In this document: piece by piece, positions 1-52,519 of the stretch | Layout: each line of letters begins with the position of its first letter | Numbering within the stretch: the stretch's first letter is position 1 | Source of the DNA: Solirubrobacterales bacterium | Lineage (GTDB): Bacteria; Actinomycetota; Thermoleophilia; Solirubrobacterales; Solirubrobacteraceae | Assembly: GCA_025963905.1 (NCBI GenBank) | Contig: JAOPZW010000375.1 | Location: 1-52,519 of the forward strand | DNA: 52,519 nucleotides | Direction of reading: 5' to 3' | Made by a program: the position numbers and the translations under genes | The notes under the pieces: generated by a model | Database searches by the model: none | The model's input: only the letters and a program-made list of their open reading frames with translations | Told to the model about the DNA's origin: nothing

Positions 1-127
1 CGCCAACCTCACGCCGCGCTGGATCAGCTCATCGGGGTACTTCTTCGGACGGGCCATAACGTCGGGACTTCCTCTCCCGAGGATCAGATCCTCGTTACGA
101 GGCCTCCGTCAAACCCAGCCTGGCTCA
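1..127 (-). mobile_element. Edge of an IS3-family insertion sequence: first 19 codons of transposase OrfA (1..57, continues off the left edge), its RBS, and a possible terminal inverted repeat
   Basis: The reverse complement of 1..57 reads MARPKKYPDELIQRGVRLA, a typical IS3-family OrfA (HTH) N-terminus. GGAGAGGAAG lies on the minus strand at 68..77, 10 nt before the ATG. A possible IS end, TGAGCCAGG..., reads leftward from 127. GGCTCA/TGAGCC forms an inverted pair at 122..136. Local GC is lower than the surroundings. Confidence 0.45.
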
Positions 128-241
128 AACTGAGCCGGTCAAGGTCATCAAGGCCGCGCGGTCGCGGCGGCGCGCCCGTGCGTGACGTGGCGGGCGCGGC
201 CGGCGCGGTGAGCGCGCGTTAACGCTTGGTAGGGTTGCCCG

Positions 242-1105
242 ATGGCCGATGGGACGACGCAGGACGACGGCGAGGCCACCGCGGTGAGCTGGGTCTCGGG
301 CGGTGGCGACTTCTCCGACATCCGCTACGAGCTGAGCGGCGACGGCATCGCGAAGGTCACGATCGACCGCGCCCACGTGCGCAACGCCTTCCGGCCGGAG
401 ACGCTCGTGGAGGTCTCGCAGGCACTGGAGCTCGCGCGCGAGGATCCTGACGTCGGGGTGATCATCCTCTGCGGCGCGGGTCCGCACGCGTTCTGCTCCG
501 GCGGCGACCAGAACGTCCGCGGTGACACGGGCTACCTGGGCGAGGGGGCGCGTGTCGGCCGCTTCCACGTGACCGACCTCCAGGTCCAGATGCGTCGCCT
601 GCCCAAGCCGGTTGTGGCGATGGTCGCCGGCTACGCGATCGGTGGCGGCCACGTGCTGCACCTCTGCTGCGACCTGACGATCGCGGCCGACAACGCGCGC
701 TTCGGGCAGACCGGGCCGCGCGTCGGCTCCTGGGACGGCGGCTTCGGCGCCTCCCTGCTGCGCGACCTCGTCGGCACCAAGAAGGCCAAGGAGTTCTGGC
801 TGCTGTGTCGCCAGTACGACGCCGAGCAGGCGCTGGCGATGAGGTTGGTCAACACGGTCGTCCCGCTGGAGCGCCTGGAGGCGGAGACTGTGCGGTGGTG
901 CCGCGAGATGCTCGCGCTCTCGCCCTTCGCGCTGCGTCTGGTGAAGTCGAGCTTCCACGCCCACGAGGACGGCTACGCGGGCATCCAGCAGCTGGCCCAC
1001 GACGCCAACCTGCTCTTCTACGCCAGCGACGAGGCGAAGGAGGGGCGCGAGGCCTACAAGGCCAAGCGCGCTCCGGACTTCTCGAAGTTCCCGCGCCGCC
1101 CCTAG
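242..1105 (+). CDS. menB: 1,4-dihydroxy-2-naphthoyl-CoA synthase (MenB, crotonase superfamily)
   Basis: 287 aa. Contains [35 protein letters not shown] and [14 protein letters not shown]. The MenB-specific C-terminal tail is present ([15 protein letters not shown]). ATG at 242. Confidence 0.9.
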
Positions 1106-1301
1106 TCTAGGACGGGTCGGGCGCGTCCCGCCCTCGGATCATCGGCGGTGTCCGGAGTAAGCTCGGGCGGTGGCGGCCCCGAGCTGCCCAAACTCTGGCC
1201 GGGCTCTCTAGCCGCCGAGGCGCTCCCGGCGCCAGCACGCAAGCGGCGTGCGCGCCGGCGACAGATGCCGCGATCACCGTCGCGAAACGCCCGGGGTTCG
1301 C

Positions 1302-1572
1302 TGGACGTGGTCAGAACCTACTTGCAGCGGGGGAGGTCACGCCGACATCGCGGCCCCGGTGCATCGTGCCGTGGCGGCGCGGACGCTCGGGCTCCTGGCG
1401 CAAGTCGGCAAGCGGACGCCGATCGTGATGACCGGCGGCGTGGCGAAGAACCCGGCCGCCGTGCACTACATGTCGCAGGCGCTCGGGCTCCCGGTCCAGG
1501 TCCCGGGCCACCCGCTGATCTCGGGCGCCTTCGGCGCCGCCCTCCTGGCGCTCGACGAGCATCTCGGACGCT
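1302..1572 (+). pseudogene. Remnant of a BcrA/BcrD/BadF/BadG/HgdC-type (acyl-CoA dehydratase/reductase activase) ATPase; C-terminal ~80 aa only
   Basis: The frame of ORF 1248..1721 reads ...ADIAAPVHRAVAARTLGLLAQVGKRTPIVMTGGVAKNPAAVHYMSQALGLPVQVPGHPLISGAFGAALLAL. This matches the conserved C-terminal end of these ~260-aa ATPases. A neighbouring frame just upstream reads SLDVVRTYLQRG, resembling SEVISLLARG, which suggests a frameshift near 1325..1338. No N-terminal ATPase (GIDxGST) part is present. Confidence 0.4.
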
Positions 1573-1747
1573 CGGGCGCCGTCGGCGCCCGGCGGCGAGA
1601 GGACGTGCTCATCGGTTCTGCGCCGGTCGCCGACGTGCCTGACTGCCATACCTGCGACGCGGCCCGGACGGCCGACGCGCCCTCCCGGCTGCTGCAGCTC
1701 ACGCCGCTGGTCCGGAGATAGGCGGGGCCCGCCACCCCAGGAGTTCT

Positions 1748-4700
1748 CTAGCGCCTCAGGTTCTTCAGGAGGTGTCGCGTCGACTCCGCCGGGTCCGTCG
1801 ACAGCTCGGCCAGCGCGGCGCGGCAGCCACGGAAGCGCGCGATGACCTGGTCGTCCTGGCCCATCGCCGCGGCCACGCGCATGGCCAGCCGCCACGCGCT
1901 CTCCCGGTAGGGGTCTGACGCCAGGACGAGCTGGACCTGCTGCTCCGCGCGACCGAGGTCGCCGAGCTCGAAGGCCACTTCGGCGATGTCGAGGCTCGCG
2001 TCGGTAGCGAGCGACGCCAGGACCGCTCGGCGCTTGTCCACCCACGGCGACGTGACGCCCGGCAGGTAGTCGCCCGATGCCGTGAGCGCGAGGGCGTCAT
2101 CCAGGATCTCGATGCGCGCCGCGCCCCCTACCCGCGCGGCGCTCTGGACGAGCCGCTCGAGGCGCAGCCCGTCGCTGCTCAGGTGCTCATCGCGCCAGGC
2201 CACCTCCTCGGCGCCGACCTCGAGGGGCGCGTCGTCGGGCAGCACGTCCTTGAGGCGCGCCAACGCCTGGCGCACGTAGCTGCGGGCCGAGCCGTCGGTG
2301 CGGCCGTCGAACAGCTCGTCCAGCAGCGTCTGGCGGCTGGCTCGCCGTCGGTGCGTCGCCAGGTAGGCGAGCAGCTCGAGGCTCTTGCTGAGCTTCGGAT
2401 GCACCTCCTCGCCGTCGACGACGAGCGCCGGCGCTCCGAACTCGCGCACGTGCACGCGCGGCAGCAGAGCGACGTCGGAGAGCGCGCCCTCGGCCATCAG
2501 CGCGCGCCCGATCCGATGCCACGGGGAGTCGACGCCGGCCTCGGCGTCCAGCCGGCGCGCGACGACCGAGGGGAACTCGCGCAGCGCTTGGAGCAGCAGG
2601 TAGTTCGAGGCCTGACGCTGCGCCCCGGCCAGCGCCAGGTCGGCCGCGGCGTCGGCCGCGTCCTCGTCGCCCAGCCGCCACTCGGCCTCCGCGAGGTAGA
2701 CGCCGGCGGCCGGCAAAAAGAACAGGCGATCCCATTGCTGGAGGAGCGCCACTGCTCTGCGCAGGTGGACGCCGGCCTTGACCGCGTCGTCGTCGAGGAG
2801 GGCCATCAGCCCGCGCCACAGCTCGATCTGCTCCAGCGTGCGCAGCCGCCGGCGCGCCGTCGGATCGGCTTCGACCTTGGCCAGCGCGACCGCCGCCGCG
2901 GCCGTGTCGCGCCGCAGCCGGAGCGCGAGCATCGCCTCGAACAGGTAGTGCAACATGACGCTGAGCGCGCCGCTGCGACCGACCAGCTCGCGGCCTTCTC
3001 GCGCGGCCGCGTCGGCTTCGCCGTGCCGTCCGAGATCGGCCATGATCTCGCCGAACTGCCGCACCCGCGACGACGTCCAGCCGCTCGTCGAGGACTCCTG
3101 CAGCAGCGCCAGCGCCTCCTCGTGGCGGCCCACCGCGCGCAGCGCCTCGACGCGGCTGGAGCGCGCCGCGGCCCACGGGGTCGTCATCGGCTCGAGCAGG
3201 CGGTCGAAGCGTCCCTGGTAGAGGTCGAGCCGGGCCAGGAACCCGTGGAGCGCGGTGTGCTCCGGCCGGTCGCGGTAGTGGTGCCGGTCGTCGGCCATCG
3301 CCACGCCGAGCTGGAACCGCCACACGTCCCGGTCCGGGCCGGGCGGGAGGCGCTCGATCGTCTCGTAGGCGTCATCCAGGCGGCTGACATGCAGCAGGCA
3401 CATCGCCACCGCGCCGGCGGCGGCCGGGTCGAGCGGCGCGCCGGCGCTCAGCGCGAGCAGCCGGTCGGCCGCCTCGGCGCCGGCCTCGAACTCCTCGTGC
3501 TCCATCGCGACGACGAGCTCGGCGTAGGTCAGGACGCGGGAGCCGCGCACCACCGCCTCGCGGAACGCGCGCAGCCAGGACGACGCCACGGCGAAGTCGC
3601 GCCGCCGCAGCACGCCGGGCATCGCCCGCTCGCCGATCGCCTCGGCGGCGGCGACGTCGTCGGCCTCCAGGAACGCGGCGACCGCGTCGTCGGGACGCTC
3701 CTCCTCGGCCAAGAGGGCGCCGAGACGGCGGCGGAGCGCGCGCACCGTCGTCACGTCGAGCTCGCGCAGCCGTTGCTGCAGGAACTCGCGGAACCGCGGG
3801 TGGCACCGCATCTCGACGCCGTCGGCACCGAACGCGACGGGCGCGTGATGCGACCGCAGGCTCGCGAGCAGCGCGCCCGCGTCCGCGACGCCCAGCGCCT
3901 CGGCCCGCGCCGGCGTGACCTCGTCGAGCAGCGACGTGACGATCAGGAACCGCCGCTCGGCCGCGGGCAGCGTCGCCATGATCTCCGAGGAGAGGTAGCC
4001 GCTGAGCGGATCGGACTCGCCGCCGGCCCCGTGCGGGTGCGCGGGCGAGCGCCACGCCTCGAAGAGCACGCCGGCGACCCAGCCGCCGGTCGCCGCGACC
4101 GCGGTCTCGGCGTCGTCGGCCCGCTGGCCCAAGGCCGCCAGCGCGCCGGCGGCCTCCTCGAGCGTGAAGGCCAGGTCGGCCTCGGTCACCGCCGCGGCGC
4201 CCGCGTCGCGCGCGCCGCCGAGATGGAGCGGCACGTCGCGACGCGAGATGAGGATCACGCGCAGCGTCGGGGGCGCGAAGCGCAGGAACGCCCCGAGGGC
4301 GGCTTTGGCCTGGGGCGCGTCAACGAGGTGCTCGATCTCGTCGATCACGAGCGTCAGCTCGCGGGCGCCGACCGCCTCGGCCAGCAGGCCGGCGGCCTCG
4401 ACGTGGGTGACATCGTCGGCCAGCGCGACGGTGGCCGCGTCCGGCAGGCGGGGCAGCACGCGCGCCAGCGCGGACTCGAGGTAGGCGAGCAGCCGGCCCG
4501 GCGCGGCCTCCGACGCGTCGAGGGTCAGCCAGGCGACCGGCCGCGACGACGTCGCCACCGCCTCGACCACGGCGGTCGTCTTGCCCGCGCCGGCCGTCCC
4601 GCGGACCCAGACCAGGCTGGTCATCTCGGCCAGCTCGGCGATGCGCGACGCCAGCCGCGGTCGCGCCACCACCGATCCCCGCACCGACGGCGGACGGACC

Positions 4701-4789
4701 TTCGTGCTCAGCACGGTCACCGGCCAACCATGCCGGATTGCGGCCTTTCGCGCGGATTTCGCCGCCGGGCGTACGGTGGGAACCGACAC
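1748..4789 (-). CDS. Large STAND-type transcriptional regulator: MalT/LAL-like N-terminal P-loop ATPase, helical repeats, C-terminal winged-helix + BTAD (SARP-type) module
   Basis: 1013 aa. The N-terminus reads LSTKVRPPSVRGSVVARPRL followed by Walker A GTAGAGKTT. The C-terminus reads GAPALVVDGEEVHPKLSKSLELLAYLATHRRRASRQTLLDELF...YVRQALARLKDVL (wHTH), followed by a BTAD-like helical end (DPYRESAWRLAMRVAAAMGQDDQVIARF). GTG start at 4789. Confidence 0.8.
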   Translation of the reverse strand: MSVPTVRPAAKSARKAAIRHGWPVTVLSTKVRPPSVRGSVVARPRLASRIAELAEMTSLVWVRGTAGAGKTTAVVEAVATSSRPVAWLTLDASEAAPGRLLAYLESALARVLPRLPDAATVALADDVTHVEAAGLLAEAVGARELTLVIDEIEHLVDAPQAKAALGAFLRFAPPTLRVILISRRDVPLHLGGARDAGAAAVTEADLAFTLEEAAGALAALGQRADDAETAVAATGGWVAGVLFEAWRSPAHPHGAGGESDPLSGYLSSEIMATLPAAERRFLIVTSLLDEVTPARAEALGVADAGALLASLRSHHAPVAFGADGVEMRCHPRFREFLQQRLRELDVTTVRALRRRLGALLAEEERPDDAVAAFLEADDVAAAEAIGERAMPGVLRRRDFAVASSWLRAFREAVVRGSRVLTYAELVVAMEHEEFEAGAEAADRLLALSAGAPLDPAAAGAVAMCLLHVSRLDDAYETIERLPPGPDRDVWRFQLGVAMADDRHHYRDRPEHTALHGFLARLDLYQGRFDRLLEPMTTPWAAARSSRVEALRAVGRHEEALALLQESSTSGWTSSRVRQFGEIMADLGRHGEADAAAREGRELVGRSGALSVMLHYLFEAMLALRLRRDTAAAAVALAKVEADPTARRRLRTLEQIELWRGLMALLDDDAVKAGVHLRRAVALLQQWDRLFFLPAAGVYLAEAEWRLGDEDAADAAADLALAGAQRQASNYLLLQALREFPSVVARRLDAEAGVDSPWHRIGRALMAEGALSDVALLPRVHVREFGAPALVVDGEEVHPKLSKSLELLAYLATHRRRASRQTLLDELFDGRTDGSARSYVRQALARLKDVLPDDAPLEVGAEEVAWRDEHLSSDGLRLERLVQSAARVGGAARIEILDDALALTASGDYLPGVTSPWVDKRRAVLASLATDASLDIAEVAFELGDLGRAEQQVQLVLASDPYRESAWRLAMRVAAAMGQDDQVIARFRGCRAALAELSTDPAESTRHLLKNLRR

Positions 4790-4805
4790 CGAGATGGGTC
4801 CAGAA

Positions 4806-4841
4806 GCGGCGAGCGGGCCCTCCTCTCTGCCCGCTCGCCGC
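4806..4841. promoter_or_regulatory. 13-bp perfect inverted repeat (GCGGCGAGCGGGC - 10 nt CCTCCTCTCT - GCCCGCTCGCCGC) in the divergent region between the regulator and module 1
   Basis: Read directly. The arms are 4806..4818 and 4829..4841, and the spacer is 4819..4828. It lies 17 nt from the regulator start (4789) and 29 nt from the TTG at 4870. Confidence 0.4.
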
Positions 4842-4869
4842 CCTGCCCCGGACGCTGAAAGCCACCCAG

Positions 4870-5904
4870 TTGATCACGCCAGCCGACACCGAGTTCCACC
4901 CGCGCGACCCCTCGATCGCGAGCTGGACCGAGACCATGTTCATGATCTTCTCGGTCCCCGAGGCCAACATCCTGGGCAACGTCTACGTCCTGGCACGGCC
5001 GAACCTCGGCATCGCGACGTCGTCGATCATGGTCCAGCAGGGGTTCTGCCGCCAGCCGTACGAGATCGACTTCTGCGATCCGCAGGTGCACCTCGCCTGC
5101 CCGCCGTCGTTCCGCGACTTCTCGCTGGCCAACGGGCTGACTGTAGAAGTCACCAAGCCGCTGCTCGGCTATCGCATGTCCTACGCCGCGTCTTCGGGAG
5201 CCTGCGCGTTCGATCTCGACTTCGAGGCGTTGATGCCGCCGTTCGACATGCACGATCCCCGCGAGAACCCGCTGCACGTCGCCGGCGACGACTGGGCGGA
5301 GCCGCACAAGGCGACGACCGAGGCGACGAAGGGCCACTTCGACGTCGTGGGGCGCGTCACCGGCGAGTTCGAGCTGCGCGGGCGCCGCTACCGGGTCGAC
5401 TGCGTCGATGGGATGGACCACAGCTGGGGCCCCCGCTCGGAGGAGAGCGCGGGCACGGGTTCGCGCGCGGCCGCCTGGATGCACGTCACGTTCGGCGACG
5501 ACTTCGGGATGCATCTGGCAATGGCCCTGGACCTGCGCGACGGCGAGGTCGTCTACGACGGCCTGCGCTTCGGCTACGTCATGGACGGTCGCGAGGTCGT
5601 CGGCCTGGTCGAGGCCGACGTGCGCACCACCCGCGTCGACATGCTGGGCGTGAGCAACCACATCCAGGCGCGCGACGCGCGTGGGCGCGAGTACGAGTTC
5701 TTCGGGACGGCCGTGGCCGGCGCGCCCTGGTACTCGTTCAACCCCTGCTGCGTGTCGTTCCAGAGCCTGTACCGCTACCAGCACGAGGGCCGGGTCGGCT
5801 ACTGCGAGGGCGCGGACATCTTTGGGTTGAACTTCCTGGGCGAGCGCCTGTCGCGCCACTGCCGGGAACGGGGAGCGCCGGCGCTCGCGCCGACGACGTC
5901 GTAA
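4870..5904 (+). CDS. Uncharacterised beta-rich protein, module copy 1 (paralogue of 9093..10124)
   Basis: The TTG at 4870 is in frame with ORF 4738..5904. That start gives (M)ITPADTEFHPRDP, colinear with the paralogue's MITAADSEFHPRDP. The two share blocks LIFSVPEA.IL.NVYV.ARP.LG, GQGFCRQPYE(I/M)DF, GRVTGE..LRGRRY.VDC.D.MDHS(W/F)G.R and PWYSFNP. GC3-rich. Confidence 0.75.
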   Translation: MITPADTEFHPRDPSIASWTETMFMIFSVPEANILGNVYVLARPNLGIATSSIMVQQGFCRQPYEIDFCDPQVHLACPPSFRDFSLANGLTVEVTKPLLGYRMSYAASSGACAFDLDFEALMPPFDMHDPRENPLHVAGDDWAEPHKATTEATKGHFDVVGRVTGEFELRGRRYRVDCVDGMDHSWGPRSEESAGTGSRAAAWMHVTFGDDFGMHLAMALDLRDGEVVYDGLRFGYVMDGREVVGLVEADVRTTRVDMLGVSNHIQARDARGREYEFFGTAVAGAPWYSFNPCCVSFQSLYRYQHEGRVGYCEGADIFGLNFLGERLSRHCRERGAPALAPTTS

Positions 5905-5921
5905 GGACCGGGAGAGGGTCG

Positions 5922-7148
5922 ATGGGGGTCATGGAGATCACACGCGGCTGGGACTTCGCCCTGCTCGACGATCCGCCGCCGGACGTCGTCGAAGAGCTGC
6001 GCCGGCGCTATCCGGTCGAGCGCGAGACCGATCGCCAGCTCGTGCGCAAGCTGGGGCGGCGCGGCAGCGGGCCGTACGTGCCGGTGTCCCTGGAGGAGCT
6101 CAGCGACGCGGTCGCGAGGATGCTCGCCGACACGGTCGACGGCCCGTCCTCCATCACCAACGCCCGCTGGTTCACCGGGGGCGCGTCGAAGGTGCAGATG
6201 GGCTTCGACCTCGCGTGGCGGGACGCCGGCGGTCCGCGCCGGGACCGCCTCATGGTCCGCATGGATCCCGCCGAGTCGCACAACGCGACGAGCAAGCTGC
6301 GCGAGTTCGAGCTGCTGCGCGAGCTGCACGGGCGGATGCCGGTGCCCGAGGCCTTCTGGGTCGACGACGACGCGCTCTGGTTCCCGTATCCCGCGTTGGT
6401 GTACTCCTTGATCGACGGCATCGCCAAGCCGCGGGAGGGCGTCGGCGGCAAGGTCGTGGGGCTGGGCACGAACTTCGGGCCCGGCCTGCGTGAGCGGCTC
6501 GCGCCGCAGTACGTGGAGCACCTGGCGCGGATCCACACGCTCGACCTGCACGACGCCGAGCTGCCCAGCTTCGACGTGCCGGAGGTTGGCACGACCCAGA
6601 GCGCGCTCTGGGAGCTCAACCGCGCGCGGCGGCTGTGGGAGGAGGACCGCGGCGTCGACGTGCCGCTGATGGAGGTCGCCGGCAACTGGCTAGAGCGGAC
6701 GCTGCCGGTGCTCGACCACGTCGGCCTGGTCCACGGCGACTACCGCAGCGGCAACTTCCTCTACGACGAGGAGACGGCGCGCTTCACCGGCTGGCTGGAC
6801 TGGGAGCGCGCGCACCTCGGCGACCGCCACCGCGACCTCGCATGGTCGACGCAGCCCGTGTGCGGCCACTACGCCGAGGACGGCCGGACCTACCTCGTGT
6901 GCGGCCTCGTGCCGCTCGACGAGTTCTACGACAATTACTCGAAGTTGTCGGGGTTGACCGTCGACCCGGAGCGTCTGCGGTGGTATCGGGTCCTCAACGC
7001 CTACTCCATGGTCGCGAGCACCGTGGGCTCGGCGTGGCGCGTGGCGCGCCTGGGCAAGACGCACCAGGACATCCTCCTGGCGCGCGTCGAGGGCATGCGC
7101 GGCGTGGTGCTCGAAGAGCTGCGGACGTTGTTGGAGGAGGTGCTGTGA
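5922..7148 (+). CDS. APH-fold phosphotransferase (ACAD10/11 N-terminal / LvaA-like kinase family), module copy 1
   Basis: 408 aa starting at ATG 5922 (GGAGAGGG at 5911..5918). Catalytic-loop motif LVHGDYRSGNFLYDEE and metal-binding DWERAHLGDRHRDLAW are present. Colinear with 10121..11335. Confidence 0.85.
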   Translation: MGVMEITRGWDFALLDDPPPDVVEELRRRYPVERETDRQLVRKLGRRGSGPYVPVSLEELSDAVARMLADTVDGPSSITNARWFTGGASKVQMGFDLAWRDAGGPRRDRLMVRMDPAESHNATSKLREFELLRELHGRMPVPEAFWVDDDALWFPYPALVYSLIDGIAKPREGVGGKVVGLGTNFGPGLRERLAPQYVEHLARIHTLDLHDAELPSFDVPEVGTTQSALWELNRARRLWEEDRGVDVPLMEVAGNWLERTLPVLDHVGLVHGDYRSGNFLYDEETARFTGWLDWERAHLGDRHRDLAWSTQPVCGHYAEDGRTYLVCGLVPLDEFYDNYSKLSGLTVDPERLRWYRVLNAYSMVASTVGSAWRVARLGKTHQDILLARVEGMRGVVLEELRTLLEEVL

Positions 7149-7678
7149 TCGACGCGACCGACACGACGCTGCGGGCGTCGATCAAGGCGCTGCGGGACGT
7201 CGTCGCCCCGGCGCTCGACCCGGACGCGACCCAGGCGGCCGAGCAGCTGCGCCTGGTCGTCGACGCGCTCGACTTCCTGCGCCAGCGCGTCGGGCTGGTC
7301 GAGGAGCGCGAACTGTTCCTGCTCGAGCACGACCTCGCGCTCGCCCGGGCGGTCACCTCGCCCGCCGCGGCGTGCGCGCCCGCCTGCGCCGACGCGCTGG
7401 CCGCCGCGATCGCCCGCGCCGAGGACGTCCTGGCGCGCGCCGCCGTGCGACGCGCCGAGGTCGTCGAGGCCGGAGCGGCCCTCGGCGCCGCTCTGCGCGA
7501 GCTGATTCGCGACGCGGCGACGGCCGACCCGGCCGCGCGCGACGCGATCGAGCGCGCGACGGTTCGCGCCGCACGCGCGACCATCGCGGCCGACCGCGCC
7601 TGGTACCTGCCGCAGGGCTTCGACCCCGACCCGGGCGCGGTGCCGCCGATCGAGGCGGCGCTGGCGGTGCGCGAGTAG
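7145..7678 (+). CDS. All-helical partner protein of unknown function, module copy 1
   Basis: The GTG at 7145 overlaps the kinase stop (GTGA). 177 aa, Ala/Leu/Arg-rich, helical. It shares IKAL.DVVAP..DPD...EQL.LVVD.L and ERAWYLP.GFDP with 11332..11928. GC3-rich. Confidence 0.75.
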   Translation: MIDATDTTLRASIKALRDVVAPALDPDATQAAEQLRLVVDALDFLRQRVGLVEERELFLLEHDLALARAVTSPAAACAPACADALAAAIARAEDVLARAAVRRAEVVEAGAALGAALRELIRDAATADPAARDAIERATVRAARATIAADRAWYLPQGFDPDPGAVPPIEAALAVRE

Positions 7679-7839
7679 CGCGGGACGGGGCGAAGGGCGG
7701 CGACGTCCAGCACAGCTTCGCCGGCGGCGGGTCCAGCGGGCCGCCGGCGCTGGAGGGTTCCGCGACGCCGCCCCAAGTAGGGGCGGGCCGCCGCATGCCC
7801 GTGGAGCGATGGTCACGACAAGTACGGAGGAGACACGAC

Positions 7840-9072
7840 ATGAGGCACAAGCGATGGGCATCCCTGCTGACCCTGGTTGCGGCGGCGGGTGGGCTGGCGG
7901 CGTGCGGGTCGAGTCACGACGGCGGCTCGACCGGTTCGAGCGGCTCGAGCGGGGGCGGAGGCGCGGCGCTGAAGATCGCGCTCGTCCCGCCGACCGGCGG
8001 CGCGCTCGAGCAGCTCGGCAAGAACGCGGTGCGCGGCTGGCAGTATGCGGCGGCCGAGGCCAACGCGAAGGGCGGCATCGCCGGTCACAAGGTCGAGATC
8101 GTCACCAGCTCGACCGACGGCCAGCCGAACACGACGCTGCGCGCCGTGCGCAAGCTCGTGACGCAGAACGGCGCCAAGTACGTCAGCGGCATCGTGACCT
8201 CGCCGGAGGTCGGCGCGCTGCAGCAGCAGCTCCCGGCGCTCGGCGCGCTCGCCCTGCTCGGCGACGGCCAGGACGACGCGCTCACCGGCGCCAATTGCAA
8301 CGCCAACGCGTTCCGCGCGACGCAGTCGGCCTCGATGCTGCTGGCCGGCTTCCAGCAGATGCTCACCAAGTCCAAGGCGCAGAAGTGGGCGATCCAGGCG
8401 GTCGACTACTCGACCGGGCACACCGCGGCCAAGCTGTTCCAGACGGCGGCGGAGAAGGCGGGCAAGAAGGTCGTCCTCGTGCAGTTCGCGCCGCTGGGCA
8501 CGACCGACTTCGGGTCATACATCTCGAAGATCCGCGCATCGGGCGCCGACGGCTTCTTTGGCCTCGTCCCGTCGCTGGACGGCGTCGCCTTCATCAACCA
8601 GGCGTCGCAGTTCAAGCTCTTCGACACCTTCAAGTCGGTGTTCTCCTACAACATGGTCACCGAGCCCAATCTCCCGACGCTCGGTGCCAAGACCGTCGGC
8701 TTCCTGTCGAACCTCGGATACGACGAGTCCTCGACCAACCCCATGAACAAGTCGTTCGTCGCGGGGTTCCAGAAGCAGTTTGGCGGCGTGCCTGAGACGG
8801 TGGCGGCCGACAACTACCTCGCGGCGCAGCTGCTGTTCGCCGGCGTCAAGAAGGCCGGGAGCGTCGACCCGCAGAAGGTCAAAGCGGCCCTCGACGGCAT
8901 CTCGTTCGACTCGTTCGTCGGCCCCGTGACGATGGGCGCCGACCACCAGCTCGTGCGACCCGCCTACATCGCCGAGGTCGCCAAGGGCGGCGACGGCTAC
9001 GTCTTCAAGACCGTCGCCGCCATCCCCAGCAGCGTCACCCGCCCGACCCCCGACCAGGCTTGCAAGCTCTAG
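7840..9072 (+). CDS. LivJ/Peripla_BP_6-type ABC substrate-binding lipoprotein (SBP1)
   Basis: ATG 7840 is preceded by GGAGGA (7827..7832). Signal peptide with lipobox LAAC, then a Gly/Ser linker. Type-I PBP blocks are present (KIALVPPTGGALEQLGK, ANAKGGIAGHKV, FAPLGTTDFGSYISKI). Confidence 0.9.
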   Translation: MRHKRWASLLTLVAAAGGLAACGSSHDGGSTGSSGSSGGGGAALKIALVPPTGGALEQLGKNAVRGWQYAAAEANAKGGIAGHKVEIVTSSTDGQPNTTLRAVRKLVTQNGAKYVSGIVTSPEVGALQQQLPALGALALLGDGQDDALTGANCNANAFRATQSASMLLAGFQQMLTKSKAQKWAIQAVDYSTGHTAAKLFQTAAEKAGKKVVLVQFAPLGTTDFGSYISKIRASGADGFFGLVPSLDGVAFINQASQFKLFDTFKSVFSYNMVTEPNLPTLGAKTVGFLSNLGYDESSTNPMNKSFVAGFQKQFGGVPETVAADNYLAAQLLFAGVKKAGSVDPQKVKAALDGISFDSFVGPVTMGADHQLVRPAYIAEVAKGGDGYVFKTVAAIPSSVTRPTPDQACKL

Positions 9073-9092
9073 CGAGAGGCGACCACCACAAC

Positions 9093-10124
9093 ATGATCAC
9101 CGCAGCGGATTCCGAGTTCCACCCGCGGGACCCGGCGGACTGGCGCTGGACCGAGACGACCCCACTGATCTTCTCGGTCCCGGAGGCGGGCATCCTCGCC
9201 AACGTCTACGTCGCCGCCCGGCCGGGGCTCGGCGTGGCGCTCTCGTCGGTCGCGGTCGGCCAGGGCTTCTGCCGGCAGCCCTACGAGATGGACTTCACCG
9301 ACGCGCAGATGCACTTGCCGTGCCCGGAGTCGTTCCTGAAGTACTCGCTGCCCAACGGGTTGTCGGTGGAGTTGACGAAGGCGCCGACCGAGTACCGCTT
9401 CCGCTACGAGTACCAGCTGGGCGACGCGTGCCGGTTCGACGTCGAGTTCCAGGCGCTGCACGACCCGTTCGACGCGACCGACCCCGACCACAACCCGGCG
9501 CTGCTCACCACGGTGGGCAGCGCCGCCGACGAGCGGCTGGGAGACGAGTGGGGCAACGCGTCGGGCACGGGCGCGCCGGCCTTCCCCAAGGGCCATTACG
9601 AGATGATGGGCCGGGTCACCGGCGAGCTGTGGCTGCGCGGCCGGCGCTACGACGTCGACTGCTACGACGTGATGGACCACAGCTTCGGGACGCGGACCGA
9701 GACCAGCAAGCGGGCCGTGTCCTACATCTCGGCGGTGTTCGGCCCCGACTACGGCATCCACCTCGCGGTGCCGATGGAGGTGACCGCGGGGGAGACGGTC
9801 TACGACGGGTTCCGGCTCGGCTACGTCATGGAGGACGGCGAGCTGTTCGGCGTCACCGACGCGGAGGTCGTCGCGTCGTCGGGAACCGACATGCTCCCGA
9901 TGAACAGCCACATCCGCGCGACCGACGTGCGCGGCAAGGAGCACGAGCTGCACGGGGCGGCCCTGGCCGGGCACCCGTGGTACTCGTTCAACCCGTCGCA
10001 CGTCTGCTTCCAGAGCCTGATGCGCTGGCACCACGGCGACCGGGTCGGGTACGGCGAGAAGGGTGACATCTTCGGCCTGGAGTTCCTGGCCGAGCGCAAG
10101 TCCCGCCACGGGCGGCGGCGATGA
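9093..10124 (+). CDS. Uncharacterised beta-rich protein, module copy 2
   Basis: ATG 9093 lies 20 nt after the SBP1 stop, with GAGAGG upstream. 343 aa, colinear with 4870..5904. Confidence 0.85.
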   Translation: MITAADSEFHPRDPADWRWTETTPLIFSVPEAGILANVYVAARPGLGVALSSVAVGQGFCRQPYEMDFTDAQMHLPCPESFLKYSLPNGLSVELTKAPTEYRFRYEYQLGDACRFDVEFQALHDPFDATDPDHNPALLTTVGSAADERLGDEWGNASGTGAPAFPKGHYEMMGRVTGELWLRGRRYDVDCYDVMDHSFGTRTETSKRAVSYISAVFGPDYGIHLAVPMEVTAGETVYDGFRLGYVMEDGELFGVTDAEVVASSGTDMLPMNSHIRATDVRGKEHELHGAALAGHPWYSFNPSHVCFQSLMRWHHGDRVGYGEKGDIFGLEFLAERKSRHGRRR

Positions 10125-11335
10125 CGGTGGCCGGCGTCGACCGCGACCGGCCCACGGCGGCGTCCATCGACGAGATGCGCCGCCGCTTCCCGACCGAGCG
10201 CGAGACCGACGCGCTGCTGGTCCGCAAGCTCCAGCGCCGCGCCGGCCCGCCGTACCGCCGGATCGCCAAGGACGAGCTCTCAGCGTGCCTGCGCGCGATG
10301 TTCGCCGACACGCTGCCGGGCACGTTCGCGGTCTCCGACGAGCGCTGGTTCACCGGCGGCGTGTCGAAGATCCAGCTCGGGTTCACGCTGGAGTGGGACG
10401 ATCCCAAGCGCGGGCGGTCACGGGACCGGCTCATGGTGCGGATGGACCCGTCGGAATCGCTGAACGCGACGAGCCGCGTGCGGGAGTACGAGCTCCTGCG
10501 GGCCTTCGACGGCGTGCTCCCGGTCCCGCGGGTCTTCGGGCTGGATCCCGCCGGCCGCTGGTTCCCGGAGCCAGCATTGTTGTACGCCTTCGTGGACGGC
10601 GTGACGCGGCCGACCGGCGCGACCTCCGGCCAGGTCTCCGGGTTGGGCACCAATTTCGGGCCCGCGCTCCGGGGGCGACTCGCGCCGCAGTTCCTGGAGC
10701 ATCTGGCGCGCGTCCACACCTTCGACCACGCGTCGGCGGACCTCACGGCGCTGGACCTCCCGCGCGCGGGAACGACGGAGAGCGCGCTGTGGCAGCTCAA
10801 CCGGGCGCGGCGCGTCTGGGAGGAGGACCGCGCCGACGACCTGCCGCTCATGGAGGTGGCGGCCAATTGGATGCAGCGGAACCTGCCGACCACGGACGTC
10901 GTCAGCGTCGTCCACGGCGACTTCCGCAGCGGCAACTTCCTGTTTGACGAGGCCACCGGCGAGATCCGCGCCTGGCTGGACTGGGAGCGCGCGCACCTCG
11001 GCGACCGCCACCGCGATCTGGCCTGGACGACGCAGGCGCTCTTCGGCCACTACGGCGCGGGCGACGATCGCGGAACCTACTACGTGTGCGGCCTGCTGCC
11101 CGTCGACACGTTCTACGAGCGCTACGAGGAGGCGTCGCGGTTGGTGGTCGACCACGACGCGCTCGCGTTCTACCGGATCCTCAACTGCTACCAGATCGTC
11201 GTCTCCACGCTCGCGACGGCCTACCGCGTGGCGCGCCTCGGGAAGTCCCACCAGGACATCCTCCTCGCGCGCGTCAGGGGCGAGGTGCCGATCGTCATCG
11301 GGGAGCTGCGCGCATTGCTGAAGGAGCGCCTGTGA
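10121..11335 (+). CDS. APH-fold phosphotransferase (ACAD10/11-N/LvaA-like), module copy 2
   Basis: ATGA overlap with 9093..10124. Contains VVHGDFRSGNFLFDEA and DWERAHLGDRHRDLAW. 404 aa. Confidence 0.9.
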   Translation: MTVAGVDRDRPTAASIDEMRRRFPTERETDALLVRKLQRRAGPPYRRIAKDELSACLRAMFADTLPGTFAVSDERWFTGGVSKIQLGFTLEWDDPKRGRSRDRLMVRMDPSESLNATSRVREYELLRAFDGVLPVPRVFGLDPAGRWFPEPALLYAFVDGVTRPTGATSGQVSGLGTNFGPALRGRLAPQFLEHLARVHTFDHASADLTALDLPRAGTTESALWQLNRARRVWEEDRADDLPLMEVAANWMQRNLPTTDVVSVVHGDFRSGNFLFDEATGEIRAWLDWERAHLGDRHRDLAWTTQALFGHYGAGDDRGTYYVCGLLPVDTFYERYEEASRLVVDHDALAFYRILNCYQIVVSTLATAYRVARLGKSHQDILLARVRGEVPIVIGELRALLKERL

Positions 11336-11928
11336 CCGCCAACCACATCCACAACGGTCTGGGGGCCGCGATCAAGGCGCTGCTCGACGTCGTCGCGCCG
11401 AGTGTCGACCCCGACGACCCGCTGGCCCACGAGCAGCTCCAGCTCGTCGTCGACTACCTCGAGCTCGTCCGCTCGCGCACCGACCTGATCTGGGACCGCG
11501 AGCGCCTGACGCTGCGCCACTACCTCGCGATGGCCGACGCGGTCGGGCCGTCCGTGTCGACGTGGCTGGACGGCGCGGCCTCCGCGGGCCGGCGCGCGCT
11601 CGGCGACGCCGACGCCGGTGTGCGTCCGCTGCGCGACGCGGCCGCCGAGCTGGCTGGCGCGCTCTCCGAACTCGTCCGGGCGCTCGGCGAGCCCGACGCC
11701 GACCCGGCGCTGTGCGCCCGCGTCGAGGTCGTCGTCGTCGACGCCAGCCAGGTCCTCGTGGACGTCGAGCGGGCGTGGTACCTGCCGCTCGGCTTTGACC
11801 CAGCGGCCGCAGAAGTGGGTTCGGTCGAAGCTGCGCTGCAGCACGCCACGGCCGAGCTCGACCGCGGTCCTCAGCCTGCCCTCTACCAGGGCGAGGGCCC
11901 CGGCACCGCACCCCAAGCACCTCGCTGA
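11332..11928 (+). CDS. All-helical partner protein, module copy 2
   Basis: The GTG at 11332 overlaps the kinase stop (GTGA), the same junction as copy 1. 198 aa with the conserved blocks listed for 7145..7678. Confidence 0.75.
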   Translation: MTANHIHNGLGAAIKALLDVVAPSVDPDDPLAHEQLQLVVDYLELVRSRTDLIWDRERLTLRHYLAMADAVGPSVSTWLDGAASAGRRALGDADAGVRPLRDAAAELAGALSELVRALGEPDADPALCARVEVVVVDASQVLVDVERAWYLPLGFDPAAAEVGSVEAALQHATAELDRGPQPALYQGEGPGTAPQAPR

Positions 11929-12108
11929 CCCGCCGCGCAGCTCGACGAGCGGTCGAAACGACCGCACCCGCCGCAGCCCGAATCCTCTGGCGTAGGCCCA
12001 ACCGCGGGCGAAGACGCGAAGGCACGTTATCCCGAGTCGCTCTCCTCGGCGCTGCCTGCGCGCTGCTCTGCACTCGGACCGGGAAGGAACCGACCGGCCC
12101 GCCTCGGC

Positions 12109-12124
12109 ATGCGCTGCAGCGCAT
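12109..12124. promoter_or_regulatory. 16-bp perfect palindrome ATGCGCTGCAGCGCAT in the 354-bp non-coding gap upstream of the GntR gene
   Basis: Read directly. This is the longest intergenic region in the window and has no GC3 coding signal. Confidence 0.3.
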
Positions 12125-12282
12125 CGCGCCAGACGTTGTTCCACGCGCGGCTGGCAGCTCGTGATGCACACCCGTCGCGAACGCTGCGCCCATTTCGACG
12201 CCTCCCGCGATCGTTGTGGGCTTCTCCAACGGGGCGCGGCGGGCGCGCCCGGCGCGGTGAACGCCGTTGTTAGGGTGGCGCG

Positions 12283-13068
12283 GTGAGTGGAGCATCGAGC
12301 ACACGGACGCTGACCGCGCGACGGGTCGCCGGACGCCGCGGACGCGACGATGGCACCGCCCGGCGGCTGCGGGACGTGCTGCGCCACAACATCGTGGCGG
12401 GGGTCTACCCCGACGGGCTCCTTCCCGGCGAGGCCGAGTTGATGGTGGCCTACGGCGCGCGCCGCGCGGCGGTCCGCGAGGCCCTTTCGATGCTGCGCCG
12501 CGAGCGCCTGGTCGAGCGTGTCCAGGGGATCGGCACGTTCTCGATCTGCGAGCAGCGCTACGCCTCGACGTTCGAGGAGATGCACGGCCACGTGGACGCG
12601 GACGCGGTCAGCCGTCGCGCCCGGCCGCAGATCCTGGAGCGCGCGGTGATCGCCGCGCCCGACGCGGTCGCGCACAAGCTCGGGATCGCGCCCGGCGAGC
12701 CGGTGGTGCTCCTGGAGTACCTGGGCTTCGTGGACGGCGTCGCGGTCTGGCTCGCCAGCAACTACGTCAAGCTCCCGCAGGGCGCGCCGCTGCTCGCCGC
12801 CGCGTTCGAGTCCGAGTGGTACGCCCTGCTCGCGTCGGCGGGCCTGCGCGTCGGGGGTTCGGAGTGGCACCTCAGCGCGGTGAACGTCGACGACGCGGTG
12901 GCCGAGCTGCTGGACGTCCCGTCGGGCACCGCGGTGATGCTCGCCGAGGAGCTGATCTGGGACGAGCAGGGCGAGGTGTATGACTTCGCCGTCTGCTACT
13001 TCCGCTCGGACCGGCACTGCTTCGTCTCCGCCGCCGGTCGGTTCGCGATGCGCGAAGCGTCCGCCTGA
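12283..13068 (+). CDS. GntR-family transcriptional regulator (HutC/UTRA-type effector domain)
   Basis: N-terminal wHTH LPGEAELMVAYGARRAAVREALSMLRRERLVERVQGIGTF, followed by a UTRA-like C-terminal domain. GTG 12283 is preceded by TAGGGT (12271..12276) plus 6 nt, a leaderless-type arrangement. Confidence 0.85.
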   Translation: MSGASSTRTLTARRVAGRRGRDDGTARRLRDVLRHNIVAGVYPDGLLPGEAELMVAYGARRAAVREALSMLRRERLVERVQGIGTFSICEQRYASTFEEMHGHVDADAVSRRARPQILERAVIAAPDAVAHKLGIAPGEPVVLLEYLGFVDGVAVWLASNYVKLPQGAPLLAAAFESEWYALLASAGLRVGGSEWHLSAVNVDDAVAELLDVPSGTAVMLAEELIWDEQGEVYDFAVCYFRSDRHCFVSAAGRFAMREASA

Positions 13069-13084
13069 CGCGGCGCGCCGGCCG

Positions 13085-13768
13085 ATGGGCGTCGCCTGGC
13101 TGTGCGCGTGCGACGAGCCCGTCGCCGCGACGGTCGCCGACCGGCTGGCGGAGCTCGGCTACACGCCGCGGCGCGCCGCCGCCACCGACCCCGAGGGCGC
13201 CGCGGCCGAGCTGCTCGCGGCCGCCGAGCCCGAGATCGCGGTCGTCACGGCCGGCCTCGACGGCGGTCCGCTCGCGGCCGAGGTCGTCGCCGCGCTGCGC
13301 GCCCGCTCGGCGCTCGAGGGCCTGCCGCTCCTGCTCGCGCTCGATGCCGCCGCGCTCGCGACGACGCCGGTGCCCGCGGGCGTCGACGAGGTCCTCGTCC
13401 TGCCCGCCGGCGCGGCCGAGCTGCGCCTGCGCATCGCTCGCGCCTGGCAGCGCACGGGCGCGACGGTCGACGGCGACGCGATCGCGCTGGACGGCCTGCG
13501 CCTGGACGTCGCGACGTACGAGACCACGATCGACGGCCGCCCCGTCGACCTGACGCCGATGGAGCACCGGCTCCTGCGTTTCCTGCTGACCCATCCGCGC
13601 CGCGTCTTCACGCGCGAGGCACTGCTGGACCGCGTCTGGGGCTATGACCACTACGGCGCGACGCGGACCGTGGACGTCCAGGTGCGGCGGCTGCGGGCCA
13701 AGCTCGGCGACGACTACGGCGCCGCGATCCAGACCGTGCGCGCGGTCGGCTACCGGCTCCAGCGCTGA
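13085..13768 (+). CDS. OmpR/PhoB-family winged-helix regulator with a degenerate (pseudo-)receiver domain
   Basis: The C-terminus reads LTPMEHRLLRFLLTHPRRVFTREALLDRVWGYDHYGATRTVDVQVRRLRAKL...VRAVGYRL. The receiver-like N-terminus lacks the phospho-acceptor Asp (VVTAGLDGG) and the conserved Thr and Lys by manual alignment to PhoB. Confidence 0.8.
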   Translation: MGVAWLCACDEPVAATVADRLAELGYTPRRAAATDPEGAAAELLAAAEPEIAVVTAGLDGGPLAAEVVAALRARSALEGLPLLLALDAAALATTPVPAGVDEVLVLPAGAAELRLRIARAWQRTGATVDGDAIALDGLRLDVATYETTIDGRPVDLTPMEHRLLRFLLTHPRRVFTREALLDRVWGYDHYGATRTVDVQVRRLRAKLGDDYGAAIQTVRAVGYRLQR

Positions 13769-13830
13769 CCGCGGCGGACCGTCGCGCAGACCCCGGCGAC
13801 ACGGCGCATCTCCGGCGCGTCGGTGCGCGA

Positions 13831-13862
13831 CGCGTTGCTCCACCAGGGCTGGCGCGTTGCTC
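13831..13862 (+). promoter_or_regulatory. Direct repeat CGCGTTGCTC x2 with 22-nt register
   Basis: Identical 10-mers at 13831..13840 and 13853..13862, between the OmpR-type regulator gene and SBP2. Confidence 0.35.
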
Positions 13863-13867
13863 GGCCC

Positions 13868-13889
13868 GGCGTAATCGCGGCGTAACCGC
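13868..13889 (+). promoter_or_regulatory. Tandem 11-bp direct repeats GGCGTAATCGC / GGCGTAACCGC
   Basis: 10 of 11 positions are identical, head to tail (one helical turn). The repeats lie ~55 nt upstream of the SBP2 start, the geometry typical of OmpR/PhoB-type boxes. Confidence 0.4.
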
Positions 13890-13942
13890 GCGGAGCGCGG
13901 CGTGTCGAGCGGCGCCCCGACGATGGCCCCGGAACGGTCGCC

Positions 13943-15181
13943 ATGCGAGAGGAGAGCACGTTGAGGTACAAGATCGCGGCAGCGCCGCTCGCGCTGCTGC
14001 TCGCGGCCGGGATGGCCGCCTGCGGGTCGTCGTCGCACGGCGGTGGGTCGAGCGGCGACGGCCCCGTGACCGTCGCGCTGATCCCGCCGCTCAGCGGCGC
14101 GCTCGGGCAGTTCGGCAAGGACACCGTGACCGCCTGGCAGTTCGCGGCCGACCAGGCCAACGCCAAGGGCGGCATCGACGGCCACGAGGTCAAGATCGTC
14201 ACGACCGCGACCGACGGGTCGCCGGGCACGACCGTCCGCCTCGCCCGCCAGGCCGTCGCCCAGCACGGCGCGCACTTCATCGGCGCGGTCATGACCGGAC
14301 CCGAGAACTCCGCGCTACAGAAGCAGCTGCCGGCGATGAACGCGCTCTCGTTCAACGGCACGGCCAACGACGACGTGCTCAACGAGGGCGAGTGCAGCGC
14401 CAACGCGTTCCGCGCGGTCCAGTCCGCGCAGATGGACATGAACGGGATCGTCAACACCCTCAAGTCGCTGCCCGGCGACAAGTGGGCGATCCAGGCGGTG
14501 GACTACTCGATCGGCCACAGCTCCGCCGACGCGTTCAAGGCCGCGGCGGCCAAGGCCGGCAAGCAGGTCGTGCTGACGCAGTTCGCGCCGCTCGGGACCA
14601 GCGACTTCGGGTCCTACATCACCAAGTTGAAGAGCAGTGGCGCCGACGCGCTGTTCAGCGTCACCTACGGCGCCGACGCGATCGCGCTCATCAACCAGGG
14701 CGCGCAGTTCAAGCTCTTCGACCAGTTCAAGACCGTCCTGGGCTTCAACCAGGTCTCCGAGCCGCTGTTCCCCGCCCTCGGCAAGAAGATCGATGGGTTC
14801 TACAACCAGGTCAACTACGACGTGGACGCGAGCAACGCGGACAACAAGGCCTTCGTCGCCGCGTGGACCAAGAAGTACGGGTCGCCGCCCTACTACGTCC
14901 CGGCGGATACCTACCTCGCCGCGCAGATGCTGTTCAAGGGCATCGAGCGGGCGCACAGCACCGACCCGCAGAAGGTCAAGGTCGCGCTGGGTGGCCTGTC
15001 GTTCGACAGCATCGCCGGGAAGGTGACGGTGCGGCCGCAGGACCACCAGCTGCTGCGCGCGTCCTACGTCGGCCAGGTCGTGCCCAAGACCGGCGGGCCC
15101 GGCGGCCTCGGGTTCAAGATCGTGGCGGAGACGCCGGCCAAGGTGACCACGCCCGCGGCGAGCCCGTCGTGCAAGTTGTAG
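13943..15181 (+). CDS. LivJ/Peripla_BP_6-type ABC substrate-binding lipoprotein (SBP2)
   Basis: Lipobox MAAC. Colinear with SBP1 and SBP3. An alternative start is TTG 13961, which has GAGAGGAGAG 5 nt upstream and gives MRYKIAAAPL..., parallel to the SBP1 N-terminus. Confidence 0.88.
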   Translation: MREESTLRYKIAAAPLALLLAAGMAACGSSSHGGGSSGDGPVTVALIPPLSGALGQFGKDTVTAWQFAADQANAKGGIDGHEVKIVTTATDGSPGTTVRLARQAVAQHGAHFIGAVMTGPENSALQKQLPAMNALSFNGTANDDVLNEGECSANAFRAVQSAQMDMNGIVNTLKSLPGDKWAIQAVDYSIGHSSADAFKAAAAKAGKQVVLTQFAPLGTSDFGSYITKLKSSGADALFSVTYGADAIALINQGAQFKLFDQFKTVLGFNQVSEPLFPALGKKIDGFYNQVNYDVDASNADNKAFVAAWTKKYGSPPYYVPADTYLAAQMLFKGIERAHSTDPQKVKVALGGLSFDSIAGKVTVRPQDHQLLRASYVGQVVPKTGGPGGLGFKIVAETPAKVTTPAASPSCKL

Positions 15182-16620
15182 GCCAGGACACCCCGCTGAC
15201 GCTGAGCGCCGCCGTGGCGGCTGTCCGCGACGGCGTGGTGACCAGCGCGCAACTCGTCGAGACCGCGCTTGCGGCGGCCGACGTGTGGGACCCGGTGATC
15301 GGGACCTACATCGCGCGCTTCGACAACGCGGCGCGCGCGGCGGCGGCGGATGCCGACCGGGCGCGCGCCGCCGGCGGGCCTGTCGGCCCGCTGCACGGCG
15401 TCCCGATCGCGGTCAAGGACATCCTCGCCACGCGCGAGGGGCCGACGACCGCGCAGAGCGTCGTCGCGGACCCCGCGTGGGGCGCCGGCACCGACGCGGT
15501 CGCGATCGCGCGCCTGCGCTCGGCAGGCGCGATCGTGATGGGCAAGACCTCGACGATGGAGTACGCGGTCGGCCTGCCCGACGCGACCAAGCCGTTCCCG
15601 GTCCCGCGCAACCCGTGGGACCCCGGCCGCTACACGGGCGGCTCGAGCTCGGGCAGCGCGAGCGGCCTCGCCGCCGGGCTCTTCCTCGGCGCGGTTGGCA
15701 CCGACACCGGCGGCAGCATCCGGATGCCGGCGGCGTTCTGCGGGGTCTCGGGCCTGAAGCCGACGTTCGGCCGCGTGCCGAAGTCCGGCTGCCTGCCGCT
15801 CGGCTTCAGCCTCGACCACGTCGGCCCGATGGCGCGGTCGGCGCGCGACTGCGCGCTGATGCTCGCGGCGATGGCCGGGCCGGACCCGAGCGACCGCCAG
15901 GCCGCCGACGTCGCGGTGGGCGGGTACGAGGCCGCGCTGACCGGCGAGCTGCGCGGACTGCGGATCGGCGTCGACTCGCTTGCGGCGCCCGCCGCGCACT
16001 GCCTGGACCCGGCCGTCCCGGTCGCGCTGGACGCGGCGGTCGAGGCGCTGCGCGACCGCGGCGCCGAGGTCGTCCCGGTCGCGCTGCCGTTCTACGACGA
16101 GCTGTGCACGGCCGACATCATCATCTTGATCTCCGAGGGCGCGGCGTTCCATATGCGCGACCTGCGGACGCGCTGGCAGGAGTACGCCGCCGGCACCCGG
16201 ATGGTGCTCGGCTCGGCGCCGCTCTACAGCGGCGCGGACTACGTCCAGGCCCAGCGCGCCCGCGAGCTGGGCCGGCAGGCGTTCGCCCGGCTGCTCGCCG
16301 GCGAGCAGCTCGACCTCGTCGTCACGCCGACGCTCGGCGTCGGCGCTGTGCCGATCGACGAGGCGGCCGACGTCGCGCTCGGCCCGAAGTGGCCGGCGAT
16401 GTTCACCCCGTACTGGAACGCGCTCGGCCTGCCGGCGCTGACCGTCCCGATGGGCTTCACCGGCGAGGGGCTGCCGATGGGCCTGCAGATCGCCGGCCCG
16501 GCGTTCCGCGAGGACGTCGTCCTGCGCGCCGGCGACGCCTACCAGACCGTCACCGACTGGCACCTGCGCGTCCCTGTCCCGCCCACCCGGACCCCGAGCC
16601 CGGCCGCGGCCGCGGCCTGA
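15169..16620 (+). CDS. Amidase-signature (GatA-like) family amidase
   Basis: Contains GVPIAVKDI and the signature GGSSSGSASGLAAGLFLGAVGTDTGGSIRMPAAFCG. The start is set at GTG 15169 (13-nt overlap with SBP2) because no ATG precedes the conserved N-terminus. Confidence 0.85.
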   Translation: MQVVGQDTPLTLSAAVAAVRDGVVTSAQLVETALAAADVWDPVIGTYIARFDNAARAAAADADRARAAGGPVGPLHGVPIAVKDILATREGPTTAQSVVADPAWGAGTDAVAIARLRSAGAIVMGKTSTMEYAVGLPDATKPFPVPRNPWDPGRYTGGSSSGSASGLAAGLFLGAVGTDTGGSIRMPAAFCGVSGLKPTFGRVPKSGCLPLGFSLDHVGPMARSARDCALMLAAMAGPDPSDRQAADVAVGGYEAALTGELRGLRIGVDSLAAPAAHCLDPAVPVALDAAVEALRDRGAEVVPVALPFYDELCTADIIILISEGAAFHMRDLRTRWQEYAAGTRMVLGSAPLYSGADYVQAQRARELGRQAFARLLAGEQLDLVVTPTLGVGAVPIDEAADVALGPKWPAMFTPYWNALGLPALTVPMGFTGEGLPMGLQIAGPAFREDVVLRAGDAYQTVTDWHLRVPVPPTRTPSPAAAAA

Positions 16621-16634
16621 GCGAGCAGCACTCG

Positions 16635-16862
16635 ATGGACACCGACGAGCAGCGGGACCTCGTGCGCAGGCTCATGCGACACCACGCGTTCCCGGCCGGC
16701 GAGGGCGAGGTCGCGGTCTACACGGCGATGGTCGCGCCGGTCACCGCGGAGGTCGCCCGGCTCTACGCGATGGAGGGCATCCGCGAGGTCGAGCCCGCAC
16801 CGACGTTCTGCGCCGCCCCGCGAGACGGGGACTCGTCTGGCGGCGACGGCGCGGCGCCCTAG
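16635..16862 (+). CDS. Small GatC/AtzG-like protein (75 aa), putative amidase partner
   Basis: ATG lies 14 nt after the amidase stop, and the ORF is GC3-rich. The segment AEVARLYAMEGIREVEPAPTF resembles the GatC ...L.EVDT.GVEPT... segment. Confidence 0.5.
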   Translation: MDTDEQRDLVRRLMRHHAFPAGEGEVAVYTAMVAPVTAEVARLYAMEGIREVEPAPTFCAAPRDGDSSGGDGAAP

Positions 16863-16947
16863 CGGGAGGGTCTCCGCCACGCGGTGTTCTCGCCGTCCGT
16901 GAGGGTCTTCGCGACGCAGTCGCCAGCGGACGCGTGCCCGCGCCGAC

Positions 16948-17982
16948 CTACCGGTGAACCCTCCCGAGCGCGCGCGGACCGTAGGCGTACGTGCTGCTAC
17001 GTGTGAGGGCGAACTCGAAGATGCCGATGCCCTGTTGCCCAGACCACTCGAACGCGGTCAGGCGATCGGTCAGCGCGGTGTCGACGGTCTTCGGGGTCAC
17101 GGAGCCGTCGAGCGGATAGACGTCGTGCTCGAGGTGGTCGCGGCCGAGGGGCTTGCCGTGGTGGCCGCCGTAGCCGGCTCCCGCCATGTAGCCGCCGCCG
17201 GCACGGGCGTCGGCGTCGAGGGTGTAGGCCTTGCCCGAGGCGGTGGTCACCTCGACGCGGCCGCCCACGAGATCCAGGTTGTCGTCGAACTCCAGGTCGT
17301 GGCCGACGTCGACGATCGGATCGACGCTGCCGTCGGCGAGCATGACGCCGCCCTCCAGGAGCAGGCGGCTGTGGTCGCGGCCCTCGACGAGGAGGAAGCC
17401 GACGGCGCGGTCGGCGAACTCCGCCTGGTACCAGATGTGCAGGCCCTGGCCGCCCGACATGGTCCGGATGCCGCGCGAGCGATCGCGCACGCCCCACCAG
17501 CCGTCGACCGCGACGGCCGCGCTGTCCAGCGTGAGCGTGCCCTCGTAGCGACCGGGCTGGAAGAGGTGGTCGAACGCCGCGGTGGTCACGTCCCCCTGCT
17601 TGACGTTGACCTCGTCGTACCAGGCCCCGCCGCTCGCGCGCCAGACGAGGTCGAACTCCACGTTGGTGGGGTTGGGCCCGAGCGCGACGTGCCACGCGGT
17701 CATGGGCTCGACCACGTCATAGGAGAACGGGCCGGCGCCGCGGCCGTCGGTCGCGCTGAGCTCGGTCGAGAACCGGACGTTGCGCTGCTCGCCGCCAGTT
17801 GTCACGACGACGAACCCGTCGGCCACGTCCTTGCGCGGGTGGACGCCGAACCCGAAGAGGATCGATGGGTCAGTGCCGGCGCCCGCCGGCGGATGCAGGT
17901 TGAAGACGAAGCGGTCGAAGAAGCGCTCGTGCAGGCTGGGCGCGTCCTTGCGGACCAACGCATCGTGGAACCCGGCCATCAC
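16948..17982 (-). CDS. Third, divergent member of the beta-rich protein family
   Basis: 344 aa. [30 protein letters not shown] aligns with GRVTGEFELRGRRYRVDCVDGMDHSWGPR of 4870..5904. It is followed by a similar W/F-rich block ([10 protein letters not shown] vs WMHVTFGDD). ATGA overlap with the upstream B12-binding gene. Confidence 0.8.
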
Positions 17983-18404
17983 GCCACCCGCACCGCGACG
18001 ACGGCGGACCCGATGAAGTCGATGATGTCCTGCGTCGGCGCGCCCGGCGTGAAGACCTCGGCAACCCCGAGGTCCTTCAGCGGCGCGATGTCGTCGTTGG
18101 GGATCGTGCCCCCGACCGTGACGAGGACGTCGTCGATGCCCTGCTCCTTGAGCAGCTGCACGATGCGGGGCACCAGCGTCATGTGGGCCCCGGAGAGGAT
18201 CGACAGCCCGACGGCGTCGGCGTCCTCCTGGATGACGGTCTCGACGATCTGCTCCGGGGTCTGGTGCAGCCCGGTGTAGATCACCTCCATGCCGGCGTCG
18301 CGCAAGGCGCGCGCGATGATCTTGGCTCCGCGGTCGTGGCCGTCGAGACCCGGCTTGGCGACGACGACGCGGATCTTGCGCTGAGGAGGTGCGGCAGCGG
18401 CCAT
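17979..18404 (-). CDS. Stand-alone cobalamin (B12)-binding domain protein (acyl-CoA mutase small-subunit type)
   Basis: 141 aa. Contains [36 protein letters not shown] (the DxHxxG B12 motif) and ...GLSILSGAH...VTVGGTIP. Confidence 0.9.
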
Positions 18405-18414
18405 GTCGGCTATG

Positions 18415-18429
18415 CTAACGATCGTTCAC
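18415..18429. promoter_or_regulatory. Operator site 1: CTAACGATCGTTCAC (palindromic core AACGATCGTT at 18417..18426)
   Basis: On the minus strand it reads GTGAACGATCGTTAGCAT-AGCCGAC-ATG(18404), so the motif overlaps a TANNNT -10 box 7 nt from the start codon. Confidence 0.6.
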
Positions 18430-18456
18430 TCAGGACGCCAGGTGAGGGAGGCCAGG

Positions 18457-19194
18457 ATGCGCGACATCGCGCTCGTCGACACGTTCAACCTGCGCGACCT
18501 CGGCGGCTATCCCACGGTCGACGGCCGGCATGTCCGCTGGCGGCGCCTCTTCCGCGGCGCCGGGCTGCAGCGCCTGGACGGGGACGACCTGGAGATGGTG
18601 CGGGCGCTCGGCATCGTCACCGCGATCGACCTGCGCACCGACGGCGAGGTCGAGGCCACCGGCACCTACCCGGTCGGCCGGCTGCCCGCGACGTTCCACC
18701 ACCTGCCGATGATCGAGCGCATCTGGGACCTCGACGGTCTGGACCCCGGCGCGCTGGCCCACGATTACCTCGTGGACCGCTACCGCGACATGCTCGCGGA
18801 GGGCGCGCCGACCATCGCCACCATCATGGACCTCCTGACCCGCCCGGGCGCGCTCCCCGCCGCGTTCTACTGCGCCGCCGGCAAGGACCGGACCGGCGTG
18901 CTCGCGGCCCTCGTCCTGGGCGCGCTGGGCGTGGAGCCGGCCGCGATCGTCGCCGACTACCACCTGTCCAAGGAGCGGGTCGAGCGCATCCGGGCGCGTG
19001 CTCTCGCGGCGTCCGGCGCCGGCGCATCGGCGATGGTCGCCCAGCCGCCCGCGTTCATGCAGGCGCCGGCCGAGACGATGCAGCTGCTGCTGGCGTGGAT
19101 CGACGAGGTCCACGGCTCGACGCCGGGCTACCTCGCCTCGATCGGCGTCGCGCCGGCGACCGTCGACGCGCTGCGGGCCGCGCTGCTGGGGTGA
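18457..19194 (+). CDS. Protein-tyrosine/dual-specificity phosphatase-fold protein (Y_phosphatase3-like)
   Basis: CX5R active-site loop YCAAGKDRTG. N-terminal NLRDLGGY block. ATG 18457 is preceded by GAGGGAGG. Confidence 0.85.
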   Translation: MRDIALVDTFNLRDLGGYPTVDGRHVRWRRLFRGAGLQRLDGDDLEMVRALGIVTAIDLRTDGEVEATGTYPVGRLPATFHHLPMIERIWDLDGLDPGALAHDYLVDRYRDMLAEGAPTIATIMDLLTRPGALPAAFYCAAGKDRTGVLAALVLGALGVEPAAIVADYHLSKERVERIRARALAASGAGASAMVAQPPAFMQAPAETMQLLLAWIDEVHGSTPGYLASIGVAPATVDALRAALLG

Positions 19195-19204
19195 CCGCGC
19201 GCGT

Positions 19205-19220
19205 TTGGAGATCCCTCCAA
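19205..19220. promoter_or_regulatory. Palindromic motif A: TTGGAGATCCCTCCAA
   Basis: 15 of 16 positions are identical to 48969..48984. It lies 55 nt upstream of ATG 19276. The extended match GTTTGGAGATC...CGCCCGAC(C)AAC is shared with 49808..49836. Confidence 0.45.
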
Positions 19221-19275
19221 CGCCCGACCAACTCCACCGACAACGAGCGATGTGTCTTCGCCTAGCGTCGCCGTC

Positions 19276-20037
19276 ATGGCCCAGCGCTTGGATGGGACGG
19301 TCGCCCTGGTCACCGGTGCGAGCTCCGGCATCGGGGAGGCGACCGCTCGCGCGCTGGCCGGCGAGGGTGCGTCGGTGGCCCTCGTGGCACGCCGCGCCGG
19401 CCGGCTCTCCGCGCTCGCGGACGAGCTGGCCGGCGCCGGCGCGACCGCGCTGGCGATCGACGCCGACATCACCGACCAGGCGCAGGCCGCCGCCGCGGTC
19501 CAGCGCACCGTCGACGGGCTCGGCCGCCTCGACGTGGTGGTCAACAACGCGGGGGCGATGCTCAACGGGCCGATCGTCGGCGCGCCGCTGGAGGAGTGGG
19601 ACCGGATGGTCGCGGTCAACGTCAACGGCTTGTTGTACGTGTCCCACGCCGCGCTGCCGCACCTGCTGCGCGCGGCCGAGACCGAGCCGCGCCGCTGTGC
19701 GGACCTCGTGAACATCAGCTCGATCGCCGGCCGCTTCGCCAACCGCGGCGCCGGCGTCTACAACGCCACCAAGTTCGGCGTCCACGCCTTCAGCGAGTCG
19801 CTGCGCCAGGAGGTCACCCAGCGCCACGTGCGCGTCGCGGTGGTCGGCCCGGGCGTGACGGCGACCGAGCTCTTCGGTCACCAGCGGCCGGAGACGCAGG
19901 CGCGCTACGCCAAGATGTTGGCGGGCGTCGAGCCGCTGGACGCCGGCGACATCGCCGAGGCCATCACCTACATCGTGACCCGCCACCGCCGCGTGGCCGT
20001 CAACGAGGTGATCGTCCGGCCGACCGAGCAGGCCTAG
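19276..20037 (+). CDS. Classical short-chain dehydrogenase/reductase (SDR)
   Basis: Contains TGASSGIG, NNAG and S...YNATK. ATG 19276 is preferred over the GTG at 19252, which would give an atypically long N-terminus. Confidence 0.85.
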   Translation: MAQRLDGTVALVTGASSGIGEATARALAGEGASVALVARRAGRLSALADELAGAGATALAIDADITDQAQAAAAVQRTVDGLGRLDVVVNNAGAMLNGPIVGAPLEEWDRMVAVNVNGLLYVSHAALPHLLRAAETEPRRCADLVNISSIAGRFANRGAGVYNATKFGVHAFSESLRQEVTQRHVRVAVVGPGVTATELFGHQRPETQARYAKMLAGVEPLDAGDIAEAITYIVTRHRRVAVNEVIVRPTEQA

Positions 20038-20039
20038 GA

Positions 20040-20774
20040 CTAGTAGGAGATCGGCCCGCGCACGCCGCCGCCGGCCGCGATCGCGTCGCCGGTGATCGGC
20101 ACGCTGCGCGGGCTGGCGAGGAACGCGACGACGTCGGCGACCTCGGCCGCGTCGACCATCCGGCCGATGACGTTGCCCGACCCGTCCGCGTCGGGCGGGG
20201 TGCGCTCGGTGCGCGTCATGCCCGGATGGACGACCGTGACGTTGATCCCGGCCGGACCCAGCTCGTCGGCGAGGTTCTTGGTCATCGCCGCCACCGCGAC
20301 GTTGCGGACGGAGCCGACGACGGTGCCGCTCATCCGCGCGGCTAGCCCGGCGATGTTGATGATCCGGCCCCAGCCGCTCTCGGCCATCCCGGGCGCGAAC
20401 GCGCGGGCGCAGCGGAGGTAGCCCGCGACCTTCACGTTCACTTCCGTCGCGAGGTCGTCGTCGCGCAGCGGGGCGCCGGTGTTCGGCCGGGCCGCCGCGC
20501 AGACCAGGATGTCGATCGGGCCGCCGAGCTCGACCACCGCCCGCGCCGCCATGGCGGTCACGGCATCGTCATCGCCCGTGTCGGCCGGGAGCGCGACGAC
20601 GCGCCGGCCGGACGCGGCCGCCAGCTCGGCCGCGGTCGCCTCCGCCACATCACCGTCCCGCGCGACAAGCCCGACATCACAGCCCTCGGCCGCCAGCGCC
20701 GCGGCGACCGCCTTCCCGATGCCCTTGCTGCCGCCCGTCACGACGGCGCGGCGCCCCGTCAACTTGAGGTCCAT
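20040..20774 (-). CDS. SDR-fold protein with a substituted catalytic triad (likely non-canonical or non-catalytic)
   Basis: The Rossmann motif TGGSKGIG is intact. There is no YxxxK anywhere. By manual alignment Ser->Ala (NIAG), Tyr->Ser and Lys->Val (GSVRNV). Confidence 0.85.
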   Translation of the reverse strand: MDLKLTGRRAVVTGGSKGIGKAVAAALAAEGCDVGLVARDGDVAEATAAELAAASGRRVVALPADTGDDDAVTAMAARAVVELGGPIDILVCAAARPNTGAPLRDDDLATEVNVKVAGYLRCARAFAPGMAESGWGRIINIAGLAARMSGTVVGSVRNVAVAAMTKNLADELGPAGINVTVVHPGMTRTERTPPDADGSGNVIGRMVDAAEVADVVAFLASPRSVPITGDAIAAGGGVRGPISY

Positions 20775-20783
20775 GCCAAGACC

Positions 20784-21947
20784 CTACGCGCGCGGCTCGG
20801 CGAGCCCGAGCGAGCGCCCGACCAGCTCCAGCATGATCTCGCTCGTCCCGCCGAGGATGCGCTTGATCCGCGCGTCCGCGTAGGAACGGGCGATCGGGTA
20901 CTCCATCATGTAGCCGTAGCCGCCGTGCAGCTGCAGGCACGCGTCGATGATCCGCCCCTGCGCCTCGGTTGCCCACCATTTGGCCACGGCCGCGTCCTCG
21001 GCGCTGAGCTCGCCGCGGACGTGCGCCTCGATCGCGGCGTCGACGTGCGCGGTCGTCACCTGCGCCTCGCCGTGGCATGCGGCGAGCTTGAAGCGCGAGT
21101 TCTGGAACGTGCCGACCGGCCGGCCGAACGCGGTGCGCTCCTTGACGTAGTCGAGCGTGCGCTCCAGCGCGCCCCGCGCGGCGGCGACCGACGCGACCGC
21201 GATCGCCAGCCGCTCCTGCGCGAGGTTCTGCATCAGGTGGGTGAACCCGCGGCCCTCCTCGCCGATCAGGTTTTCACCAGGGACCTCGACCTCGTCGAAG
21301 AACAGCTCTGCGGTGTCCTGGGAGTGCGACCCGAGCTTGTCGAGGTTGCGCCCGCGCGAGAAGCCCTCCATGCCGTCCTCGAGCATCAGCAGCGAGATGT
21401 CGCTCGGCCGGCCGGTCGTGCCGGTGCGCACGGCGGTGATGATCACGTCGGCGTTGATGCCGTTCGAGATGAAGGTCTTGGCGCCCGACACGATGTAGTT
21501 GCCGTTCGACTTGCGGGCCCGCGTTCCGATCCCGGCGACGTCGGAGCCGGTCGACGGCTCGGTCATGGCGATGCCGGCGATGAGGTCGCCGTTGGCCAAT
21601 CCGGGCAGCCAGCGCTCCTTCTGCTCGGGATCGCCGAGCTCCAACACGTAGGGGAGGGCGACGTCGCTGTGCACCGACATCGCCATCTCGACGCCGACGA
21701 ACCCGCGCTCGGCCGCCTCCTCCAACAACACCGTGTTGAAGCGGAAGTCGTCGGCGCCGGCGCCGCCGAACTCCTCCGGCACCGCGGGGCCGAGGAAGCC
21801 GAGGCGGCCCCAGTGCCGCAGCACCTCGCGCGGGATCAGCCCCGCGCGCTCCCAGTCGTCGTAGACCGGCGCGACCTCCCGGTCCAGGTAGGAGCCAAAC
21901 GTCTCGCGGAGGGCCTCGTGCTCGTCGGTGAAGATCGTGCGCCGCAT
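20784..21947 (-). CDS. Acyl-CoA dehydrogenase (FAD-dependent; IVD/LCAD-like placement of the catalytic base)
   Basis: 387 aa. Contains MTEPSTGSD, FGRPVGTFQ and a C-terminal RILGGTSEIM (Gly where MCAD-type enzymes have the Glu). QERLAIA offers a candidate alternative base. Confidence 0.92.
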   Translation of the reverse strand: MRRTIFTDEHEALRETFGSYLDREVAPVYDDWERAGLIPREVLRHWGRLGFLGPAVPEEFGGAGADDFRFNTVLLEEAAERGFVGVEMAMSVHSDVALPYVLELGDPEQKERWLPGLANGDLIAGIAMTEPSTGSDVAGIGTRARKSNGNYIVSGAKTFISNGINADVIITAVRTGTTGRPSDISLLMLEDGMEGFSRGRNLDKLGSHSQDTAELFFDEVEVPGENLIGEEGRGFTHLMQNLAQERLAIAVASVAAARGALERTLDYVKERTAFGRPVGTFQNSRFKLAACHGEAQVTTAHVDAAIEAHVRGELSAEDAAVAKWWATEAQGRIIDACLQLHGGYGYMMEYPIARSYADARIKRILGGTSEIMLELVGRSLGLAEPRA

Positions 21948-21958
21948 GGCGACGACTG

Positions 21959-21973
21959 TAAACGATCGTTCAC
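21959..21973. promoter_or_regulatory. Operator site 2: TAAACGATCGTTCAC
   Basis: Minus strand: GTGAACGATCGTT-TACAGT-CGTCGCC-ATG(21947). Plus strand: TACTGT (21983..21988) + 6 nt + ATG 21995. Confidence 0.65.
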
Positions 21974-21994
21974 TGGCAGTGCTACTGTTCGCGC

Positions 21995-22930
21995 ATGGCG
22001 ACCACTGGCCCCGAGGACTTCCCGGCGCGGGTGACGGTGCGGGAGGTCGGTCCGCGCGACGGCTTCCAGAACGAGCCCGAGTCGATCCCGACGTCCGACA
22101 AGGTCCGGCTCATCGACGCGCTCGCCCGCACCGGCCTGACGCGCGTGGAGGTCGGCAGCTTCGTCCGCGCCGACGTCATCCCGCAGCTGGCCGACGGCGC
22201 CGAGGTGCTCGCCGGCATCGCGATCCCCGACGGCGTCGACGTCGCAGTGCTGGTGCCCAACCAGCGCGGCTGGGAGGCGGCGCTGCCGCACAAGGACCGC
22301 TTCGACGAGGTCATCGTCTTCCTCAGCGCGTCCGAGACGCACAACGTGAAGAACATCAACCGGCCGGTCGCCGACTCGCTCGCGACCGTCGAGTCGCTGC
22401 TGGGCCAGGTCCGCGACGCCGGCATCCGCCCGTTGGCGAGCATCGCCACGTCGTTCGGCTGCCCGTACGAGGGCCACGTCGACCCCAAGCGCGTCTACGA
22501 GTTGGCCGGGCGCATGGCCGCCGCGGGCGCCGAGGAGATCAGTTTCGGCGACACCACCGGCATGGCCAACCCGCGCCAGGTCCGGACCTTCTACGAGGAG
22601 GCGCTCGAGCGCCTGCCGGGCGTCGAGCTGACCGCCCACTTCCACAATACGCGCGGCTCGGCGCTGGCCAACGCGCTGGCCGCGCTGGAGGCCGGCGTCA
22701 CGAGCTTCGAGTCGAGCTTCGGCGAGCTGGGCGGCTGCCCGGTCCCGCCGGGATCGACCGGGAACATCGCAACCGAGGACCTGATCTCCATGCTCCACGA
22801 GATGGGCGTCGACACCGGCGTCGACCTCGCCAAGCTGCTCGACGCCAGCCGGGACGTGCAGCGCGTCCTGGGCCGCCCGCTGGGCAGCCACGTCCTGACC
22901 GCCGGACCGGTGGAGTGGGCCGATGAGTGA
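21995..22930 (+). CDS. Hydroxymethylglutaryl-CoA lyase
   Basis: Contains VREVGPRDGFQNE, HFHNTRG, GGCP and TGNIATEDL. Confidence 0.92.
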   Translation: MATTGPEDFPARVTVREVGPRDGFQNEPESIPTSDKVRLIDALARTGLTRVEVGSFVRADVIPQLADGAEVLAGIAIPDGVDVAVLVPNQRGWEAALPHKDRFDEVIVFLSASETHNVKNINRPVADSLATVESLLGQVRDAGIRPLASIATSFGCPYEGHVDPKRVYELAGRMAAAGAEEISFGDTTGMANPRQVRTFYEEALERLPGVELTAHFHNTRGSALANALAALEAGVTSFESSFGELGGCPVPPGSTGNIATEDLISMLHEMGVDTGVDLAKLLDASRDVQRVLGRPLGSHVLTAGPVEWADE

Positions 22931-23714
22931 CACGACCGTCGCCGCCGACGCGGTCAGCTGGGCGCAGGACAGCGACGGCGTCCTGACGATTCTGCTGAAC
23001 CGCCCACCGGCCAATGCGCTCGGGCTCCCGCTGATCGAGGGGCTGACGGCCGCGCTGGACCACGCCGACGCAACGCCCGCCGTCAAGGTGATCGTCGTCG
23101 CGTCGCGGATCGACGGGTTCTTCGCCGCGGGCGCCGACATCAAGCACATGGGGTCGATTGACGCCGAGGAGTTCGCCGCCTACGGCCGCGCGCTGCGGGC
23201 GCCCCTCAACCGCCTCGCGGTGTCCGAGCGCGTCTCGATCGCGGCGATCGACGGGCTGGCGCTCGGCGGCGGCCTGGAGCTCGCGATGGCCTGCACGCTG
23301 CGGGTCGGCAGCCGGCGTGCGAGCTTCGGCCTGCCCGAGGTCAAGTTGGGGTTGATCCCCGGCGCGGGCGGCACGCAGCGCCTGCCCAAGCTCGTCGGGC
23401 GCGGCCGCGCATTGGACATCATGTTGACCGCCCGCCAGCTCGAGGCCGCCCAGGCGCACGCCATCGGCCTGATCGACCGGCTGGTCGACGACGGGCAGGC
23501 GGAGCCGCACGCGTTCGCGATGGCGCACGAGCTGCGCGCGCTTTCCCAGCCCGCGCTGCAGGCCGTCATCCGCGCGGTCGACGTGTCGTTCGAGGTCCCG
23601 CTGCACCAGGGGCTGGTCCGCGAGGAGCGCCTGGAGCAGGGGCTGTTCGCCGAAGGAGAGGCCGCCGAGGGCATCGCGGCGTTCCTCGAGAAGCGACCGC
23701 CGCGCTTCGCCTGA
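22923..23714 (+). CDS. Enoyl-CoA hydratase/isomerase (crotonase) family protein
   Basis: Contains FFAAGADIK, GLALGGGLELAMAC and EGIAAFLEKRPPRF. 8-nt overlap with the lyase gene. Confidence 0.9.
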   Translation: MSDTTVAADAVSWAQDSDGVLTILLNRPPANALGLPLIEGLTAALDHADATPAVKVIVVASRIDGFFAAGADIKHMGSIDAEEFAAYGRALRAPLNRLAVSERVSIAAIDGLALGGGLELAMACTLRVGSRRASFGLPEVKLGLIPGAGGTQRLPKLVGRGRALDIMLTARQLEAAQAHAIGLIDRLVDDGQAEPHAFAMAHELRALSQPALQAVIRAVDVSFEVPLHQGLVREERLEQGLFAEGEAAEGIAAFLEKRPPRFA

Positions 23715-23736
23715 GGGCCGGCGATGACGACCTTCG

Positions 23737-25404
23737 ATGTCACGAGCCTGCACGGCCGCCGCGCCGACGCGCGCTTCAACCGTCTCGCCGGTCGGCGACC
23801 TCCTGGAGCGCGTCACGTGGGTATCGCCGGACCAGGAGGCGCTGGTCGGCTGGGAGGGCGCGTACGGCGAGCACGCCTTCGCGCGCGTGACCTACCGGCA
23901 GGCCGACGCGACCGCCAACCGCGTCGCCCGCGCGCTGCTCGCCGCCGGCCTGCGGCGCAGCGACCGCGTGATCATGTACTGCGACAACTCGGTCGAGGCA
24001 CTGCTCACGCTCGTCGGGATCGCCAAGGCGGGCCTGGTCGCCGTCCCGGTCAACCCGCTGATGGCGCCCGACGTCCTGCGGTGGGCGATCGAGCACGTCG
24101 AGGCGCGCTTCGCGATCGTCGACGCCGGCCTCTACCCGCGCGGCGCGCGTGCGTTCTCCGCCGCCGGCCTGGCGCCCGCGGTGACGATCCCGATCGGCGG
24201 CGACGAGCCTGCGGCCGGCGGTGTCCTGTTCTCCAACTGGCTCGCGGGCCACCCGGCGACCGAGGTCGAGGTCGCCGGCCCGCCGATCCACGCCGACGAC
24301 GTGTGGTCGCTGACCTTCACGTCGGGCACGACGGCGATGCCCAAGGCGGTCATGACGACGCACATGTACTCCTACATGGCGACCCAGACCTACACCTTGA
24401 GCTACCACCGCGGGCTGCTGCGGCCCAACCAGATGCGGGTCTGCAGCTTCCTGCCGATCGTCTACCACTGCGGCCATCACGCCGCGCTGTTGTCGGCGTG
24501 GATGGGCGGCGGCACCGCGATCGTCGGCCGCCGGCCCGACGCGCAGGGGATCGTCGGCGCGATCACGCGCGAGCGGGCGACGGCGCTCTGGGCGGGCTCG
24601 CCGATCCTGCTGACCGGCGTCGCCGACGCGGCCGAGGCGGACCCGGCCAGCGACCTGGCGAGCCTGACCGTCGCGCTGTACTCGTGGGCGACCATGCACC
24701 CCGACCTCGTCGCGCGCCTGCGTGCGCTGGCGGGCGACGACCTCGGACTCGTCGAGGTGTTCGGCCAGACCGAGGCCATGTCCTCGTTCCGCTTCTGGGC
24801 CGACGAGTGGCCGGAGAAGGTGGCGTCCTCGCGCGGGACGGTCAACCACGTCGGCGCGCCGACGCCGGTCATCGCCGCCGCGATCGTCGACGACCAGATG
24901 AACGACCTGCGCGACCGGCCGGGTGTGCCCGGCGAGGCCGTCTTCCGCGGCCCGGCGCTGGCCGCCGGCTACTACAAGGACGAGGCCGCGACCCGCGCGG
25001 CGTTCGACGGCGGCTGGTTCCACTCGGGCGACAGCTGCACCTACGAGCCCGACGGCCAGATGATCATGGTCGACCGGTACAAGGACGTGGTGAAGTCCGG
25101 CGGCGAGAACGTGTCCAGCCAGCGGGTCGAGGGCGCGGTGCTGCAGCATCCCGACGTCGCCCGTGTGGCGGTCATCGGCGTGCCGCACGACAAGTGGGGC
25201 GAGCTGGTGGCGGCGGTCGTCGTCGCGCGCGAGGGCGCGACGGTCGACGCGCAGGAGCTCACCGCCTTCTGCCGCGAGCGGCTGGCCGGCTACGAGACGC
25301 CAAAGCTCGTCTTCGCCGTCGACGAGCTGCCCGAGACGGTCGGCGGCAAGGTGTTGAAGTACAAGCTGCGCGAGCGCTATCGCGCGGCCGGCGCCACCGT
25401 CTAG
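23737..25404 (+). CDS. AMP-dependent acyl-CoA synthetase/ligase
   Basis: Contains FTSGTTAMPKAV, GWFHSGD, DRYKDVVKSGGENV and a terminal GKVLKYKLR. Confidence 0.9.
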   Translation: MSRACTAAAPTRASTVSPVGDLLERVTWVSPDQEALVGWEGAYGEHAFARVTYRQADATANRVARALLAAGLRRSDRVIMYCDNSVEALLTLVGIAKAGLVAVPVNPLMAPDVLRWAIEHVEARFAIVDAGLYPRGARAFSAAGLAPAVTIPIGGDEPAAGGVLFSNWLAGHPATEVEVAGPPIHADDVWSLTFTSGTTAMPKAVMTTHMYSYMATQTYTLSYHRGLLRPNQMRVCSFLPIVYHCGHHAALLSAWMGGGTAIVGRRPDAQGIVGAITRERATALWAGSPILLTGVADAAEADPASDLASLTVALYSWATMHPDLVARLRALAGDDLGLVEVFGQTEAMSSFRFWADEWPEKVASSRGTVNHVGAPTPVIAAAIVDDQMNDLRDRPGVPGEAVFRGPALAAGYYKDEAATRAAFDGGWFHSGDSCTYEPDGQMIMVDRYKDVVKSGGENVSSQRVEGAVLQHPDVARVAVIGVPHDKWGELVAAVVVAREGATVDAQELTAFCRERLAGYETPKLVFAVDELPETVGGKVLKYKLRERYRAAGATV

Positions 25405-26378
25405 ATCGACAGCACCAACTTGCCGAAGTGCTCGCGACGCTCCAGCTCAGCGTGCGCCTCGGCGGCGCGGGCGAGCGGCCGGACGTCGTGGACGACCGGC
25501 CGCCACGACGGATGGCGGCCGACCAGGTCCAGCAGCGCCGCGAAGTCGCGCGGGGAGCCCATCGTCGTCCCGAGGATCGTGTGCTGGCCGAAGTAGAAGG
25601 GGCGCACGGGCACCGCAGCGACGTCGCCGGCCGTCGCGCCGAACGCGACCAGTCGGCCGCCGGGGTTGAGCGTCGCGAGGCCGTCGGGCCACGTCGCGCC
25701 GACCGAGTCGATGACGAGGTCGACGCCGCGCTCGCCGGCCAGCTCGCGGGCCTGGGCGACCCAGTCCGCATCGCTGTAGAGGACGCCGCCGTCGGCGCCG
25801 AGCTCGCGCGCGCGGTCAATCTTGCCGGCGGACGACGAGGTGACGAGGACGCGCGCGCCGGCCAGGGCGGCGAGGGCGACCGCCATCGTCGAGACGCCGC
25901 TGCCGGCGCCGAGGACCAGCACGGTCTCGCCGGCCTGTAGGCTGCCGCGCGTGAACAGCGCGCGGTAGGCGGTGACGCCCGCCAGGGGCAGGGCGGCGGC
26001 CTCGGCCCAGGACCAGCCGGCGGGCATGGCAAGGACATTGCCTTCGGGCACGGCGACCAGCTCGGCGTAGGTGCCGTCGGTGTGGTCGCCGAGGATCTCG
26101 AAGTCCGGCGCCGGGAAGCGGTCGTCGGCCCCCCAGTGCAGCGACGGCGCGATGACGACGGCCTCGCCGGTGTCGCCCCGCACGCCCGCGCCGTCGGCAC
26201 CGGGGATCCGCGGCAGCGCGACGTCGTATTGCCCGTTGCGGACGAGCACGTCGTGCCAGTTCAGCGCCGCGGCGCGCAGCTCCACGACGACCCAGCCCGG
26301 CGGCGCCGCCGGGTCCGGGCGCTCGCCGAAGACCAGCGCGTCGGGTCCGCCGAACGCCCCGAGCGAGACCGCGTTCAC
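25401..26378 (-). CDS. Medium-chain dehydrogenase/reductase, quinone-oxidoreductase-like
   Basis: GTG at 26378 (VNAVSLGAFGGPDALV...). Contains GAGSGVSTMAV and a C-terminal HFGKLVLSI. GTGA overlap with the upstream ACAD-like gene. Its stop shares CTAG with the convergent ligase gene. Confidence 0.85.
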   Translation of the reverse strand: MNAVSLGAFGGPDALVFGERPDPAAPPGWVVVELRAAALNWHDVLVRNGQYDVALPRIPGADGAGVRGDTGEAVVIAPSLHWGADDRFPAPDFEILGDHTDGTYAELVAVPEGNVLAMPAGWSWAEAAALPLAGVTAYRALFTRGSLQAGETVLVLGAGSGVSTMAVALAALAGARVLVTSSSAGKIDRARELGADGGVLYSDADWVAQARELAGERGVDLVIDSVGATWPDGLATLNPGGRLVAFGATAGDVAAVPVRPFYFGQHTILGTTMGSPRDFAALLDLVGRHPSWRPVVHDVRPLARAAEAHAELERREHFGKLVLSI

Positions 26379-27448
26379 GACGCGACGGCCACGGGCCGCG
26401 CGGCGGCCACCAGGTCGGCGGCCAGCAGGTCGCGATGCGCGTCGGGCGAGCCGAAGAGCAGATTGTCGCTCTTGATCCGCTTGAACGGGAACTGCAGGTC
26501 GTGCTCCCACGTGTAGCCGACCGCGCCGTGCAGGAAGAGCGCCTTGTCGGCGACGCGGACCGCCGCGGCGCAGGCCTGCGACTTGGCGATCGCGGCGTGC
26601 ACGGCGGCGTCGTCGACGCCGGCGTCGACCGCCCACGCGCCGTAGTGCACCGCGGCGCGTGCGCCCTCGACGTCGACGAGCATCTGCGCCGCGCCGTGCT
26701 TGACGGCCTGGAACGAGCCGACCGGCACGCCGAACTGCTGGCGCTCCTTGACGTACTCCACGGTCAAGTCCAACAGCTTGCCGGCGGCGCCCAACGCGTC
26801 GGCGGCGACGGCGATCGCCGCGGCCTGGCCGGCGGCGCGCAGGGCGTCGAGCGAGACCGTGCCGAGCGGGCGCGAGGCAGCGCCCTCGAGGTCGACGTCG
26901 ACGAGCGAGCGCGTGCCGTCGACCAGAGCGCGCGGCGTCGTCGTGGCGCCGGTCACGCCGTGCAGCTCGACCTCGGCGCCGGCGGCGACCGGGACGACGA
27001 GCTCGTCCGCCGCGCCGCCGAGGACGAAGCGCAGAGAGGCATCGACGGAGGCGACGGGCGCGACCAGCGGCGCCCGCCCGTCGACCGCAAGCGCCACCGC
27101 GCGTGTTCCCTCGGCCGCCGCGGCGGCAAGCTCGATCGCCGCGTCGTCGCCGCTCGCCAGCAGCAGCCGGGCCGCCACGCACCCCGCGAGGGTCCGGTCC
27201 CACGGCACCGCGCCGCGGCCGAGCTGCTCGGCGAGCACTGCCAGCTCGACGACGCCGCCGCCCTGGCCGCCGTGGTCCTCGTCGACGCCGATGCCCGTCC
27301 AGCCCTGGCGCACTGCGACCGCGTGCGCCGCGTCGGTCGCGCGGGCCTTCGCCCACTCGCGCACCGCGCCGGGCGCGGCGTCGCGGGCGACCACGCCGGC
27401 GACCGCGTCGAGGAGGAACTCCTGCTCGTCTGTCAGCTCGACCCTCAT
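26375..27448 (-). CDS. Acyl-CoA dehydrogenase-fold protein lacking the FAD/substrate TEPxxGSD motif and the canonical catalytic Glu (beta-subunit-like)
   Basis: 357 aa from ATG 27448. The ACAD C-terminal blocks are present (YVKERQQFGVPVGSFQAVKH, GAVGYTWEHDLQFPFKR). The C-terminus reads NLLFGSPDAH where IYEGTxEI is expected. Confidence 0.8.
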   Translation of the reverse strand: MRVELTDEQEFLLDAVAGVVARDAAPGAVREWAKARATDAAHAVAVRQGWTGIGVDEDHGGQGGGVVELAVLAEQLGRGAVPWDRTLAGCVAARLLLASGDDAAIELAAAAAEGTRAVALAVDGRAPLVAPVASVDASLRFVLGGAADELVVPVAAGAEVELHGVTGATTTPRALVDGTRSLVDVDLEGAASRPLGTVSLDALRAAGQAAAIAVAADALGAAGKLLDLTVEYVKERQQFGVPVGSFQAVKHGAAQMLVDVEGARAAVHYGAWAVDAGVDDAAVHAAIAKSQACAAAVRVADKALFLHGAVGYTWEHDLQFPFKRIKSDNLLFGSPDAHRDLLAADLVAAARPVAVAS

Positions 27449-27459
27449 GCCCGCCACTA

Positions 27460-27474
27460 TAAACGATCGTTCAC
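27460..27474. promoter_or_regulatory. Operator site 3: TAAACGATCGTTCAC
   Basis: Minus strand: GTGAACGATCGTT-TATAGT-GGCGGGC-ATG(27448). Confidence 0.65.
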
Positions 27475-27525
27475 CTCCTGCGCCACCGTAATCCCCAGTA
27501 GGCAAGCGAATCTGACAGCCAGCAG

Positions 27526-27539
27526 TAACGCTCGTTAAC
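27526..27539. promoter_or_regulatory. Degenerate second operator TAACGCTCGTTAAC upstream of the BadH-like gene
   Basis: Its core AACGCTCGTT has one mismatch to AACGATCGTT. It is followed by TACAGT (27549..27554) + 7 nt + ATG 27562. Confidence 0.45.
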
Positions 27540-27561
27540 GGATGCTGGTACAGTCGGCGCC

Positions 27562-28338
27562 ATGAGCGGAAACGGCGCAGGCGCAGAGGCGCGCACGGCC
27601 CTGGTCACCGGTGGAGGGCGGGGCATCGGCCGCGCGATCGCGGAGGGCCTGGCCACCGACGGCTTCCAAGTCGTCATCGTAGATCTCCGAGAGGCCGAGG
27701 CCCAGGAGTCGGTCAGCGCGATCGAGGCGGCGGGCGGCTCCGCCCTCGCCGTCGCGTGCGACGTCGCCGACTCGGCCAGCGTCGAGCGCGCCGTCACCGC
27801 CGCGCACGAGCGCTTCGGCCACGTCGACGTCCTCGTCAACTGCGCGGGCTGGGACGACCTGATGCCGTTCCTCGCCACCGACGAGGCGTTCTGGGACCGC
27901 GTCATCGACATCAACTTCAAGGGGCCGCTGCGCTTCACGCGGCTGCTGCTGCCCGGCATGGTCGAGCGCGGCTACGGGCGCATCGTCAACATCGGCTCCG
28001 ACGCCGGCCGCGTCGGCTCGTCGCTGGAGTCGGTGTACTCGGGCGCCAAGGGCGGCCTGATCTCGTTCACCAAGACCATCGCCCGCGAGGTCGCGCGCAA
28101 GGGCGTCACCGCCAACGTCGTCTGCCCGGGCCCGACCGACACGCCGATGCTGCAGGAGACGATGGCCGCCGCCGATGACGCCGACGCGGTGCTGAAGGCG
28201 ATGGTCCGGGCCGTCCCGATGAAGCGCCTCGGCTCCCCCGACGACATCGCCGCCGCGGTGCGCTTCTTCGCCAGCGACGCGGCGGGCTACGTCACGGGCC
28301 AGACGCTGTCGGTCAGCGGCGGCCTCACGATGGCATGA
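27562..28338 (+). CDS. SDR, 3-hydroxyacyl-CoA / 2-hydroxycyclohexanecarboxyl-CoA dehydrogenase (BadH)-like
   Basis: Contains TGGGRGIG, NCAG and S...YSGAKGG. It sits directly upstream of a BadI-like gene. Confidence 0.88.
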   Translation: MSGNGAGAEARTALVTGGGRGIGRAIAEGLATDGFQVVIVDLREAEAQESVSAIEAAGGSALAVACDVADSASVERAVTAAHERFGHVDVLVNCAGWDDLMPFLATDEAFWDRVIDINFKGPLRFTRLLLPGMVERGYGRIVNIGSDAGRVGSSLESVYSGAKGGLISFTKTIAREVARKGVTANVVCPGPTDTPMLQETMAAADDADAVLKAMVRAVPMKRLGSPDDIAAAVRFFASDAAGYVTGQTLSVSGGLTMA

Positions 28339-28387
28339 GCATGGAACCAGCAACGGCAACGGCGCGAACGCCGCAGGAGGAGACGCA

Positions 28388-29185
28388 ATGGACGAGTTGA
28401 CCGACGTCCTCTACGAGGTCGAGGACGGCCTCGCGACGATCACGATCAACCGGCCGGACCGCTTCAACGCGTTCCGGGCCAAGACCGTCGACGAGCTGAT
28501 CGGCTGCCTGAAGCGCGCATGGGCCAGCAGCGACGTGGGCGTCGTCTGCCTCACCGGCGCCGGCGATCGCGCGTTCTGCACCGGCGGCGACCAGAAGCAG
28601 CGCATGGAGACCGGTGACTACGGTCCGTCGCAGCACGGCCTGTTCGAGATCGACGCGCTGCACCACACGCTGCGCGACATCCCCAAGCCGGTCATCGCCG
28701 CGGTCAACGGCTACGCGATCGGCGGCGGCCACGTCCTGCACGTCCTGTGCGACCTGACGATCGCCTCCGACAAGGCCGTCTTCGGCCAGGTCGGGCCCAA
28801 GGTCGGGTCGTTCGACGCCGGCTTCGGCACCGGCTACCTCGCGCGTGTCATCGGCGAGAAGCGCGCGCGGGAGATCTGGTTCCTGTGCCGGCAGTACGGT
28901 CCGGACCAGGCGATGGAGTGGGGCCTGATCAACAAGACCGTTCCGCACGAGGACCTCTACAAGGAGGTCCGCCAGTGGGCCGACGAGATCCTGCGCCTGT
29001 CGCCGACCGCGCTGCAGGTCCTGAAGCAGTCGTTCAACACCGACACCGAGCAGTTCGCGTCGGTCGGCCAGATGGCCTACTCGAGCCTCCAGCTGTTCAC
29101 GCAGAGCGCCGAGGCGCAGGAGGGCATCACCGCCTTCAACGAGAAGCGCCCGCCGGAGTTCGCGCCCTTCCGCGCCGGCCAGTAG
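28388..29185 (+). CDS. MenB-family crotonase, 2-ketocyclohexanecarboxyl-CoA hydrolase (BadI)-like
   Basis: 265 aa. Contains [53 protein letters not shown] and EKRPPEF. It is shorter than the menB product and lacks the MenB tail, matching BadI length and blocks as I recall them. Confidence 0.85.
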   Translation: MDELTDVLYEVEDGLATITINRPDRFNAFRAKTVDELIGCLKRAWASSDVGVVCLTGAGDRAFCTGGDQKQRMETGDYGPSQHGLFEIDALHHTLRDIPKPVIAAVNGYAIGGGHVLHVLCDLTIASDKAVFGQVGPKVGSFDAGFGTGYLARVIGEKRAREIWFLCRQYGPDQAMEWGLINKTVPHEDLYKEVRQWADEILRLSPTALQVLKQSFNTDTEQFASVGQMAYSSLQLFTQSAEAQEGITAFNEKRPPEFAPFRAGQ

Positions 29186-29209
29186 CCGCCCGGCGTACCC
29201 CATGGGGAA

Positions 29210-29238
29210 GCTCTTCCTCCCCCGAAGGGAGGAGGAGC
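29210..29238 (+). terminator. GC-rich hairpin (12-bp stem, 5-nt loop), possible factor-independent terminator or attenuator without a U-tract
   Basis: GCTCTTCCTCCC (29210..29221) pairs with GGGAGGAGGAGC (29227..29238), with one G-U pair. It lies 25 nt after the BadI-like stop. Confidence 0.35.
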
Positions 29239-29275
29239 GCCCCCGCGGGCCCTCCGGCCGGTCTACGTTCGCGGC

Positions 29276-30115
29276 GTGAGGGTCGTGCGCTACGCGGTGG
29301 AGGGCGGGGATCCCCGGACAGGGATCGTGCGCGGTGACGAGGTCGTCGACGTGGGGACGCTCCCGCCGGTCGAGCTGATCGCGGCCGGGGTGACCGAACC
29401 CGACGGCGGCCGCGCAACGCCGCTGGCCGACGTCACGCTCCTGCCGCCCGTCGAGCGGCCGCCGAAGTTCCTGGCGATCGGCCTCAACTACGCCGACCAC
29501 GCCGCCGAGGCGAATCTGGCCACGCCGGAGTTCCCGGTGGTCTTCGCCAAGCTGGGGTCCTGCGTCAACAGGCCGTTCGGCGCGATCGAGCGCCCGCGCG
29601 TCTCCGACCAGCTCGACTACGAGGGCGAGCTCGGGATCGTGATCGGCCGCCGCTGCCGGCACGTCAGCGCCGCCGACGCGCCGGCGGCGATCGCCGGCTA
29701 CGTCGTCGTCAACGACGTCTCGGTGCGCGACTGGCAGACGCGGACGCCGCAGTGGACGCTGGGCAAGTCGTTCGACACGCACGGCCCGATCGGCCCGTGG
29801 CTGACGACCGCCGACGAGGTGGGGGACCCGCACGCGCTCGGGATCCGCACCTGGGTCAACGGCGAGCTGCGCCAGGAGTCCAACACCCAGCACCTGATCT
29901 TCGACTGCTACGCCTTGGTCGAGCACCTCTCGGCGGCGTGCACGCTGGAACCCGGCGACGTCATCGCCACCGGGACGCCCGCGGGCGTGGGCATGTTGAT
30001 GGACCCGCCGCGCCTGTTGCGCGCTGGCGACGTCGTCCGGGTCGAGATCGACCGGCTCGGCGCGATCGAGAACCGCGTCGTCGACGAGCCGGCGGCGAAC
30101 GACAGAAGGGGTTGA
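29276..30115 (+). CDS. Fumarylacetoacetate hydrolase (FAH) family hydratase/decarboxylase/isomerase
   Basis: Contains GLNYADHA, DYEGELGIVIG, NDVSVRDWQ, GKSFDT and TGTPAGVG. GTG start. Confidence 0.9.
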   Translation: MRVVRYAVEGGDPRTGIVRGDEVVDVGTLPPVELIAAGVTEPDGGRATPLADVTLLPPVERPPKFLAIGLNYADHAAEANLATPEFPVVFAKLGSCVNRPFGAIERPRVSDQLDYEGELGIVIGRRCRHVSAADAPAAIAGYVVVNDVSVRDWQTRTPQWTLGKSFDTHGPIGPWLTTADEVGDPHALGIRTWVNGELRQESNTQHLIFDCYALVEHLSAACTLEPGDVIATGTPAGVGMLMDPPRLLRAGDVVRVEIDRLGAIENRVVDEPAANDRRG

Positions 30116-30121
30116 AGGACC

Positions 30122-31444
30122 GTGGCGCTGGACACGCAGGACCTGCAGGACGCCGTCATCGACGATCGCGAGCGCGGGGTGTTCCGCGTCAAGCGCACGA
30201 CGATGACCGCCGACGCGATGTGGCACCTGGAGCGCAAGCGGGTCTTCGATCAGTGCTGGCTCTACGTCGGCCATACCTCGGAGATCGCCGAGCCCGGCGA
30301 CTTCGTCCGCCGCAAGGTCGCGGGGCGCCCGCTGGTCTTCGTCCGCGGCCGCGACGGCGAGGTCCGCGCCTTCTACAACTCGTGCACGCACCGCGGCGCG
30401 CGTGTCTGCCGCCAGGACCACGGCAACACCAAGTCCTTTCAGTGCTTCTACCACGCGTGGACGTTCTCGACAGAGGGCAAGTTGGTGGGGATCCCGGACA
30501 AGGAGGGCTACGCGCACGCGGTCGATCCCGCCGAGCTGGGGCTGCGGCCGGTCGCGCGGCTGGCCTGCTACCGCGACTTCTGGTTCGTGTCGTTCAACCC
30601 CGAGGTCGAGCCGCTCGAGGACTACCTCGCCGGGGCCAAGGAGTACATCGACCTCGTTGCCGACCAGGGCGCCGACGGGATGTGCGTCCTGCCCGGCACC
30701 CACCAGTACGCGTGCAACGCCAACTGGAAGCTGATGGTGGAGAACTCGGTCGACGGCTACCACGGCGCGCCGCTGCACCACACGTACTTCGCGTTCCTGG
30801 CCAGCCAGGGCGACGACGACGGCGCCAAGCAGCTGCGCAGCGTCGAGGCGCGGGCCTACGACCTGGGCAACGGCCACGCGGTCGTCGACTACCCGGCGCC
30901 GTTCCCGCGCGCGATCGCCCGCTGGCACCCGATCTACGGCGAGGACGCGAAGGACGAGCTGCAGGGCATCCGCGACGAGCTGGTCGACCGCTGCGGCGAG
31001 GAGCGCGCGCACCGGATGGCCGAGACGTGCCGCAACCTGCTCATCTACCCCAACCTGCTCCTGCTCGACGTCGCGGGCCTGACGCTACGCACGGTCTGGC
31101 CGGTGCGGCCCGACTACATGGAGCTGACCGGCTACGCGCTGGCGCCGCGCGGTGAGAGCGCCGCGCAGACGCGCCGGCGGCTGGAGGGCTTCAACCTGTT
31201 CCTCGGCCCGGGCGGCCTGGCGACGCCCGACGACATCGAGGCGCTGGAGGCCTGCCAGGAGGGCTTCGCGGCCACCGCCGAGGACTACTCGGACATCTCG
31301 CGCGGCATGCACCGCGACGCGGCGACGGTCGACGAGCTGCAGATGCGCGCATTCTGGCGCGAGTGGCAGGCCAACATGTTGGGGTTGGGCCACGGGGCCC
31401 ACGACGAGGGGCCGAAGCCGGCGCCGGCCGGGGTGGCGTCGTGA
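30122..31444 (+). CDS. Rieske non-haem iron ring-hydroxylating oxygenase, alpha subunit
   Basis: Rieske motif CTHRGARVC-x11-CFYHAW (CxH-x17-CxxH). Mononuclear iron motif ENSVDGYHGAPLH (E-x3-D-x2-H-x4-H). Confidence 0.92.
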   Translation: MALDTQDLQDAVIDDRERGVFRVKRTTMTADAMWHLERKRVFDQCWLYVGHTSEIAEPGDFVRRKVAGRPLVFVRGRDGEVRAFYNSCTHRGARVCRQDHGNTKSFQCFYHAWTFSTEGKLVGIPDKEGYAHAVDPAELGLRPVARLACYRDFWFVSFNPEVEPLEDYLAGAKEYIDLVADQGADGMCVLPGTHQYACNANWKLMVENSVDGYHGAPLHHTYFAFLASQGDDDGAKQLRSVEARAYDLGNGHAVVDYPAPFPRAIARWHPIYGEDAKDELQGIRDELVDRCGEERAHRMAETCRNLLIYPNLLLLDVAGLTLRTVWPVRPDYMELTGYALAPRGESAAQTRRRLEGFNLFLGPGGLATPDDIEALEACQEGFAATAEDYSDISRGMHRDAATVDELQMRAFWREWQANMLGLGHGAHDEGPKPAPAGVAS

Positions 31445-31971
31445 GCGTGGCGGCGGCGGCTTCGGAAACGCTGCTGACGCGCCTCGCGGTCGAGGACTTC
31501 CTGTACGCCGAGGCCGCGCTGCTCGACGCCTGGCGCCTGGATGACTGGCTCGCGCTGTTCACCGAGGATTGCCGCTACTTCATCCCGGCGACCGATCTGC
31601 CCGACGGCGACCCGCGCGCGACGCTCGGGCTCATCGACGACGACCGCGCGCGCCTGCAGGGCCGCGTCGACCGCCTCAACAGCGCCAAGGCCTACCGCGA
31701 GTTCCCGTGGTCGCGCACGACGCGGCTGATCACGAACGTGCGGCTGCCGGCTGATGCGCCGGACACGGCGCCCGGCGAGCTGGCGGTCGCGGCGAACTGC
31801 GCGGCGTGGCGGTACCGCAAGGGCGACGAGCAGACGCTCGTCGGCGCGTTGGAGTACAGGCTGGCGCCGGCCGCCGACGACGCGCCCGCCGCCTTCCGCA
31901 TCCGCTCCAAGCGCGTTGTGCTGACCGCCGAGGCCCTGCGTCCGCACGGCACGCTGAGCATCATCTTGTAG
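31441..31971 (+). CDS. Ring-hydroxylating dioxygenase beta subunit (NTF2/SnoaL fold)
   Basis: The GTG at 31441 overlaps the alpha stop (GTGA). Contains FLYAEAALLDAWRLDDWLALFTEDCRYFIP and a C-terminal R.R.KRVVL. Confidence 0.85.
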   Translation: MSVAAAASETLLTRLAVEDFLYAEAALLDAWRLDDWLALFTEDCRYFIPATDLPDGDPRATLGLIDDDRARLQGRVDRLNSAKAYREFPWSRTTRLITNVRLPADAPDTAPGELAVAANCAAWRYRKGDEQTLVGALEYRLAPAADDAPAAFRIRSKRVVLTAEALRPHGTLSIIL

Positions 31972-31995
31972 ACGTAGGACAACGAGGAGAGAGAC

Positions 31996-32904
31996 ATGGC
32001 CGCGACCCCCGACCTCGGGCTGCTGCGCCTCGCGCACGTCGCCCTGATCAGCGCCGACCCCGCCGCGCTGGCCGCGCATTACGAGGACACCGTTGGCCTC
32101 GTCGACCTCGGCGCCGGCCCCGACGGCGTGCGCCGGCTGGCGACCAACGGCTTCCACCACTGCCTGGAGATCCACCCCGGCGACGGGCCCGGCCTGGATC
32201 ACATCGCCTTCGAAGTGCGCGACGCGGCCGCGGCCGGCGCGGCGCTGGACGCGGGCGGCGTGGTGGCGACGCCCGCGGTCGACGCGGTCGGCTACACGGC
32301 GGCGGTCGCGTTCGACGACCCCGAGGGCAACACCATCAGGTTGGTGTCCGGCGCGCTCCCCGGCGACGCGGTCGCGCCCGGTGACCGCACGTTCCGGCCG
32401 TCCAAGGTGGGGCACATCGGCGTGCGCGCCGAGGACCCGGCGGCGCAGGCCCGGTTCTTCACCGACGTGATCGGATTCCGGCTGAGCGACTGGATCGGCG
32501 AGCAGGTGGTGTTCCTGCGCTGCAATCCCGACCACCACGTGCTGGTATTCGTCGCCGAGCCGCGCGGGGCAGGGGAGAGCGCGGTGCACCACGTCGCCTA
32601 CGAGGTCGGCTCGTTCGAGGACTTCGCCCGGCAGGCCGACCTGCTCGCCGCCCACGACGTCCGCGTCGACTGGGGCCCGGGTCGGCACGCGCCGAGCCGC
32701 AACTACTTCATGTACTTCGACGACGCTGACGGCAACCGCATCGAGTGGGTCAACTCGATCAAGCAGATCCCGGACGACGGCACCTACGTCCCCGAGGTCT
32801 ACGACCCGGCGGTGCCGACGACCTGGAACGTCTGGGGCGTCATGCCACCGCCGCACTTCCTCAAGCGCATCGGCCCCGCCGAGCCGGCCGCCGCGGGGGC
32901 CTGA
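31996..32904 (+). CDS. Type I extradiol ring-cleavage dioxygenase (VOC superfamily, two-domain)
   Basis: Contains LAHVAL...HHCLEIH...LDHIAFEV in domain 1 and VGHIGVR...FLRCNPDHH...HHVAYEV...GPGRH in domain 2. Confidence 0.9.
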   Translation: MAATPDLGLLRLAHVALISADPAALAAHYEDTVGLVDLGAGPDGVRRLATNGFHHCLEIHPGDGPGLDHIAFEVRDAAAAGAALDAGGVVATPAVDAVGYTAAVAFDDPEGNTIRLVSGALPGDAVAPGDRTFRPSKVGHIGVRAEDPAAQARFFTDVIGFRLSDWIGEQVVFLRCNPDHHVLVFVAEPRGAGESAVHHVAYEVGSFEDFARQADLLAAHDVRVDWGPGRHAPSRNYFMYFDDADGNRIEWVNSIKQIPDDGTYVPEVYDPAVPTTWNVWGVMPPPHFLKRIGPAEPAAAGA

Positions 32905-32907
32905 CCG

Positions 32908-33666
32908 GTGCGCCGCTTCGAGGGGCGGACGGCGATCGTCACGGGCGCGGGCGGCGCGATCGGCGCCGCCATCGCCCGCCGGCTGGGCAGCGAGGGGGCG
33001 GGCCTGGTGCTCGCCGACCTCGACGATGCGACAGTGGACGCGACTGCGACGCAGCTGTGCGAGGCCTATGCCATCGATGTGGTCACCGTCTCCGGCGACC
33101 TCAGCGACGCCGCGGTCGCGCAGGCCGTGGCCGACGCCGCGCGCGAGCGCTTCGACCGCATCGACGTCCTGGTCAACAACGCCGGCGGCGGGGTGATCCT
33201 GCCGACCGAGGAGCAGACCGAGGCGACGCTCCAGGCCACGCTGGACCGCAACATCTGGACGGTCCTGCGCACGACGCTGGCCACGCTGCCGACCATGCGC
33301 GAGGCGGGCTACGGGCGCATCGTGATGATCGGCGCCGACTCCGTGCGCAACGGCCTGGACCGCCACGCGGTCTACAACGCCGCCAAGGGCGGGGTCCACG
33401 CCTTCGCTGCCGGCCTGGCGCGCGAGTACGCGCGGGCCGGGATCACCGTCAACACCGTCGCGCCGTGCGCGACCGCGACGCCCGAGCTGGCCGCGATCGT
33501 CGCGCGCTCGCCGGAGGTCGGCGAGGCCTTCACGCGCGTGATCCCGATGGGCCGCCCGGCGGCGCTGGAGGAGGTCGCCTCGGCCGTCGCCTTCCTCGCC
33601 TCCGACGAGGCGTCGTTCATCACCGGCCAAGTGCTCGGCGTCAACGGCGGCAGCACCATGAACTAG
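32908..33666 (+). CDS. SDR, cis-dihydrodiol / hydroxyacyl dehydrogenase-like
   Basis: Contains TGAGGAIG, NNAG and YNAAKGG. GTG start 3 nt after the dioxygenase stop. Confidence 0.9.
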   Translation: MRRFEGRTAIVTGAGGAIGAAIARRLGSEGAGLVLADLDDATVDATATQLCEAYAIDVVTVSGDLSDAAVAQAVADAARERFDRIDVLVNNAGGGVILPTEEQTEATLQATLDRNIWTVLRTTLATLPTMREAGYGRIVMIGADSVRNGLDRHAVYNAAKGGVHAFAAGLAREYARAGITVNTVAPCATATPELAAIVARSPEVGEAFTRVIPMGRPAALEEVASAVAFLASDEASFITGQVLGVNGGSTMN

Positions 33667-33678
33667 AACAGCGCCGTG

Positions 33679-33716
33679 TGCCCCCAACGGGGGGCAAGGA
33701 CTCCCCCCTGGGGGGA
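33679..33716 (+). terminator. Two tandem C-run/G-run hairpins (TGCCCCC-AACG-GGGGGCA; TCCCCCC-T-GGGGGGA)
   Basis: Read directly 13 nt after the SDR stop, in the 140-bp gap before SBP3. A related GAGTCCCCCCTG recurs at 33783..33794. Confidence 0.35.
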
Positions 33717-33806
33717 CGCCATCGCGCAACAGGGGCGTTAGACCTACACCTGCACCTGACCCGTCGTGGGCCGGGGCTCAGGGAGTCCCCCCTGCAGGAG
33801 AGAGGA

Positions 33807-35072
33807 ATGAGTGTGAGGATCAAGGTCTTTGCAGCGCTCGCCGCGCTGCTCGTGAGTGGCGGCCTCGCCGCCTGTGGGTCGAGCAGCAACGACAGCTCCG
33901 GAGGGTCGTCCACCTCGTCCTCGTCCTCGTCGTCGGCGAAGTCTGACGGGAAGCCGCTGAAGATCGGGCTGATCCCGCCTTCGAGCGGCGCGCTCGCGGT
34001 GTTCGGCACCGATGAGCTGAAGGGCTGGCAGGTGGCGGCCGACGAGGCCAACGCTGCCGGCGGCGTCGACGGCCACAAGGTCGTGTTGGTCAAGTCGGCC
34101 ACGGACGGTCAGCCGGCGACGACGATCCGCGCCGCACGCAAGCTCGCGACGCAGGACAGCGCCAAGTTCATCGGCGCGATCATGACGTCGCCGGAGCACG
34201 CCGCGTTGTCCAAGCAGCTCCCGGCCATCGGTGCGTTGAACTTCAACTCGACGGGCAAGGACGACGGCCTGATCGGCGCCGACTGCAGCCCCGACGCGTT
34301 CCGGTCGGTGACAGGGAGCGCCATGGACGTCAACGCGATCGCCGACTCGCTCTCCAAGCTGCCGGCGAAGACGTGGGCCATCCAGGCCGTCGACTACAGC
34401 ACCGGCCACTCCGCGGCCGCGGCGTTCACCGCCGCCGCCAAGAAGGCGGGCAAGACGGTCGTGCTCACGCAGTACGCGCCCCTGAACACGAGCGACTTCG
34501 GGTCCTACATCTCGAAGCTGAAGTCGGCCAAGGCCGACGGCCTGTTCGCCGTCGAGTACGGCGCCGACGGCGTCGCGTTCGTCAACCAGGGCGTGCAGTT
34601 CAAGCTGTTCGACCAGTACAAGACGGTCCTCGGCTTCAACATGGTGTCCGAGCCGCTGTTCAAGACGCTCGGCAAGAAGATCACCGGGTTCTACAACAAC
34701 GTCGGCTACGACGTCGACGCCGACAACCCGCTCAACAAGCAGTTCGTCGCCGAGTACAAGAAGGCCAACGGCGTCGACCCGTACTACGTGCCGGCCGACA
34801 CCTACATGGCCGCGCAGATCCTGTTCGCCGCGGTCAAGAAGGCCGGCAGCGTCGACCCCGACAAGGTCAAGGCGGCGCTGAAGGGCCTGTCGGTCCCCGA
34901 CCTCAGCGGCCAGAACATCAGCGTCGGCGCCGACGGCCAGGCCCTGCGGCCGTCCTACGTCGGCCAGGTGGTCGCCAAGGCCGGCGGCCCCGGCGGCCTC
35001 GGGTTCAAGATCGTCTCGACGACCCCGGCCTCCAAGACGCACCCGTCGGACAGCCCCGACTGCAAGATGTAG
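33807..35072 (+). CDS. LivJ/Peripla_BP_6-type ABC substrate-binding lipoprotein (SBP3)
   Basis: ATG 33807 follows GGAGAGAGG. Lipobox LAAC and a poly-Ser linker. Colinear with SBP1 and SBP2. Confidence 0.9.
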   Translation: MSVRIKVFAALAALLVSGGLAACGSSSNDSSGGSSTSSSSSSSAKSDGKPLKIGLIPPSSGALAVFGTDELKGWQVAADEANAAGGVDGHKVVLVKSATDGQPATTIRAARKLATQDSAKFIGAIMTSPEHAALSKQLPAIGALNFNSTGKDDGLIGADCSPDAFRSVTGSAMDVNAIADSLSKLPAKTWAIQAVDYSTGHSAAAAFTAAAKKAGKTVVLTQYAPLNTSDFGSYISKLKSAKADGLFAVEYGADGVAFVNQGVQFKLFDQYKTVLGFNMVSEPLFKTLGKKITGFYNNVGYDVDADNPLNKQFVAEYKKANGVDPYYVPADTYMAAQILFAAVKKAGSVDPDKVKAALKGLSVPDLSGQNISVGADGQALRPSYVGQVVAKAGGPGGLGFKIVSTTPASKTHPSDSPDCKM

Positions 35073-35184
35073 GTCTAGTCCACCACCACCGACCCGTCCT
35101 CCCGTGCGGGCCCGAACAGGGCCTGCCCGGGAGCGGCGACTCCCCGACCCGAACCGACGACACCACCTTGACGACGGAGCACCC

Positions 35185-36039
35185 GTGAACCTCGCCCAAG
35201 TGCTCAACGGCCTGGCCCTCGGCGCCTTGCTCATGATCCTGAGCTCCGGCCTCGCCCTCATCTACGGCCTGCGCGGAGTCATGAACTTCTCGCACGGCGC
35301 CCTCTACATGTTGGGGGCCTACCTCGCCTACGAGGTGACAAGCCAGGGCCTGTCGTTCTGGCTGGCGCTGATCCTCGCCCCGCTGGGGCTCGCGATCGTC
35401 GGCGCCGCCCTCGAGCTCGGCTTCTTCCGCCGGCTGCAGCGCCGGTCGCACATCGAGGTCGGCCTCGTCACCTTCGGCATCGCCCTGGTGATCGACCGCC
35501 TCATCGTGATCGTCTGGGGCGACAACACGCTCCCGGTCCGCGCGCCCAAGGCCGTCGACGGGACGACCAACGTCTTCGGCACCGACTACCCGACCTACCG
35601 CCTGCTGATGATCGTCGTGGCGATCGCGATGGCGGCCGCGCTGGTGCTTTGGCTGCGTAACAGCCGCGTCGGCCTGCACATCCGCGCCGCCAGCCACGAC
35701 ACCGAGACCTCCGGGATCCTCGGCATCAACGTCGACCGCGTCAGCCTCGTGGTCGTCATGCTCGGCGGCGCGCTCGCCGGGCTGGCCGGCACGCTGGCCG
35801 CGCCGTACTTCTCGGTCTCGCCGGGCATGGGCCAGTCGATCCTGATCACGGTGCTGATCGTGGTCGTCGTCGGCGGCATCGGCAGCGTCGGCGGCGCGAT
35901 GGCCGCCGCGCTCCTGCTCGGCCTCGTCCAGATCATGGGCAACGTCTGGCTGCCGAGCGTCGCGGTGCTCGTGCCCTACGCGCTCCTGATCGTGGTCCTG
36001 CTGTGGCGACCCACCGGGCTCGCCGGGAAGCGAGTGTGA
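35185..36039 (+). CDS. Branched-chain-amino-acid-type ABC transporter permease (LivH family)
   Basis: The GTG at 35185 gives VNLAQVLNGLALGALLMILSSGLALIYG.. with FSHGALYMLGAY. 284 aa, multi-TM. Confidence 0.85.
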   Translation: MNLAQVLNGLALGALLMILSSGLALIYGLRGVMNFSHGALYMLGAYLAYEVTSQGLSFWLALILAPLGLAIVGAALELGFFRRLQRRSHIEVGLVTFGIALVIDRLIVIVWGDNTLPVRAPKAVDGTTNVFGTDYPTYRLLMIVVAIAMAAALVLWLRNSRVGLHIRAASHDTETSGILGINVDRVSLVVVMLGGALAGLAGTLAAPYFSVSPGMGQSILITVLIVVVVGGIGSVGGAMAAALLLGLVQIMGNVWLPSVAVLVPYALLIVVLLWRPTGLAGKRV

Positions 36040-37145
36040 TGAGCTCCGTGCCAACCGCCGTGTCCACCGACGACCCCGCCGTCGTCCCGGACCTCGATGA
36101 CGACGCGGGCGGGATGCTCGACGGCCGCGTGTCCGTCGGCCTGGAGCGCCGCGTCGTACTGCGGGGCGCGATCGTCGCGGCCGTCGTCCTGGTGCTGGGG
36201 CTGTTCGTCCCCAACATCATCACCGACTCCTATGACATGGGCGTGGCCGCCGACGGCGTCGTGCTCGGGATCATGGCGATCGGCATCGGCTTCCTCGCCC
36301 ACCGCTCGGGCCTGATCAGCCTCGGCCACACCGCGTTCTACGGCGGCTCGGCCTACGGGCTGGCGATCGCCACGACGCACTGGGGCTGGTCGCCCACCTC
36401 GGCGGCGCTGTTCGCGGTCGTCGGCGGGACGCTGCTCGCGGTCGCGATCGGCGCGCTCGTCATCCGCATCACCGGCTTCGGGTTCCTGATGCTGACGCTC
36501 GCGTTCGGCCAGGCGCTGTACGCGGTCAGCACGCTCACCAGCGTGCGCAGCGTGACCGGCGCGTTCGACGGCATCTCGGTCACCTACGCCGGCGAGAACA
36601 CCAAGTTCCTGGGGATGACCCAGGCCCAGCTCGGCGCGCCGCATACGTTCTGGCCGCTGGCCTGGATCTCCCTGGTCGTCGTCGCCTTCGGGCTGTGGCT
36701 CGTCGGGCGCTCGCGCTTCGGCGTGACGCTCGAGGCGATCCGCGACAACGAGGAGCGCGCGCGGTTCTCGGGCTACAACACCTACCTGCCGCGGCTCGGG
36801 GGGTTCGCGATCTCGGGCGCGTGCGCGTCGATCGCCGGCGTGCTCTTCGCGCTCAAGGCGTCCTACGTCTCGCCCGACGTGCTCGGCTTCCAGCTGGCGG
36901 GCGACTCGCTGATCGCGACGATCGTCGGAGGCTTCACGATCCTCGTCGGCCCGGCGATCGGCGCCGTGTTGTACATCTACGCCCAGGGCAAGTTCGGCGA
37001 CACCGGCAACCTCGAGTTGTACATGGGATTGGCGCTGATCGTCACGGTGATCTTCCTGCCCGGCGGCGTCACCGGCTGGGTGGTCGAGCAGTTCCGGCGG
37101 CTGCGAACGCTGGTCGCCGGCCGGAAGGGGGCGAGCCGATCATGA
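36039..37145 (+). CDS. Branched-chain-amino-acid-type ABC transporter permease (LivM family)
   Basis: TGATG junction with the preceding gene. Contains SGLISLGHTAFYGGSAYG. Multi-TM. Confidence 0.85.
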   Translation: MSSVPTAVSTDDPAVVPDLDDDAGGMLDGRVSVGLERRVVLRGAIVAAVVLVLGLFVPNIITDSYDMGVAADGVVLGIMAIGIGFLAHRSGLISLGHTAFYGGSAYGLAIATTHWGWSPTSAALFAVVGGTLLAVAIGALVIRITGFGFLMLTLAFGQALYAVSTLTSVRSVTGAFDGISVTYAGENTKFLGMTQAQLGAPHTFWPLAWISLVVVAFGLWLVGRSRFGVTLEAIRDNEERARFSGYNTYLPRLGGFAISGACASIAGVLFALKASYVSPDVLGFQLAGDSLIATIVGGFTILVGPAIGAVLYIYAQGKFGDTGNLELYMGLALIVTVIFLPGGVTGWVVEQFRRLRTLVAGRKGASRS

Positions 37146-37852
37146 GCGGCGCTCCCGTGCTCGAGGCGTCCGGCGTCACGCTGCGCTACGGCGCGGTCGT
37201 GGCGGTCGACGACGTCGACATCGCGGTGGCGCCCGGCGTCCTACACGGCGTCATCGGGCCCAACGGCGCGGGCAAGTCCTCGTTCATGGACGCGCTCAGC
37301 GGTCGTCGCAGGCTCAGCGCCGGGACGGTCATGCTCGGCGGCGAGGACATCACGCGGCGCAAGGTCGCCTGGCGGCGCACGCACGGGATGGCGCGCTCGT
37401 TCCAGAAGACGAGCGTCTTCAACTCGATGTCCGTGCGCACGCAGCTGGAGATGGTCGCGCGGCGCAATCGCGAGGAGGACCTCGACAGCATCGTGCACGC
37501 GTTCGCGCTCGAGCCCTACCTCGACCAGCCGTGCAGCGCGATCTCCTACGGGTTGCAGCGCTCGGTCGACATCGCCATGGCCTTGATCGGCAAGCCGCAC
37601 GTCGTCCTGCTCGACGAGCCCGGCGCCGGGCTGTCCCAGGAGGAGTCGGTGCGCATGCTCGACCACATCCGGGCGCTGTGCAGCGAGCGCGACGTCGCGG
37701 CGGTACTCGTCGAGCACGACGTCGACGGCGTCTTCCGCGTCTGCGACGAGGTCACCGTGCTGTCGCTCGGCACGGTGCTCGCCTGCGGCAAGCCCGCCGA
37801 CGTCCGCGCGAACCCCGCCGTGATCGAGGCCTACCTCGGGAGCCAGGCATGA
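37142..37852 (+). CDS. ABC transporter ATP-binding protein (LivG family)
   Basis: ATGA overlap. Walker A GPNGAGKSS, signature-like ISYGLQRS, Walker B VVLLDEPGAG. Confidence 0.9.
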   Translation: MSGAPVLEASGVTLRYGAVVAVDDVDIAVAPGVLHGVIGPNGAGKSSFMDALSGRRRLSAGTVMLGGEDITRRKVAWRRTHGMARSFQKTSVFNSMSVRTQLEMVARRNREEDLDSIVHAFALEPYLDQPCSAISYGLQRSVDIAMALIGKPHVVLLDEPGAGLSQEESVRMLDHIRALCSERDVAAVLVEHDVDGVFRVCDEVTVLSLGTVLACGKPADVRANPAVIEAYLGSQA

Positions 37853-38541
37853 CCCCGCTGCTGGAGATCGATGACATCTACGCGTCCTACGGTGGCGCGC
37901 TCGTGCTGGACGGCGTCTCGCTGTCGGTCGACGAGGGCGAGACCGTGGGGCTGATCGGACGCAACGGGGCGGGCAAGTCCACCACCTTGCTCTCGATCTA
38001 CGGCGTGCCGACTGTGCGCGGCGAGATCCGCGTCAGCGGCAAGGCGCTCGGCAAGCGGCAGTACGAGCCGGCTTCGCGCGGCGTGAGCCTCGTCCCACAG
38101 GGTAAGCGGATCTACCCCAACCTGACGGTCGAGGAGAACATCATGTTGGGCCGCGCCTCGGGCCGGAAGGGCGCGTGGACGGTGGCGAGGCTGAAGGAGC
38201 TTTTCCCCAACCTGGCGCGCGCGTCCGGGCGGCCGGGCAACCAGCTCAGCGGCGGCGAGCAGCAGATGCTCGCGATCGCGCGGGCGCTGATGGCCGAGCC
38301 GCAGGTGCTCCTGCTCGACGAGCCCACCGAGGGCCTCGCGCCGGTGATCATCGACGAGCTGATCGACGCGCTGCGCGTCATCCAGGAGGCGGGCACCGCG
38401 CTCGTCCTCGTCGAGCAGCACATCCGGATGGTCCAGCAGCTCGCGACGCGCTTCGTCGCCCTCGGCAAGGGGCGCGTCGTGACGCAGGGCGCCGTCGGCG
38501 ACCTGGAGACGCGCGCGGTCCAGCAGCTGGTCGCACTATGA
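37849..38541 (+). CDS. ABC transporter ATP-binding protein (LivF family)
   Basis: ATGA overlap. Contains GRNGAGKST, LSGGEQQML and LLLDEPTEGL. Confidence 0.9.
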   Translation: MTPLLEIDDIYASYGGALVLDGVSLSVDEGETVGLIGRNGAGKSTTLLSIYGVPTVRGEIRVSGKALGKRQYEPASRGVSLVPQGKRIYPNLTVEENIMLGRASGRKGAWTVARLKELFPNLARASGRPGNQLSGGEQQMLAIARALMAEPQVLLLDEPTEGLAPVIIDELIDALRVIQEAGTALVLVEQHIRMVQQLATRFVALGKGRVVTQGAVGDLETRAVQQLVAL

Positions 38542-38545
38542 CGGC

Positions 38546-39334
38546 GTGGCGATGATCACGGCACCGGTCCAGGCGGAGCTGGCGTTCGCCGAGGAGGACG
38601 GCGTCGGCGTCGTCTACCTCGACGCCGGCCCGCGCAACGTCCTGAGCCCGCAGCTGCTGCGCGCGTTCATGGTGGCGTTGGACGACTTCGAGGACCGCTC
38701 GGCGCGCGTGCTGGTCATCGCCTCGGCGCTGCCCGGCGTGTTCGCCTCGGGCGGCGACGTCGAGCACCTCAGCCGCAGCGACTCCGCCGGGTTCGTCGCG
38801 TACATGCACGCGATGCGCGAGGTGCTGGACCGGATCGACGGGCTGCGCGTGCCGTCGATCGCGGCCATCAACGGTGCCGCGTTGGGCGGCGGCCTGGAGC
38901 TGGCGCTGGCGTGCACGCTGCGCGTCGCGGGCGCGGGCTCCCGGCTCGGCCTGCCGCAGGTCAAGCTCGGGGTGATCCCGGCCGCGGGCGGGACCCAGCG
39001 GCTGCCGCGCCTGGTCGGGCAGGGCAAGGCGCTCGACCTGCTGGTGACCGGCCGGACGGTCGAGCTGCAGGAGGGCTACGAGATCGGGCTGATCGACCGG
39101 CGCGCCCCGGCGGGGCAGTCGCTGGCCGTCGCGTTGGAGCTGGCGCGCGGGATCGCGGCGGTGTCGGTCCCGGCGGTCAAGGCGGTGCGCCGCGCGGCCG
39201 AGGCGGCGGCGGGCCGCTCGTTCCCCGAGGGCATGACCGTCGAGGCGCGCGAGGCCCTCGCGCTGTTCGAGCACGGCGAGGCGCGCGAGGGGATGGCGGC
39301 CTTCCTGGACAAGCGACCGCCGCACTTCGCATGA
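38546..39334 (+). CDS. Enoyl-CoA hydratase/isomerase family protein
   Basis: Contains FASGGDV, GAALGGGLELALAC and EGMAAFLDKRPPHF. The start is GTG 38546 or ATG 38552. Confidence 0.88.
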   Translation: MAMITAPVQAELAFAEEDGVGVVYLDAGPRNVLSPQLLRAFMVALDDFEDRSARVLVIASALPGVFASGGDVEHLSRSDSAGFVAYMHAMREVLDRIDGLRVPSIAAINGAALGGGLELALACTLRVAGAGSRLGLPQVKLGVIPAAGGTQRLPRLVGQGKALDLLVTGRTVELQEGYEIGLIDRRAPAGQSLAVALELARGIAAVSVPAVKAVRRAAEAAAGRSFPEGMTVEAREALALFEHGEAREGMAAFLDKRPPHFA

Positions 39335-39768
39335 TCGGGACGCTGGTCGACGAGTACACGTTCGCGGTCGAGCCCGGCAAGGTGCTCGAGCTCGCGCGGG
39401 CGATCAAGGACCCGGCGGCCCGCTACGTGGATGCGGGGGCCGCGCGCGAGGAGGGCTTCACGGGCGTCCCGGCGCCGTTGACCTACACCGTGGTCGCGGG
39501 GCATCACCGCGACGCCGCGGCGGCGGTGGAGCTGCTCGGGCTGGACATCGCGCGGGTGGTCGTGGGCGAGGTCGGCTGGGAGTACGAGCGGCCGGTCGTC
39601 GTGGGCGACGTCCTGCACGGCCGGCGCACGGTCGTCGACGTCAAGCGCAAGGCGGGTTCGCGCGGCGGCGGGATGACGTTCGTGACGCTGGAGACCGAGT
39701 TCTTGGACGCGGGCGGCGACGTGGTCGTCCGCCAGCGCGAGGTCCTGATCGAGACGGGGCGCTCATGA
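39331..39768 (+). CDS. MaoC_N / FAS1-like hot-dog protein (HadA/ChsH-type non-catalytic hydratase subunit)
   Basis: ATGA overlap. 145 aa with YTFAVEPGKVLELARAIKDP and no hydratase motif. Confidence 0.8.
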   Translation: MIGTLVDEYTFAVEPGKVLELARAIKDPAARYVDAGAAREEGFTGVPAPLTYTVVAGHHRDAAAAVELLGLDIARVVVGEVGWEYERPVVVGDVLHGRRTVVDVKRKAGSRGGGMTFVTLETEFLDAGGDVVVRQREVLIETGRS

Positions 39769-40145
39769 GGCCTCCTGAGCTCACCGTCGGCCCTATCACG
39801 CGGACCGACATCGTGCGGTTCGCCGGCGCCGGCGGCGACTTCAACCCGCTGCACCACGACGAGGAGTACGCGCGCGCCGCGGGTTCCCCGACGGTCTTCG
39901 CGATGGGGCAGATGCAGGCCGGCATGTTGTCGCGGTTGGCAACCGACTGGCTGGGTCTGGACGCGATCGAGTCCTACAAGGTGCGCTTCAGCGCGAAGGT
40001 CTGGCCCGGTGACGTCCTGACGCTCCGCGTTGCCGAGCAGGAGCGCGACGGCGACCGCGTGGAAGCGGTGCTGGAGGCGGTCCGTCAGGACGGCGAGGTG
40101 GCCGTCCGCGCCTGGGTGCGTGCAATCGACATAAACGATCGTTAA
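39765..40145 (+). CDS. MaoC-like (R)-specific enoyl-CoA hydratase/dehydratase catalytic subunit
   Basis: ATGA overlap. Contains the hydratase motif GDFNPLHHD. 126 aa. Confidence 0.85.
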   Translation: MRPPELTVGPITRTDIVRFAGAGGDFNPLHHDEEYARAAGSPTVFAMGQMQAGMLSRLATDWLGLDAIESYKVRFSAKVWPGDVLTLRVAEQERDGDRVEAVLEAVRQDGEVAVRAWVRAIDINDR

Positions 40146-40146
40146 C
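40132..40146. promoter_or_regulatory. Operator site 4: TAAACGATCGTTAAC, overlapping the MaoC stop codon
   Basis: Plus strand: AAACGATCGTTAACAT-CATGACC-GTG(40156). The -10-like TAACAT is at 40143..40148. Confidence 0.55.
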
Positions 40147-40149
40147 ATC

Positions 40150-42120
40150 ATGACCGTGAGCGACTATGCCTGGGTTCCGACGGTCGAGGTCGTCGAGCAC
40201 GCGAACATCACCCGGCTCATGCGACGCCATGGCGTCGCGGACCTCGCGGCGCTGCGCGCCCAGTCGGTGGCGGACATCGACTGGTACTGGAACGCCGTCG
40301 TCGACGATCTCGGGCTGCCGTTCACGACGCCCTACACGGCGCTCCGCGACAGCAGCCGCGGCATCGAGTGGACGACCTGGTTCACCGGCGGACGCTTCAA
40401 CGCCGCCGACGCGTGCGTCGGTCGCTGGGCCGAGGACCCGGAGCGCGCGGACACGCCCGCGATCGTCCACGAGGCCGAGACCGGCGAGGTCACGACGTTG
40501 TCGTATCGCGAGCTCGCCGAGCGCGTGCGGCGCACCGCCAACGGCCTGCGGGCACGCGGGATCGGGGAGGGCGACGTCGCGGCGATCTACATGCCGATGG
40601 TGCCGGAGGCGGCGATCGCCCTGTACGCGGCGGCGGCCGTCGGCGCGGTCGTCCTGCCGCTGTTCTCGGGGTTCGCGGCCGGCGCGGTCGCGGCGCGGCT
40701 CAACGACGGTGAGGCGAAGGTCGTCTTCACCTCCGACGGAACGTGGCGGCGCGGCCGCCAGACAGCGCTCAAGCCGGTCCTCGACGAGGCGCTGGGCGCG
40801 TGCCCGACGGTGGAGCACGTCGTCGTCCACCGCGGCGCGGCGCTCGACGTCCCGTGGGCGGACGGTCGCGACATCGAGTGGGAGGACTTCGAGGAGTCCG
40901 GGACCGAGCGTGAACGTACGTTCACGGTCGAGGACACCGACGCCGAAGCGCCGCTGCTGATCGGCTACACGTCGGGCACGAGCGGCAAGCCGAAGGGCGC
41001 GGTGCACACGCACGCCGGCTTCGTGACGAAGGTCGCGTCCGAGGTGGCCTACGAGTTCGACGTCCACCCGGGCGACGTGTACACGTGGATCACCGACATG
41101 GGGTGGATCATGGGTCCGCTGTCGGTGATGGGCGTGCACGCGCTGGGCGCGACGTTGCTGCTCTACGAGGGCGCGCCGGACACGCCGACGCCTGACCGCG
41201 TCTGGCGGCTGGTCGAGCGCCACCGCGTGACGATGCTCGGCGTCTCGCCGACGCTGATCCGCGCGTTGAAGGCGGCCGGGCCGCCGCCGGGCGACGGCGT
41301 TGACCTGTCGTCGCTGCGGGTCTTCGGCTCCAGCGGCGAGCCGTGGGACCACGACGCCTACATGTGGCTGGCCGACGCCGTGGGCGAGCGCCAGCGGCCG
41401 ATCATCAACTTCTCCGGCGGCACCGAGGTCGGCGGCGCGTTCCTCGCCCCGTACCCGATCGAGCCGCTGCGCTCCTGCTCGCTGGGCGGCCCGTCGCTGG
41501 GGATGGACGTCGACGTCTTCGACCCCGAGGGGCACTCGCTGCGCGGGACGGTCGGCGAGCTCGTCTGCCGGCAGCCGTGGCCGGCGATGACGCGCGGCGT
41601 CTACCGCGACTCGCAGCGCTACGTCGACTCCTACTGGTCGATGTACCCGGGCGTGTGGCGCCACGGCGATTGGGCGCGCATCGACGAGGACGGGCAGTGG
41701 TTCCTGCTCGGCCGCTCCGACGAGGCGCTCAACGTCGCGGGCAAGCGCGTCGGGCCGGCGGAGGTCGAGTCCGAGCTGCTGTCGCACCCGGCTGTCGCGG
41801 AGGCGGCGACGATCGGCGTGCCGGACGGGACGAAGGGTGAGGCGATCTGGTGCTTCTGGACGCCGGTCGACCCCGACGGCGAGGACGTGTCGAGCGAGTT
41901 GGTGGCCTTGGTCGCCGACCGCATGGGCAAGCCGTTCAAGCCCTCGCGCGTGGTGCGCGTGAGCGAGCTGCCGCGCACGCGGTCGGCGAAGATCCTGCGC
42001 CGCGCGGTGCGGGCGGTGGCCATCGGCGAGGACCCCGGCGATCTGTCGGGCGCCGAGAATCCGGGCGCGCTCGACGTGGTGCGCGAGGCGCTGGCGGCGA
42101 CGGCGCCGGTCAAGGCGTAG
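40150..42120 (+). CDS. Acetyl-/acetoacetyl-CoA-synthetase-family (ACS-like) acyl-CoA synthetase
   Basis: 656 aa. Contains YTSGTSGKPKGAVHTH, WITDMGWIMGP, GEPW and SAKILRR. An alternative leaderless start is GTG 40156 (see findings). Confidence 0.9.
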   Translation: MTVSDYAWVPTVEVVEHANITRLMRRHGVADLAALRAQSVADIDWYWNAVVDDLGLPFTTPYTALRDSSRGIEWTTWFTGGRFNAADACVGRWAEDPERADTPAIVHEAETGEVTTLSYRELAERVRRTANGLRARGIGEGDVAAIYMPMVPEAAIALYAAAAVGAVVLPLFSGFAAGAVAARLNDGEAKVVFTSDGTWRRGRQTALKPVLDEALGACPTVEHVVVHRGAALDVPWADGRDIEWEDFEESGTERERTFTVEDTDAEAPLLIGYTSGTSGKPKGAVHTHAGFVTKVASEVAYEFDVHPGDVYTWITDMGWIMGPLSVMGVHALGATLLLYEGAPDTPTPDRVWRLVERHRVTMLGVSPTLIRALKAAGPPPGDGVDLSSLRVFGSSGEPWDHDAYMWLADAVGERQRPIINFSGGTEVGGAFLAPYPIEPLRSCSLGGPSLGMDVDVFDPEGHSLRGTVGELVCRQPWPAMTRGVYRDSQRYVDSYWSMYPGVWRHGDWARIDEDGQWFLLGRSDEALNVAGKRVGPAEVESELLSHPAVAEAATIGVPDGTKGEAIWCFWTPVDPDGEDVSSELVALVADRMGKPFKPSRVVRVSELPRTRSAKILRRAVRAVAIGEDPGDLSGAENPGALDVVREALAATAPVKA

Positions 42121-42134
42121 GCGTCGGTCGGGTC

Positions 42135-42602
42135 ATGTCCACGCTCTTCTTCGAGGACTTCACCGCCGGGCGGGTCTTCGACCTGGGGGAGCGGACGCTG
42201 ACCGAGGACGACATCTTGACCTTCGCGCGCGACTGGGACCCGCAGGCGTTCCACGTCGACCCGGCGGCGGATGCGGCCGTCGTGTTCGGCGGCGTGATCG
42301 CGTCCGGGTGGCAGACCGTGTGCGTGTGGATGCGGATGTACGTGGACGAGGTCCTCAGCCGCGCCGCGATGCTGGCGGCGCCGGGCGTCGAGGAGATCCG
42401 CTGGCTGGCGCCGGTGCGGCCCGGGATGGTGCTGCGCGGCCGGACGACGATCGTGGAGGCCTACGTCCAGGACCCGGCGAAGGGCCGCGGCACGCTGCGG
42501 CTGCGCGGCGAGCTGGTGGCCGAGGACGGAAGCCCGGTGATGACGATGCTCGCGCGCGGCCATGCGCGGCTGCGTGAGCACGAGGAGGTGCTGGCGGGAT
42601 GA
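42135..42602 (+). CDS. MaoC-like dehydratase (single hot-dog)
   Basis: 155 aa. Contains FARDWDPQAFHVD and GVIASGWQT. Confidence 0.85.
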   Translation: MSTLFFEDFTAGRVFDLGERTLTEDDILTFARDWDPQAFHVDPAADAAVVFGGVIASGWQTVCVWMRMYVDEVLSRAAMLAAPGVEEIRWLAPVRPGMVLRGRTTIVEAYVQDPAKGRGTLRLRGELVAEDGSPVMTMLARGHARLREHEEVLAG

Positions 42603-44398
42603 CCGTCGTCGACGATGTCGGTGCTCTTGCCGCGTTGATCGCGACGCTGGCGGCCGCCGGCGACGCGGACGCGATCCTCGCTGCCGTGGCGGCCGAGGGC
42701 TGCGCGCTGCTCGGGATCCGGCGCTGCGGGATCTACCTGCGCGAGGAGCGCCGCGAGGGGTTGGCCGGCCGGCTCGGGCACCCGATGGACGAGATCGGCG
42801 CGGCGGTCCGGGAGCTCCGGATCGGCGGTCCGGGCGACGCGATCACCCACGCGGCGCTGGAGACGCGGGCGCCGGTCGTCGTCGAGGACATGGCGTCCGA
42901 CCCACGCGCCGGCGGCCTGCCGGTGCGGGTGTGGGGCGTGCGGTCGCTCCTGGCGGTGCCGTTGCTCGGCGGGGCGCCGGACGAGGCGCCGCTGGGCGTC
43001 ATGGTCTTCGACCCGGGCGACGCGCCGCACGTCTACGGCACGCGCGACGTGGCCCTGGGCGGGATGCTCGGCCGCGTAGCGGGCGGGGCGCTGGCGGGCG
43101 AGCGCCAGCGGGCGCAGCTCGACACGGCGCGGCGCCAGAACCGGCTGCTGCGCGGCGCGGCCACCGCGGACTTCAAGCTGTCGCAGGTGCTGCTGGACGG
43201 CGGCGGCCTGCGCGCGATCGTCGGCGCGGTCGCCGAGCTGTGCGGCAAGCCGGCCGCTCTGTACGACGCGTCGCTGCATCGCGTCGCGAGCGCCGAGCCG
43301 CCCGGGCAGGACGACGGGCTGCACGTCGCGCTGCTCGAGGACGCCTCCGACGCCGTGCGCGCGCTGCTGGCAAGCGCGGCCGCCGGCTCGTCGACGACCG
43401 TCGCGCCGATGCTCAGCGCCGGCGTCCGGCACCGGCACCTCGTGGCGCCGGTCGACGTCGCCGAGGACCGCTGGGGCTGGCTGCTCGTCATGGAGCACCC
43501 GCGGCCCTTGGGCGCGTTCGACGAGCTGGTCGCGCGGCGCGCGGCGCGGCACGTCGCGCTCGAGTTGACCGCGCAGGCGCGGGCGGCCTCGACGGCGTGG
43601 GACGCGCGGTCGCTGCTGGCGCGGCAGCTGATCCGCGGCACGCAGGACGAGGACGTGCGCCGCGGCGCCGACCATCTTGGTGTGGATCTCGCGACGCCGC
43701 GCGTCGTCGGGCTGGTCACGCTGCCGGCCCACCGCGGCGGTGGGATCGACGCGGCCCGGCTCGTGGAGGCGCTGAGCGCGCGCGTCGGCGGCGAGGTGCT
43801 CGCGACCAAGGGGCCGCAGGGCGTCGCGCTCCTTGTTGATGTGGATGGTGACCTGGCGCCGATCGTGGCGGTCCGGGCGGTGAAGCACTCGGTCGCCGAG
43901 GCGTGCGGCGTGGCCGGTCTGGGCGATGCGATCGTCGGCCTGTCGACCGTCTGCCGCGAGCCGCGCGCGGTGCCGCGCGCCTATCGCGAGGCATGCGAGG
44001 TCGCGCGGTGCATCGACGGCCTCGACGCGCCGCAGCGGATCATGGCCGCGGACGATCTCGGCCCGGGGCGGCTGTTCGTCGCCCACGGAGACGCGGCCGC
44101 GCTCGGGCAGTTCGTCGACGACGTCCTCGGCCCGTTGCTCACGGGCCAGGACGGCGCCGGCGACCTGCTCGGGACGCTCGACGTGTTCTACGCCACCGGC
44201 CGCTCGGTGCGGGCGTCGGCGCAGCGGCTGGACGTCCACGAGAACACGGTGCGCTACCGGCTGGCGCGCGTGCGGGACATCACCGGGCTGGACGTCGCGG
44301 CGGACGCCGACGACCAGCTCAGCGTGCAGATGGCGCTGCTCGTGCTGCGGCTGCGCGGCCACGAGGGGTTGTCGCGGATCGACGAGGAGGCGGCGTGA
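42599..44398 (+). CDS. GAF-domain / PucR (CdaR)-family transcriptional regulator
   Basis: ATGA overlap upstream. N-terminal GAF-like block and a C-terminal PucR HTH (SAQRLDVHENTVRYRLARVRDITGLD). Confidence 0.88.
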   Translation: MTVVDDVGALAALIATLAAAGDADAILAAVAAEGCALLGIRRCGIYLREERREGLAGRLGHPMDEIGAAVRELRIGGPGDAITHAALETRAPVVVEDMASDPRAGGLPVRVWGVRSLLAVPLLGGAPDEAPLGVMVFDPGDAPHVYGTRDVALGGMLGRVAGGALAGERQRAQLDTARRQNRLLRGAATADFKLSQVLLDGGGLRAIVGAVAELCGKPAALYDASLHRVASAEPPGQDDGLHVALLEDASDAVRALLASAAAGSSTTVAPMLSAGVRHRHLVAPVDVAEDRWGWLLVMEHPRPLGAFDELVARRAARHVALELTAQARAASTAWDARSLLARQLIRGTQDEDVRRGADHLGVDLATPRVVGLVTLPAHRGGGIDAARLVEALSARVGGEVLATKGPQGVALLVDVDGDLAPIVAVRAVKHSVAEACGVAGLGDAIVGLSTVCREPRAVPRAYREACEVARCIDGLDAPQRIMAADDLGPGRLFVAHGDAAALGQFVDDVLGPLLTGQDGAGDLLGTLDVFYATGRSVRASAQRLDVHENTVRYRLARVRDITGLDVAADADDQLSVQMALLVLRLRGHEGLSRIDEEAA

Positions 44399-45096
44399 AG
44401 GCGCTGGTCACGGGCGCGGCGCGCCCGGGTGGGATCGGGGCGGCGATCGTCGCGCGGCTGGCGCGGGACGGGTTGGACGTCGAGACGCTGGACGTCGAGC
44501 CGGGCTGCACCCACCAAGTCGATGTGGTCGACGGGGAGCTGCCCGTGCTGGACCATGTTGATGTCCTGGTGTGCAACGCCGCGTTGACCACAATGTTCGG
44601 CGCGGCGCACTCGATGCGGCTGGAGCGCTGGCAGCGGGATCTGGACGTCAACCTGACCGGGACGTTCCGCGTGATGCAGGCGTGCCTGGGCGGGATGCGC
44701 TCGCGCGGATACGGGCGGATCGTCGTGATCTCCAGCACCGCCGCGGTGCACGGGATGCCGGCGCAGATCGCGTACGCGACGACGAAGTCCGGGCTGTTGG
44801 GGTTCATGAAGACGGTCGCGGCGGAGAATGCGGCGCTGGGCGTCACCTGCAACGCGGTGCTGCCGGGGATGACCGCGTCGTCGGGGATCCTCGGGATGCC
44901 CCAGGACATCATCGACGCGTGGGTGACGACGATGCCGATGGGGTCGCTGGTGGAGCCGGCGGACATCGCGGAGGCGGTGGCGTTCTTCTGCGGCGAGGCC
45001 GCGGGCCGGGTGACCGGGCAGGCGCTGACGGTGGACGGAGGGCATGCGTTGAACACCATGTCGGTGACGTCGAGCGCGGCGCCGGCGAAGGCCTGA
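44395..45096 (+). CDS. SDR family oxidoreductase
   Basis: The GTG at 44395 overlaps the regulator stop (GTGA). Contains TGAARPGGIG, S...YATTKSG and a GG.ALN C-terminus. Confidence 0.85.
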   Translation: MKALVTGAARPGGIGAAIVARLARDGLDVETLDVEPGCTHQVDVVDGELPVLDHVDVLVCNAALTTMFGAAHSMRLERWQRDLDVNLTGTFRVMQACLGGMRSRGYGRIVVISSTAAVHGMPAQIAYATTKSGLLGFMKTVAAENAALGVTCNAVLPGMTASSGILGMPQDIIDAWVTTMPMGSLVEPADIAEAVAFFCGEAAGRVTGQALTVDGGHALNTMSVTSSAAPAKA

Positions 45097-46085
45097 TGCG
45101 CGCCGCGGTCCTGGAGGCACTGGTCGGGCCGGACGCCGTGCGGATCGCCGACGACGTGCCGGAGCCGGTGGGCGAGCATCCGATGGGGGTCGGCGGGCGG
45201 CTGCTCGTCGAGGTGCATGCCGCGGGCGTGTCGTTCCCGGACCTGCTGCGCTCGCGGGGCGAGTACCAGATGCGCCCGGAGTTGCCGTTCGCGATCGGCG
45301 CTGAGGTCGCGGGCGTGGTGGTCGAGGCGCCCGAGGGCTCGCCCTTCGCGGTTGGTGATCGTGTCGCGGCGCTGACTCACTGGGGCGGCGTGGCCGAGTA
45401 CGCGCTGGCGATGCCCCAGCACACGCTGCGGCTGCCCGACCACATGTCCTACGCGCAGGGCGCGGCGTTGTACCTCAACTACTGTACGGCGTGGTACGCG
45501 CTGCACCGGGCTGGCGTGGTGGCGGGGGAGACGGTGCTCGTCCAGGGCGCAGCGGGTGGGGTCGGGACGGCGGCGCTGGAGATCTTGGTGGCGCTGGGCG
45601 CGCGGTCGATCGCGGTGGTGTCGTCCGACGAGAAGGAGAACGCCGCCCGCGCGATGGGCGCCGACGCGGTCGTTCGGTCTGACGGCGGCTGGCTGGCCGA
45701 GGTGAAGGACTTGACCGGGGGCCGCGGCGTGCAGGCGGTGATCGATCCAGTCGGCGGGGATCGGTTCGTGGACTCCTTGCGCGCGCTGGCGATCGGCGGG
45801 CGTCTGGCGGTCGTCGGGTTCACCGGCGGGTCGATCCCCGAGTTGAAGGTCAACCGGTTGCTGTTGCGGAACCTGACGGTCTGCGGCGTCGAGATGGTGA
45901 TGATGGACTCCGAGGAGCCGGGGACGGTGCGGATGGTCAACGACGCGGTGCAGGCGCTCGCGGACGAGGGCAAGGTCCGGACGCTGGTCGGCGCCGAGAT
46001 CGGGTTGGAGGCCGGCGCGGACGCGCTGCGCCTGCTCGAAGGGCGCGGGGCGATCGGCAAGGTCGTCGTGGCGGTGCGCGGCTGA
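45096..46085 (+). CDS. NADPH:quinone oxidoreductase-like MDR (paralogue 1 of 3)
   Basis: TGATG junction. Contains VEVHAAGVSFPDLL.SRGEYQ and GAAGGVGTAALE. Confidence 0.88.
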   Translation: MRAAVLEALVGPDAVRIADDVPEPVGEHPMGVGGRLLVEVHAAGVSFPDLLRSRGEYQMRPELPFAIGAEVAGVVVEAPEGSPFAVGDRVAALTHWGGVAEYALAMPQHTLRLPDHMSYAQGAALYLNYCTAWYALHRAGVVAGETVLVQGAAGGVGTAALEILVALGARSIAVVSSDEKENAARAMGADAVVRSDGGWLAEVKDLTGGRGVQAVIDPVGGDRFVDSLRALAIGGRLAVVGFTGGSIPELKVNRLLLRNLTVCGVEMVMMDSEEPGTVRMVNDAVQALADEGKVRTLVGAEIGLEAGADALRLLEGRGAIGKVVVAVRG

Positions 46086-47074
46086 TGCGCGGCGTGGTGA
46101 TCGAGGAGCTGGTCGGGCCCGACGGCGCCGCGCTGCGCGAGGACGTGCCGGAGCCGGAGGGCGCGCACCCGCGCGCCGACGGCGAGCGGCTGCTTGTCGA
46201 GGTGCACGCCGCCAGCGTGTCGTTCCCGGACCTGCTGCAGAGTCGCGGGGAGTACCAGATCGCGACGCCGCCGCCGTTCGTGTCGGGCGGCGAGTTCGCG
46301 GGCGTGGTGCTCGAGGCGCCGGCCGGGTCGGACTTCCGCGCCGGCGAGCGCGTCGCCGGGATGTCGATCTGGGGCGCGATGGGCGAGCAGGTGCTCGCGT
46401 TGCCGAGGTACACGTTGAAGCTGCCCGACACCATGGACTACGCCGAGGGTTCGGCGTTGTTCCTCAACTCGACAACAGCCTGGTTCGCGATCGACCGCGC
46501 CGGCGTGCGGGAAGGGGAGACCGTGCTGGTCCACGGCGCCGCCGGCGGCGTCGGCACCGCGGCGTTGGAGATGTTGAAGGCCATGGGCGCACGCTCGATC
46601 GCGGTGGTGTCCAGCGACGAGAAGGAGCGCGTCGCGCGCGAGGTCGGCGCCGACGAGGTCGTCCGGTCGGGCGGCGACTGGCTGACCGAGGTCCGTGAGC
46701 TCACCGACGGCCTCGGCGTCGAAGTGGTCCTCGACCCGGTCGGCGGCGACCGCTTCACCGACTCCCTCCGCGCCCTCGACATCGCCGGTCGGTTGGTCGT
46801 GATCGGCTTCGCCGGCGGCGGCATCCCGACGGTCAAGGTCAACCGGTTGTTGTTGAGGAACCTGACCGTGACCGGCATCGGCATGGACCCGATGGAACGT
46901 CGCTTCCCGGGCACGGTCGCTCGCGTGACCGACGCCGTCATCTCCCTCGCCGAACGAGGCTCGATCCACCCCCGCATCGGCGCGCGCCTGCCACTCGCCG
47001 ACGGCCCCGAAGCCCTCCGCATCCTCGAGAGACGCGCCGCAGTCGGCAACATCGTGGTGGACGTTCGCACCTGA
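46085..47074 (+). CDS. NADPH:quinone oxidoreductase-like MDR (paralogue 2 of 3)
   Basis: TGATG junction. 329 aa, colinear with 45096..46085. Confidence 0.88.
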   Translation: MRGVVIEELVGPDGAALREDVPEPEGAHPRADGERLLVEVHAASVSFPDLLQSRGEYQIATPPPFVSGGEFAGVVLEAPAGSDFRAGERVAGMSIWGAMGEQVLALPRYTLKLPDTMDYAEGSALFLNSTTAWFAIDRAGVREGETVLVHGAAGGVGTAALEMLKAMGARSIAVVSSDEKERVAREVGADEVVRSGGDWLTEVRELTDGLGVEVVLDPVGGDRFTDSLRALDIAGRLVVIGFAGGGIPTVKVNRLLLRNLTVTGIGMDPMERRFPGTVARVTDAVISLAERGSIHPRIGARLPLADGPEALRILERRAAVGNIVVDVRT

Positions 47075-47168
47075 CGCACACCGCGCCGCCCGCCCGCCGC
47101 GCCCTCGGTTGCCGCGCCTCCACTGCCCCTTCGGGCGCGGAGTGGGTTGGCCGCGGTCGGCGCGGACC

Positions 47169-48146
47169 TCAGCGCACGTCGACGACGATCTTCCCAAGTG
47201 CCTCGCGGCGTTCCATGATGCGGAGTGCTTCGGCGCCGTCGGAGAGAGGGACGCGCACCCCGATCAGGGGGCGGATCGTGCCGTCGTCCAAAAGGCCCTG
47301 GACCGCCGTGTTGATCATCGCGACGGTGCCCGGGTGCTCTTCTTCCATGATGTCCATGGAGATCCCGACCAACGTCAGGTTTTTCAACAAGAGCCGGTTG
47401 ACCTTGATGGTGGGGATCGAGCCGGCGGCGAAGCCGACGACGACGAGGCGGCCGCCGACTCGCAGAGCACGGACGGTGTCGAGGAAGCTGTCGCCGCCGA
47501 CCATGTCCAGAACGACGTGCGCGCGGTCGCGCACCAGCGACGGCCAGGCCGGGTCGTCGGAACGGACCACTTCGTGCGCGCCGAGGCCGCGGACGACGCG
47601 TCCCTTCTCGTCGCTCGACACCAGCGCCACCACTTGCACGCCGAAGGCCTCGCCTGCGATCTGCGTCACCGCGGTGCCGACGCCGCCCGCGGCGCCGGTC
47701 ACGAAGACCGTCTCGCCCGGTCGAGCGCCCGCGCGGTACAGCGCGTACCAGGCCGTGCAGTAGTTGATGTACACGGCCGCGCCTTCCGCGAAGGACAACG
47801 ACTCGGGCAACCGCAGGACGTAGCCCGGCGGGACCAACGCGCGCTCCGCCATCGCGCCCCGCCGCGCCAACCCCAACACGCGATCACCAGCAAAAAAGCC
47901 CGACCCGGCAGGCGCTTCCAGCACCACGCCCGCCACCTCGCCGCCGCTCACGAACGGCGCCTCGACGCTGTGCTGATACTGCCCGCGTGTCTGCAGCAGG
48001 TCCGGGAAGCAGATCGCCGCGGCATGGACGTCGACGAGCATCCGCTCGTCGGGACTGAGCCAGTGGGCGCCCGCTGGCTCGGCCACGTCCTCACGCAGCA
48101 CCGCCCCGTCCGGCCCGACGAGCTCTTCTACAACGACAGCGCGCAC
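47169..48146 (-). CDS. NADPH:quinone oxidoreductase-like MDR (paralogue 3 of 3, convergent)
   Basis: 325 aa. Contains VDVHAAAICFPDLLQTRGQYQ and GAAGGVGTAVTQ. Confidence 0.88.
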   Translation of the reverse strand: MRAVVVEELVGPDGAVLREDVAEPAGAHWLSPDERMLVDVHAAAICFPDLLQTRGQYQHSVEAPFVSGGEVAGVVLEAPAGSGFFAGDRVLGLARRGAMAERALVPPGYVLRLPESLSFAEGAAVYINYCTAWYALYRAGARPGETVFVTGAAGGVGTAVTQIAGEAFGVQVVALVSSDEKGRVVRGLGAHEVVRSDDPAWPSLVRDRAHVVLDMVGGDSFLDTVRALRVGGRLVVVGFAAGSIPTIKVNRLLLKNLTLVGISMDIMEEEHPGTVAMINTAVQGLLDDGTIRPLIGVRVPLSDGAEALRIMERREALGKIVVDVR

Positions 48147-48152
48147 CGCCCG

Positions 48153-48914
48153 TCAGCGCCCGGTCCACACCGGCTCGCGCTTCTCGATGAACGCGCGCGG
48201 CCCCTCGGCGAAGTCTTCGCCCTGCATGACGACCGGCAGCGCCGCGTCGGTCATCGCCCAGTTCTCCTCGTCGCCGGCCAGCAGCCCGCGCAGCACCAGA
48301 TCGCGCGATGCCTGCACGGCGCGCGGTGCGTTGGAGCAAATGCGCTCGGCCAGAGACAAAGCGGCATCGACCGCCGAGCCCGGCTCGACCAGCTCGTTGA
48401 CCATTCCCAACGCCCACGCGCGCTCGGCCGAGATCGGGTCACCGGTCAGCGCGAGCTCCAGCGCGATCGTCCGCGGCAGCACGCGCGGCAGCCGGAACAG
48501 CCCGCCGGCGCCCGCGACCAGCGCGCGCTTGACCTCCGGGATCCCGAACGACGCGGCCCGGGACGCGACGACCAGGTCGCACGTCAGCACGATCTCGCAC
48601 CCGCCGGCCAGCGCCGGTGCGTCGACCGCCGCGATCAGCGGCTTGACCCGCGGCAGCCGCGTGATCCCCGCGAACCCGCCGCGCTCGGTGTGCAAGTCAT
48701 CAGCCCGGCCCGCCGCGATCTCCTTCAGGTCGGCGCCCGCGCAGAAGACCGGGCCCCTACCGGCAATGACGCCCGCCCACAGCCCGTCGTCGGCCTCCAG
48801 CCGCGACACCGCGGCCTCGAACCCCGCCGCGACCTCACCGTTGACCGCGTTGCGCGCCTCCGGCCGGTCGATCGTGATGAGCGCGACGCGCCCCCGGACC
48901 TCGACGTCGATCAT
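48153..48914 (-). CDS. Enoyl-CoA hydratase (crotonase)
   Basis: Contains ITIDRPEARNA, FCAGADLK, ALAGGCEIVLTCD and FIEKREP. Confidence 0.9.
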   Translation of the reverse strand: MIDVEVRGRVALITIDRPEARNAVNGEVAAGFEAAVSRLEADDGLWAGVIAGRGPVFCAGADLKEIAAGRADDLHTERGGFAGITRLPRVKPLIAAVDAPALAGGCEIVLTCDLVVASRAASFGIPEVKRALVAGAGGLFRLPRVLPRTIALELALTGDPISAERAWALGMVNELVEPGSAVDAALSLAERICSNAPRAVQASRDLVLRGLLAGDEENWAMTDAALPVVMQGEDFAEGPRAFIEKREPVWTGR

Positions 48915-48968
48915 GGCCGCGACTCTACGTCTGGACCTCCTCGCGCGCGCGTGCGCGTAAGGATGCCG

Positions 48969-48984
48969 TTGGAGGTCCCTCCAA
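48969..48984. promoter_or_regulatory. Palindromic motif B: TTGGAGGTCCCTCCAA (perfect 7+2+7)
   Basis: It lies between the SDR stop (48991) and the crotonase start (48914), 54 nt from that ATG. Confidence 0.45.
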
Positions 48985-48990
48985 CAACCC

Positions 48991-49755
48991 CTACGTCAAC
49001 AGCACCCCACCGTCCACCGGGATCCCCACGCCCGTGATATACGCCGACGCGTCGCTCGCGAGGAACACGACCGTCGCCGCGGCGTCCTCCAGCTCGCCCA
49101 GCCGCCCGATCGGCACCCGCGCCCGGATGACCGCCTTCTTGTAGTTCTCGCTGTAGTGCTCGGTCTGCTCGGTGATGAACGTCCCCGGCAGGATCGCGTT
49201 GACGCGGATGCCCTTCTCGCCCCACTGCGCGGCCAAGTCGCGCGTCAACCCCAACACGCCGGCCTTCGCGGCGCTGTAGCCCGCCGCCGGCATCTTCGCG
49301 GTCGTCAGCGCCATCACCGATGACAGGTTCACGACGGCGCTGCCCGGCTGCATCACCCGGCCCGCCGCCTGCGCCATCCAGTAGGACCCCATCAGGTTGA
49401 GGTCGACGACGCGCCGGAACTGCTCGGGCGGATCCTCGGTCGCGGGGTGGTACTCGCCGCCGTCGCCGGCGTTGTTGACCAGCACGTCCACGCGGCCGAA
49501 CGCGTCCATCGCCGCGTCGACGAGCGCCTGGCAGTCCTCGACGACCGTCACGTCGGTGCGCACCGCCACGCAGCGCCGCCCGGTCGCCTCGACGGCGCGC
49601 TTGGTGTCCTCCAGCTTCTCCACCCTCCGCGCGCCGATCGCCACGTCGGCGCCGGCCTCGGCCAGCCCCTTGGCGAACGCCACGCCGAGGCCGGACGACG
49701 CGCCTGTTACGACCGCCACCTTGCCGTTGAGACCGAACCGCTCGAGAAGACCCAT
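48991..49755 (-). CDS. SDR family oxidoreductase
   Basis: Contains TGASSGLG, NNAG and S...YSAAKAG. Confidence 0.9.
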   Translation of the reverse strand: MGLLERFGLNGKVAVVTGASSGLGVAFAKGLAEAGADVAIGARRVEKLEDTKRAVEATGRRCVAVRTDVTVVEDCQALVDAAMDAFGRVDVLVNNAGDGGEYHPATEDPPEQFRRVVDLNLMGSYWMAQAAGRVMQPGSAVVNLSSVMALTTAKMPAAGYSAAKAGVLGLTRDLAAQWGEKGIRVNAILPGTFITEQTEHYSENYKKAVIRARVPIGRLGELEDAAATVVFLASDASAYITGVGIPVDGGVLLT

Positions 49756-49809
49756 GACCTGCTTCTAACACCGGCCACCCACCACGCCGAACGCCGACCC
49801 ACCCGCGGT

Positions 49810-49825
49810 TTGGAGATCTCGACAG
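49810..49825. promoter_or_regulatory. Motif C: TTGGAGATCTCGACAG (left half conserved, right half degenerate)
   Basis: It shares GTTTGGAGATC...CGCCCGACAAC with site A. It lies 57 nt upstream of ATG 49883, in the divergent SDR/SDR gap. Confidence 0.35.
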
Positions 49826-49882
49826 CGCCCGACAACACGTCCATCGAACCCCAACCCAACCCGCGCGATCCTTCCGCCGAAG

Positions 49883-50686
49883 ATGAGCGAACCGCTGCAG
49901 GACAAGGTCGCGATCGTCACCGGCGCGGGCCGCGGGATCGGCCGCGCGTGCGCCGTGCGCCTGGCGGCCGCGGGCGCCGACGTCGCCGTCCTGGATCTCG
50001 ACCTCCTCTCGGGCGCCCGCTACGCGGGCGAGCCCGGCGGGCCGACCACGGACGACGTCGAGGCTCGCGGGCAACGCGCGCTCGGCGTCCAGGTCGACCT
50101 CACCGATCGCGACGCCACCAACAACGCGGTCGACCAGGTCGTCCAACAACTCGGCTGCGTCGACATCGTCGTCAACGTCGCCGGCGGCGCGATCACGCCC
50201 TACGCGCGCAGCAAGCCGAGCCTCACGACACCCGAGGACTTCCGGACGCTCATCGACGTCAACCTGATGTCGACGATCTACGTCTGCCAGGCCGCGATCC
50301 CGCACCTGCGCGCGGCCGGCGGCGGAGCGATCATCAACACCGCCTCGACCGCCGCCTTCACCGTCTTCCCGGACGGCTCGAACTCGGCCTACGCGATGAC
50401 CAAGGCGGCCGTCGCGCACTGGAGCCGCCACCTCGCCGCCGAGCTGGGGCCCGACGGCATCCGCGTGAACATGATCGCGCCCGGGATCACGTTGACCGGC
50501 CGCGTGGTGGAGGAGTCCGCGCAGACCGGCCACGCCGACCGCGCGATCGCCGAGGTGCCGCTGCGGCGCCTCGGCCAGCCCGACGACGTCGCGCGCGTCG
50601 TCGAGTTCCTGGCGACCGACCTCTCCGGCTTCGTCACCGGTCGGTGCCTGCCGGTCGACGGCGGCTGGGTGCTCAACCCAAGTTGA
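49883..50686 (+). CDS. SDR family oxidoreductase
   Basis: Contains TGAGRGIG and S...YAMTKAA. 267 aa. Confidence 0.9.
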   Translation: MSEPLQDKVAIVTGAGRGIGRACAVRLAAAGADVAVLDLDLLSGARYAGEPGGPTTDDVEARGQRALGVQVDLTDRDATNNAVDQVVQQLGCVDIVVNVAGGAITPYARSKPSLTTPEDFRTLIDVNLMSTIYVCQAAIPHLRAAGGGAIINTASTAAFTVFPDGSNSAYAMTKAAVAHWSRHLAAELGPDGIRVNMIAPGITLTGRVVEESAQTGHADRAIAEVPLRRLGQPDDVARVVEFLATDLSGFVTGRCLPVDGGWVLNPS

Positions 50687-50700
50687 CGGAGAACACGACC

Positions 50701-52446
50701 ATGACCACTACCCGCGAGGCCATCGACCAGGCCCTGCGCGCCCCGACGCTCGTCGCCGCCTTCCAGACGATCGCGCCCGCGTTCGGCGACACCGTGGCGC
50801 TGCGCACCCACGACGACGCCGAAGTCGTGACCTGGGCGCAATACGCCCGACGTGTAGAACAAGCGGCGGCGGGCCTGCACGCCCTTGGCGTCCGCGCCGG
50901 CGACCCTGTCGCGCTCCTGATCCGCAACCGCCCGCTCTTTCACATCGTCGACGCCGCCGCCCTGCACCTCGGCGCGATTCCCTTCAGCCTCTACCACACC
51001 GAGCCGGTCGAGAAGTTGTCCGCCTTGGTCGCCGACGCGGGCGCGCGGTTCCTGGTCTCCGAAGAGCACTTCGGCGACCACGTCCGCGCGGTCCAGGCGA
51101 CCACGCCGACGCTGGAGCACCTGATCCTCGACGTCGAGCGCGAGCTCGAGGAGCTGGACGACGAGCCCGACTTCGACTTCACCGCGACCTGGCGCGCTGT
51201 GACGCCCGAGCACGTCGCGACCCTCGTCCACACCTCCGGCACGACCGGCGCGTCCAAGGCGGTGCAGATCCCGCACCGCGCGGTCATGAGCGGCGCGTCG
51301 GGCTCCGAGGCGCTGGCGCCGACGACGCCGGGGCAGACGACGGTCTCGTTCCTGCCCAACGCCCACATCTCGGACCGCTTCATCTGCCACTACTCGACGA
51401 TGGTGCTCGGCGGGACGATCACCTGCGTCCCGGACCACGAGGACCTGTGGGACGCGATCGCGCAGACCAGGCCCACCCGCTTCCATGGCGTCCCGCGGAC
51501 GTTCGAGAAGCTCGCGGAGCGCGCCAAGGCCTACATGAACGACCGGCCCGAGCTCCAACAGGCTGTCGAAACCGACCTCGCGCGCGTCCGTGCCGAGCAG
51601 TCCGGTGAGCCCGTCGCGGATCCGGAGCGGGCCGCAGCCGCCGACCAAGCGCTGCAAGAAGTCCGCGAGCACCTCGGCCTCGACCGCGTCGAGTGGCTCT
51701 CGGTCGCCGCGGCGCCGAGCGCCTACGCGATGCTCGAGTACCACCACGCGCTCGGCCTGCCGCTCGCCGAGCTCTGGGGGATGACCGAGTTCATGATGGC
51801 GATCATGAACCCGCCGGCCAAGATCAAGCTCGGGACCGTCGGCGTGCCGCTGCCGCAGGTCGAGGCGCGCGTGGCCGAGGACGGCGAGCTGCTGCTGCGC
51901 GGGCCCAACGCGTGCGCGGGCTACCGCAACGACCCGGTCAAGACCGCCGAGATGCTCGACGCCGAGGGCTGGGTGCACTCCGGCGACCTCGCCGCCGCCG
52001 ACGAGGACGGCTACCTGCGGATCGTCGGGCGCAAGAAGGAGCAGATGATCAACTCGTCGGGCAAGAACTTGACGCCCGCGAAGATCGAGGCCGCGATCCT
52101 GGAGGCTTCGCCGCTGCTCGGCTGGGTCGTCGCGATCGGCGACCGCCGCCGCTTCGTCTCCGCGCTCGTGGTCCTCGACGACGAGGCGCTCACGACCTTC
52201 GCCGCCGACAACGGCCTGACCGGTACCGTCGAGGAGCTCGCGACCGAACCCCAAGTCATCGCGGAAGTCGAGCGCGCCGTCGCCACCGGCAACGAGCACC
52301 TCTCGCGCGTCGAGCGGGTGCGGGCCTGGACCGTCCTGCCGACGCACTGGAGCGCGGGCGGCGAGGAGATCACCAACACCCACAAGCTGCGCCGGCGCGT
52401 GATCGACGAGAAGTACGCCGCGGTCATCGAGGAGCACTACCGATGA
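50701..52446 (+). CDS. Long-chain-fatty-acid-CoA ligase (FadD-like AMP-binding enzyme)
   Basis: ATG 50701 follows GGAGA. Contains HTSGTTGASKAV, GWVHSGD, GRKKEQMINSSGKN and the C-terminal NTHKLRRR typical of this clade. Confidence 0.9.
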   Translation: MTTTREAIDQALRAPTLVAAFQTIAPAFGDTVALRTHDDAEVVTWAQYARRVEQAAAGLHALGVRAGDPVALLIRNRPLFHIVDAAALHLGAIPFSLYHTEPVEKLSALVADAGARFLVSEEHFGDHVRAVQATTPTLEHLILDVERELEELDDEPDFDFTATWRAVTPEHVATLVHTSGTTGASKAVQIPHRAVMSGASGSEALAPTTPGQTTVSFLPNAHISDRFICHYSTMVLGGTITCVPDHEDLWDAIAQTRPTRFHGVPRTFEKLAERAKAYMNDRPELQQAVETDLARVRAEQSGEPVADPERAAAADQALQEVREHLGLDRVEWLSVAAAPSAYAMLEYHHALGLPLAELWGMTEFMMAIMNPPAKIKLGTVGVPLPQVEARVAEDGELLLRGPNACAGYRNDPVKTAEMLDAEGWVHSGDLAAADEDGYLRIVGRKKEQMINSSGKNLTPAKIEAAILEASPLLGWVVAIGDRRRFVSALVVLDDEALTTFAADNGLTGTVEELATEPQVIAEVERAVATGNEHLSRVERVRAWTVLPTHWSAGGEEITNTHKLRRRVIDEKYAAVIEEHYR

Positions 52447-52519
52447 GCGGGACCGCCCCGGTCGCCCGCGGCGGGCGCGTCGCGCTCGACGAGGCCGCCC
52501 TGCGCGCGCGCGCCACCGC
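52443..52519 (+). CDS. 5' end of an unidentified CDS (runs off the window)
   Basis: ATGA overlap with the ligase stop. It reads MSGTAPVARGGRVALDEAALRARAT with GC3-rich codons. Too short to assign. Confidence 0.3.
   Translation, partial: MSGTAPVARGGRVALDEAALRARAT

Follow-up and report, generated by a model that had tools for sequence, protein, structure and literature searches.

We infer that two three-gene operons in the 52.5-kb stretch of DNA that we analysed (the window) each encode a module for the ATP-dependent dehydration of an alcohol. In this proposal, to which we give a probability of about 0.55, a kinase (K) would act first, a phospho-lyase (A) would follow, and a helical protein (H) would be the kinase's obligate partner. 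An earlier reading of the letters alone (the sequence-only reading) had called these genes the window's best candidate for an undescribed enzymatic system. The conserved and coupled triad has held up, but the idea of wholly undescribed chemistry has not, because A is related to 25-phosphosteroid lyase (25-PSL). And since this closest solved relative works with an APH-like kinase, 25-HSK, the triad is most probably a new version of the known dehydration by kinase and phospho-lyase.

GC3 frame analysis and ORF calls gave two colinear triads in the order A-K-H, at 4870-7678 and 9093-11928. These genes, and some others in the window, are as follows:

1751-4789, divergent from copy 1: BTAD/AAA regulator
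4870-5904, + strand: A1, DUF7065+DUF7064 beta-barrel protein, predicted phospho-lyase of copy 1 (344 aa, TTG start)
5922-7148, + strand: K1, APH-fold small-molecule kinase of copy 1 (408 aa)
7145-7678, + strand: H1, helical partner of copy 1 (177 aa, GTG start)
7840-9072, + strand: LivJ-type solute-binding protein (Pfam Peripla_BP_6, E = 4e-66)
9093-10124, + strand: A2, DUF7065+DUF7064 beta-barrel protein, predicted phospho-lyase of copy 2 (343 aa)
10121-11335, + strand: K2, APH-fold kinase of copy 2 (404 aa, ATG start)
11332-11928, + strand: H2, helical partner of copy 2 (198 aa, GTG start)
13961-15181, + strand: second LivJ-type binding protein (Pfam Peripla_BP_6, E = 1.5e-69)
16948-17982, - strand: third DUF7064 protein, a bona fide member of the Rv3169 family (NCBIfam Rv3169_fam, 188.6 bits; cut-off 150)
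20787-21947 and 26378-27457: acyl-CoA dehydrogenases (ACADs)

In both copies, the GTG start of H overlaps the stop of K, and the GTGA overlaps that the sequence-only reading reported at 7145 and 11332 can be read directly from the sequence. A2 and K2 overlap as well (ATGA, with the ATG of K2 on the stop of A2). The three proteins do align end to end between the copies, with 54% identity for A (E = 2e-128), 58% for K (E = 8e-171), and 42% for H (E = 1e-29; all by BLASTP). The DNA of the two copies is only ~68% identical, so they are not an assembly artefact. Furthermore, A2 and K2 are closer to their orthologues in proteobacterial MAGs (67-74% identity) than to A1 and K1. The two triads are therefore, to judge from these comparisons, old paralogues, which agrees with the original view of an old, retained duplication.

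The three families occur together far beyond this genome, as had been suspected. In a census seeded with A, which counted loci with at least 5 kb of flank on each side, K and H were found in 42 of 42 loci. Starting from H instead, all six loci had K as the next gene upstream and, upstream of K, an A-family gene (in one of these loci, L003, the A gene is fragmented). The coupling of K and H is also seen almost everywhere: 64 of 67 K-H junctions overlap, by 4 or 1 nt. In most operons, A comes before K, and the orders K-H...A and H-A-K are seen too. The hosts belong to the Actinomycetota and the Alpha-, Beta-, and Gammaproteobacteria. Many of them are bacteria of soil or water, and several copies often share a locus. 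On a Rhodococcus ruber plasmid (the one annotated RefSeq record that we inspected), the operon is annotated as hypothetical, phosphotransferase family, and hypothetical.

The sequence-only reading could not place the beta-rich protein of ~345 aa, but A does have a family. A1 (DUF7064, 47 bits; DUF7065, 36.5 bits) and A2 (56.2 and 30.5 bits) both exceed the Pfam gathering cut-offs (24.7 bits for DUF7064 and 27 bits for DUF7065). Our literature search found no paper on either domain. The AF2 model of A2 (pLDDT 92) has an AttH-like fold, and its top five Foldseek matches in the PDB are all 25-PSL (including 9g4c, 9fzn, and 9g2i; E = 1e-13, TM = 0.65). The two proteins are only ~16% identical in sequence. 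Among PDB sequences, 25-PSL is again the best match to a profile of A, with a marginal E of 0.025, and the match lies at a D-x-S-W-G-x-R motif that is common to both (D-H-S-W-G-x-R in A1). We considered whether A1 and A2 belong to the Rv3169 family itself (NCBIfam NF053593), but they score 36.9 and 16.3 bits against a curated cut-off of 150, so they are a sister subfamily. When we compared the A subfamily (A2) to the Rv3169-like subfamily with hhalign, the probability was 97.9% (E = 4e-13). The Rv3169-family protein at 16948-17982 matches 25-PSL (9fzn) with E = 2.4e-18 by phmmer, and by these alignments it is the sequence link from A1 and A2 to the lyase. Taken together, the alignments and the model indicate that A is a homologue of 25-PSL, via the Rv3169 family.

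Some AttH-like enzymes are hydratases or pericyclases, which act without a kinase, and this counts against reading A as a lyase. The next-best fold matches for A2 are kievitone hydratase and AttH (E = 5e-9 to 3e-8, TM ~0.53), and Fsa2, Phm7, and related [4+2] pericyclases match as well (E = 1e-7 to 4e-6, TM = 0.46-0.53). If the order of the steps were reversed, A would be a hydratase, similar to carotenoid 1,2-hydratase or kievitone hydratase, that converts an alkene to a tertiary alcohol, and K and H would then phosphorylate this alcohol for another purpose (for example, activation for substitution, trapping, or export). The position of A ahead of K in most operons would suit this order of events, but the gene order varies. 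Also, 25-PSL is clearly a better match than the hydratases are, and the chain of homology through the Rv3169 family ends at 25-PSL. Finally, the known AttH-type hydratases have no link to a kinase, and no AttH-like hydratase or pericyclase is known to depend on one. So we consider a hydratase unlikely.

The sequence of K is that of an intact kinase with the APH fold, of the ACAD10/11 or Rv3168 type. Both K1 (E = 1.9e-22) and K2 (E = 7.7e-22) match Pfam's APH, and both have the catalytic motifs (HGDYRSGN and DWE, at residues 271 and 293 of K1; HGDFRSGN and DWE, at residues 265 and 287 of K2), with the Brenner motif and the metal-binding Asp retained. By phmmer, K matches 9o56 (E = 3.5e-11), the kinase domain of ACAD11 (7e-6), and 3dxp (1.3e-5) in the PDB, and the homology to these three takes in the C-terminal helical region; Rv3168 is another match. 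K also matches 9fsg (E = 1.3e-9), an "aminoglycoside phosphotransferase-like protein" of 379 aa that we suspect is 25-HSK. Might K instead be a resistance kinase, similar to the phosphotransferases for aminoglycosides, macrolides, or capreomycin, with A and H as accessory proteins? There are weak matches to the NCBIfam models for APH(3'), Mph, and Cph, but these are far under the curated cut-offs (the best, APH_3p, gives 42.5-43.5 bits where 205 is needed). Moreover, the genes around the triads suggest uptake and catabolism, and inactivating a drug would not explain the obligate link to H and to a lyase-like enzyme. We think that a role in drug or xenobiotic resistance is very improbable.

H is the only member of the triad without any known relative, and here the sequence-only reading was right that a helical protein of ~180-200 aa could not be placed. 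H1 is not in any Pfam or NCBIfam family above cut-off. The AF2 model of H2 has six helices (pLDDT 93), and against the PDB, H2 had neither a sequence match nor a fold match (best E = 0.18). Nevertheless, public data hold 1,121 clusters of the family (at 50% identity).

What might the triads act on? As the sequence-only reading described, copy 1 is divergent from a large STAND/BTAD regulator (1751-4789), and LivJ-type lipoproteins are interleaved with the copies. The binding protein at 7840-9072 ends 20 nt upstream of A2 and has an N-terminal sequence (...LAACGSS) that reads as a lipoprotein signal; it is likely the protein that delivers copy 2's substrate. It and the one at 13961-15181 are ~53% identical paralogues, and they probably belong to one uptake system. 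There is a further paralogue at 33813-35072, and the only set of LivHMGF permease and ATPase genes in the window is at 35185-38541. The same order, with a binding protein followed by A-K-H, is found in two metagenome loci (L084 and L085), and in L085 the operon continues with LivGFHM. SDR-A-K-H operons are found in Novosphingobium and in Sterolibacteriaceae. More broadly, the genes around triads include TRAP, TTT, and LivJ-type binding proteins, TonB receptors, SDRs, CoA transferases or ligases, ECH, and ACADs. This context bears on another fold relative of A. If A were a pericyclase or cyclase like Fsa2 or Phm7, acting on a phosphorylated intermediate, then the triad could belong to a natural-product pathway, and BTAD/STAND regulators are frequent in the biosynthetic clusters of actinomycetes. 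However, neither the window nor the recurrent neighbours include a PKS, an NRPS, or a terpene synthase, the neighbours are importers and enzymes of the beta-oxidation type, and the TM scores of the pericyclases are lower. This explanation seems far-fetched to us.

The ACADs suggest a different division of labour. K and H could be a 4-hydroxyacyl-CoA kinase, as in the Lva and ACAD10/11 pathways, with an ACAD from the island eliminating the phosphate and A as, for example, a lipocalin-like carrier or isomerase. K does match ACAD11's kinase domain and 3dxp, a kinase with a small downstream partner mirrors LvaA and LvaB, and the window and many related loci do encode ACADs, SDRs, CoA ligases, and ECH. 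But neither triad in the window has an ACAD beside it (the closest is ~9 kb away), and only 15 of ~78 related loci have an ACAD cluster, while A is never missing. Also, elimination of phosphate is what 25-PSL, the closest solved relative of A, does. We doubt that an ACAD does this work.

Returning to dehydration by K and A, we propose that the neighbouring binding-protein-dependent transporter would import a small organic acid and that K would phosphorylate a hydroxyl group on this acid or on its CoA thioester. A would then eliminate the phosphate, which would create a C=C bond, and the alkene could be processed by the island's enoyl-CoA hydratases, dehydrogenases, and other enzymes of the beta-oxidation type. 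In effect, a hydroxyl that is not open to direct oxidation (e.g., a tertiary or gamma-hydroxyl) would be removed or relocated. H would be co-translated with the kinase in stoichiometric amounts as its obligate partner, as LvaB is for LvaA, and it may add substrate-binding residues or tether the kinase to the lyase so that a labile phosphoester is passed on. Each copy has its own binding protein beside it, and the two copies probably serve two related substrates. Our best reading is that the substrate is a non-steroid hydroxy acid or hydroxyacyl-CoA.

How does the triad compare to known systems? Kievitone hydratase, the CrtC-type hydratases, and Fsa2/Phm7 share the two-barrel fold of A, with weaker TM scores (0.46-0.56). 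In Mycobacterium tuberculosis, Rv3168 and Rv3169 are in one operon (PMC5340868), so that, as in the triad, the gene for an APH kinase adjoins a DUF7064-family gene. That operon is repressed by Rv3167c. In the Rv3169-type pairs from Nocardia and Gordonia (L046 and L022), the kinase gene is ahead of the DUF7064-family gene, and in three such pairs that we checked (L022, L038, and L046), there is no H-family ORF beside the kinase.

In the levulinate catabolism of Pseudomonas putida, LvaA phosphorylates 4-hydroxyvaleryl-CoA and requires the small protein LvaB (PMC6692424). K belongs to the same APH subgroup as LvaA, ACAD10, and ACAD11. LvaB is encoded directly after its kinase, as H is, but the likeness is an analogy only, and LvaB is a 12-kDa protein while H is 18.5-21 kDa. 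An SDR, like LvaD, is often within the triad operon. In the Lva pathway and in the mammalian ACAD10/ACAD11 pathway for 4-hydroxyacyl-CoAs, a hydroxyl is relocated via a phosphoester, as we propose for the triad, but the elimination is performed by an enzyme with the acyl-CoA dehydrogenase fold, instead of the AttH-like lyase that we propose.

Another of the most similar systems is that of Sterolibacterium denitrificans, where 25-HSK acts together with a separate lyase, which eliminates the phosphate, to dehydrate a tertiary alcohol of a steroid (PMC8449060) during the anaerobic degradation of the side chain of cholesterol. 25-PSL is close to the Rv3169-like subfamily, while A falls outside of it. 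25-HSK is monomeric and is active alone, without a partner like H, and its gene is not linked to that of 25-PSL, while the triad is a tightly coupled operon; so neither H nor the operon has a precedent in the steroid system. Nor does the window contain a molybdopterin enzyme, such as the Mo-dependent C25/C26 steroid hydroxylases with which the steroid system is associated, or any steroid-catabolic genes, and its neighbouring genes suggest small organic acids or acyl-CoAs. Yet both systems combine an APH-fold kinase with an AttH-like protein of the DUF7064 type, and we propose that the triad follows the same logic: phosphorylation, and then elimination of the phosphate to give an alkene.

The duplicated three-gene module in this window is a real and widespread operon that has not been described as such. 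The sequence-only reading had claimed two colinear copies with a GTGA overlap at each kinase-partner junction and had taken them for an old, retained duplication. Both claims stand, and it was also correct about the flanking genes. Its interpretation needs to be revised in one respect: the operon is real, widespread, and coupled, but one of the proteins that it could not place, A, now has a characterized relative. The genes of the two triads, and the gene between them, are:

4870-5904, A1, beta-barrel protein with DUF7065 and DUF7064 (copy 1)
5922-7148, K1, APH-fold kinase (copy 1)
7145-7678, H1, small helical partner (copy 1)
7840-9072, LivJ-type binding protein between the two triads
9093-10124, A2, beta-barrel protein with DUF7065 and DUF7064 (copy 2)
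10121-11335, K2, APH-fold kinase (copy 2)
11332-11928, H2, small helical partner (copy 2)

The window has a G+C content of about 72%, and its gene calls rest on third-position GC frame analysis, which supports all six triad genes, on the same strand. The GTGA overlap is found at K1/H1 and K2/H2, and A2 and K2 overlap by ATGA. Between copies, the proteins align from end to end with 54% (A), 58% (K), and 42% (H) identity, while the DNA is about 68% identical. Orthologs from proteobacterial MAGs (67-74%) are closer to A2 and K2 than A1 and K1 are. In the nearest genome that we found, a Baekduia sp. MAG, a K-H pair, a binding protein, and an A-K-H triad occur in the window's order with protein identities of 73-92% (92% for A), although no A gene of copy 1 was recovered from that genome. 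Given the end-to-end alignments, the diverged DNA, the closer proteobacterial orthologs, and the shared order in Baekduia, the duplication is real and old.

We scanned one genome per GTDB species with an alignment of A as the seed and used local profiles of the three families to search the 76 loci that were returned. Both K and H were present in all 42 of the loci that have at least 5 kb on either side of A. When contexts were seeded with H instead, K was directly upstream of H, and an A-family gene was upstream of K, in six of six cases (in one of these, locus L003, the A gene is fragmented). So the three families do co-localize outside this genome. A-K-H is the usual order; the variants are K-H separated from A by a transporter insert of 1-4 kb, and H-A-K. 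Overlaps of 4 nt (31 cases) and of 1 nt (33 cases) account for nearly all of the 67 K-H junctions. The hosts include actinobacterial types (Rhodococcus, Nocardia, Gordonia, Nocardioides, Curtobacterium, Baekduia, Solirubrobacteraceae, and Streptosporangiaceae) along with Mesorhizobium, Paracoccus, Novosphingobium, Rubrivivax, Hydrogenophaga, Variovorax, Sterolibacteriaceae, Solimonas, and Porticoccaceae. At about a dozen loci, at least two copies of the triad fall within 20 kb, so the multi-copy organization of the window is recurrent. In one annotated record, a RefSeq plasmid of Rhodococcus ruber, the genes are labeled hypothetical protein, phosphotransferase family protein, and hypothetical protein. 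Clustering all neighboring ORFs, whose calls come from a basic GC3-based picker and are noisy, gave no universal fourth partner: the next most frequent families reach about 24 of 78 loci at most.

A scan that is seeded with A is blind to K-H pairs that lack A. Divergent pairs without an adjacent A are present at 4432-6181 (-) of locus L001 and at 10702-12290 (-) of L003 (coordinates are internal to each locus). One of them adjoins a Zn-ADH and the other a MaoC dehydratase. The pairing of kinase and partner is therefore broader than the triad.

K matches the APH family of Pfam (PF01636, E ~1e-22) and retains both catalytic motifs, HGD[YF]RSGN and DWE. Among solved structures it is closest to 9o56, 9fsg, the ACAD11 kinase domain, 3dxp, and Rv3168, and by homology it falls in the subgroup that includes 4-hydroxyacyl-CoA kinases. 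We ruled out that K is a resistance kinase, as its scores against the resistance kinases of NCBIfam are far under the cut-off.

The sequence-only reading could not place A in any characterized family, and this no longer holds. A passes the Pfam thresholds for both DUF7065 and DUF7064. A PDB search with the single sequence of A2 gave nothing meaningful, but the top five PDB matches of its AF2 model (pLDDT 92, pTM 0.90) are all the 25-phosphosteroid lyase (25-PSL) of Sterolibacterium denitrificans (9g4c, 9fzn, and 9g2i; E 1e-13, TM 0.65). The next matches are to kievitone hydratase, to AttH, and to the pericyclases Fsa2/Phm7. The sequence link between A and 25-PSL is indirect, through the Rv3169-like subfamily, and we consider this homology argument to be solid. 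Specifically, the profile of the A subfamily matches that of the Rv3169-like subfamily (97.9% probability, E 4e-13), and the Rv3169-family protein encoded in the window (16948-17982), which scores 188.6 bits where the cut-off is 150, matches 25-PSL at E 2.4e-18. A, the Rv3169-like group, and 25-PSL also have in common the motif D-x-S-W/F-G-x-R (D195 to R201 of A2). Literature searches found no publication on DUF7064 or DUF7065 (PF23212, PF23213) or on PDB entries 9FSG, 9O56, 9FZN, and 9G4C.

H, on the other hand, was said to lie outside any characterized family, and we agree. It is all-helical, with six helices (model pLDDT 93), and is predicted to be soluble and acidic. Its conserved blocks are IKAL.DVVAP near the N-terminus and ERAWYLP.GFDP near the C-terminus. 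We could assign no Pfam or NCBIfam family to it; it has no sequence relative in the PDB (a single-sequence search with H2 gave nothing meaningful); its profile matched only designed helical bundles and coiled coils in the PDB; and Foldseek with the H2 model found no fold match there (best E 0.18). H1 had sub-threshold matches to encapsulin shell proteins in both Pfam and NCBIfam. These we rejected, because their scores (17.3 and 15 bits) are below the cut-off, they are absent in H2, and they do not suit an all-helical fold. A word-indexed search found 52 clusters of H at 90% identity, and an exhaustive profile search found 1121 representatives at 50% identity with E <=1e-3, or 716 with E <=1e-10. 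Nearly all of these homologs are stand-alone proteins of 160-200 aa. Judging from these searches, H is a genuine family, though it has no Pfam entry.

By its gene content, the window is a large catabolic island. It encodes six enoyl-CoA hydratases, two acyl-CoA dehydrogenases, several SDRs and Zn-ADHs, an HMG-CoA-lyase-like enzyme, three AMP-dependent ligases, MaoC-type hydratases, an amidase, a Rieske dioxygenase, an extradiol dioxygenase, and an FAA hydrolase. Its three LivJ-type binding proteins (7840-9072, 13961-15181, and 33813-35072) are paralogs that are 51-62% identical, and it has a single LivHMGF permease/ATPase set (35185-38541), which suggests that one importer serves several related substrates. 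A scan of 4600-12500 for promoters and terminators was uninformative, with no promoters and with terminators at chance level; a search of the window against Rfam gave no RNA family. A 116-aa ORF at 1371-1721 matches only the C-terminal end of FGGY/BadF-type ATPases and is likely a gene remnant. The unusually long tRNA-Asp (94 nt, 1543-1636) that ARAGORN called within this ORF is probably a false positive.

Other triads, which are often multi-copy, also lie beside acid importers and acyl-CoA enzymes. The recurrent carboxylate importers are TRAP DctPQM, TctC, LivJ/ABC, SBP_bac_5, and TonB receptors, and the recurrent enzymes are family III CoA transferases, CoA ligases, enoyl-CoA hydratases, acyl-CoA dehydrogenases, and aldehyde and alcohol dehydrogenases. 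An operon from a metagenome (L085) reads SBP-A-K-H-LivG-LivF-LivH-LivM-SBP-ECH, and its arrangement of solute-binding protein and A is that of copy 2. In Novosphingobium and Sterolibacteriaceae, an SDR gene immediately precedes A, and a Rhodobiaceae MAG has SDR-DctPQM-H-A-K. Phosphatases (SurE, Y_phosphatase3, and HAD) recur as well and may clear dead-end phosphoesters. A Y_phosphatase3 member lies between two triads on a metagenome contig (L002, 6484-7278), and the window has one at 18442-19194 (+).

The best-supported reading is that the triad is a kinase/phospho-lyase pair for ATP-dependent dehydration, a chemistry that is suggested by the characterized structural relative of A. From the folds, homology, motifs, and conserved, coupled operon that we observed, we infer an order of reactions, a lyase activity for A, a role for H, and a class of substrate. 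K together with H would phosphorylate a hydroxyl group, and A would then eliminate the phosphate to give an alkene. Because uptake systems and acyl-CoA enzymes surround the triads, the substrate would be a small hydroxy acid or its CoA ester, rather than a steroid. The SDRs within some operons suggest that, in those lineages, a ketone is first converted to the hydroxyl, the step that LvaD carries out in the levulinate pathway of Pseudomonas putida. H would be a kinase subunit in the way that LvaB is one for LvaA, because the overlap of K and H is nearly universal and is kept even where a transporter insert displaces A. We speculate that H might bridge the two enzymes or channel the intermediate. 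This is attractive because the tertiary phosphoester made by the 25-hydroxysteroid kinase (25-HSK) of S. denitrificans is a high-energy compound, and the reaction of this kinase runs freely in both directions (PMC8449060).

More broadly, we give a probability of roughly 45% to the idea that A-K-H is a widespread and unrecognized class of three-component ATP-dependent alcohol dehydratases, with an APH-type kinase, an obligate helical subunit whose fold is absent from the PDB, and a phospho-lyase of the AttH-like type. It would let soil and water bacteria, from two phyla or more, remove or relocate non-oxidizable (e.g., tertiary) hydroxyls on imported organic acids. If so, then kinase/lyase chemistry that is known from one anaerobic steroid degrader would be a general catabolic strategy, and a coupled operon in dozens of genera would suggest that it is common for non-steroid substrates. 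DUF7064/DUF7065 proteins would also gain their first functional prediction, as would the H family and, by extension, the Rv3168-Rv3169 operon of M. tuberculosis, for which the reading offers a concrete hypothesis. Two DUFs would become testable enzymes, as would a helical family that comprises about 1,100 clusters and has no Pfam family, and the cognate binding proteins beside the triads provide an experimental route to the substrates.

Kinases and DUF7064 proteins occur in other arrangements too. The Rv3169-family protein of the window, its third DUF7064 protein, is coupled by TGATG to a B12-binding small subunit (16948-18404, -), and the Y_phosphatase3-family gene is divergent from this pair. 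The stand-alone B12-binding subunit has the DGHDRG motif that is typical of the small subunits of acyl-CoA mutases; the window contains no mutase large subunit for it, and no kinase adjoins the pair. Rv3168/Rv3169-type pairs, with an ACAD11-like APH kinase and then an Rv3169-family protein, are found less than 10 kb from triads in Nocardia and Gordonia (L046, 2827-4939; L022, 16218-18381), so two related kinase/lyase systems appear to co-reside in these loci. L038 and L019 have similar-looking, lower-scoring pairs of kinase and DUF7064 protein. On a plasmid of Methylibium petroleiphilum PM1 (L081; NC_008826.1, 452058-453056), a DUF7064 homolog that is 31% identical to A2 lies within a bacterial microcompartment locus (BMC shell proteins, EutJ, and aldehyde dehydrogenase). 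It adjoins a HAD hydrolase and a pyruvate-phosphate-dikinase-like protein in place of an APH kinase, so the same lyase chemistry may be combined with another phosphorylating enzyme.

In S. denitrificans, 25-HSK and a separate phosphate-eliminating lyase convert a non-oxidizable tertiary alcohol to an alkene, which lets the neighboring carbon be hydroxylated (PMC8449060). The chemistry that we propose for the triad is alike, but the system is not the same. A shares only about 16% identity with 25-PSL and falls outside the Rv3169-like subfamily. Also, 25-HSK works by itself as a monomer, and the genes for it and for the lyase are unlinked, unlike those of the coupled triad. The window contains no Mo-hydroxylase or steroid genes. 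Locus L003 does have a molybdopterin oxidoreductase (Molybdop_Fe4S4, Molybdopterin, and Molydop_binding; 3075-5330, -) about 3 kb from its triad, which recalls the Mo-hydroxylases that partner 25-HSK/25-PSL, but this is a single case. We rejected a link to steroids on the locus of a Sterolibacteriaceae MAG (L076), as there were no steroid-pathway families among the matches. There, an SBP_bac_5 protein is divergent from an SDR-A-K-H operon, with alpha/beta-hydrolases and housekeeping genes on the flanks; another locus, L062, looks alike, judging from the size and order of its ORFs. The Lva and ACAD10/11 pathways follow the same logic as 25-HSK/25-PSL with another eliminating enzyme (PMC6692424). 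The triad is similar to LvaAB but has no ACAD-type eliminating enzyme, and H is likened to LvaB by analogy only. Finally, the uncharacterized Rv3168-Rv3169 operon (PMC5340868) is a sister of the triad.

Follow-up and report, generated by a model that had tools for sequence, protein, structure and literature searches.

The removal of a hydroxyl group that lacks an activating neighbour normally requires oxygen-sensitive radical enzymes. Alternatively, one ATP can be spent to convert the hydroxyl into a phosphate, and to our knowledge such phosphorylation-driven hydroxyl removal has been documented so far in two settings only: with LvaABC and ACAD10/11 on levulinate and 4-hydroxy acids, and with 25-HSK/25-PSL in the anaerobic degradation of cholesterol. 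In the first of these, ACAD10/11 and LvaA of Pseudomonas putida phosphorylate 4-hydroxyacyl-CoA, turning the phosphate into a leaving group (PMC12440821), and LvaA depends on a small partner of 12 kDa, LvaB (PMC6692424). In Sterolibacterium denitrificans, 25-hydroxysteroid kinase (25-HSK, A0A7Z7HU23) and a phosphate-eliminating lyase (25-phosphosteroid lyase, 25-PSL) together dehydrate a tertiary alcohol at the expense of ATP (PMC8449060, PMC11061730). The kinase 25-HSK is monomeric and works without a partner, its reaction is fully reversible, and no lyase gene is found near its gene (PMC8449060). Lastly, in Mycobacterium tuberculosis an APH kinase gene and an Rv3169-family gene (Rv3168-Rv3169) are located in one operon (PMC5340868).

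The window analysed here, i.e., the whole stretch of 52,519 nucleotides from a Solirubrobacterales bacterium, contains two copies of a three-gene cassette (here referred to as the triad), in which a gene for a beta-rich DUF7065/DUF7064 protein is followed by one for an APH-fold kinase and then by one for a small helical partner. The features are:

4870..5904, + strand: module A beta-rich protein, predicted phosphate-eliminating lyase (344 aa, 38 kDa, DUF7065 + DUF7064)
5922..7148, + strand: module A APH-fold kinase, kinase 1 (408 aa, 46 kDa)
7145..7678, + strand: module A small helical partner, partner 1 (177 aa, 18.5 kDa, pI 4.8, GTGA coupling to the kinase)
7840..9072, + strand: solute-binding lipoprotein between the modules, LivJ/UrtA-like (Peripla_BP_6)
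9093..10124, + strand: module B beta-rich protein (DUF7065 + DUF7064, 54% identity to its module A counterpart by BLASTP)
10121..11335, + strand: module B APH-fold kinase, kinase 2 (404 aa, 58% identical to kinase 1)
11332..11928, + strand: module B small helical partner, partner 2 (198 aa, 20.8 kDa, 41% identical to partner 1)
16948..17982, - strand: third beta-rich paralogue, of the Rv3169 / 25-phosphosteroid-lyase family, outside both triads (NCBIfam Rv3169_fam)

The open reading frames 5922-7148 and 7145-7678, which an earlier note on this DNA had singled out, were confirmed at these coordinates and show a strong coding signal in a GC3-based gene map. The GTG start of partner 1 overlaps the TGA stop of kinase 1 (GTGA) directly downstream of GGAGGAGG, and the same GTGA overlap joins kinase 2 to partner 2; translational coupling of each kinase to a small helical protein, as claimed in that note, is thereby found in both modules, with partner 1 being predicted as all-helical. 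At the upstream side, the DUF7064 gene of module B overlaps kinase 2 by ATGA, and that of module A is separated from kinase 1 by a 17-nt gap containing GGGAGAGGG. For the second beta-rich gene, 9093 (MITAAD...) and not 9060 is the probable start, since homologues keep the MIT... N-terminus. For the lipoprotein gene between the modules the start was corrected to 7840; its product carries a signal peptide and an LAAC lipobox, matches Pfam Peripla_BP_6 at 212 bits, and is most similar in NCBIfam to UrtA-type binding proteins, under the cutoff. On the window annotation, ECH, SDR, ACAD, and CoA-ligase genes surround the module, as had been described.

Both kinases belong to the APH family (Pfam PF01636; 80.6 and 78.7 bits for kinase 1 and kinase 2, cutoff 23.2). 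Kinase 1 carries VHGDYRSGNFL together with LDWERAHLGDRHRDLAW, and kinase 2 carries VHGDFRSGNFL together with an identical second motif, so that the HGD(Y/F)RxxN and DWE motifs reported previously are present in both. Among 15 family members from several phyla, VHGD(Y/F)RSGNFL, LDWER, GGxSK, and the beta3 Arg (R113) are invariant, and kinase 1 appears from its sequence to be catalytically intact. The triad kinase family is tight, with 55-60% identity between phyla and an average of 72% identity per alignment column over Actinomycetota, Proteobacteria, and Flavobacteriaceae. When the kinase profile was searched against the PDB, the matches were 9o56 (1.4e-14), Rv3168 (2.2e-14; the APH-like kinase of entry 3ats), 3dxp (8e-14), 9fsg (1.6e-11; presumably 25-HSK, a guess from its length and deposition series), and ACAD11 (3e-9). 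The ACAD11 match is restricted to residues 199-309 at 39 bits, compared with 47-57 bits for Rv3168, 3dxp, 9o56, and 9fsg. Antibiotic kinases follow at 7e-6 or worse, over the catalytic loop only, and choline or homoserine kinases are absent from the PDB matches of this profile. The clustering with aminoglycoside, choline, or homoserine kinases that would have spoken against the earlier proposal was not seen in this search; the kinases group with Rv3168, 3dxp, 9fsg, and the ACAD11 kinase domain, so that their closest relatives of solved structure are metabolite kinases of the Rv3168 / ACAD10-11 type. Judged by these profile comparisons, the triad kinases fall into the Rv3168 / ACAD10-11-N-like sector of the APH superfamily, but as a clearly separate family.

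The genomic context of the kinases was surveyed in 77 independent loci from Actinomycetota, Alpha- and Betaproteobacteria, and Flavobacteriaceae, with genes called by a locus-trained caller. Kinase, partner, and DUF7064 genes occur together in essentially all 77 loci. A DUF7064 gene is present in the same locus for 87 of the 89 kinase genes, directly upstream of the kinase in 51 cases and just past the partner in 11, and for 75 of the 89 the kinase stop codon and the partner gene share 1 or 4 nt. Because the same overlap and the same DUF7064 linkage recur over 77 independent loci, the arrangement in the window does not consist of chance ORFs. The most constant neighbour is a transporter or solute-uptake gene, which lies within 4 kb of 69 of the 92 kinases, versus 44 of 92 for CoA enzymes; four transporter classes were encountered, namely, Liv-type ABC, TTT/TctC, TRAP, and MFS. 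Binding proteins of the TctC, DctP, and LivJ types flank triads in Variovorax, Paracoccus, and Streptomyces, and Variovorax paradoxus and Rhodococcus are likewise among the triad carriers. In Streptomyces, a compact operon has the order regulator, ABC transporter, DUF7064, kinase, partner, SurE, and a SurE-like phosphatase gene is found downstream of the triad in 11 actinobacterial loci. As the steadiest neighbours are carboxylate-type uptake systems, the module may act on a free solute instead of an acyl-CoA.

This context also bears on the possibility that the kinase inactivates an antibiotic or xenobiotic by phosphorylation, with its two neighbours being unrelated or regulatory. Such a role in detoxification or resistance would agree with the source annotations of kinase family members ('aminoglycoside phosphotransferase family') and with weak Pfam/NCBIfam matches to APH(3'), macrolide, and capreomycin phosphotransferases. 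However, these matches cover only the catalytic loop and lie far under the family cutoffs (42 bits versus 205 or more), and translational coupling links the three genes, which are inherited together in different phyla. Moreover, genomes contain up to five or more triad copies, and these adjoin catabolic genes and systems for uptake rather than efflux. Membership in a defence system was rejected, as PADLOC gave no matches. Taken together, we consider a resistance kinase highly improbable.

The earlier note had interpreted the module by the logic of LvaA-LvaB and ACAD10/11. In its strict form, this would mean that kinase and partner phosphorylate a 4-hydroxyacyl-CoA, that an ACAD-fold enzyme encoded in the window performs the elimination, and that the DUF7064 protein is accessory. 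The two systems resemble each other in several ways: their APH-type kinases come from neighbouring clades (ACAD11, 3e-9, with 3dxp also in the kinase sector), the kinase is paired with a small protein (LvaA requires LvaB; PMC6692424), and phosphorylation followed by elimination is proposed for the triad as well. CoA ligases, ACADs, ECHs, and SDRs are abundant in the window, 58 of the 92 kinases have a CoA-related enzyme encoded within 8 kb, and the very high conservation of the kinase among paralogues would suit a common CoA handle. The eliminase of LvaC and ACAD10/11, however, is an ACAD fold that contains FAD and an Arg/His helix, whereas the conserved third gene of the triad encodes an AttH-like fold; the invariant companion is a 25-PSL-like protein and not an ACAD. 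In the surveyed loci, neither ACADs in general (present within 6 kb in 16 of the 77) nor LvaC-like ACADs are conserved companions of the module. The atypical ACAD-fold protein at 26375-27457, which the earlier note had pointed out among the surrounding genes, finds its best full-length matches among heteromeric ACAD subunits of the ChsE/IpdE type (NCBIfam IpdE2) and has no ACAD11 match at 1e-5; it was therefore rejected as an LvaC analogue. Kinases that are truly 3dxp-like, found on plasmids, directly adjoin ACAD genes without partner and DUF7064, and they reach 53-64 bits on the triad kinase profile, compared with about 570-760 bits for the kinases of the surveyed triad loci; a tblastn search of plasmids with a 3dxp fragment returned ACAD-linked kinases and no lvaB-like gene. 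Furthermore, some operons contain a transporter and the triad without a CoA enzyme. The substrate of LvaABC and ACAD10/11 is strictly a CoA ester. By size, the triad partner is larger than LvaB (PP_2792; 18.5-20.8 versus 12 kDa). An LvaABC-type pathway is therefore regarded as unlikely.

The beta-rich protein leads to a different comparison. The copies of modules A and B match Pfam DUF7065 (36.5 and 30.4 bits, cutoff 27) and then, in this order, DUF7064 (47 and 56.1 bits, cutoff 24.7). An AF2 model of the module A protein (pLDDT 89.2) was compared with known structures by Foldseek, and the top matches were structures of 25-phosphosteroid lyase (9g4c, 9fzn, and 9g2i; E 4e-14, probability 1.00), including phosphate-bound and product-bound entries, with TM values of 0.63/0.60 across approximately 364 columns. 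The module A protein also contains D-H-S-W-G-P-R, a motif shared with 25-PSL, and within D-x-S-x-G-x-R the residues D, S, G, and R are invariant in 25-PSL, in the Rv3169-like paralogue of the window, and in the triad proteins. Within the triad beta-rich family, the invariant His, Arg, Asp, and Ser residues are H10, R43, H156, R170, D183, S185, R189, H215, and R302. The similarity in sequence is weak, i.e., about 16% identity between the triad DUF7064 proteins and 25-PSL, 36.9 and 16.2 bits (E 2e-9) against NCBIfam Rv3169_fam (NF053593), which is below its cutoff of 150, and an hhalign probability of only 20.8% (E 1e-3) between the triad DUF7064 profile and the Rv3169-like paralogue; the same profile gave nothing significant in a sequence search of the PDB. 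The relationship to 25-PSL therefore rests mainly on the fold, the shared Pfam domain, the weak NCBIfam match, and one motif. At the level of sequence, it is the paralogue at 16948-17982 that connects the DUF7064 proteins to the characterised lyase: it is a true member of Rv3169_fam (188.6 bits, cutoff 150), it matches the 25-PSL structure 9fzn at 2.4e-18 by phmmer, and it shares the Pfam DUF7064 domain with the triad beta-rich proteins (34.6 bits). The 25-PSL sequence fragment belongs to Rv3169_fam as well (272.7 bits), and no family was found for it in a Pfam scan.

With 25-phosphosteroid lyase as the best structural match and with a motif in common, phosphorylation followed by elimination, with the beta-rich protein as the eliminase, is supported. 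This agrees with the previous suggestion that the beta-rich protein performs or assists the elimination step, for which the 25-PSL fold and the sequence match of the paralogue now provide evidence. Nevertheless, the AttH/CrtC superfamily also holds hydratases and pericyclases, and phosphate elimination is therefore not the sole chemistry of this fold. The next Foldseek matches after 25-PSL are pericyclases, kievitone hydratase, and AttH (E 2e-9 or worse), which share the two-lobed beta architecture (2ich, E 6.6e-8, TM 0.60; 7a0t; 7e22). The order of events might also be reversed: an AttH-fold hydratase, isomerase, or cyclase would act on an unsaturated substrate, and the kinase would phosphorylate the resulting alcohol, thereby driving an otherwise unfavourable hydration or giving a phosphorylated product. 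Since the 25-HSK reaction is fully reversible (PMC8449060), the direction cannot be read from sequence. The SurE-like phosphatase after the triad in the actinobacterial loci would make sense if the phosphorylated product lost its phosphate again at a later stage. Against this, the phosphate lyase is by far the closest characterised relative (E 4e-14), the AttH/CrtC/pericyclase group is much farther from the triad protein, and the common Arg, Ser, and Asp of the motif would suit an anion-binding site. In addition, the members of that group act on alkenes or polyenes with no phosphorylated intermediate and no kinase linkage, and we know of no pathway in which an AttH-type hydratase is coupled to a kinase. 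The reversed order is accordingly rated as rather improbable.

For the small partner, an AF2 model of partner 1 (pLDDT 90.9) shows an all-helical bundle. A fold search of this model against the PDB yielded no meaningful match (best E 0.6, TM 0.2-0.4), and no Pfam or NCBIfam family was found above cutoff; sub-cutoff matches to encapsulins (Pfam SrpI at 17 bits, NCBIfam family 2B at 15 bits versus 400) were rejected as chance. The partner family comprises 1013 representatives after 50% clustering, and among the 150 matches listed the partners are stand-alone proteins of about 133-250 aa. A role as phospho-acceptor was rejected because none of the Ser, Thr, Tyr, or His residues is invariant in the family.

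Taking the three proteins together, the closest known system is 25-HSK/25-PSL (plus the Rv3168-Rv3169 operon) and not LvaABC. Of the interpretation offered in the earlier note, the phosphorylation-elimination logic is retained, while the LvaABC analogy gives way to these two systems, which fit better. In 25-HSK/25-PSL as in the triad, a kinase of the phosphotransferase family (about 40-46 kDa) goes with a beta-rich protein of two domains (about 340-360 aa), which is the lyase in the former and the predicted lyase in the latter. The triad protein has the lyase fold (TM 0.63, E 4e-14) and the D-x-S-W-G-x-R motif, and the triad is proposed to use phosphate as the leaving group to give an alkene; the family of 25-PSL, Rv3169_fam, has a true member elsewhere in the window. 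The triad differs in that the triad beta-rich proteins form a separate subfamily (36.9 bits against the Rv3169_fam cutoff of 150, about 16% identity) and in that the triad is one translationally coupled cassette, whereas the 25-HSK gene has no lyase gene nearby. A third small protein nearly always accompanies the triad kinase, and as 25-HSK is a monomer without partner, the role of the small protein has no precedent in 25-HSK/25-PSL. Over the 77 loci, the triad neighbours are polar-solute uptake and generic CoA enzymes instead of steroid genes, and no DMSO-reductase-family genes (Mo-dependent steroid C25/C26 dehydrogenase) are present among the annotated genes of the window. With Rv3168-Rv3169, the triad shares a kinase from the same sector (2.2e-14) that is co-transcribed with a DUF7064-superfamily protein (PMC5340868). 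That operon, however, is a TetR-regulated two-gene unit which is not beside a transporter and for which no small helical partner is reported, and Rv3168 and Rv3169, the latter being the founder of the Rv3169 family, belong to sister subfamilies, not to the triad families.

From these comparisons in sequence, predicted structure, and analogy, the most probable role of the cassette is to phosphorylate a hydroxyl on an imported organic compound and thereby to remove it. More specifically, we assign a probability of roughly 55% to the reading that each module is a three-protein ATP-dependent dehydratase, in which kinase and partner phosphorylate and the DUF7065/DUF7064 protein eliminates. With respect to the nature of the substrate, the binding of the partner to the kinase, and the order of the reactions, we infer the following scheme. 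The substrate would be a small organic compound that enters through the neighbouring binding-protein-dependent transporter and is used directly, in the form of the free acid or amide, or once it has been activated with CoA. The APH-fold kinase and its coupled helical subunit, in a stoichiometric complex, would phosphorylate a hydroxyl that is hard to eliminate, after which the DUF7065/DUF7064 protein, as an AttH-fold relative of 25-PSL, would expel the phosphate to form a C=C bond. The nearby ordinary hydratases, dehydrogenases, and beta-oxidation enzymes could then process the alkene product. More tentatively, the triad might represent an unrecognised and widespread class of three-subunit ATP-dependent dehydratases, in which the helical protein physically couples the kinase to the AttH-fold lyase and in which paralogues with their own transporters serve different substrates. 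If this three-subunit coupling holds true, a labile high-energy phosphoester would be made and eliminated without release, and kinase-driven dehydration would be a general catabolic strategy of bacteria, and not a curiosity of levulinate and anaerobic sterol metabolism.

If the dehydratase reading is correct, the cassette would be a third and far more widespread form of phosphorylation-driven dehydration, with about 1000 representative clusters for the partner alone, often several copies per genome, and a distribution over soil and aquatic Actinomycetota, Proteobacteria, and Flavobacteriaceae. It would provide a function for two Pfam DUFs (DUF7064 and DUF7065) and for one unnamed family (the partner), hint at what the Rv3168-Rv3169 operon does in M. 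tuberculosis, and correct the routine 'aminoglycoside phosphotransferase' labels on triad kinases. Experimentally, the substrates can be approached directly through the binding proteins encoded next to the triads.

Catabolic genes are densely packed in the window (G+C of 72%), as seen from a GC3-based gene map and Pfam and NCBIfam scans. The gene map and a GTGA junction confirmed the kinase gene with a coupled small gene that the earlier note had placed at 5922-7678, and the kinase motifs quoted there, HGD(Y/F)RxxN and DWE...GD, are present in the window kinases and invariant across the family. The pair belongs to a cassette of three genes, encoding a beta-rich DUF7065/DUF7064 protein, an APH-fold kinase, and a small helical partner, which occurs twice (modules A and B):

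4870-5904: module A, beta-rich protein gene (344 codons; Pfam DUF7065 and DUF7064), just 5' of the kinase gene
5922-7148: module A, APH-fold kinase gene
7145-7678: module A, partner gene (177 codons)
7840-9072: solute-binding lipoprotein gene, between modules A and B
9093-10124, 10121-11335, 11332-11928: module B triad, same gene order

In module A, the kinase TGA shares GTGA with the GTG start of the partner gene, preceded by GGAGGAGG; the overlaps in module B are ATGA (beta-rich/kinase) and GTGA (kinase/partner). With identities of 58% for the kinases, 54% for the beta-rich proteins, and 41% for the partners, the modules are, judged by sequence, old paralogues. A large AfsR/SARP-like regulator gene (1748-4684 (-); AAA ATPase, BTAD, winged-helix C-terminus) is divergent from module A and is a candidate cassette regulator, and a short ORF (1359-1721 (+)), possibly what is left of a gene, matches BadF/BadG/BcrA/BcrD-type ATPases solely at their C-terminal end.

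The cassette is conserved and is not a local accident. Hundreds of close relatives of the kinase (55-60% identity) occur in Baekduia, Variovorax, Paracoccus, Rhodobiaceae, Rhodococcus, Nocardia, Streptomyces, and Flavobacteriaceae; a Baekduia relative reaches 88% identity, and Baekduia is probably the source lineage. Three-gene linkage was observed directly in 77 non-redundant loci searched with profiles of all three proteins: a DUF7064 gene is present in the same locus for 87 of the 89 kinase genes (immediately upstream in 51, directly after the partner in 11), and in 75/89 the start of the partner gene shares 1 or 4 nt with the stop codon of the kinase gene; the linkage of the partner to the kinase is therefore tighter than that of the beta-rich gene. 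Many genomes carry several cassettes, e.g., at least four in one Rhodobiaceae MAG, each beside a different transporter (loci L006, L009, L035, L062), likewise at least four in one Pseudomonadota MAG (L008, L023, L032, L056), and two, 14 kb apart, in Rubrivivax (L068/L069). Identity between such within-genome paralogues (about 55%) matches that between orthologues from different phyla.

When the kinase family profile was compared with all PDB sequences, matches were obtained to 9o56 (E 1.4e-14), 3ats (Rv3168 of M. tuberculosis; 2.2e-14), 3dxp (a stand-alone ACAD10/11-N-like kinase; 8e-14), 9fsg (possibly 25-hydroxysteroid kinase, 25-HSK; 1.6e-11), and ACAD11 (8v3v, 3e-9; 8v3u, 4.2e-8), at low scores of 39-57 bits, and to APH(3')-VIII (4h05; 7e-6). 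No choline, homoserine, or methylthioribose kinase was among these matches, and the kinases did not group with aminoglycoside, choline, or homoserine kinases, a result that does not refute the earlier proposal. Genuine 3dxp-like kinases scored 53-64 bits on the triad kinase profile versus roughly 570-760 for the kinases of the fetched triad loci; by these profile scores, the triad kinases are a distinct family within the Rv3168/3dxp/ACAD11 sector. That they are antibiotic or xenobiotic resistance kinases is highly improbable, as the matches to APH(3')-VIII and to macrolide and capreomycin kinases are sub-threshold and confined to the catalytic loop, the three genes are coupled as a unit and occur in multiple copies in an uptake-system context, and there were no defence-system matches.

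For LvaA and ACAD10/11, a 4-hydroxyacyl-CoA is phosphorylated, and the phosphate is then eliminated by an ACAD-fold domain (PMC12440821, PMC6692424). The cassette resembles LvaAB of Pseudomonas putida in pairing a kinase with a small partner; its predicted eliminase has a different fold from that of the Lva system. A strict LvaABC/ACAD10-11 analogue is unlikely, since no LvaC-like ACAD is conserved with the cassette and bona fide 3dxp-like kinases adjoin ACADs without partner and DUF7064 genes. Moreover, the odd ACAD-fold protein encoded at 26375-27457 (-) is closest to IpdE2/ChsE-type subunits of heteromeric ACADs (6wy8 and 4x28_D in the PDB; 138 bits in NCBIfam, below cutoff), and the ACAD middle domain gave no match. 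A Zn-dependent dehydrogenase and an SDR are encoded beside it, with no partner ACAD subunit. On plasmids of Comamonas and Novosphingobium, genes for 3dxp-like (ACAD10/11-N-type) kinases adjoin or overlap those for acyl-CoA dehydrogenases, arranged as ACAD-SDR-kinase and ACAD-kinase-P450 with no small partner (L080 2846-5831; L083 4587-6816), and look like split versions of ACAD10/11.

The AlphaFold model of the beta-rich protein (29 sequences, pLDDT 89) best matched 25-phosphosteroid lyase (25-PSL; 9g4c, 9fzn, 9g2i; E 4e-14 to 9e-13, TM 0.63), followed by pericyclases, kievitone hydratase, and AttH (E 2e-9 to 7e-8). The window contains one more DUF7064 gene, at 16948-17982 (-), which encodes a true Rv3169-family member (188.6 bits) that matches 25-PSL at 2.4e-18; on the Rv3169 family model, the 25-PSL fragment recovered from this alignment reached 272.7 bits. 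Unlike 25-PSL, the triad beta-rich proteins match that model weakly (E 2e-9, below the family threshold), and direct comparisons of profiles were also weak; therefore they form a sister subfamily outside the Rv3169 family proper. Within a shared D-x-S-W-G-x-R motif, residues D, S, G, and R do not vary between 25-PSL, the 16948-17982 paralogue, and the triad proteins. This motif and the fold match back the predicted eliminase role suggested in the earlier note. A hydratase acting first, with the kinase second, is quite improbable: the fold group does include hydratases, but 25-PSL is much the closest relative.

The 16948-17982 gene lies downstream of, and overlaps by 4 nt, a gene for a stand-alone B12-binding domain of the methylmalonyl-CoA-mutase C-terminal type (17979-18404 (-)), with no mutase large subunit or kinase near 16948-18404. 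These two genes diverge from one of the Y_phosphatase3 family (18403-19194 (+)), which puts a 25-PSL homologue beside a corrinoid-binding protein and a phosphatase.

The partner was modelled as a confident helical bundle (pLDDT 91) with no structural relative in a PDB fold search. It is acidic, with a conserved N-terminal helix and C-terminal tail, RAW(Y/H)LPxGFDPDP, and no hydroxyl or histidine residue is invariant across its family alignment; by appearance, the partner is a binding subunit, neither enzyme nor phospho-acceptor. An exhaustive profile search gave 1013 representative clusters, stand-alone proteins of about 133-250 aa among the 150 matches listed, and neither Pfam nor NCBIfam has a model for the family.

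Neighbours were clustered over 77 loci and 92 kinases. The commonest regular neighbours are uptake systems of four classes (Liv-type ABC, TctC, TRAP, MFS), located within 4 kb of 69/92 kinases and often directly abutting the cassette; SDR genes are also common. For 44/92 kinases, the 4-kb surroundings include genes for CoA ligases, ACADs, CoA-transferases, enoyl-CoA hydratases, or thiolase-like proteins. The CoA-metabolism genes pointed out earlier are real, but comparative genomics does not tie them specifically to the cassette. In 11 actinobacterial loci (cluster C16, e.g., L041 20170-20991), a SurE-like phosphatase gene is found 3' of the cassette, and its enzyme may remove dead-end phosphorylated compounds or act in the pathway; one Streptomyces operon comprises regulator, ABC transporter, DUF7064, kinase, partner, and SurE. 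In Streptomyces, Rhodococcus, and Nocardia cassettes, the SurE-family gene directly follows the partner gene, overlapping it in L086 (12767-13546).

The window itself has three LivJ/UrtA-like solute-binding genes (7840-9072, 13943-15181, 33999-35072) and just one permease and ATPase gene set (35185-38541). An amidase gene (15169-16620) follows one of the binding-protein genes, a hint of an amide substrate. Paired FAS1_DH_region and MaoC hot-dog genes and a further MaoC gene (39331-40145 and 42135-42602), resembling heteromeric ChsH1/ChsH2-type enoyl-CoA hydratases, flank an acetyl-CoA-synthetase-like ligase.

In Sterolibacterium denitrificans, a tertiary steroid alcohol is phosphorylated by 25-HSK, and elimination of the phosphate by a lyase leaves an alkene (PMC8449060, PMC11061730). 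In M. tuberculosis, a single operon encodes the APH kinase Rv3168 together with Rv3169 (PMC5340868). Because a kinase of the Rv3168/ACAD11 sector is combined with a 25-PSL-like protein, we consider the cassette, with a probability of roughly 55%, to be an ATP-dependent dehydration system. It would work like 25-HSK/25-PSL, yet falls outside that system: a steroid context is missing, there is a third protein that 25-HSK does without, and the cassette genes are joined in a single unit while those of S. denitrificans lie apart. No description of the cassette or of DUF7064/7065 was found in the literature searched; the 25-PSL structure paper may discuss relatives. We infer a reaction order in which the kinase would phosphorylate a poorly activated hydroxyl and the beta-rich protein would then eliminate the phosphate, with the small helical protein as an obligatory kinase subunit and possibly a bridge to the lyase in a physical complex. 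The substrate may be a free imported solute or its CoA ester: the transporter linkage favours the former, and the even level of identity, 55-60% whether paralogues or orthologues are compared, would be in line with a common handle such as CoA.

Follow-up and report, generated by a model that had tools for sequence, protein, structure and literature searches.

HcmB of Aquincola tertiaricarbonis (4R3U chain C), 2YXB of Aeropyrum pernix, and IcmB of Streptomyces cinnamonensis are alike in consisting of a single B12-binding domain of approximately 140 amino acids, in carrying the DxHxxG His-on motif, and in belonging to TIGR00640. 25-Phosphosteroid lyase (25-PSL) has been proposed to act on a tertiary 25-phosphoester, from which it removes phosphate to leave a delta-24 alkene; the phosphoester itself is made by an ATP-dependent 25-hydroxysteroid kinase (PMC8449060, PMC11061730). 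ACAD11-type kinases phosphorylate 4-hydroxyacyl-CoAs ahead of elimination (PMC12440821, PMC11342911). In ACAD10 and ACAD11, a hydroxyl group is phosphorylated, and elimination of the phosphate by an acyl-CoA dehydrogenase domain then yields a CoA ester that carries an alkene. In Mycobacterium tuberculosis, the Rv3169 gene forms a pair with Rv3168, the gene of an APH-type kinase.

Here, we analyzed a stretch of 52,519 nucleotides (referred to below, at its full length, as the window) of soil metagenome origin, whose source, by protein identity, is a Baekduia-like bacterium of the Solirubrobacterales. It contains a B12-binding gene that, unlike those of other Baekduia, lies in an operon with a predicted phospho-lyase gene rather than beside genes for a large subunit or ETF; icmB of Streptomyces is likewise unlinked to icmA. 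The lyase resembles 25-PSL (9FZN, 9G2I, 9G4C; PMC8449060, PMC11061730) over its full length, in its double beta-barrel fold, and in the motif RDRSxGVR, but differs in sequence (approximately 25% identity), in its gene context of acyl-CoA catabolism, and in having no adjacent kinase gene. Compared to the Rv3168/Rv3169 pair, the window protein passes the Rv3169-family cutoff, while the slot upstream of its gene holds the B12 gene. The logic shared with ACAD10 and ACAD11 would be phosphorylation followed by elimination, with the second step predicted here to fall to a protein of the 25-PSL fold.

The gene pair and its B12-binding protein

The pair and the region in front of it comprise the following features.

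16948..17982, minus strand: Rv3169-family lyase gene, 343 or 344 aa, starting at GTG 17982 or ATG 17979
17979..18404, minus strand: B12-binding small-subunit gene, 141 aa in the ORF listing
18405..18456, unstranded: divergent control region of 52 nt that separates the B12 gene from the Y_phosphatase3 gene
18417..18426, unstranded: palindrome AACGATCGTT, directly before the B12 start

The junction between the two genes reads ...GCG TGA TGG..., which leaves two possible lyase starts, GTG 17982 with a 4-nt overlap (GTGA) and ATG 17979 with an overlap of 1 nt; gene calls on identical metagenome contigs chose the ATG, giving 343 aa. The first-pass annotation had described a stop/start overlap reading ATGA. 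The overlap stands, but the quoted letters do not, the actual sequence being GTGATG. Both ORFs show GC3 values of 0.94 to 0.98, the codon bias of real genes, and the DNA of the window is 72% G+C. Overall, we accept the gene pair as genuine but see in it no evidence for a novel B12 enzyme.

The 141-aa protein matched PF02310 with 96.6 bits (cutoff, 32.1; E = 1.2e-27; Pfam) and TIGR00640, the methylmalonyl-CoA mutase C-terminal domain, with 178.4 bits (cutoff, 57.45; E = 5.7e-53), and its closest relatives in the PDB were stand-alone small subunits, namely 2yxb (1.8e-45) and HcmB (4r3u_C, 1.4e-43). The motifs DxHxxG (DGHDRG), SxL (SILSG), and GG (GGTIP) were all intact and the same as in the canonical copies described below. 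These matches bear out the previous assignment to the small-subunit type of acyl-CoA mutase, including the presence of DGHDRG. Judged by its sequence, the protein is an ordinary cobalamin-binding small subunit of a heteromeric acyl-CoA mutase of the IcmB/HcmB type and is predicted to be in working order, an identity that removes the apparent puzzle of an orphan B12 domain. Roles as a sensor or a corrinoid carrier were also considered and rejected, as the TIGR00640 score far exceeds those of the CarH, MtaC, and MetH models and the protein is nearly identical to mutase subunits.

Contigs of Baekduia and Conexibacter encode hundreds of proteins that are 90 to 99% identical to the 141-aa protein. 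Over the full length, the canonical Baekduia copies were 89 to 92% identical to the window gene in protein and 84 to 90% in DNA. Residues 9 to 134 were almost invariant, with differences at both termini only; the C-terminal tail reads …SAVVAVRVA in the window versus …SAVEASPRQGV in the canonical copies, a change located where the next gene overlaps. The canonical locus was surveyed through four matches of 93 to 95% identity, which correspond to 12 places. In all 12, the gene order was MarR, MM_CoA_mutase large subunit, cupredoxin, a small ORF on the opposite strand, B12, ETF-beta, ETF-alpha, and ETF-QO, with a large subunit of 551 to 556 aa and the B12 copy 0.7 kb downstream of it. The region upstream of the canonical B12 gene differs from that in the window and is of the Shine-Dalgarno type. 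The canonical Baekduia large subunit is nearest to HcmA (8e-175). In the alignment, its RQFAGF and STAFD stand opposite RQIAGF and STDFD of HcmA, and it also has AQKEW.

Pfam scans detected neither a mutase large subunit nor a MeaB-like GTPase among the main ORFs of the window. The queries for six-frame tblastn of the 52 kb were a heteromeric large subunit, a fused mutase, and IcmF, which comprises B12, MeaB-like GTPase, and mutase domains; the only match was 18045..18404. Both searches agree with the earlier statement that the window lacks a mutase large subunit and a MeaB-type chaperone. In the best-matching metagenome sample, assembly of the window contig (depth of approximately 99) is interrupted within the B12 gene; a variant contig with an 85%-identical B12 gene has a depth of 139 in the same sample and is not assignable to the same genome, as the control region shows unrelated contigs at depths of 165 to 208. 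The window gene is either a duplicate of the gene found beside the large subunit in other Baekduia genomes or that gene itself in a new location. Of the two conditions that the first-pass annotation had combined for refuting its reading, the adjacency to the lyase is not conserved (see below), and a conventional large subunit would be the obvious partner. The B12 subunit would work with one encoded outside the window.

The Rv3169-family protein

The 344-aa product of the second gene exceeded the cutoff of NCBIfam NF053593, the Rv3169 family (188.6 bits; cutoff, 150), and that of Pfam DUF7064 (E = 2.7e-8). It has more than 600 homologues at 55 to 90% identity across the Actinomycetota and a few in the Gammaproteobacteria. 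A scan of metagenome contigs with the lyase query returned a single short locus. A profile built from an alignment of 20 homologues matched PDB 25-PSL (9fzn/9g2i/9g4c) with an E value of 7.7e-30, aligning residues 12 to 324 with residues 21 to 353. Foldseek searches with an AF2 model of the protein (pLDDT of 83.6) returned the same entries as the top match (TM of 0.75; E = 4e-22), followed by kievitone hydratase, AttH, and fungal Diels-Alderases at TM values of 0.4 to 0.6. The 25-PSL sequence itself gave no match to Pfam DUF7064 or DUF7065 at an E value of 0.01. The structures on which this comparison depends were released in January 2026 and have been public only since then.

Within the motif RDRSRG(I/V)R, residues R166, D167, R168, and S169 were invariant among the 20 homologues and aligned with RDRS of 25-PSL. 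Two deposited 25-PSL sequences differ from each other by Asp to Asn within RDRSWGVR, and because of this difference we infer that the aspartate of RDRS (D167) is a catalytic residue. On the evidence of its profile, family model, and predicted fold, the 344-aa protein is a full-length homologue of 25-phosphosteroid lyase in the Rv3169 family. Its substrate is probably not a steroid, since the gene context is one of acyl-CoA catabolism and not of molybdenum steroid hydroxylases; this context argues for a CoA ester.

Two further proteins of the window, which the first-pass annotation had called module proteins, had been proposed as distant relatives of the 344-aa protein.

4870..5904: module protein, exceeds the Pfam cutoffs for DUF7064 and DUF7065, followed by an APH-family kinase gene (5901..7148)
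9093..10124: module protein, exceeds the Pfam cutoffs for DUF7064 and DUF7065, followed by an APH-family kinase gene (10121..11335)

All three proteins passed the DUF7064 cutoff of Pfam. Pairwise BLASTP gave no match between the 344-aa protein and the module protein at 4870, and the module-family profile gave no match among PDB sequences, the single-sequence search returning noise only. Profile-profile comparison of the 344-aa protein with the module family yielded an E value of 7e-6 (probability of 84%) with a 9-sequence profile and 9e-4 with a 25-sequence profile; in both comparisons, MDHSWGPR of the module family aligned to RDRSRGVR of the 344-aa protein. A model of the 9093 protein (pLDDT of 92.4) had 25-PSL as its best match in the PDB (TM of 0.64; E = 5e-14). 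The common DUF7064 domain, the profile-profile match, and the shared best fold match thus indicate that the three proteins are distant homologues in one fold family, in agreement with the relationship proposed previously. Both of the motifs quoted at the time are present, and the motif that had been aligned by eye is RDRSRG(I/V)R, the counterpart of RDRS in 25-PSL.

This assignment changes how the genetic context of the family is to be read. The beta-rich proteins had been taken for an unknown family, and their occurrence with a kinase and with a B12-binding domain had been taken to hint at radical or rearrangement chemistry. The family can now be named as that of 25-PSL and Rv3169 (NF053593, profile, and fold), with a predicted function in phosphate elimination following kinase action. 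The pairing of the two module copies with kinases is explained by the role of a 25-PSL-type enzyme, which removes the phosphate that an APH-type kinase has added, and radical chemistry is not needed to account for it. A kinase of the APH/ACAD10-11 type would phosphorylate an alcohol, probably a tertiary one, and the lyase would remove the phosphate to leave an alkene. The kinase gene lies directly upstream of the lyase gene in most Actinomycetota. In the window, two APH genes occur 6 to 12 kb from the gene for the 344-aa lyase, each with its own lyase-like partner and neither adjacent to that gene; a kinase for the 344-aa lyase may be supplied in trans, with these two as candidates. The predicted kinase/lyase dehydration system is widespread and is expanded in the Actinomycetota, with three lyase paralogues in the window alone, and it sits in islands of acyl-CoA catabolism, not in steroid pathways.

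Conservation of the gene pair

Conservation of the arrangement was surveyed at the species level, with one genome per species, in 80 lyase loci whose orthologues were 54 to 78% identical to the window protein. A B12 domain was encoded directly upstream of the lyase gene in a single locus (L012), elsewhere within 8 kb in 2 loci, and was absent from the remaining 77; 76 of the 80 had no mutase within 8 kb. Among the 79 loci with enough flanking sequence, 46 carried a same-strand kinase gene directly upstream of the lyase gene, and the kinase beside lyase orthologues matched 9o56 (1.6e-47), 3dxp (1e-38), and the kinase domain of ACAD11 (6e-24). Lyase loci of the Solirubrobacterales were generally without an adjacent kinase. 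Orthologues of the hydratase, the HMG-CoA-lyase-like gene, the SDRs, and the acyl-CoA dehydrogenases of the window were often found in these loci. The adjacency of B12 and lyase genes is hence not conserved, and near-identical canonical copies of the former lie beside a conventional large subunit.

Close relatives narrow down where the arrangement occurs. The B12 gene stands in front of the lyase gene where the lyases are 90 to 100% identical (L087, L088, L089, and L099). Where they are 77 to 80% identical (L001, L097, and L098), it is absent, while the Y_phosphatase3, SDR, and amidase neighbors are kept. These relatives, together with the single locus among 80, do not support the view of the B12 domain as a second genetic context of the family.

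The earlier reading had further suggested that the B12 domain and the beta-rich protein form a new cobalamin-dependent enzyme or hand over the cofactor. Arguments for this are the stop/start overlap, the common promoter, and the fact that the 52 kb of the window encode no large subunit, and nothing further. Against it, near-identical counterparts of the B12 protein are encoded beside a conventional large subunit, the lyase family works without cobalamin to judge from the deposited structures, which contain phosphate and the steroid product, and the adjacency is missing from 79 of the 80 loci and from the closest relatives. We consider such an enzyme very improbable.

The control region in front of the pair bears on how the arrangement arose. 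The Y_phosphatase3 gene has its true start at 18457, which leaves the 52 nt of 18405..18456 between the two divergent genes. A −10-like hexamer, TAGCAT (18417..18412, minus strand), abuts the palindrome and lies 7 nt ahead of the B12 start codon (ATG). This region is a predicted leaderless promoter with an overlapping operator, and the palindrome at 18417..18426 with its adjacent TAGCAT is in line with the earlier placement of the pair behind such an element. In L098 and L001, the element GTGAACGA(T/G)CGTTAGCATA(G/C)(C/G)CGAC-ATG leads straight into the lyase gene. An identical promoter-operator element in the window leads into the B12 gene instead. As the same element precedes the lyase gene in one case and the B12 gene in the other, and the canonical B12 gene has a different upstream region, the B12 ORF appears to have been inserted between the promoter and the lyase gene. 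By this comparison of sequences, the insertion would be precise, recent, and limited to a narrow clade, and it documents a clean capture of a promoter by a mutase subunit gene.

We regard it as probable that this recent insertion placed two unrelated enzymes on one transcript, so that they are co-regulated and form no physical complex. The B12 ORF would have landed exactly between the operator-controlled leaderless promoter and the lyase start codon, and the two genes would since have been transcribed from the captured promoter and coupled in translation. Another reading is that a duplicated small-subunit gene came to lie behind a strong promoter by a neutral accident, has no functional meaning, and is heading for loss. 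The narrow distribution of the arrangement is consistent with this, as is the retention of the canonical locus in all other Baekduia contigs examined. However, the inserted copy is under purifying selection, with dN/dS values of 0.12 to 0.19 against the canonical copies and 0.18 within the insertion-bearing clade (L099). Its cofactor motifs are all intact, and the ORF is exactly placed and coupled by stop and start codons. A neutral accident is improbable in our judgment.

The operator sites and mutase-lyase associations

The palindrome of the control region recurs in the window. Four exact sites and one site with a single mismatch were found, compared to an expectation of 0.65, and each of them abuts a −10-like hexamer (TAGCAT, TACAGT, TATAGT, or TAACAT) that lies 7 nt ahead of a start codon (ATG or GTG). 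The copies beyond the control region of the gene pair are the following.

21961..21970, unstranded: operator copy 2, between divergent leaderless starts
27462..27471 (exact) and 27527..27536 (one mismatch), unstranded: operator copies 3 and 4, region 27462..27536
40134..40143, unstranded: operator copy 5, directly before an acetate/acetoacetate-CoA-ligase-like gene

Copy 2 is flanked by genes for an acyl-CoA dehydrogenase (21947, minus strand) and an HMG-CoA-lyase-like protein (21995, plus strand), the latter side also covering hydratase and ligase genes. Copies 3 and 4 lie between a gene for an IpdE2-like acyl-CoA dehydrogenase (minus strand) and a BadH-like SDR operon (plus strand), which contains BadH-like, BadI-like, FAH, and Rieske-dioxygenase genes. 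The palindrome was also found in related loci of Baekduia, Rhodococcus, and Nocardioides. No cobalamin riboswitch or other RNA family was detected in the window with Rfam, and a scan for sigma-70 promoters and terminators found nothing around the B12-lyase pair. The AACGATCGTT sites mark a predicted regulon of acyl-CoA catabolism genes, compact in its combination of leaderless promoter and operator and open to direct test. If the pair arose by insertion as proposed above, the link between B12 subunit and lyase would be one of co-regulation inside this regulon.

A second association of mutase and lyase genes was found in L012, a long-read MAG of an uncultured member of the Solirubrobacterales, where genes for a large subunit, a small subunit 80% identical to that of the window, and the lyase are tightly packed in a row behind a similar operator, AACGGTCGTT. 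The large subunit matched PF01642 (1e-172), has an apparent frameshift near 6310, and carries RQFAGF and STAFD in its N-terminal part. In two further loci, a mutase occurs at a distance of 1 to 4 kb from the lyase gene; IcmF is encoded 1.3 kb downstream of it in L023, and a fused mutase of 699 aa approximately 2 kb downstream in L073. The arrangement in L012 suggests a second, apparently independent joining of mutase and lyase, and more than chance co-transcription. With a mutase joined to the lyase at least twice, some room is left for a link at the level of a pathway.

Such a link would mean that mutase and lyase act in one catabolic route and that their co-expression has been selected, a reading that we hold to be rather unlikely. 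It draws on the two joinings of the same lyase orthologue behind operators of the same type (small subunit alone in the window, large and small subunits in L012), on the IcmF and the fused mutase near the lyase in L023 and L073, and on a regulon that includes BadH-like and BadI-like genes, acyl-CoA dehydrogenases, hydratases, an HMG-CoA-lyase-like gene, and CoA ligases. The Phe/Gln pattern of the Baekduia large subunit (RQFAGF, STAFD, and AQKEW), which we take to be that of isobutyryl-CoA mutases, would also fit. On the other side, no mutase occurs within 8 kb in 76 of the 80 loci, close relatives with the same regulon do without the inserted gene, and acyl-CoA clusters are so common here that a few chance neighborhoods are expected. 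In one form of this pathway, likewise rather unlikely, the CoA ester of an alicyclic or isoprenoid acid would be degraded, with the kinase and the lyase removing a tertiary alcohol and the mutase straightening isobutyryl-CoA or another branched acyl-CoA. Isobutyryl-CoA might, for example, be released from an alicyclic or isoprenoid acid that bears an isopropyl group. More doubtful again is that an undescribed route pairs ATP-driven dehydration of a tertiary alcohol with the B12-dependent skeleton rearrangement of a branched acyl-CoA, in which case the inserted subunit may raise or retune the mutase upon induction.

Kinase and mutase genes beside lyase orthologues

The gene directly upstream of the lyase orthologue (25-phosphosteroid lyase/Rv3169 family) encodes a kinase in 46 of the 79 species-level loci (L028, 6928..8001, and 45 others). 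This kinase matched the ACAD11 kinase domain (E 6e-24) and 3dxp (1e-38), with a weaker match to Rv3168 (3ats, 1e-8), and its greater nearness to the former two points to a hydroxyacyl-CoA as the probable substrate. Mutase genes lie near lyase orthologues at the following loci:

L012 (uncultured Solirubrobacterales), 5922..9068: large and small mutase subunits followed by the lyase in one tight operon behind AACGGTCGTT
L023 (Pseudonocardiaceae MAG), 5685..8942: IcmF (NF045497, 1912 bits), 1.3 kb downstream of the lyase orthologue
L073 (Frankia canadensis), 10955..13054: fused mutase of 699 aa, also downstream, 2 kb from the lyase orthologue

The large subunit of L012 carries a reading-frame shift near 6310, which could reflect either a sequencing error in this long-read MAG or a pseudogene. 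At the canonical mutase locus of Baekduia (L081-L086, L090-L095), the large- and small-subunit genes are always separated by a gene for a cupredoxin and a small ORF on the other strand, no MeaB-type GTPase gene was seen within 5-8 kb, and ETF-beta, ETF-alpha and ETF-QO directly follow the small subunit. In the publicly available assembly of the soil sample that matched best (run X1), a break falls inside the B12 gene (window 18015..18485), and there is an 85%-identical B12 variant contig of similar depth (139 versus about 99), which is consistent with, and no proof of, a second small-subunit gene.

Tandem modules of lyase-like and kinase genes

Two tandem modules are present in the window:

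4870..7678: first module
9093..11928: second module

Each is preceded by a gene for a Peripla_BP_6-type binding protein and runs from a lyase-like protein (DUF7065+DUF7064) through an APH kinase to an ORF of 176-197 aa, which had no family match. The best structural match to the model of the 9093 protein was 25-phosphosteroid lyase (TM 0.64); both are therefore probably kinase/lyase dehydration modules.

A shared putative operator and the BadH-like operon

Copies of the palindrome AACGATCGTT were located as follows:

Window: 18417..18426, 21961..21970, 27462..27471, 27527..27536 (one mismatch), 40134..40143
L001 (relative lacking the B12 gene): 5083, 7958
L012: 1047, 4769
Rhodococcus loci: near 9643
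Nocardioides loci: near 4050

Directly next to AACGATCGTT lies a -10-like hexamer, 7 nt ahead of start codons, an arrangement that suggests leaderless promoters with an overlapping putative repressor site. Because distantly related Actinomycetota carry the palindrome beside the same gene families, its sites look like a conserved regulon. A copy of this operator also precedes another operon of the window:

27529..33666: BadH-like SDR (312 bits), BadI/MenB-like hydrolase (337-342 bits), FAH-family protein, benzoate-dioxygenase-like Rieske alpha/beta pair, extradiol dioxygenase and another SDR

This block recurs in L012 (1078..4761).

Phosphatase and small ORF near the lyase gene

Throughout Baekduia relatives, the lyase gene is paired divergently with a Y_phosphatase3-family phosphatase gene:

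Window, 18457..19194, + strand
Relatives: L001, 7203..7940; L098, 1542..2273; L087, 5365..6102

The start at 18403 given by the ORF finder was rejected as too early in favor of 18457, which has a GGGAGG ribosome site. Beside a phosphoester lyase, such a phosphatase could clear off-pathway phosphoesters. An ORF of 72-77 aa directly follows the amidase gene:

Window, 16627..16862, + strand
L098, 3666..3884

It had no family match in either and is conserved between the window and L098, a 79% relative.

Follow-up and report, generated by a model that had tools for sequence, protein, structure and literature searches.

A 16-bp palindrome on predicted core promoters of acyl-CoA-metabolism operons in a Solirubrobacterales bacterium, and a GAF-PucR-family protein as its candidate regulator

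When the same short palindrome recurs in front of a series of neighbouring operons, which protein, if any, does it serve? The question is raised by a 52,519-nt stretch of DNA from a soil actinobacterium (Solirubrobacterales bacterium, GCA_025963905.1, contig JAOPZW010000375.1, positions 1-52,519, forward strand), the whole of which is called the window below. A first-pass annotation had noticed there a perfect 10-bp palindrome at four positions, together with a one-mismatch copy, and had proposed that these five copies, all in promoter-proximal gaps, link several transcription units into an acyl-CoA regulon whose TetR-family, PaaR-like regulator must be encoded elsewhere. Here, we examine this motif in the window and in related loci and suggest that the sites are the operators of a GAF-PucR-family factor encoded in the window itself (42599-44398), most likely an autoregulated repressor in its unliganded form that would be released by a metabolite. 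We put the probability of this reading at roughly two in three.

The palindrome, AACGATCGTT, is found exactly where it had been reported, at 18417, 21961, 27462 and 40134, and nowhere else in the window (n = 4), and 100 dinucleotide shuffles of the window gave 0 matches. The variant AACGCTCGTT also exists, but at 27527-27536 rather than 27528-27537, and to call it a mismatch copy would be misleading: orthologous sites have no set central dinucleotide (AT, CT, AG, AC, TA, TC, GT), whereas AACG/CGTT on either side of it and the GT/AC flanks do not change. The full conserved unit is a 16-bp palindrome, GTnAACGnnCGTTnAC, whose consensus or optimum is GTTAACGATCGTTAAC; in a 14-bp frame the outer position is T in 36/44 half-sites and C in 7/44, and the conservation of the flanks reaches GT.../...AC. 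The two half-sites lie one helical turn (~10 bp) apart. The impression that the core was absent from the rest of the 52 kb proved mistaken, for AACGnnCGTT is present again at 40913 (AACGTACGTT), as part of a perfect 18-bp palindrome within an ACS-like coding sequence, and the set of five had missed the sites at 40910-40925 and 208-223. With a 16-mer weight matrix and a threshold of 15 bits, seven sites are found in the window, whereas the background set, 1.37 Mb of DNA from related Solirubrobacterales without the regulon, contains a single match and gives an expectation of 0.04 per 52.5 kb. Coding sequence is nearly free of the motif.

The first of the seven, S0 (GTGAGCGCGCGTTAAC, 208-223, 16.7 bits), was seen in the weight-matrix scan 5' of an enoyl-CoA hydratase gene (242-1105), its centre at -26.5 from the ATG and a -10-like TAGGGT at 230-235; the AGCG variant that it represents also stands 5' of enoyl-CoA hydratase genes in three relatives (L087, L088, L033). 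S1 (GCTAACGATCGTTCAC, 18414-18429) lies between a B12-binding-domain gene (minus strand, ATG 18404) and a phosphatase gene (plus strand, ATG 18457). It is centred at -17.5 from the former start, reaches into the -10 hexamer TAGCAT (18412-18417, minus strand) and heads an operon for the B12-binding-domain protein and a DUF7064 protein (16948-18404, minus). The divergent unit, a tyrosine-phosphatase-family gene followed by an SDR (18457-20037, plus), is an uncertain member of the regulon, since the phosphatase gene is preceded by a Shine-Dalgarno sequence and by nothing recognisable as a -10. S2 (GTAAACGATCGTTCAC, 21958-21973) occupies a 47-nt divergent region and heads two units. On the minus strand these are an ACAD and an SDR-like gene (20040-21947), the site being centred at -18.5 from the ACAD ATG (21947) with a -10 TACAGT at 21955-21960; on the plus strand they are HMG-CoA lyase, crotonase and acyl-CoA ligase genes (21995-25404), the site being centred at -29.5 from the lyase ATG (21995) with a -10 TACTGT at 21983-21988. 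The SDR-like gene, as its translation reads, is without the catalytic Tyr/Lys, and it is missing from one relative (L002).

S3 (ATAAACGATCGTTCAC, 27459-27474) is centred at -18.5 from an ACAD-like ATG (27448, minus strand), overlaps the -10 TATAGT (27456-27461) and heads an operon of this ACAD-like gene (IpdE2-like, without the middle domain) and a QOR (25401-27448, minus). S3b (AGTAACGCTCGTTAAC, 27524-27539), centred at -30.5 from the ATG of a BadH-like SDR (27562) with a -10 TACAGT at 27549-27554, heads one or more plus-strand units (27562-40145) that begin with this SDR, a BadI/MenB-like crotonase, FAH and Rieske dioxygenase alpha and beta genes and continue through an extradiol dioxygenase, an SDR, a Liv-type ABC transporter, a crotonase and a hot-dog pair; the weight-matrix scan finds no site 5' of the transporter gene at 33780. 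S4 (ATAAACGATCGTTAAC, 40131-40146) breaks the supposed rule that every copy lies in a gap, as its core at 40134 supplies the final N-D-R-TAA, three residues and a stop codon, of a MaoC gene (39765-40145), and only 4 nt separate this gene from the next annotated ATG (40150). The site overlaps a -10 hexamer, TAACAT (40143-40148), and is centred at -17.5 from a GTG at 40156, the putative leaderless start of the ACS-like gene. The operon that it heads (40150-47074, plus) comprises the ACS-like ligase, MaoC, the GAF-PucR regulator, an SDR and two QORs, with every junction overlapping or abutting, and the same gene order is found in L084, L091 and L093. S5 (GTGAACGTACGTTCAC, 40910-40925) falls within the coding region of the ACS-like gene, at a distance of ~760 nt downstream from S4.

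A TANNNT hexamer at -12 or -13 from the start codon precedes 7/7 of the site-adjacent first genes as against 4/27 of the other genes (the chance estimate for the former placement is ~1e-22). If start codons are taken to mark transcription starts, the site-bearing promoters would be -10-only and mostly of the leaderless type; at four of them the leading 3-4 bp of the -10 hexamer lie within the site, whose centre is about -18 from the presumed start, and at three it covers the -35 zone, with its centre between -26.5 and -30.5. At least seven predicted acyl-CoA-metabolism operons carry the 16-bp palindrome on their predicted core promoters. Sites that always adjoin a -10 hexamer and that contain PvuI and Dam-type palindromes might be something other than the target of a transcription factor, such as an alternative-sigma promoter element, a restriction or methylation target (CGATCG, GATC) or a short dispersed repeat, but this we consider highly improbable. 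The sites stand at two distinct distances from the -10, and a site with a single adjacent promoter still conserves each half of the palindrome. The dinucleotide that defines CGATCG/GATC is the very part that drifts, while the bases around it are fixed; the similarity ends at 16 bp plus the -10 hexamer, nothing more extended having been found around the sites; and the motif is, as noted, scarce in coding sequence.

The comparison with relatives supports an operator. In alignments of the window with two Baekduia loci (L001, L002), the 16-mers and their -10 hexamers are conserved islands in diverged intergenic DNA. S1 is kept in both (at 454 in L001 and 7089 in L002), as is S2; the orthologous S3b sites in both carry AACGATCGTT, and the ~45 nt separating S3 from S3b are unalignable in this comparison. 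S4 is kept in L084 with an identical -10 and an identical 7-nt spacing to an ATG. Even the intragenic S5 has its counterpart at the orthologous position of L084 (8329), which retains the palindrome (AACGATCGTT) despite a residue change from T to S and amid codons that have diverged from those around S5. The proposal of a shared operator linking acyl-CoA units is thus supported by enrichment, by location on promoters and by conservation at orthologous positions while the flanks diverge.

What, then, would bind it? TetR repressors typically use 14-16-bp palindromes overlapping core promoters, and the effector of one of them, PaaR (TTHA0973), which represses the phenylacetate genes of Thermus thermophilus, is an acyl-CoA. 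The palindrome length and core-promoter overlap seen here would suit a repressor of this type, the promoters that PaaR sites overlap also belong to CoA-dependent catabolic operons, and AACGnnCGTT is likewise the core of the promoter-derived PaaR consensus CNAACGNNCGTTNG, which the first-pass annotation had quoted correctly (PMC6651687). With only ~52 kb of the genome inspected, an acyl-CoA-responsive repressor of this kind could be encoded elsewhere, yet we judge it an unlikely owner of the sites. The core alone is shared: the full 14-bp CNAACGNNCGTTNG is not matched, the outer conserved bases are GT.../...AC here and C.../...G in PaaR, and the REPSA-derived PaaR optimum, AACnAACGTTnGTT, differs in its register as well. 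Thermus and Thermoleophilia belong to different phyla, so that the resemblance of the motifs is weak evidence, and PaaR is of another protein family than our candidate. The window is without the paa gene set (no paaABCDE, paaK or paaZ; the nearest approach in NCBIfam is a PaaG-like score, below threshold, for one crotonase). It also holds no TetR-family gene, as the first-pass annotation had stated: Pfam shows no TetR_N match among its genes, and three TetR proteins used as tblastn queries reached no better E than 0.12. No TetR gene adjoins any site in L001, L002, L033, L084, L087-L089, L091 or L096, and the sole one seen (L093, 15609) is without a nearby site. Neither the window nor the related loci yielded the anticipated TetR gene preceded by a site of its own; the site instead precedes the unit of a PucR-type regulator, and a TetR repressor leaves unexplained why it follows that gene through rearrangements.

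The existence of this PucR-type gene (42599-44398, plus strand, 599 aa) would remove the need to place the regulator elsewhere. Its product has an N-terminal GAF domain (residues 22-164, 43.7 bits vs a Pfam cut-off of 22.4), a GGDEF-like domain (GGDEF_2, residues 347-470, 48.2 bits vs 24.5) N-terminal to the HTH, and a C-terminal PucR-type HTH (HTH_30, residues 523-581, 63.7 bits vs 27); residues 329-571 align to the C-domain of MabR (PDB 9f80, E = 1.5e-13). The gene is translationally coupled within the S4 operon, its start overlapping the stop of the preceding MaoC and its stop the start of the following SDR. Of the DNA-binding proteins found near the sites, a GAF-GGDEF_2-HTH_30 protein alone recurs in every lineage. 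In the Solirubrobacterales, the motif occurs strictly beside orthologues of the regulator (>=46% identity), in 7/8 lineages, and in 7/7 of the motif-bearing ones a site precedes the regulator's own transcription unit, in five gene contexts and despite rearrangement: before ACS-MaoC-regulator (the window, L084, L091), directly before the regulator (L088), before MaoC-regulator (L089) or in an ACAD/regulator divergent region (L087, L096). In L093, the orthologue locus shows nothing stronger than a weak site of 13.5 bits, which stands well upstream, where a long operon begins. More distant homologues (<=41% identity) show 0 sites in 76 loci (0.70 Mb). The contrast of 7/8 with 0/76 loci is significant in a Fisher test (p = 1.8e-9; p = 4.9e-5 with held-out loci only; L084, L091 and L096 played no part in building the matrix), though this co-occurrence is partly confounded with taxonomy, as an unlinked regulator might equally be common to the orthologue-bearing clade. 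No specificity signal comes from the recognition helix, VHENTVRYRL, which is unchanged even in a 38%-identical homologue whose locus is without the motif; the predicted assignment of regulator to operator rests on co-occurrence.

The window encodes other regulators, of GntR/HutC type (12283-13068), OmpR-type winged-helix (12980-13768) and AAA/BTAD (1748-4789), which lie 5-16 kb from the first site, and a spacing variant of the motif, GTGAACGcCGTTGT at 12260, abuts the -10 of the GntR gene. That one of these binds the sites seems very improbable: none recurs near the sites in L084, L087-L089, L091 or L096, the element at 12260 has the wrong half-site spacing, and neither the HutC-type operator (GTnTAnAC) nor the direct repeats bound by OmpR/SARP-type proteins resemble the 16-bp palindrome.

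For the GAF-PucR-family protein, over-representation of the site, promoter placement, conservation, co-occurrence with the regulator and a site before its own gene, the comparative-genomic marks of a transcription-factor regulon, are all present. A dimer or tetramer of it would bind the 16-bp palindrome and, when unliganded, would most likely obstruct RNA polymerase at the -10/-35 zones; it would be autoregulated, because its gene belongs to the operon that the 40134 site heads. Release would probably follow the binding of a pathway metabolite, perhaps an acyl-CoA or the acid on which the ligases act, to the GAF or the GGDEF-like domain. The conserved intragenic S5, at 40913, may be an auxiliary operator that stabilises repression through DNA looping, or else a roadblock.

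Dimeric binding of inverted repeats is predicted for this regulator, and the palindrome with its half-site spacing is consistent with it; AdeR, PrcR, MabR and GabR of the PucR family bind inverted repeats as dimers (PMC13599513), and the recognition-helix spacing of MabR suits adjacent major grooves (PMC11617747). MabR (Rv2242 of Mycobacterium, with FasR as its Streptomyces orthologue) regulates fatty-acid synthase II genes. Like our candidate, it is from the Actinomycetota, joins a GGDEF-like domain to a C-terminal PucR HTH and is linked to lipid metabolism; it binds palindromic inverted repeats as a dimer/tetramer and responds to acyl-CoAs (PMC5541348). It differs in having a globin-like N-domain where the window regulator has GAF, in an unrelated operator sequence, in targets that are not the catabolic acyl-CoA enzymes found here, and in acting as an activator, from sites at -87 and -147 relative to the transcription start (PMC5541348) rather than in the -10/-35 zones. 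EtnR1 of Mycobacterium sp. NBB4, from a broad and mostly uncharacterised regulator group, shares the order of GAF, CdaR-like region and PucR HTH, and it too is actinobacterial and tied to a catabolic cluster with CoA/CoM-type chemistry, that of ethylene/epoxide; it is an activator requiring a MEDS-domain partner, EtnR2 (PMC11197473). No MEDS-domain gene is found among the regulator's neighbours in the window, L084, L087-L089, L091 or L093, and the site centres, -17.5 to -30.5 from the presumed starts, are unlike the upstream-activator geometry of the EtnR1/EtnR2-type system. The binding site of EtnR1 is undefined; for the window regulator an exact operator can be put forward, and with it a regulon of several operons.

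PucR of Bacillus subtilis, the family's founding member, governs purine catabolism; it is autoregulated and acts as a repressor at promoters overlapped by the PucR box or situated upstream of it. It is a dual activator/repressor (PMC13599513), though of another phylum and pathway, without GAF, and with a box, WWWCNTTGGTTAA, that is not a palindrome. Characterised members of the family are nearly all activators bound upstream of the core promoter (PMC13599513, PMC5541348, PMC11197473), which makes the repressor geometry proposed here atypical, and this geometry depends on the start codons marking transcription starts.

We advance only tentatively, and with rather less conviction than its central part, the complete picture in which a hitherto uncharacterised Solirubrobacterales clade of GAF-PucR proteins acts as repressors through a 16-bp palindrome that overlaps the -10 of leaderless promoters, with operators compact enough for some to be set in the final codons and stop of the gene before them and with a conserved intragenic auxiliary operator, to control a large multi-operon regulon of CoA-dependent catabolism, probably of alicyclic/aromatic acids. 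If true, it would give the GAF-PucR regulators their first defined operator and regulon, and the class Thermoleophilia the first regulon to be described there. The candidate regulator and its proposed operator form a pair open to testing, in a class of bacteria that has hardly been studied.

The palindrome AACGATCGTT is present in the window at exactly four positions (18417, 21961, 27462 and 40134), all of them correctly listed in the first-pass annotation, and in none of 100 dinucleotide-preserving shuffles. When its centre is relaxed to AACGnnCGTT, the window contains six matches against an expectation of 0.38; at 72.5% G+C, a palindrome with A/T is intrinsically rare in this DNA. The relaxed matches include AACGCTCGTT, a variant whose presence had been rightly reported but whose position was one base away from the true coordinates (27527-27536), as well as AACGTACGTT at 40913, the middle of a perfect 18-bp palindrome within coding sequence, which had been overlooked when the core was said to be seen nowhere else. 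Pooling 22 sites gives a 16-bp palindrome, GTnAACGnnCGTTnAC, with the optimum GTTAACGATCGTTAAC, and the resulting weight matrix finds seven window sites of at least 15 bits: the six AACGnnCGTT matches and GTGAGCGCGCGTTAAC at 208-223, preceding the crotonase gene at 242. Among 80 loci of HMG-CoA lyase relatives, 77 were non-syntenic and lacked the motif, and these were re-employed as background; in their 1.37 Mb of Solirubrobacterales DNA surrounding HMG-CoA lyase genes the same matrix has a single match of at least 12 bits (0.04 expected per window), an AT-rich chance occurrence in locus L077. One-mismatch cores at 19242 and 12019 both score below 8 bits and were left uncounted. A reading of the motif as an ECF-sigma -35/-10 pair (GAAC ... 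CGTC) was rejected on the 13-nt spacing and the two-fold symmetry, and in a literature search the literal AACGATCGTT matched nothing but unrelated primers and miRNAs. At 12257-12283 there is also a spacing variant of the motif, GTGAACGcCGTTGT, with one central base instead of two, directly abutting TAGGGT, the leaderless-type -10 in front of the gene at 12283 for a GntR/UTRA regulator; this variant may be a degenerate site, a target of some other protein or a chance match.

A gene map based on codon-position GC and on Pfam and NCBIfam scans largely agrees with the gene labels proposed earlier. The site at 18414-18429 (S1) separates a B12-binding domain protein gene (17979-18404, minus strand), followed by one for a DUF7064 protein (16948-17982, minus), from genes for a tyrosine-phosphatase-family protein (18457-19194, plus) and an SDR (19252-20037, plus). 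The site at 21958-21973 (S2) lies between an ACAD gene (20784-21947, minus), followed by an SDR-like gene (20040-20774, minus), and the HMG-CoA lyase, crotonase and acyl-CoA ligase genes (21995-25404, plus). In translation, the SDR-like gene shows no catalytic Tyr/Lys motif, which makes its former label of pseudo-SDR a fair one; it has its own leaderless-type -10. The paired sites at 27459-27474 (S3) and 27524-27539 (S3b) lie between an ACAD-like (IpdE2-like) gene (26375-27448, minus), followed by a QOR gene (25401-26381, minus), and a long plus-strand run (27562-40145) encoding a BadH-like SDR, a BadI/MenB-like crotonase, FAH, Rieske dioxygenase alpha and beta, an extradiol dioxygenase, an SDR, a Liv-type ABC transporter, a crotonase and a hot-dog pair. 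The site at 40131-40146 (S4) precedes an ACS-like ligase gene (40150-42120, plus), from which all junctions overlap or abut: MaoC (42117-42602, plus), a 599-aa protein with GAF, GGDEF_2 and HTH_30 (PucR C-terminal HTH) domains (42599-44398, plus), hereafter the GAF-PucR protein, and an SDR and two QORs (44395-47074, plus). Genes are thus co-directional, with overlapping or near-abutting junctions, over about 19.5 kb (27562-47074), and the S4 promoter and operator lie in the middle of this run.

The seven first genes adjacent to a site all have a TANNNT hexamer starting 12-13 nt 5' of the start codon, and none has a Shine-Dalgarno sequence; TANNNT at that spacing is found at only 4 of 27 other genes, and the chance estimate for seven of seven is about 1e-22. 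Such a combination characterises the leaderless promoters of actinobacteria. In the case of the ACS-like gene the spacing indicates the GTG at 40156 as the start, and the corresponding codon in the related locus L084 is an ATG. A scan for E. coli-type -35/-10 pairs around the sites gave no match and no -35 elements, and the site-adjacent promoters appear to be -10-only. With the start codon taken as an inferred, rather than mapped, transcription start, the site centres fall at -17.5 to -18.5 for the B12-domain, ACAD, ACAD-like and ACS-like genes, where operator and -10 hexamer share the hexamer's first 3-4 bp, and at -26.5 to -30.5 for the crotonase at 242, the HMG-CoA lyase and the BadH-like SDR. 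On these starts, both classes would lie inside the RNA-polymerase footprint, a geometry of repression.

The source is a Solirubrobacterales bacterium of the class Thermoleophilia. Its closest relatives among the loci compared are Baekduia sp. MAGs, whose HMG-CoA lyases are 87-88% identical and whose DNA is about 85% identical to the window across 9 kb. Two of these loci (L001 and L002) have sites at the orthologous positions of S1, S2, S3 and S3b, and L084 has them at those of S4 and the intragenic site (40910-40925). In the alignments the 16-mers and the neighbouring -10 hexamers form conserved islands, the interval of about 45 nt between S3 and S3b is unalignable, and at orthologous sites the central dinucleotide varies while the outer bases stay constant. 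Scanning the entire window against Rfam gave zero RNA families; the islands are therefore not known RNA elements. A more distant HMG-CoA lyase locus (L033) carries five sites beside ACAD, BadH-like SDR and HMG-CoA lyase genes, which extends the regulon beyond Baekduia. We read the sites as a real, conserved operator with its regulon. In several places the operator doubles as a gene end: window positions 40134-40145 (AAC GAT CGT TAA) read N-D-R-stop of a MaoC gene, as do 7598-7609 in L084, and in unrelated acyl-CoA ligase genes it reads A-N-D-R-stop (L088, 9864-9879) and A-N-A-R-stop (L089, 9481-9496). The SDR-like gene at 20040-20774 is present in L001 and missing from L002.

The cognate regulator had been said to lie necessarily outside the window, a statement that passed over a PucR-type gene located 2.5 kb downstream of S4. 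Public assemblies supplied orthologues of the GAF-PucR protein. In L084 (82% identity) and L091 (56%) a site stands at the head of the ACS-MaoC-regulator operon. In L087, L088 and L089, three distinct genomes from a single sample with regulators 47-51% identical, the genes are arranged differently, but each locus keeps a site ahead of the regulator's unit: in the divergent region between ACAD and regulator, at the 3' end of an acyl-CoA ligase gene immediately before the regulator, and ahead of MaoC-regulator, respectively; extra sites flank crotonase-hotdog-MaoC, thiolase and ACAD genes. Metagenomes scanned with an alignment of GAF-PucR proteins provided 79 loci, among them one new orthologue (L096, 46% identity) with five sites, two of which lie close upstream of the regulator; genes for acyl-CoA enzymes border all five, and the locus has no further regulator. 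In 76 loci of homologues at or below 41% identity (0.70 Mb) no site reaches 12 bits, except one 12.2-bit match in a coding region. A strong site thus precedes the regulator's unit in seven of eight orthologue lineages versus 0 of 76 distant homologues (Fisher p = 1.8e-9), and in three of four versus 0 of 76 when only loci outside the matrix building are counted (p = 4.9e-5). Only L093 departs from this: its exact-core site of 13.5 bits heads a long operon in which the regulator comes last. Upstream of 32 distant homologues there were no other AT-rich perfect palindromes. The recognition helix, invariant between the motif-associated orthologues and a 38% homologue, is uninformative as a specificity signal. 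The window protein reaches no equivalog in NCBIfam; its alignment to structure 9f80, the C-domain of MabR, has E = 1.5e-13.

We infer that the GAF-PucR protein is most likely the cognate regulator. The first-pass annotation had instead favoured a TetR regulator encoded elsewhere, citing, correctly as the literature shows, the consensus of PaaR, the TetR-family repressor of Thermus thermophilus, with which the motif has only the 10-bp core in common; Pfam scans and tblastn agree that the window holds no TetR gene. However, the outer conserved bases of the motif differ from those of PaaR, no lineage examined has a TetR gene accompanying the sites, paa genes are absent from the window, and Thermus belongs to a different phylum, so that binding by such a protein seems unlikely. 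The other regulators of the window are the GntR/UTRA protein, an OmpR-type winged-helix protein and a large AAA/BTAD protein.

The GAF-PucR protein would bind the palindrome as a dimer or tetramer, occlude the -10 or -35 zone of the -10-only promoters and repress at least seven transcription units, its own included, until released by a pathway metabolite sensed via its GAF or GGDEF-like domain. About 760 nt into the ACS-like gene, the conserved intragenic site may serve as an auxiliary looping operator. What the data demonstrate is where the sites lie, that they are conserved and that they co-occur with the regulator; binding, the sign of regulation, the effector and looping are predictions. 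The PucR-family proteins AdeR, PrcR, MabR and GabR bind inverted repeats (PMC13599513); in the MabR dimer the recognition helices are about 34 Å apart, which suits adjacent major grooves (PMC11617747), and MabR responds to long-chain acyl-CoAs (PMC5541348). The mode of action, probably repressive, would be atypical for this family, and the chief reservation about the sign is that nearly every characterised member activates from upstream sites (PMC13599513, PMC5541348, PMC11197473), B. subtilis PucR being the stated exception (PMC13599513).

The core kept across lineages consists of ACAD, BadH-like SDR, BadI-like crotonase, thiolase and a CoA ligase or transferase, which suggests that the pathway may be a CoA-dependent breakdown of an alicyclic or related acid. 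By NCBIfam the lyase falls in the HMG-CoA lyase subfamily and the B12-domain protein in the acyl-CoA mutase C-terminal domain family, both over cut-off; the SDR and crotonase are nearest BadH and BadI/MenB, under the equivalog cut-offs, and the ligase is nearest acetate-CoA ligase, also under cut-off. At 16948-18404 the stand-alone B12-binding domain protein is partnered by the DUF7064 protein and not by a mutase large subunit, of which the window has none. A duplicated paralogous module (4738-7678 and 9060-11928, 70-80% DNA identity) comprises a DUF7065/DUF7064 protein, an APH-type phosphotransferase and a small unknown ORF, and the DUF7064-plus-APH pair is seen again near the regulator in L087-L089; APH-plus-ACAD chemistry is known in 4-hydroxyacyl-CoA catabolism. 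Three Liv-type periplasmic binding protein paralogues (7700-9072, 13943-15181 and 33780-35072) share 65-74% DNA identity, and only one is surrounded by a complete ABC transporter operon. The window scan finds no site upstream of the transporter gene at 33780, unlike L087, where the transporter/crotonase divergent region has two. A BadF/BadG/BcrA-type ATPase is represented only by a C-terminal fragment (1248-1721), and in a matching metagenome contig (L081, 366-668) a transposase HTH gene lies just past the window's left edge, which suggests that this border is rearranged.

The Thermoleophilia (Solirubrobacterales) are abundant soil actinobacteria, and to our knowledge next to no work has addressed gene regulation in this class; our literature searches brought up no publication on PucR-type regulation in Solirubrobacter-like bacteria. 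The interest of the finding lies in this unstudied lineage and in the atypical, probably repressive mode; general principles of gene regulation are unchanged by it. It offers a concrete pair that is cheap to test, one regulator and one 16-bp operator, and it delimits a regulon that takes in acyl-CoA ligases, dehydrogenases and hydratases, ring-cleavage enzymes resembling BadH/BadI, a Rieske dioxygenase and an ABC transporter. It would also provide high-GC hosts with a ligand-responsive promoter/regulator set. For the PucR family, in which most characterised members are activators and several lack a defined binding site, it would contribute a DNA motif together with a mode of action that is likely repressive.
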